A DNA stretch of 20,000 nt from Psammoneis japonica (GCA_008632985.1 QPGO01000278.1:57027-77026), one strand, 5' to 3'; counted from the first letter of the stretch, positions 1 to 20,000 are shown. Numbers and translations are program-made. The notes: a model not told the origin generated them from the letters alone.

Positions 1-631
1 GAAAGGCGACCTTTGTGAGCTTGTGGCAGAATTCACCATTTGCTTCACTGCCGTGGAAGCCTTGCACGCCAAGACGGATCCCACTGCACCCCCAGCCTGC
101 TCGGAACGCCAGAAGTCTCTCAAATTGCTGGAGGGTGCTCCTTCTCAAACACCGCCTGAATGAGATTGGGGACTCCGCTCCCCTGCCCCATGATCTCCAC
201 CTGGTCTCTCTTGTCACACAGATTGACCCCAGGCTCACTGCGAATGCCGACCCGATGGGATCTTTGAGTGCATTCCACGGCCGACTGTCTCGCGGCCGCC
301 AGTCCGTTTCGCCAGATCGACAGCACACCCCATTCCAGCCCCAGAAGGATCTCATTTGTGATGCATGCGGAGCGTGCGGCCACAGTCATTGTGGCTGCAC
401 TAACCTGGCCCGCACTGCTTTGCTGTTGGATTTCATTGAGGTGAACATGGAGAAAGCCAAGTCCATTGTTTCTAAATGGCAGTCTCACAACCAACGCCGC
501 AAGGACTCGCCACGCCCAACTGCCCGTCCATTTACGGCCGATGTCTCTCATGACATTGCCGACCATGTGATGGATGAAACGGCCTCGGACCTCCTGTTTG
601 AATCGGGCGCACCTCTGGATTTTTTTTGTAA
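1..631 (+). pseudogene. gag: copia gag C-terminal part with CCHC zinc knuckle
   Basis: CDACGACGHSHCGC (C-x2-C-x4-H-x4-C) at 357-398 in ORF 15..662, followed by GGATTTT and a T-run at the gag/pol junction. Confidence 0.75.
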
Positions 632-675
632 GCCAGCCGCATGCTCCATCATTGTGCGGTGAACGGCTCACCAAT
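617..675 (+). promoter_or_regulatory. Putative -1 ribosomal frameshift signal (G GAT TTT slippery site plus downstream stem-loops) at the gag/pol junction
   Basis: GGATTTTTTTT (617-627) followed by TAA (629-631). Potential stems CCGCAT/GTGCGG and GGTGA/TCACC follow. The present 8-T run does not give a -1 register to pol; 6 or 9 Ts would. Confidence 0.5.
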
Positions 676-3600
676 GGCTGCGGGGCAGATGATCGGGACG
701 ATTCATCGTCTCTGCCTTCCACTGACTCTCCGATCCCTCCTCCAATCTGTTGCTCATTCGAATCCAGCATCCCCTGCTTTAATCAGCTGCCGGACTGGAG
801 TCATTCAGGCCACCCTCCCAATCTCGCTAGCATGGATTCGGATTCTACGACGTTGCACTCGATGCGGGACGACGACTCACTTTCCCTGTCAGACGAGTTG
901 TGGGCTGCGGCGGTCGAGGATTTTGCCGAAGATCCTCAGGCTGCTCTTCACCACTTTGCCACCAAATTTGAGTCAATGGAGTCCGTCACTCCTCCCACCA
1001 TTGCGCTTTCCACAGCTCTGGCACTGGAACATGAAACCGCATCACTGCCCACCTTTCACCATGCCAGTGTTGGGAACCTCACTCCGGACTCTCCAGTGGA
1101 AGTGTCAGGACAGACGGACACAGGTGCCAATTGCAGCGCCACATCTCAACGACACCTGCTTGCCAACTGCCGCCGCTTTATGAATCCCAAACCCACGAGC
1201 ACAGCTTCTGCATCCAACACCACCCTCACGGCGCTGGGTGCAGGCATGTGCATCATCCGTGACATGGATGATCCCGAGCATGACATTCCGATGTTCTGCT
1301 GCCCTGGGCTGGGTGAAACCCTGATTTCGCCTGATCATCTGTGCAGAGCGTCCAAAGAACAATGCAGCCAATGCCATGCTTCGCACTTTCAGGATTCTGG
1401 TCATGGCATGCTCACGGTGACTGATCGGGACCGCTCCCTCATCCGGTCTTTTCCGATGGTGCGCGCTGACGGCTTGTGGTTCATGCCACGGCTCCACCCC
1501 GATGTGCCACCAACTGACGGACACACGGAACTGGAGGGTGCAATGCGCACGTTGCGGATGCATCCACCGACATCGAGAGACCTCGGACATGAGTTCGATG
1601 TGCCCAATCCTCCCGGCAAATGCGAACAGCTTGACTCGGATGCCCCATCATCCCCTGCACCCACGGACCCTGTCCCCGAGCATCCCAGTGTCAGCGAGGA
1701 CCCGCCCGATGTTCCCGCTCCCCACTTGTCCTCCCTTCAACGCATTGACACCAGCGAACTGTGGCACCACCGCCTGGGTCACCCTGGCATGCACCAACTG
1801 TCATGCCTCCGCCGTCATGCTACAGGCATCCCATCGTCCGCTGATGCCACACCTCATCCCCATTGATCATGCTCCGCATGCAACGATGCCTGGCACAGGT
1901 GTGCTCCCATGGGCACCCCACAGGATGACATGGACTTGGAGCCAGCGGCGTGTTTCCAGATGGACTGCAGGCACATGTGATGCGGAAAGGACGGCATTGA
2001 GCGCATTGTTCAATCACGGGACGGGTGCAATTCGCACCCACTGGTTGTGGATGCTAAAACTCGGCACACGTGGGTGTTCCTCACCCCGAGTGAGGACCCA
2101 CCAATTGAACTGGTGGACGCTTTCCTAGCTCGGCACAAGCGCACCAATGGTGCAAGCACGGTCAGGGCAGATCAAGGTGGAGAACTGGCCCACTCTGAGG
2201 AATTCCGGAAGGTTTGTTTGAAACACGACCATGTCGTGGAGCCCACCGGTGCGGACGCCCCATGGCAGAATGGCAGGGTTGAGATTTTGAATCGCACTTT
2301 TGGCGTCATGGTGCGAGCTCTGCCATGCTCATTGGGTCTCCCGGCCACCTGCTGGGCCGATGCCCTCACCCATGCGGTGTACCTCAAGAACCGGCTGTGG
2401 CACTCGGCCATCGATGTGACTCCGCACCAGGCATGGACGGGTGAGGTTCCAGACTTGTCACATCTCCGGGCATTTGGATCTCGCATGTGTGCTCGGCGTC
2501 CTGGGAAACTGGCTGCCAAATTGGACAAACATGCCTTCCACGGCATCTTTGTTGGACACTCGGCTGCGGACGGCAACGTGCGACATGTGGATGCCACATC
2601 CGGACGAGAGAAGTCTACTCCGCACGCCATGTGCAACGAGGCACACTTCACTCAACCGATTGGGCCTCCTGGTCCTCAGCTCTTGTTCGATCTTGGCATC
2701 CAACAGGTTGCACCTCCATCCCCGCCTCCCCACAAGCCAGCGGCCCCAGCACCACACCCCCCTTGTGCTCAACAAAGGCTTGTCTCCACCCCCCCCCCTG
2801 ATGAGCCTGATCCAGGGTTTGCCGCTTGGTGAAAACACGTTGTTTCCCAATGCCCAATGTCACGCGATGGCTGCTGCTTTTGCATCCAAGGACCCCGTCA
2901 CCCCCGAATCCGTTGCCAATGTTGCGATGTCCTTCGATCCGTGTGACGACTCTTTTGATGTACCTTTGCCCAGCCGCGGGTCTAGAAAACCAAGATTGGG
3001 TTTTGAGTTTGACTGTGACCCCCGCCGCCATCGACTGCGACTCCGTCANGTCACTGTCACCCTGGATCACAGGCGGCGCGGATCCCACGATGGCTATCCG
3101 AACTCCGACGCTCGTGCCTCATTGCAGTTAACACCCGGCCTGTCCACGATTTTGCTGACCTCGACCGCGTTTTAGCCGACATCAATCCGGATGCTCAGGA
3201 CGTTGTGCTCCGCTTTGCCCACGACCACCGGTCACCGACATTGGATGCTGCGGGATTGCCACAACTGTTTTTGGACCAGATCAACCACGTCCACCATCAG
3301 CTCAACTCCATGCATGACCCCACTCTTCCTTCATTGTACAAGCTCACACGCCGGAAACTCCAGACGCAGGAAGATTGGCCCGACTGGGAATCGGGTGAAT
3401 TCAAATGGCTCGACATGCACAACAGCCAAGGCATGTTTGGGGATCCCATTCCTGCCCCTCAGGAAGCCCGCGGTGTTCCCATGGGTGTGGTCACACTTGG
3501 TTAAGAACGATGCGGCCCGCACCAAGAAGGCCGGCGGAGCATGTGATGGCAGCCCCAGAGCTGGATTCGTCCAAACACTGGCCCAGACACATGCCGCGTC

Positions 3601-5070
3601 TGTTGAGCAACCTGGCACTCGCCTGTTCTTTGCTTTGGCAGCCCTTAAAAACAAACGGGTGTACGGCGCGGATGTCAGCAATGCCTTCGCTGAAGCTCCT
3701 CCTCCTGAGCAACGGCTCTGCATGAGAGTGGACAAAGTTTTTCAAAACTGGTGGACCAAACACCTGGGTCGCCCTCCCATCCCCGAGGGCTGTGCACTGC
3801 CTGTGCCACACGCGCTCTCCAGGGTCACCCCGAATCTCCCCGTTTGTGGAGCATGCATGTGGACAAGATCATCCGTGAACACCTCCATCTTGCCCCAACC
3901 ACCCATGAACCATGCACACACAGCGGCACAGTGAATGGCGAAGAGGTGCCATTTCTGCGTCAAGTCAATGATTTCGCCATTGCAATGGACTTGGACGCCA
4001 CATGTCAACACATGTGCGACATTGTGGATGACCATCTTGCCGGTGGCAAGATTGAACATCAGGGCTTGCTCACCCTGTTTCTTGGTTATGATGTGGAACA
4101 GACAAAAGACTGCATCCGGCTGCAAAGTGCCTCCTGCATAAAACGGATCTTGGCTGACCATGCTTTCCTGACTGACGACAACCTCGGCCCACCTCCCGCC
4201 ATCCCGATGCCCGGTGATGCCTCCCATTCCAAATCCCTTGATGAGGCTCCCACTCCGACTGACTCCAAGGCATCCAAGACCCTTCAACAACAACAGGGTT
4301 TCTCTCACCGGAAGGCAGTCAGTGCACTGACATGGGCCATGGTCACCACCTGCGTGGATCTCAGCTGCTCGATCACCAAGCTAAGTCAATTCAGCTCCAA
4401 TCCTGGACAACTGCACTGTGAAGGTGTGAAGCATTCTCTCCAGCACCCCAAGCATCACCCGGATTTCGGACTTACATGCTGGCGTCAACAACCCAACACG
4501 ATGCTCCCCCATGCTCCTCCTCCACCTCCGATGACTGCACCCCATGACCGAGTGCCGCTGCCCCCTCAGGCTTCATCTCCTGCCGAGCTCACCGGCTACA
4601 AGGACTCTGATTGGGCTGCTGACATCCGACACCGCCGCTCGATTGCCGGCATTGCGTTTTTCCCAGCGGGAGCTGCAATCGCATGGAAGACCAGAGTGCA
4701 ACCGACTGTGTCAACCTCTTCATCGGAAGCAGAGTTTGTCGCTGCATCGGACACCGGCAAAATGGCACTTCATCTCCGGTCTGTCATGGATGAACTGTCG
4801 GTCCCCCAGATGCAAGCTACATTGGCATGCAAAGACAATGGTGCATCCCGCAAGATGGCCGCCGCAAGCCAACCCACACGCCGCACCCGCCACATTGATG
4901 TCCGCCATTTCGCTCTTCAAGACTGGGTCGAACACGACTTAGTTCGACTGGATCGCATTGACACATCAGCAAATTGCAGCGACATGCTCACCAAGAATGT
5001 GGCGCGCATCTTGTTTTTCTGCCATTTGGATGCGTTGAGTGGACGTCACCATCCCCTCTGTGTGCCAGAC
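620..5070 (+). pseudogene. pol: copia pol (PR-IN-RT-RNaseH), disrupted
   Basis: DTGAN at 1117-1131 and WHHRLGH at 1762-1782. In-frame TGA at 1864-1866 and 1978-1980 (probably from CGA Arg). Frameshifts near the C10 run 2789-2798, the N at 3049, ~3468 and ~3817. RT catalytic motif reads QVNDF instead of QVDDF. Confidence 0.93.
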
Positions 5071-5146
5071 AGCAGTGACGACACACCACTGCACTGTTCA
5101 CTAGAAGAAAAGTGCACCCAGACTCACAGGGGTCACGATTCTCCCA

Positions 5147-5157
5147 GTGTGGGGGGG
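5147..5157 (+). promoter_or_regulatory. Polypurine tract of copia element 1
   Basis: AGTGTGGGGGG(G) about 90 bp after the end of RNase H, where a copia PPT is expected. Confidence 0.7.
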
Positions 5158-6009
5158 TCTCAGTGGATCGTGTCATTCCCACTTAAGATGCAGGGATCTC
5201 TGTCAATCAGTTGTGCAGCTGGTAAAAAATTTTAATCTGTGACAGCCAATTTTTTTTAACTGTAGAGACCTCTTTTTGTCCACAAGAAAAAACCTCAAGG
5301 ACACATCCACGGGGGTGAGGGCAGACATTTACGGACCCACAATTTTTTGGGACAATGACCGGATGCACTGCACCAAATGCACGCGCGTTCGCCAAATGAA
5401 ATTCCAGCAATGGGTCTGACTTTGTCAGTTCCCAAGACATCATAGAATGCACAAACGATGGTTGTGACCATGTGCGATCTTTAGCTTGTCGACTGTAGAT
5501 GTGTCCACAGCCAATCAAACGCCAATTGTCGGCATTTCCTGGAAAGTTGCAGCTCATCTGCCATGAGCAGCGCGATTTTGGCGAAAATTGGCGGCAATTT
5601 CAACCTGGCAACAGGGCATGGGCCGACAAGTGGCATTTGAAGCTTCAAACATGCAGCTCACACAGCAGTCTAACAGCCCTGATGAGGGTTTGTCGAACAC
5701 ATGAGTGTTTGGGGGTGTTCGGAGACGGGTCCAAATGGCACGGCGAAGTGTGGGAAAATCAGCACCCACAACCCATTCGCCTCACCCCCGTGGACACATC
5801 CTTGACTGTGTAAATGTCCCCCTCTTTTCCCATTTGGGATGTGCCTTCATTCACTGTGACTGCTGACAATCAATGTCATTGGCAATTTTCACATCATGTG
5901 ACAGTTTTGTTGTCCAAAGGGACAAACACAATGAATTTGGTCCACTCTTTTCAATCAACCAAGATGCATCGCTGTGGCTTTGTGACATCTGTTGTCAATC
6001 AATGCTGAG

Positions 6010-7380
6010 TCAATGCTGCAGTCCTGGTTGTCCCACATTTCCAACTTGCTTGTGCTGGAGTCTCATTTCCTTTGCTTCCGTCACTGTCTTCCTGGCTGGA
6101 GCTGCATCTTCCTCCTCATCTCCTTTGCCACCTGGCGTCTCCATTGCTTCATCGTCCTCCTCGTCATCACTAGAAAGTTCCGTTGTTGCTTGCGTTCTTG
6201 TCTCCGTTTTCGCTGGCTCTTGAGTGGTTCTTGCCATTTTTCCCTTTTCTTTGCTCTCCTTTTTCTTTTTGTCTGTGTGCCACGTGTTGAAATGCACACC
6301 CTGCTCTCTCGCCCTGTCTTCCTTTGCCTCCTTTGGCAATGTGTTGAAGCACTTCATTCCTTCATCCTTCCAAGAGTCACGCTGTTGCAACGGGTCTGTG
6401 AACAACGAAGCCTGTTTTTCCTCTTCGCTCCCTTCCTCATCTGCCTTCTGCATCTTCTTGTGCTCCCAAACCTTCCAGCAGTTTTCCATCATCAACAGGG
6501 CCAGTGCCTTGTCGCTTGCAGCAGCCAGATCTGTGGCCTTGGTGCTTCCGGACTCCACCATCCTCCTCCACATCGCAGTGCTCTTCATGAATTTTGGGAT
6601 GTTGTGGTGGAACCATGCGCGCGCCTCTCTGTTCTTTCACTTCTCAAACACAATTGTGTCCACCGTCCCATCCTCCCAAGTTGCAATGAACTCTTCCTCA
6701 ATGTTGGCTTCATCCTGTTTCCGCTTCCTTCCGGATTTCTTCTTCCTTGCTTCATTCTTTTTTTTTTTTGTCGTGGATTTCCTCTGCTTGTTTTTCTGCC
6801 ACAACAACTGCAGAAAAATGAGCAATTCATTGGCAGCACCACTTTCCATTTTCGCTTTGGAAATGCTCCACTCCTCCTCACTTGCCACTCATTGCACTCC
6901 TCATTGTCATCTGACACACGGTGTTTCTTTTTGCATTGATCGCATTGAGCACGCTTTTTTTAGCCCAGTCCTCCCATGATCCCGCCCATTCGCGCTTGCT
7001 GAACTTGCCATCTGCTGTGTTTTTGCGCATTGGCCATGACACCTTGCCACCACTCGCCATGTCCACCTTCACAAGGAATTTCGCCTTTGGGAACAGCTCT
7101 CTCCATGCCACCTCTTCCACCTCTCTCTTTAGCGACTGGTGATCCACAGCAGCCCCTGACTGCTGCAATGCTGCCGCAAGCCTCAGGCTGTTGGGCGCTC
7201 CCTCCGCCCCTGTGGCACCCATCTTCGCCACTTTCTTCCTCCTTCCCATTGCCCTCAACTCATTGTGTTGCCGTCAGTTGCTCCAGTCCGCAACTGTGCA
7301 GTGCAACAGCTCTTCCAAAGAAGATTGTCTTTTCAAAACTTCAAACCTGTTCCCAACACTTGATGGTGATGCCACCTCCC
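6010..7380 (-). pseudogene. Degenerate uncharacterised protein gene (SDxALALLxxENxW...W...WxxEGxxxFNxL...EDR motif, acidic tail), probably TE-associated
   Basis: ORF pieces 6878..7258, 6637..6888 and 6010..6588 read as charged globular protein. Probable 78-nt intron 6885-6808 (GCAAGT...CTGCAG), in-frame TGA at 6637 and an A12 run. The motif resembles repeat-associated hypothetical diatom proteins (recall only). Confidence 0.55.
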
Positions 7381-7603
7381 CATCCTTGTGTGTCGTCAAC
7401 TGTCAAATCTTTCCCAAATCATCACAATTAGTGACATTCATCATTTGACTTTGAAAACCACATCCTTGGTTATGTTCACTCCAGTTCGAGAGACTGATCA
7501 TTCAATTTAAATTGCATGAACAATTGTCAATGACAATTTTGACATGTGACTTGATCATTGCATTTGAAACTTTTAATTGTGCAGAATCATGCATGAACAT
7601 CAA

Positions 7604-8881
7604 TCACTGTGGGTCAGAAGTTTGCATCCATGCTCCATGCGCTCTTAACCCCCAACAGAAACTCGGCACCAAAAACGATCTCCAACCCAATTCTTCCATT
7701 GCATCCTCCTCTAAATGGACAATGACAAAATTGCTGCACCTCCCCTCACATGAGCAATCAGTCATGTGATCAAACACGCTGGTCGCCTCACTGACACAAC
7801 CAACAAAACGCTCAATGTGATGACGACGGATCTTTTCCTTTTTCATTTTTAGAAATTGTCTCCGTAGTCTCCTGTCCTTTTCATCGTTACAACAACCGTT
7901 GGACCCTCCATCCAAGCCCATTTTCTTGATGATTTCCAAGATCCAACCGTCAACCTTCCTTGGCGTCAATTCAAAGAACTCCAATTTGTCACACCGCCAC
8001 AACCTGCAAGGTGCGTCTCGCTCCACTTGTTGCTCGAACAAATGCACCAGCTTCCTTGCATCAAACACGACACCCTTTCTGTCCACAACCAGTTTGCACA
8101 CATCTCCTGAACCATTGTCCAATGCAAGCGGTCCGCAATTCCCACTTTGGTCCATTCCATGTGTGGGCAAGCTGATGGTTGATTCCCCACTCAACGAATC
8201 AACATCTTGCTTGTCAATCGCCAGACAAAGCTCGCCCTCCCTTGATCCAGCTGCAAACTCATCAAAGAGCTCATTGCTTGGGTCGTTCAACCAACCGCTT
8301 GCCGAGTGCTGTTCTCCCTGCCTCTCCAGGTGCGTTGCCAGCAAGCTCCAATGCTGACGTGTTTTGTGAGCATTCCTTGCTCGCTCGATGATCAAACTTG
8401 AATGCTCGTCCTTGTTGTGAATGGAGAACATGGCCTGTGCAGCGTGCATGTGTTCCCTCACTTCCCTGGTCCATCCATGCATGTTCTCATGCACCCGGCT
8501 CATGATGTTGCATTTGGTTTCCCACAGTTCCTTCCATTTCTCCTTGATGGTTCGTTCATCTCTTTCCATGTTTTTCAAATGAATCTCCCAAATTTCTTTG
8601 ACATCTGCGGGCTCTTTGCCCAAGTCACCGCACATGACCTTGCTGCAGGAGCCAATTGAACAATGCATGTCCATGCAGTCTCTTTGCAAGTGGGGGTTCT
8701 TGGATGGTTCCTTCCTCCCGGTGCCCAGCCATCGACCTGGCTCTTTTTTAGCTGCGCTGCAGTCTGCCTCCATCTTTTCTTCTTTTGCTTCTTGTTTCAT
8801 GCTCTCCACCTCAGCCAGTTTCCTCCAGCAGTCATCAGGCCAGCGTGCCAGCAACAAATTGTTCTGGACAATGGAAGCCAT
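7604..8881 (-). pseudogene. Degenerate uncharacterised protein gene (core of the 589-codon ORF 7604..9373)
   Basis: From MASIVQNN (ATG at 8881) the translation is K/E/W-rich and protein-like but has no Tyr. True ends are uncertain because TAA/TAG stops are eroded. Confidence 0.45.
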
Positions 8882-9660
8882 GGTGCAACTGCAGGGGCTG
8901 ACAAAAGCAATCTTGCAGACACACACAATCCTTTTGGCATGTGCGTTGCCAAGGGCTTGGATGACAAGTGCGTCTTGGCTGGAGAGTGGCACAGGAGCAC
9001 ATGTTCGGCTGGAGTCAAGGATCCACTGAAACAGTTCTTGGAATGTTTGATGGTTCATGTGGACAAGACGGGACAGACAGCTTCGATGGGATCTTCTTGC
9101 GGAGAACCCATGACAGTGACCTCTGCGCATGTTGCCTTCACACAGTGGCACGACAAAGCCAAGTGGAGAGTTCTTGGACACATTCCCAACCTTGAAAAAA
9201 TGTCTTCTTCCACAGCCAAACAGCAGTCCAATGCGCGCAAGTCGGAAAAGGGGCAAAGTCTTCGTGAGTGCCACAAGGTTTTGAAAACCACACTTCAGCC
9301 TTTGCTTGACATGATGGAATGGGGTGGCTTCAAATGTCATGTGCAACGAGGTGACGAGATCTGTCACATGCATTGTGTGAGGGATTTATCCTGTCCCGCA
9401 GTCTTAACTTTAGCTTTTTGATGAAATTAGAAAGAAAAATGCCAAATTTCCTTGGATTAATTTTGCTTTTAATTTTTTGCTTTTTTGGTTTTGGCTAAAT
9501 TTTGTGTGTTCATGTCATTTTTACATTGACATTTTGCTCGAAAAGGGAACAAAAACAGGCAAATTGCTCAACTCATTCTGGTGACATTGGCGCGAGCTCT
9601 GGCCAACGGGAGTGCGAGCTCCAAATGCCACGAGCTCCAAACCCGTGGCTGCTTTTTTGA

Positions 9661-9830
9661 TCGTGGCACAAAAAGCCAAAAACTGAAATCTCTGCCATGA
9701 ACCAAAATTCATCCAGTCCTGGCACAAGTGACCAAAAAATGAAATCCCTGCCACGAACCAAAATCTACCCAGTCGTGGCACAAAGGGCCGAAATCAGAAA
9801 TCTCTGCCACGAACCAAAATCCACCAAGTC
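9661..9830. repeat. Three tandem 56-bp units, each with internal inverted repeat TCGTGGCA...TGCCACGA
   Basis: Units start at 9661, 9717 and 9773; consensus ~TCGTGGCACAAnnnnCCAAAAAnnGAAATCTCTGCCACGAACCAAAATCCAnCCAG. Confidence 0.9.
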
Positions 9831-10360
9831 ACGATCCCTCGGTTGCTTCCCAAAGACAGACAGTTGAATCCAGTGCGCCATGGCCCAAGGCTCAAACAAG
9901 CAGGCAATTTGATTCACACCACAGTCCACAACCAAGCAAGAAGGATCGGCCATTCTCTGCAGACTCCCTCCAGATTGAATGAGTTCCTGCTTTGACAGAT
10001 GGGCTGGGGCAATGCCGAGGTGCTGTGGGGGGGGACGATGGTGTGCACTGTGCTCCGATTTTGTCGTTGCACCCACATCCATTGCCTGGGGACCTCTCGC
10101 ATGGTGATGAGGCACACTCACCCTTTGCTCTTGGCCTGACATCATCTCTGTTAATTCACCTGTGAAAGTTGGAGCACCAAGGCTGTGACAGCAGACACAT
10201 CACATCGCAGTGAAGTGTGAAGTGAGTGGGGCCATGTTTTGGAGCATTGGTCTTGAGGCGAGGTTCGGATCCAATCAATGCAGTCACACAGAAACGCATG
10301 CATTGATGAAATTTCCCGCCAAAAATTGTCAAACATTGGCGTGTCGCGTCATGTCCAAAC

Positions 10361-12422
10361 ATGAATGTTTTGCAACATCAACGTCTGCATTTTCAGCTGT
10401 TTCTGGGAGCTCTCAAGACTGAATCCAAGGTCATGATGCATTCAAAGATGGATGTCTGGATGACACTTCCCGCCCAACTGCTCACACTTTGGCTTTTTTG
10501 GCGCCAAGAGTGCCACAAGAAGAGCACTTTTACAAAGAGGGAGGTGACAATGGAGGTGGCAGCTCTGGACGATGTTTTGAGTGCACTGGTCTGCAACGCA
10601 CAGCTGCCAATGAGAGTTGGTGTGTCACGGCGACGTGTTGCAGCCTTTGAATGTCACAAAGGGCGTGACAAAAACAACCTTTTGTCTGCATGCATGCTGC
10701 ATTGTGAATTCACAGCAGAGTGGTTCATCGCAACCATCAGGCAGGAGGCCAGGGGTTCAAAACCCTAAGTGGGAGTTGTCTGCAGCAACGTTGATCACTG
10801 TCGAACGCGTAAAACTCTGTGCAGTTCTGTGTGTTCCTTCGTGCATGCCCACACTGTTCCGCCAAAACCGTGCAGTGTCAGTGCACATTGGTGAAGAGCC
10901 GTGTGGACTCGTGACACATGTGGAGGAGTGCAACACACAGCTGCCAATGAGAGCCAATGCATCACGGCGACGTGTTGCAGCCTTTAAATGTCACAAAGGG
11001 CGTGACAAAAACAACCTTTTGTCTGCATGCATGCTGCAGGTCTGCTCACATGCCAGGAGAATCATTGATCTGATTCTAGAAGGGGGGTGGAAGAGCGGAG
11101 ATGTCATCAGGTCTTGGCAAGAGTTGAAGGCGTCCATCCAGGCCACTCATGTCAACTCAAAGGACAAAGCCGCGGTCACCTCAGACTGTGTTCCAGCAGC
11201 TTGCCAAGATGTGCATCAAAATCTGCATGGTGGACCCACACCAGAGGTGTGCGCGCTGTCGTCATGTCCTCTGGCGCGTGCTGATGCAACAGTCCAGATG
11301 GAGGCACAGTTGGTCAAGGACAAGCTGAACAAGGACATCATGGTTGTGCCCCTGGCAGACTGGACGAAGCAAGAATGGGTGGAGCTGCAAGAGTGTTACA
11401 AAAGGCTTTGGCGTCAGGTCGCTGACCTGATCAGAGCCAGGGATTCAGAGCACAAAATCAACAGTGCTTGGCTGATGACATGTTCATGACCCGGCACCGC
11501 CAAGCAACCATGAGGATGGCGGTGAACTCATTGCTGGCACCTGTGAGGAACGACATGCGCTTGACAGTGCAAGAAGGCAAGGCTGTGATCTGTGTGGGCA
11601 AGAAAGCTGTGCAAGAATGTTTGTAAGTTGGCAAGTTTCTCCTCCTCAACCTTGCGATGCGGCACGTCTCACCTTCTCTCCCACTGCCAAATTTCCTTCC
11701 CCTTTGTTTCAGGAAAGATTGCAACAGCATCGGTGCCCAGATGCTCTTGCCAACCGAGGATGGCATCTTGCTTAAAAAGGGGATGGATGGCCTTGCCAAG
11801 GCATTGCAGGAGGAGAGCAGTGAGGAGGGCAGTGAGGAGGACTTGACATTGACCGCAGATGCCACTGCCTTCTGTGAAGCATTTGGCCCCCTTCTTGCAA
11901 AGGGCGGTGATGGAGAAGAAGAAGCAGAAGATGAAGAAGCAGGGGGGGGGCTGGGACATGCCAGAGTTTTGCTTGGTTGAGTTCCACAAGTGCTTCAGCC
12001 AATTGCTGAGAGACTGGGCACAGACCCTCAAGGATTCTCTTGGTCTTGGCTCTGTTCTGGAAAGCATGGTGAAGTTGCCCAGTGCGGTCAGGGAAAAGGG
12101 CTCTCCCAAGAAATTGAGAGCGCAACCATGGACAGAAGCACAAACAAAAGAGCTGAAAACAATGGTGTCGTGCATGTCCAAAAAGAGAGTCTCCAAGCAC
12201 ATCAAAAGGAATGAAATGTGGAACACAATCCTCCAGAACTCTACGATGCTGAGGGACACCAACAGAACACCTGCCCAACTCAGGGAGAAGCACAAGCAGG
12301 TTGTTTGCATGGATGAATGGCTGAAAGTAGAGGGCCAGAAACAGCTCATGCTGAAATGGACAATTCAAGAAGAGCAAAAGAAAATGGTTGAGAAGAAGAA
12401 GAGAGAGAGGTGGTCGGGGTAG
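10361..12422 (+). pseudogene. Paralog A: unknown N-terminal region plus C-terminal TRF/telobox-type Myb domain
   Basis: Myb-like PWTEAQTKELK...WNTILQNS..L...NRTPAQLREKHKQV (12126-12302). GT-AG intron 11623-11712 (90 nt) removes an in-frame TAA. Disrupted by a 337-bp insertion, a frameshift at ~11450 and a G9 run at 11942-11950. Confidence 0.7.
10592..11038 (+). repeat. 110-bp direct repeat (10592-10701 and 10929-11038) flanking 227 bp of unrelated DNA
   Basis: Ungapped alignment at offset 337; both copies encode CNxQLPMRxxxSRRRVAAFxCHKGRDKNNLLSACML. Confidence 0.92.
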
Positions 12423-12571
12423 AGTCCAAGAGATTGTGTCATCTTAAATGGCGTCAATGCATGTAAAAATGTTTTTTCAAAACCAGTTCAATCAAAATTT
12501 GATGACGTCCGAAGCAGCCACAGAGTGATTGCATTTTAGACTCACTCTAAAGTGTTTGTAGAGTGTTGCTT

Positions 12572-14381
12572 CTACAGTTTTGATCCACGTGCACCATGCA
12601 GTGAGCCGGCACATTGCACCGGCAGTGCAAAGCCACCTGAGAAATGCTCTGCGGCAGCTGGCATTCTGCCTTCCTTTTTTTGTGTCAAACTTCTGTTCAA
12701 GTTCCGCATTTTGTCTTTCAAATCAATGTTTGTCCTGTTGTTCCTTCTGAGCAGAGGAGAGTTTTCCAGAGTGGTCCTCCATCTGCGTTTGTTTTGAGGG
12801 TCGCTGTGGCAAACCGCCTGGTGGAGCATCTTCAACTCATTGATTTCCGCTGCACTCCAAGGTCTCCTGTCACGTCTCTGTGGTTTGCCTGGAGCTTTGT
12901 GGGCTTTGTTGGATGTTTCTTTTCTGCAATCAGATTTGAAGAAAGATCCTTGGCCGTGTGTCTCTTCTGCTTCAGATGCACAAAGTTGCAACAGATGCAT
13001 CATGTCATGTTGAAAACTCTCCAAGCACAAATCCGGCACAGCATCTGCATGTTGGCTCCCATCATGACCAGGGCCATTGCAGTCTCTTTGCAGATTCACA
13101 GGACCAAAGCATTTCTGAAAAGAGCTTGCCTCTGCTGTCACTGTGGCTCTTCTGTTCATGCTTGATGCCGCTGCTTTGAACAAGCTGCTCAAACCACTCT
13201 TCACTTCTTCTTGAAGCTCCGGAGACATGAGCTTGATGTTGCAAAAGTCCGCACTGCAGACAGAACAATGTCGGGAACCATCATTGAGCAACAAAATTCC
13301 AACCTGCGGGGGCATTTGGGAGTGGGATCACTCACATGCATTCTTTTGCTGCCCCTCTGGGAAGAGTCATCACTGTGGTGCTCTTGGCATTGGAGTGAAG
13401 TCTCCTTGAATTGCGTTGCCTGGTGACACTAATTGCGCTCCTCACGGCCGCAAGATCGCAATAAATCTGCAGTTGCACACCCAATCGATCACACTCCAAT
13501 TGCATCTCCAATGCTCCACCCGATGCACCACCCTCACTTGCTGGCATCGTGCCTCTAATCATCTTCATCATGTCCTTCAATTCTCCTCCCAATGCCATCC
13601 AATCGTCCCTGCTTCAATCACACAGAGACTTCACCGAGATCTTGCTCTCACCCGGCAAACTGGCAAATGTCTTCTTGAGTGAATTGTCCATGCAAGGGCC
13701 CAGAGAAAAGGGAGTGTGCTGAAACCTCCTGTGCGGATTCTCCAGACAAACCTGGGTGCACATTCTTGCCATCTTGCTGTGCAAATGGGAAGGTCCACAT
13801 GCCCTCACATCACTCAATCGATTTGTCTCATGATGCTGCAAGGCATCAAGCACAAGTTGAAGATCCTTCCATTTCTCTGCAATGCCTTCAATGTCTCCCT
13901 TCTCCACAGAAGCCAGCACATCAAGACAGTGCGCACAGACAACATCGTCCAGCTTCTTGGACCAACTGTCAATGGGAGGCTTGTAGAAGATGGTGCTCTC
14001 CATGGCTTCTCTCTGACAAGGCTTTTTTTGTGGTGCTGCAAGCAGTTGGCGGGCAAACTAACAATGCATGAAGCTCACAGGCTCAAGTTCAAGAAATGGG
14101 CTGGCATGTCGCCTCAACGGAAAAATCTTTAACATCCACAACTTAGGACAATTTTGTGCACGCCGATTTGCAACCTTTTTCGCGAACATTTGGTCCATCA
14201 TCTGTCCATCTGAACGTGGATTTTCGTGACCCTTCAGGCCTTTTTCATCACGAGGTCCTGCTCTAGCGGCAATGAAGTCTCCCAGGATGCAAGGAGCTCT
14301 GCTGCTGGCTGCCAGCTGGCTAGAGTGGACAGCAGGGAGTGTCTCACAAGATCCCCAGAGCTGTTTGCTCCTTTCTTGCAC
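12572..14381 (-). pseudogene. Paralog B: unknown N-terminal region plus C-terminal TRF/telobox-type Myb domain
   Basis: PWSAAEINELK...WRTTLENSPLLRRNNRTNIDLKDKMRNL (12862-12698) matches the telobox RTxVDLKDKWRNL. ORFs 14058..14381, 13614..14003 and 13332..13598 share one frame, and an 82-nt GTGAGT...CTGCAG intron (13335-13254) joins them in frame to 12572..13315. TGA at 13616-13614 aligns with Trp in paralog A. Confidence 0.8.
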
Positions 14382-14585
14382 ACCCTCGCCATCCGTGTTA
14401 AATCAATTTGTTGTCACTGGGTGGCTTTTAATCGCAAACGCAGCCTCCAAACTGTGCTCAATCTGAGCATCATCATTTGCGAACAGGCAGCAAGCAGACC
14501 AGCTTCTAACATTTGCCCTTCTAAATTGAAGAATGGGACGACGACCCTCAAGATGAGCAGGAGACATTGAGATGAGCAGGGGACA

Positions 14586-14947
14586 TTAAGACGCACACTC
14601 CTCTAACTTTCTCTTGGCCCCTCTTTCTTGTGCAGGCTTTTTCTTTTGAACCAAACAGGGGCTGTGCGTCAAGAACCAAAAAACAAAGCTCGCGTCGCTG
14701 TGGCGACCCGCCAACACACGCGGCCACAACGAATCGGGCCTTTTGTCTTTGCTGAGCCGCAACAAGTGACGTCCAGCCTTGTTCATTCGGCAAAAGCAAT
14801 CCATCACCCGTTGAGTCTCCCCAATTGGCACTGTGACGCGCTTCAAAGAGCACAAGGCTTCTCCACTTAGGTGTGATTTCTAGCTGAGGGTTCCCACGCA
14901 AATTAAGTTTTTCAAGATTGGGCAGCGCCAAAACCTCTCGCGGAATT
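14586..14947 (-). pseudogene. LRR-protein gene, 3' fragment (after the LTR element insertion)
   Basis: IPREVLALPNLEKLNLRGNPQL (LRR), a frameshift at ~14860, then MDCFCRMNKAGRHLL...SLWPRVL...FVFWFL, resembling the LNxAGRxLL..LWPxVL C-terminus of diatom LRR-family proteins. TAA at 14588-14586. Confidence 0.7.
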
Positions 14948-15223
14948 TGACAGAAATTGAAGGCAAATGGCAAGAATTCAAACAACAACTCCTCACTGCT
15001 GTCTAAACAGCAGATGAGTCTTCGCTCAGAGACCGTCACAGGAGCCAAAAGACGTGCAAGTTGGCACAATCGGGCTGCTGTCATTGTTCTTCTGAGCCTT
15101 GTGGCTCGAAAGCAAACTGCATCGCGCGCGAACGCATGGAACTAAAGCACACAAAACTGTGCGCGGTGAACTAAACAGCGCGCGACATTTCATGCACACC
15201 TGAATCCTGTTCAAATCCTGTCA
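14948..15223 (-). repeat. 3' LTR (276 bp)
   Basis: TGACAGAAATTGAA...TTCAAATCCTGTCA terminal inverted repeat; ungapped match to 17398-17673 with 27 substitutions. Confidence 0.93.
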
Positions 15224-15234
15224 CTCCCCAGTTT
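15224..15234 (-). promoter_or_regulatory. Polypurine tract of the LTR element
   Basis: Minus-strand AAACTGGGGAG directly abuts TGACA of the 3' LTR. Confidence 0.75.
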
Positions 15235-15289
15235 GCTTGAAGAGTCACAGAAACAGATTCGACTTTGGATTGACTGAAGAACCTTGGAG

Positions 15290-15740
15290 TCAAAGCACCA
15301 AAACATGAGGAGACAAGAAAGGATCAAGATCCTGGAGCAACGCTGCATTCTCCAAGTGGGTCATCTTGAGATGAGCTGCGTCTCCCCAATTGTAGATGCC
15401 GTTGTGCTTTTCAAAGCTCAAGGCACACTTGGGATCTTGTGGGATTCCACATCTGCACTTGCAATGGAAGGAGCAAAGCTTGGTCTGGTTGACAATGTTG
15501 AACGGCGGGGCAACATCGCAGGACAATGCAAACAAGTTGACATCGCCTTCACTTCCTGAGCGAAGGTCGTAAAGACTGATGGCCGTCTGTTGGTTCTTGG
15601 AACGGTCGCCACACTGGGTTGCTGCTAGAAAAACAGAGCAGTGCTCGTGCAGGGTGGCATGGCGTTTGCACGACTCAGGGAACAGAGCAAGCATGAGTTC
15701 AAAGGCACAAGCAGTGGTCTTGTGTTCCACCAATCCGATT
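15290..15740 (-). pseudogene. pol: Remnant of copia pol (segment just upstream of the RT core)
   Basis: HCKCRCGIPQDPKCALSFEKHNGIYNWGDAAHLKMTHLENAALLQDL resembles the YKYGxxIPxxxxxAxxxDxxNGxxxWxDAxxxEMxxL..DL motif preceding RT in diatom copia elements (recall). Confidence 0.55.
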
Positions 15741-16088
15741 GCAAGCTCAGCTGCATCTCCTGAGAGACTGATCCAATTGGAAAAACGAGTCTCAAGGTGC
15801 AAGCCTTTGGGGATCGGATTGGAGCAAGACATCTTGTGGTGCAAGGCTGCAGATGTCTGACTGGGGCAACCAATCCCGTGCTGCAAGACTTCTGGGATCC
15901 ATTGCGCAGGCCCGCACTTCGAGACCAGTTGGGACACTCCACCCATGGCTTCCAAAGCTGCAGTCTTTGCACCCCGCGAACCACCTCCTTTTCCCATCAT
16001 TGAATCTGTTCACAACAGTTCAACCGGTTCATCAGATGGGGAGTTCAGGACATCCAAGCAGCTTCATTGTCTTTGGATCCTCCAAGCA

Positions 16089-16237
16089 TCGTGCCTTGAG
16101 ACTGGGCCTCCTGGTTGGATGCCCCAAGTCTCGTGCCTCGAGACCAGGCCTCCTGACTGGATGCCCCAAGTCTCGCACCTCGAGACTGAGCCTCCTGATT
16201 GGATGCCCCAAGTCTCGTGCCTTGAGACCAGGCCTCC
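16089..16237 (+). repeat. 42-bp minisatellite, ~3.5 copies up to the N gap
   Basis: Unit TCGTGCCTYGAGACYRGGCCTCCTGAYTGGATGCCCCAAGTC with exact 42-bp period. Confidence 0.95.
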
Positions 16238-16301
16238 NNNNNNNNNNNNNNNNNNNNNNNNNNNNNNNNNNNNNNNNNNNNNNNNNNNNNNNNNNNNNNN
16301 N
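16238..16301. other. Assembly gap (64 N)
   Basis: Run of N between the two oppositely oriented minisatellite arrays. Confidence 0.99.
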
Positions 16302-16326
16302 CTTGCCAGTCTTGTGACACGAGCCT

Positions 16327-16495
16327 CGGGGATCCAATCAGGAGGCCAAGTCTTGAGGTGCGAGACTTGGAGGATCCAATCAGGGGGCCCAGTCTCGAGG
16401 TGCAAGACTTGGGACATCCAACCAGGAGACCTGGTCTCGCGGTACGAGACTTGGGGCATCCAATCAGGAGGCCCAGTCTCGAGGTGCAAGACTTG
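16327..16495 (-). repeat. Same 42-bp minisatellite, ~4 copies, inverted relative to 16089-16237
   Basis: Reverse-complement units; both arrays translate as ETGPPDWMPQVSxL on opposite strands. Confidence 0.95.
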
Positions 16496-17386
16496 TTGGG
16501 ACGCAAAGGTAGACTTGAAACTTGGGTGAGAATGGGCTTGACTTGAAATGGACTTGACTTGAAATCTTGAACTATCCCAAAAAATCAGAAGTCGCCGGGG
16601 TGTGCTGTCCCGTTCGTTGTCAAGTGCTAAACTTCCCATCCGGTCTGCAGAGTTGTGCCGGCACGTCCGAACCCGCAGCTGGTGGCACTTTGGGTTGCTT
16701 GCGAGCGGAGCAGCGGGTTGTGAACCCCTGCAGGTGAGCTGGCCAGAGGTGGACAAGACCCCCGAACCGTTCTCATTTTACATCGGTTGGATTTCCCGAT
16801 CAGGCTGGCCAGTTGACGCAGGCGTCAGGCACTGTGGACGAACGAACAAACGCGGGAAAACACCCTCGCCCCAACGTGGGCTGTAATCACGGCTGCTTGC
16901 TCTCACAGTCGTCCTCGTGGACCTGGCAGAACTGCAGAGCACCAGCAGTCTGGGGTAGATCAGGTGCAATGGGCTCGGCGTGCTTGTAGAGTGGCAGCAA
17001 AGCGGTGGTCCAAAGAGTGGGTTCAAGTCCTTGGCCGCGAAGATGTGTGTGTGCACATGTCTTCAGCGACAAAGATCCTTGAACATGTGGGGTTCTTGAC
17101 CGTTAACCGTTGAACGGGTGTGTCAAGGGATGAGGATCAAGGACAGACTTGGATGTGACCGTTGAATGTGTGTCTTCAGCGACAAAAGGCAGCACAATCA
17201 ATCCAGATGTCCAGCGGCAAGGAGACTTGACGGTGACGTTAACTTCCTGCCGATGCCTGGTGTTGAATGCGCGCAGACTTGCCGATGTACGTAGAATGTA
17301 CACGGAGGTCCACGCAGAATTGAAATGGCGTCGTCGGCAAATCAACGACGACAATGGCGGTTGCTCAATGGGTTGACAATGAGCAA

Positions 17387-17397
17387 GACTGTTAATC
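17387..17397 (-). promoter_or_regulatory. Putative primer-binding site complementary to the tRNA-Asn(GTT) anticodon arm
   Basis: Minus-strand GATTAACAGTC directly after the 5' LTR; its complement GA-CT-GTT-AA-TC has the layout of tRNA positions 30-40 with anticodon GTT. Confidence 0.6.
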
Positions 17398-17673
17398 TGA
17401 CAGAAATTGAAGGCAAATGGCAAGAATTCAAACAATGACTCCTTGCTGCTGTCTAAATGGCAGATGAGTCTCCGCTCAGAGACCGTCACAGGAGCCAAAA
17501 GACGTGTGAGTCGGCACAATCGGGCCACTGTCATCATTCTTGTGAGCCTTGTGGCTCGAAAGCAAACTGCATCGCGTGCGAACGCGCGGAACTAAAGCAC
17601 ACAAAACTGTGCGCGGCAAACTGAACAGAGCGCGACATTTCACGCGCACCCAAATCCTGCTCAAATCCTGTCA
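17398..17673 (-). repeat. 5' LTR (276 bp)
   Basis: Partner of 14948-15223 at offset 2450. Confidence 0.93.
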
Positions 17674-17800
17674 GAATTCCAGTCAATTGTGTGCAATTGA
17701 ACAAATGCTGACATGCTGTCACGAACACAGGCAGTTTATGTGCTGTTGGCGATTGGTCCACTGTCGCTTGTTTGGTGGCCCCAGTGGCACAACATCTCAC
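17674..17800 (-). pseudogene. LRR-protein gene, 5' fragment (before the LTR element insertion)
   Basis: Removing 14948-17673 plus one GAATT gives the in-frame read QHLFNCTQLTGIPREVLALPNLEKLNLRGNP. Upstream extent unclear. Confidence 0.6.
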
Positions 17801-18417
17801 AATTCCAGAGCCTGTCGATGCTGTTCAACACTCTGTCTTGTCTTGCACCCAATTCTTGGCCATCATGGCAGCATTCATTCACTTCATCAGAGCCAATGCG
17901 CTGTGATGTTCATCGCCTGGAACGGGCATTGCGAACGGCACGACGGCATTGTTGTGATCTGTCAATTTTTGCGGCAAGCGCCCATGGTTGCTCGCGTGAT
18001 CGCTGAGTCCTTTGTGTGTGTCAATGTTCATGAACATGAACGACATGCTCTTGGAGACCAGAGCTGTGATCCGTTAGACATGACATTAGTGTGCGGAATG
18101 TTTGATCACATGGATGGAACATGTTGGCTAAGACATGCAAACATCCGTGATGAAGACAACACAATGATTTGTGCACTGAGGTCTGTCATTTGATCACATG
18201 CATTTCATCAATCAAAATGCATTGTCAAATTGTTCAGACACTGTGCATGTGGATGCATGTCTGTTGGACATCATTGCTTGGGAGCAACACCACCTGCTCG
18301 CGGGTTCGCCAAGCAGCAACCGCCAAATCGGCACAAGAACCACACATTTTTCTCACTTTCCTCCACTCACACAAGTGGATGCTCACGCGTCGAAACGCGG
18401 GTGACTGCTGACACACC

Positions 18418-19841
18418 ATGGCCGCTGCTGCAGCCTTTGCCGCCTGTCTCACGCATTGTGGACACAATGCACAGACGCGCACCTGCACAGCCCGCCAAGG
18501 CTTCACTGCGATCGAGGACCTGGAACAGGTCCCTTTGACGGAAATCACCGATGTGACCAAGGGTGTTATGAAGAGCGTGGACACCGCCGCCAACCCCCAA
18601 ATCCGCTTTCCACACCTGGCGAATCGCAAGCTCAAGGCACTGCCTGTGTGGATTGACTGCCGCAGAGCCCGGAACCAAGAGCCGACCGCTGCTCTCTTCA
18701 CTGGCGATGTTGTTGGAACATGGACGGCACGTCTGACGGAACTGGAGCAATTCAAGTCCGCCGACTTGGACGACGAATTGGCTGCCAAAACGGCCGTGGA
18801 GCTCAAGAACCCACACGACTGGCCTGCCTTCCAAGAGCTGCTGGAGACCAAACTACGTCACCACTGCAGTGCCGTTGCCAGAGTGCCCCTCATTTGCCCA
18901 GTTGGGGAACATGAAGATGTCACTGCCGAAATGTTGGCTGCTGCCTGCACTGCCATTGACGAGGACCTCACTGCCACTGCCTGCCTTGCAGGAGCACAGT
19001 GTGCGCAGGACAGGCAACGTCTGCATGATCTCCTGAAGAAGCCAGTGACAGGGGGGCCTGGATGGGCTTTTGTCAAACCTTCCAATCGCAATCGCGATGG
19101 TCGCACTGCTTTCTTTGCACTTGAGAGGCAGGCGGAAGGATCAGCTGCCGCCACTGCCCAAAAGAACCGTGCTTGTGCACAGATTGCTGCGGCAAAGCAC
19201 ACCGGACGGGGTCGATTTACATTTGACCAGTGCGCTCAGCGTCATCAAAAGGCTCACAACGACTTGTCTGAGCTTGATGAACCGGTGGCCGAGACCAAGA
19301 AGGTCTCTGACTTTCTGAAGGGCATCTCCGACCCTGGGTTGGAAACTGGCAAGAGCGCAGTGGATGGCGACCCAACGAAGCTAGTGGATTTTGAGGCATG
19401 CCAGCAGTGTGTGTGAAAACTCTGGTCAAGAATGCCAAGAACCGCAATGCTGACGCTTGCAGGGTCGCATCCATCCAACGCCGCAACAATCGGCGCACCA
19501 ACCCTGGTGGGAAGCACCAACCTAAAAAGGACAAGCCCAGGATCCGGGCAGGCCATTGTCCTGTTGAAGAGTGGAGTGCTCTTGACGGCCCCAAACGAGA
19601 GCAAGTCCAAAAGCTCCACAACGCCAAGAAGGCCGAAAAGAAACGCAAAGCTGCTGCTGCATCCTCGGAGGCTGAGTCGGTCGATGCCAAAACTCGCGCT
19701 GTGAAGAAAGTGGCCATTGCCGAGCCTGCTGCTCAACCTGCTGATGCACCGAAAGACTCCGACGAGCCTGACAAACCTGCCGCCAATGCAGGCACCCAGT
19801 TCGGACGCAGTGCACACAAGAAACCTCAGAATGAGGAATGA
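18418..19841 (+). pseudogene. gag: gag of copia element 2, one frameshift at the (GT)n run ~19407-19415
   Basis: Motifs GPGWAF...DGRTAFFAL...EG, FTFDQxxQRHQKAHNDL, EPVAETKKVSDFLKGISDP, DFEACQQ and C-terminal NAGTQFGRSAH. No Tyr in the 332-aa ORF. Confidence 0.8.
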
Positions 19842-20000
19842 ATGGTTGCGCCAGCACCAAAAGGCATGGAACTGAATGTCGCTAAACCTGCTGGCACCAT
19901 TTGTTTGTCTGGGCAATTCTTGAAGGATGTGCACATCTCTTTGTCATCTGCTGGAAATTCAGATGACAAAGCCACCACTGATTTGGACTCGCATGCTGAC
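19842..20000 (+). pseudogene. pol: Start of pol (aspartic protease) of copia element 2, partial
   Basis: 53 open codons from ATG 19842 ending TTDLDSHAD, matching the LDSHADT protease active-site motif. Confidence 0.75.

Follow-up and report, generated by a model that had tools for sequence, protein, structure and literature searches.

How did a 20-kb block of DNA come to lose nearly nine-tenths of its TpA dinucleotides, and does the loss record a mutational process acting on the DNA itself? An earlier note on this locus (hereafter the window, meaning the whole 20,000-nt stretch analyzed) had proposed T:A>C:G hypermutation directed at TpA. We consider it quite probable that the window is silenced repeat DNA that was hypermutated near saturation at TpA, at the DNA level and site by site.

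TpA depletion across the window

Dinucleotide counts over the 20-kb window give 131 TpA against 1130 expected (obs/exp 0.12), so that 999 of the expected 1130 have been lost, together with an excess of CA (1964 vs. 1304 expected, 1.51) and TG (1879 vs. 1172 expected, 1.60). Among the dinucleotides made of A and T, only TA is depleted (AA 1.24, TT 1.18, and AT 0.95 obs/exp). The deficit extends to all 20 one-kb bins, which hold 1–14 TpA where 41–72 are expected (Rho_TpA 0.02–0.22), and the maximum Rho_TpA in any 300 bp of the window is 0.39. The hand counts given in the earlier note are exact by position list (29 TpA in 1–5100, none in 1181–1820, and one, at 8749, in 7890–9386). The domain is thus described as follows:

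1..20000, no strand: TpA-depleted, CpA/TpG-enriched domain by dinucleotide bins, filling the window with no boundary visible

For a baseline, 80 loci from metagenomes that contain related copia elements show Rho_TpA of 0.61–0.99 (mean 0.77, SD 0.07) and Rho_CA+TG of 1.22 (SD 0.07), which places the Rho_TpA of the window about 9 SD under the mean of these loci. By the cluster rule of a preprint on Bigelowiella natans (Mettrop et al., bioRxiv 10.64898/2026.01.13.699255), which includes Rho_CA+TG ≥ 1.52, the Rho_TpA cut-off is reached in 20 of 20 one-kb bins and both cut-offs in 11 of the 20, including the run 4001–9000. When bins are divided into low, mid, and high copy classes by summed depth, TA obs/exp is 0.12 in every class; low-copy bins (depth 40–75; TA 25 vs. 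217 expected, 0.12) equal those with depth >3000. Stop triplets on the plus strand number 59 for TAA, 39 for TAG, and 396 for TGA, and long ORFs in the window are inflated because TAA and TAG stops have been erased.

Repeat and spacer content of the window

The recognizable features other than the domain itself are listed below.

715..5232, plus strand: degenerate Ty1/copia polyprotein gene, gag-PR-IN-RT-RNase H, in several frames (tblastn)
7607..9385, minus strand: Tyr-free 593-codon ORF in a mid-copy repeat, protein family unnamed (relatives search)
9339..10005, no strand: low-copy segment, depth 64, containing a 56-nt tandem repeat
9664–9830, no strand: 56-nt tandem repeat of 3 units, which differ TG/CA and CA/TA at homologous positions
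10592–10701 and 10929–11038, plus strand: direct repeat pair D4, 93% identical, in a very high-copy family (direct-repeat search)
11340..14007, no strand: low-copy stretch, depth 40–75, equally TpA-depleted
12575–13327, minus strand: Tyr-free ORF inside the low-copy stretch, with a weak Myb/SANT-like match
14944..15223, plus strand: copy 1 of high-copy repeat D1, 280 nt, 90% identical to copy 2
16073–16237 and 16328–16495, no strand: 42-nt tandem repeat in two inverted arrays, flanking a 64-N gap (16238–16301)
17394..17673, plus strand: copy 2 of repeat D1, summed depth up to 129,013
18412..19413, plus strand: Tyr-free 334-codon ORF in a high-copy repeat, conserved unnamed protein family (relatives search)

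The copia element is collinear with 43 intact relatives by tblastn, in the order gag-PR-IN-RT-RNase H, and is covered by pieces at 715–2808 (frame 1), 3052–3456 (frame 1), 3440–3817 (frame 2), and 3733–5055 (frame 1). Its relatives match with E-values down to 3.9e-120. Across the families of the window, the nearest protein relatives found share at most about 64% identity. Pfam matches within it are weak: gag_pre-integrs (about 1711–1815), SH3_retrovirus (about 2437–2643), and RVT_2 (E = 0.13). PF07727 is present in most of the copia relatives, among the matches listed. A direct-repeat search inside the window found no LTR pair bracketing the element; its 5′ LTR may precede base 1.

With these relatives, only one copia pol is recognizable in the window. 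The copia reading put forward earlier therefore stands for that one pol (715–5232) and fails for the other Tyr-free ORFs, which belong to other, unnamed families. The ORF at 7607..9385 (summed depth about 1200–2200) has three remote relatives (E 9e-18 to 4e-12), with no Pfam domain. The ORF at 18412..19413 has nine relatives (E 1e-68 to 2e-34) with Tyr contents of 2.2–4.4%. For the ORF at 12575–13327 there is a match to Myb_DNA-bind_4 at E = 0.031, under the Pfam cut-off. Translation bears out that the four ORFs named earlier lack Tyr, and all ten of the peptide strings quoted there are present in the window.

Direction of change and action on both strands

Relatives of the encoded proteins allow the changes to be polarized. 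Tyr makes up 2.3–5.9% of residues in 88 of the 89 copia-RT relatives found. At 45 columns where Tyr is conserved, drawn from three unrelated repeat-encoded families on both strands, the window has 1 Tyr, 16 His, 17 Cys, and 11 other residues, such that Tyr has become His or Cys at 33 of them. By family, the copia element keeps Tyr at 1 of 25 consensus columns (10 His, 7 Cys), the ORF at 7607..9385 at 0 of 11 Tyr-majority columns (5 His, 3 Cys), and the ORF at 18412..19413 at 0 of 9 consensus columns (7 Cys, 1 His, 1 Phe). His and Cys thus replace Tyr in near-equal numbers inside single reading frames and on both strands. In the RT/RNase H alignment, 25 single-step transitions comprise 14 TA>TG/CA, 6 CG>TG/CA, and 5 others; polarized A>G or T>C changes number 14 at TpA versus 4 off it, and all five Ile>Val changes fall directly after a T. 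The alignment to relatives, which keep Tyr at the consensus columns, agrees with the direction proposed earlier. The change at TpA is evidently TA>TG/CA, i.e., T:A>C:G at the DNA level, and it hits both strands.

Repeat copies show how individual sites were settled. The two copies of D1 differ at 28 positions, 16 of which belong to eight dinucleotide swaps between CA and TG, and a further one is TA vs. TG, so that the same sites were settled separately as TG or CA. The D4 copies, whose family reaches a summed depth of 56,998, have 8 differences, among which are a TTGG/CCAA block and, once each, a TG/CA swap and a TG/TA site. Resolution also differs site by site between units of one tandem array: across the seven units of the 42-nt repeat, column 10 is TG in two, CA in four, and TA in one, and column 21 is TG in four, CA in two, and TT in one. 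Along the window, TG and CA outcomes are not clustered (runs z = +1.98). Because outcomes are independent in repeat copies and tandem units, and depletion is equal over copy classes, the process acted on DNA in place. The earlier claim of a DNA-level change at TpA on both strands is borne out by these independently resolved copies and by the near-equal His and Cys counts in single frames.

Influence of flanking bases

The base before TpA sets the outcome. After C, only Cys (TG) is found (9:0 over His), and after A, His (CA) prevails (7:1), a difference that is significant by Fisher’s test (C vs. rest, p = 9e-4; C vs. A, p = 4e-4). After G, the ratio of His/CA to Cys/TG is 7:5, and after T it is 2:2, the latter (n = 4) off the hierarchy predicted from survival. 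Survival, taken as TA/(TA+TG), depends on the base 3′ of the adenine, rising from 0.012 for T through 0.044 for C and 0.081 for G to 0.119 for A. ATA/TAT sites are nearly extinct, and TTAA and CTAA/TTAG are the best survivors; the 4-mer baseline, drawn from other organisms, is a crude one, with gains and losses unbalanced in AT-rich contexts. Palindromic contexts (ATAT, GTAC) yielded 9 His vs. 2 Cys in the first two families, where 1:1 is expected, which is not significant. Flanks, as judged from these comparisons, decide which base pair of the TpA mutates.

Proposed process and alternative explanations

Because no de novo event was seen in the window, the process is reconstructed from its end state. 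The block combines a single copia retrotransposon with two or more further genes encoded by repeats, with tandem arrays and short repeats of high copy number, and with spacer at low copy. In it, 5′-TA-3′ has become TG or CA, one of the two base pairs undergoing an A:T>G:C transition; sites are resolved independently per copy, and a TpA once hit would no longer be a target. An adenine followed by a pyrimidine (TAY, or RTA on the other strand) is preferred, with the flanks setting both the rate and the pair hit, and the process would mark the region rather than repeats as such. The agent may be an enzyme converting adenine in DNA to inosine by deamination, for example an ADAT2/TadA-like deaminase brought to chromatin that is marked as foreign; for the adenine-deaminating step taken alone, we judge the chances about even. 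For coding sequence the result would be that every Tyr codon is lost, that many Ile, Leu, and Val residues are changed, and that TA-containing signals are erased, with TAA and TAG stops removed by the process, not created.

The same footprint could in principle arise by other chemistry, which we regard as unlikely. The thymine of TpA might be modified, e.g., by a JBP/TET-like dioxygenase to 5-hydroxymethyl- or 5-formyluracil that mispairs with G, or a methylated adenine at the palindromic TpA might be deaminated, as happens to 5mC at CpG. 5-Formyluracil can indeed mispair with G, and the hydroxymethyluracil of dinoflagellates favors TpA. TpA is a palindrome whose loss mirrors CpG decay, with TG or CA reached independently per copy, and the sequence is silent on the damaged base of the pair, as the flank rule reads RTA or TAY alike. 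However, glycosylase removal of oxidized thymine should give some transversions, and the B. natans spectrum as described in the preprint has transitions in 230 of 231 cases; an ADAT2-like protein is also named there as a putative candidate (Mettrop et al., bioRxiv 10.64898/2026.01.13.699255).

An artefact of sequencing, base-calling, or assembly, for instance C or G being read in place of a modified base at TpA, is very improbable. Run X1 is the only run found with this stretch, is available as contigs only, and may be linked to the source sample, which makes it weak as independent support; yet its Logan contigs, a separate assembly of reads, reproduce the TA-poor sequence. The low-copy pieces listed number eight, and five of them show 1–7 differences from the window per 235–617 nt. 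Across thousands of paralogous copies, which in run X1 differ at 579 transition and 126 transversion places, the calls are clean and consistent. The independently sourced public protein P0088 carries the same pattern of Tyr replaced by Cys or His, and in B. natans lines Illumina data yielded de novo calls of the same mutations (bioRxiv 10.64898/2026.01.13.699255).

That retrotransposon RNA underwent ADAR-like A-to-I editing ahead of reverse transcription, with mutations fixed at insertion, has very little to recommend it, even though copia is a retroelement and a 5′ U is favored by ADARs (Discussion of the preprint, bioRxiv 10.64898/2026.01.13.699255). Such editing predicts A>G on the sense strand only and in retro-copied DNA only, and it is contradicted by the 10 His (sense T>C) to 7 Cys (sense A>G) in the copia frame and by tandem-array units and low-copy spacer, which are not reverse-transcribed and are affected equally. 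Repeat copies, moreover, resolved their sites independently after duplication. ADARs prefer a 3′ G, and adenines in TAG context are among the less affected.

A compositional trait of the whole genome, selection acting against TpA/UpA, or GC-biased gene conversion between repeats in place of a targeted mutator can be virtually dismissed: TpA is mildly under-represented in most genomes (the copia relatives average 0.77), but conserved Tyr kept at 1 of 45 columns would be intolerable for any functional gene set, the other A/T dinucleotides are not depleted as general AT>GC conversion would have it, and low-copy DNA is hit as strongly as repeats.

Comparison with known systems

TpA-targeted hypermutation of silenced repeat DNA, the reading preferred here, has a close counterpart. 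The earlier note knew of no named pathway, a statement now superseded: TpA>TpG/CpA hypermutation has been reported in B. natans, where mutation-accumulation lines show TpA-restricted A:T>G:C changes (Mettrop et al., bioRxiv 10.64898/2026.01.13.699255). According to the preprint, A>G and T>C account for 230 of the 231 mutations newly arisen in two integrated viral regions, all 230 at TpA, and some lines show de novo mutation at about 1e-7 to 1e-6 per site per generation. Windows poor in TpA and rich in CpA+TpG form 124 clusters in the genome; these clusters carry many unannotated ORFs as well as RT and DDE domains, and the two domains are enriched in TpA-poor CDS. The NCLDV region is single-copy with Rho_TpA 0.45, and an ADAT2 homolog is proposed as candidate agent (bioRxiv 10.64898/2026.01.13.699255).

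The window resembles these regions in having A>G and T>C at TpA only, with TpG and CpA on either strand, and in being regional and independent of copy number; the B. natans TpA-poor clusters carry RT and DDE domains. It differs in being near saturation (Rho_TpA 0.12 vs. 0.45 in the NCLDV region) and in its substrate, which joins a copia retrotransposon with spacer DNA and further repeats. Neither the flank rule (TAY/RTA; CTA>CTG) nor the independence of outcomes from copy to copy appears in the main text of the preprint (bioRxiv 10.64898/2026.01.13.699255). From the shared signature, we infer that the process may be the same as in the B. natans lines. The window would then be a new case, and a saturated one, of a kind described very recently, bearing the mark of a DNA-editing genome defense described once before, in this 2026 preprint on a marine alga.

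Other systems share parts of the signature. The resemblance to TadA base editors and ADAT2-ADAT3 is one of mechanism only. TadA and ADAT2-ADAT3 convert A to inosine by deamination where a U/T lies on its 5′ side (tRNA U33-A34); evolved forms of TadA work on DNA, and UAC, the sequence of the bacterial substrate loop, is near the TAY preference seen here. To our knowledge, U never follows A34 in substrates of eukaryotic ADAT2/3, where the next base is A, C, or G; in the window, by contrast, no context is more depleted than TAT. No deaminase gene was found in the 20-kb window.

Repeat-induced point mutation (RIP), as it occurs in Neurospora and other fungi, is likewise a transition-only mutator of DNA that acts in place on both strands of transposon-rich sequence and destroys coding capacity. 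RIP makes C>T changes mainly at CpA, creates TpA and stop codons, lowers GC, and needs duplicated sequence. In the window, by contrast, TpA is destroyed (0.12, with CpA at 1.51 and the direction TA>CA/TG), TAA and TAG stops are erased, GC rises, and low-copy DNA is affected as much as DNA with depth >3000, so fungal RIP was rejected on both direction and its need for duplication. Of the label “reverse-RIP” used earlier, the TpA-directed DNA process survives, and the likeness to RIP was overstated, given that depletion is equal whether bins are low-, mid-, or high-copy. Hyper-editing by ADAR and editing by APOBEC also produce deaminase-driven clusters of one transition type and crippled mobile elements, with a 5′ U preference for ADAR, but act on RNA or cDNA and on one strand, in contrast to the window, where both strands are hit inside one frame and non-retro DNA is included. 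The earlier note had excluded RIP, 5mC decay, and one-strand RNA editing, and this holds.

CpG decay by deamination of 5-methylcytosine shares with the window a palindromic dinucleotide that turns into TG or CA independently per copy; it removes CG, not TA, and leaves the TpA loss unexplained. A weaker, second signature of CpG decay is visible alongside, with CG at 817 vs. 1352 expected (obs/exp 0.60) in the 20-kb window and the six polarized CG>TG/CA events noted above.

TpA Depletion Across the Window

The dinucleotide TpA is almost absent from the window. It occurs 131 times, compared with 1130 expected from base composition (observed/expected, 0.12), leaving about 88% of the composition-expected sites missing. 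CpA (1.51) and TpG (1.60) lie above expectation and CpG (0.60) below it, while the other A/T dinucleotides are near or over expectation (AA 1.24, TT 1.18, AT 0.95). Each 1-kb bin is depleted (1–14 TpA vs. 41–72 expected), the peak Rho_TpA over any 300 bp is 0.39, and the leftover TpA sites are mildly clumped (variance/mean 1.3–1.6). An earlier note on this DNA had counted TpA by hand, and its counts agree exactly with our position list: 29 in 1–5100, none in 1181–1820, and one in 7890–9386. The four ORFs it named are indeed free of tyrosine on translation, and all peptide strings it quoted are found in the window translations.

We used as a baseline 80 metagenomic loci with related copia elements. 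Rho_TpA in these loci is 0.61–0.99 (mean 0.77, SD 0.07) and Rho_CpA+TpG is 1.22 (SD 0.07); depletion like that of the window was found in 0 of the 80.

CpG is lower still (0.35–0.36) in the low-copy stretch, most strongly at 11001–14000. This is a second, weaker decay in the same block, of the kind typical for cytosine methylation.

Genes, Repeats, and Copy Number

Features of the window.
About 715–5232, plus strand: degenerate Ty1/copia polyprotein, split into three or more frame pieces and collinear with 43 intact relatives
7607–9385, minus strand: Tyr-free ORF of an unnamed family, with three remote relatives lacking a Pfam domain
10592–10701 and 10929–11038: D4 repeat, two direct copies of 110 nt
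12575–13327, minus strand: Tyr-free ORF in a low-copy stretch, with a weak Myb/SANT-like match (PF13837, E = 0.031) under the cut-off
14944–15223 and 17394–17673, both plus strand: D1 repeat, two copies of 280 nt
16073–16495: 42-nt tandem repeat in two inverted arrays of about four units each, flanking a 64-N gap
18412–19413, plus strand: Tyr-free ORF of an unnamed family, with nine relatives in public data
Also present: 56-nt tandem repeat, three units

Relatives of the copia polyprotein reach E = 3.9e-120, and a search with them revealed no second copia pol and no extra copia fragments outside 973–5232. Pfam scarcely recognised the polyprotein: among 111 ORFs of at least 80 aa, it gave only two weak retroelement matches, and a looser threshold of E = 10 yielded nothing more than sub-threshold matches. 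Rfam returned no matching family for the window, and no LTR pair, sought also for dating, was found within it. Both the 7607–9385 and the 18412–19413 families have public relatives but no Pfam family or name. The three relatives of ORF 7607–9385 came from an exhaustive search; a word-based homology search of this ORF returned none. ORF 18412–19413 has no similarity to copia N-terminal parts and matched only unnamed clusters in the Protein Atlas. An 848-kb contig carries one member of its family, which belongs to a cluster of 37 member sequences. ORF 12575–13327 could derive from a host gene caught up in the mutated DNA, or could belong to an element. The arms of the 42-nt arrays are 85% complementary, forming a long palindrome-like structure at the assembly gap.

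Copy number was gauged from contigs of run X1, the only public sequencing run found to carry the window's sequence. Summed depth is 40–75 at 9339–10005 and 11340–14007 (low copy), hundreds to about 2200 across the copia element and the 7.6–9.4 kb ORF, and approximately 36,000–129,013 at 10673–11339, 14675–15341, and 16009–18009 (very high copy). These last stretches are short repeat families, for which SINE, MITE, and satellite are candidate types. TpA observed/expected is 0.12 alike in low-, mid-, and high-copy bins, which argues that the target is the region rather than repeats as such.

On the plus strand, TGA (396 triplets) is nearly the sole stop left, with 59 TAA and 39 TAG. The window contains 37 ORFs of at least 150 aa, many of which overlap, on both strands. 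Because their abundance follows from the erasure of TAA and TAG, long ORFs here are not evidence of genes, and gene finders are expected to over-call long false ORFs in such regions.

Direction of Change at Conserved Tyrosine Codons

Conserved tyrosine columns, where relatives retain the residue, give the direction of change.

Residues of the window at Tyr-conserved columns.
Copia, 25 columns: 1 Tyr, 10 His, 7 Cys, 4 Phe, 2 Trp, 1 Thr
ORF 7607–9385, 11 columns: 0 Tyr, 5 His, 3 Cys
ORF 18412–19413, 9 columns: 0 Tyr, 7 Cys, 1 His
Three families pooled, 45 columns: 1 Tyr, 16 His, 17 Cys, 11 other
Copia RT/RNase H, independent alignment, 12 columns: 0 Tyr, 5 His, 5 Cys

Residues other than Tyr are retained at 41–92% in the comparison of the copia element with its 43 intact relatives. 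Tyrosine content is normal in the relatives themselves: 2.3–5.9% in 88 of 89 copia RT relatives and 2.2–4.4% in those of ORF 18412–19413 (n = 9).

The RT/RNase H alignment has 74 conserved columns at which the window differs, and a single nucleotide change suffices to explain 44 of them. The earlier note had proposed an A>G process directed at TpA, and the polarised changes do contain the corresponding excess: 14 of the 44 are TA>TG/CA, compared with four other A>G/T>C changes. The remainder comprise six CG>TG/CA, one other G>A/C>T, and 19 transversions. Each of the five Ile>Val changes lies directly 3′ of a T. Together, the tyrosine columns and the polarised changes indicate that ancestral TA became TG or CA in approximately equal numbers, within single frames and on both strands.

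Independent Resolution of Repeat Copies

Of the 280 positions in D1, 28 differ between the two copies: 16 make up eight CA/TG dinucleotide swaps, and a further one is TA vs. TG. The D4 pair shows one TG/CA swap plus one TG/TA site. Across seven units of the 42-nt arrays, one column has TG twice, CA four times, and TA once, and another has TG four times, CA twice, and TT once; the 56-nt units vary in the same manner. As tandem units are not made via RNA, we infer that the process hit DNA in situ once the copies were present and that each site was resolved independently. Between the window and the paralogous contigs of run X1 there are 579 transitions and 126 transversions, with the four transition types balanced, as CA/TG swaps predict.

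TG and CA outcomes are unclustered along the window (runs z = +1.98), while other complementary dinucleotide pairs are clustered. We considered strand-coordinated (processive) action and dropped it: the fraction of same-type outcomes is 0.48–0.51 at every distance to 320 nt, and the order of His and Cys along copia has no runs. In D1, the eight swaps are ordered as four CA then four TG in one copy and mirrored in the other (chance 2/70), a pattern that is unexplained and not general.

Flanking-Base Preference

Survival of TpA depends on the base 3′ of the adenine: TA/(TA + TG), counted on both strands, is 0.012 for T, 0.044 for C, 0.081 for G, and 0.119 for A. ATA and TAT are almost extinct, with 3 and 8 left. 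Against a 4-mer baseline from relatives, which is crude and, like the window-wide gains, usable for ranking survival only, survival is 0.00 for ATAT and ATAC/GTAT, 0.02–0.05 for other ATA/TAT contexts, 0.11–0.15 for GTAC, GTAA/TTAC, and CTAC/GTAG, 0.29 for CTAG, 0.37 for TTAA, and 0.42 for CTAA/TTAG.

The base 5′ of TpA predicts the outcome at 33 polarised Tyr>His/Cys sites. A 5′ C gave Cys nine times and His never, and a 5′ A gave His seven times and Cys once (Fisher's test: C vs. A, p = 4e-4; C vs. rest, p = 9e-4); a 5′ G gave seven His and five Cys, and a 5′ T two of each. This pattern is consistent with the palindrome's two adenines competing and the adenine with a 3′ pyrimidine prevailing (the TAY/RTA rule); the T-flank cases (n = 4) are exceptions. 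The TAY/RTA preference, the conversion of CTA to CTG, and the higher survival of TTAA and CTAA constitute a testable biochemical footprint, which can be used to screen candidate deaminases or thymine-modifying enzymes.

The Bigelowiella natans Precedent

In full-text literature searches, the sole description of a TpA>TG/CA signature was a 2026 preprint on Bigelowiella natans (Mettrop et al., bioRxiv 10.64898/2026.01.13.699255). According to its main text, 231 of 302 nuclear mutations in mutation-accumulation lines fell within an integrated giant-virus region, single-copy and silent, or a virophage region. Of the 231, 230 were A>G or T>C, every one of the 230 on TpA, and the hypermutation was confined to some lines. 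TpA-poor coding sequences were enriched for RT and DDE domains, 124 clusters are published for the genome, and the authors put forward an ADAT2 homologue as candidate agent (Mettrop et al., 2026). That main text contains none of the words copia, LTR, retrotransposon, and trinucleotide.

When the B. natans cluster rule is applied to the window, all 20 of the 1-kb bins satisfy the TpA cut-off and 11 of them satisfy both cut-offs. From the 211 mutations, 6169 TpA, and 3132 generations available in the preprint, we computed a rate of about 1e-5 per TpA per generation; only if process and rate are the same would the window's depletion correspond to some 2e5 generations (order of magnitude). The evidence supports the window as a saturated new instance of the kind described once, in 2026. 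Compared with the account in the preprint's main text, it adds a retrotransposon and whole-domain substrate, independent per-copy resolution, and the flank rule.

Candidate Mechanisms

The earlier note's observation of TpA depletion is confirmed and its overall reading, a DNA-level A>G process, is supported. Our preferred reading is that an enzyme would target TpA regionally, in DNA that is marked as foreign or repetitive. ADAT2/TadA-like enzymes read A after U/T, and deamination of adenine to inosine by such an enzyme is for this reason the chemistry we favour. Alternative chemistry, acting at the paired thymine or at a methylated adenine, would leave a TpA footprint that sequence alone cannot separate from adenine deamination; we give it a small chance.

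A sequencing or assembly artefact is unlikely: the separately assembled contigs of run X1 give the same sequence, the independently sourced protein P0088 (see below) has the same tyrosine pattern, and the main text of the B. natans preprint describes de novo events called from Illumina data (Mettrop et al., 2026). Among the runs listed, no RNA run and one DNA study carry the window's sequence. Low-copy contigs of run X1 differ from window positions 9413–14576 by 1–22 letters per 235–1272 nt (eight pieces listed), which argues that the run is not simply the same clone as the assembly but represents a different isolate, a different haplotype, or a nearly identical paralogue.

RNA editing before reverse transcription is contradicted by the involvement of both strands, tandem units, and low-copy DNA. 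Genome-wide composition or biased gene conversion is contradicted by the destruction of conserved tyrosine codons and the normal level of other A/T dinucleotides.

Wider Occurrence

Textbook routes by which genomes mutate their own repeats, RIP and CpG decay, both raise AT content. A TpA-specific defence runs in the opposite direction, and there is one report of it so far. The window displays its end state, with about 88% of TpA gone, one of 45 conserved tyrosine codons left in three repeat-encoded families, and TAA/TAG stops erased. To our knowledge, no organism turns a natural DNA-acting adenine deaminase or thymine-modifying enzyme on its own repeats. We tentatively suggest, with somewhat less than even confidence, that the source of the window is not B. 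natans, that TpA-directed A:T>G:C hypermutation is a wider eukaryotic genome defence saturating whole transposon-rich domains, and that the TAY/RTA rule is the footprint of such an enzyme. Should the source organism not be B. natans, the phenomenon has a wider range; if the locus is among the 124 clusters that the preprint's main text reports, it is already known.

P0088 is a diverged copia RT encoded on a 2212-nt public contig outside the window, 34% identical to the window's RT and with 0.9% Tyr. Its 12 Tyr-consensus columns hold one Tyr, seven Cys, one His, and three Phe. At six shared sites with His or Cys in both sequences, the outcome differs from that of the window at four, which points to an independently hypermutated copy elsewhere in public data and hints that more cases of such hypermutation exist.
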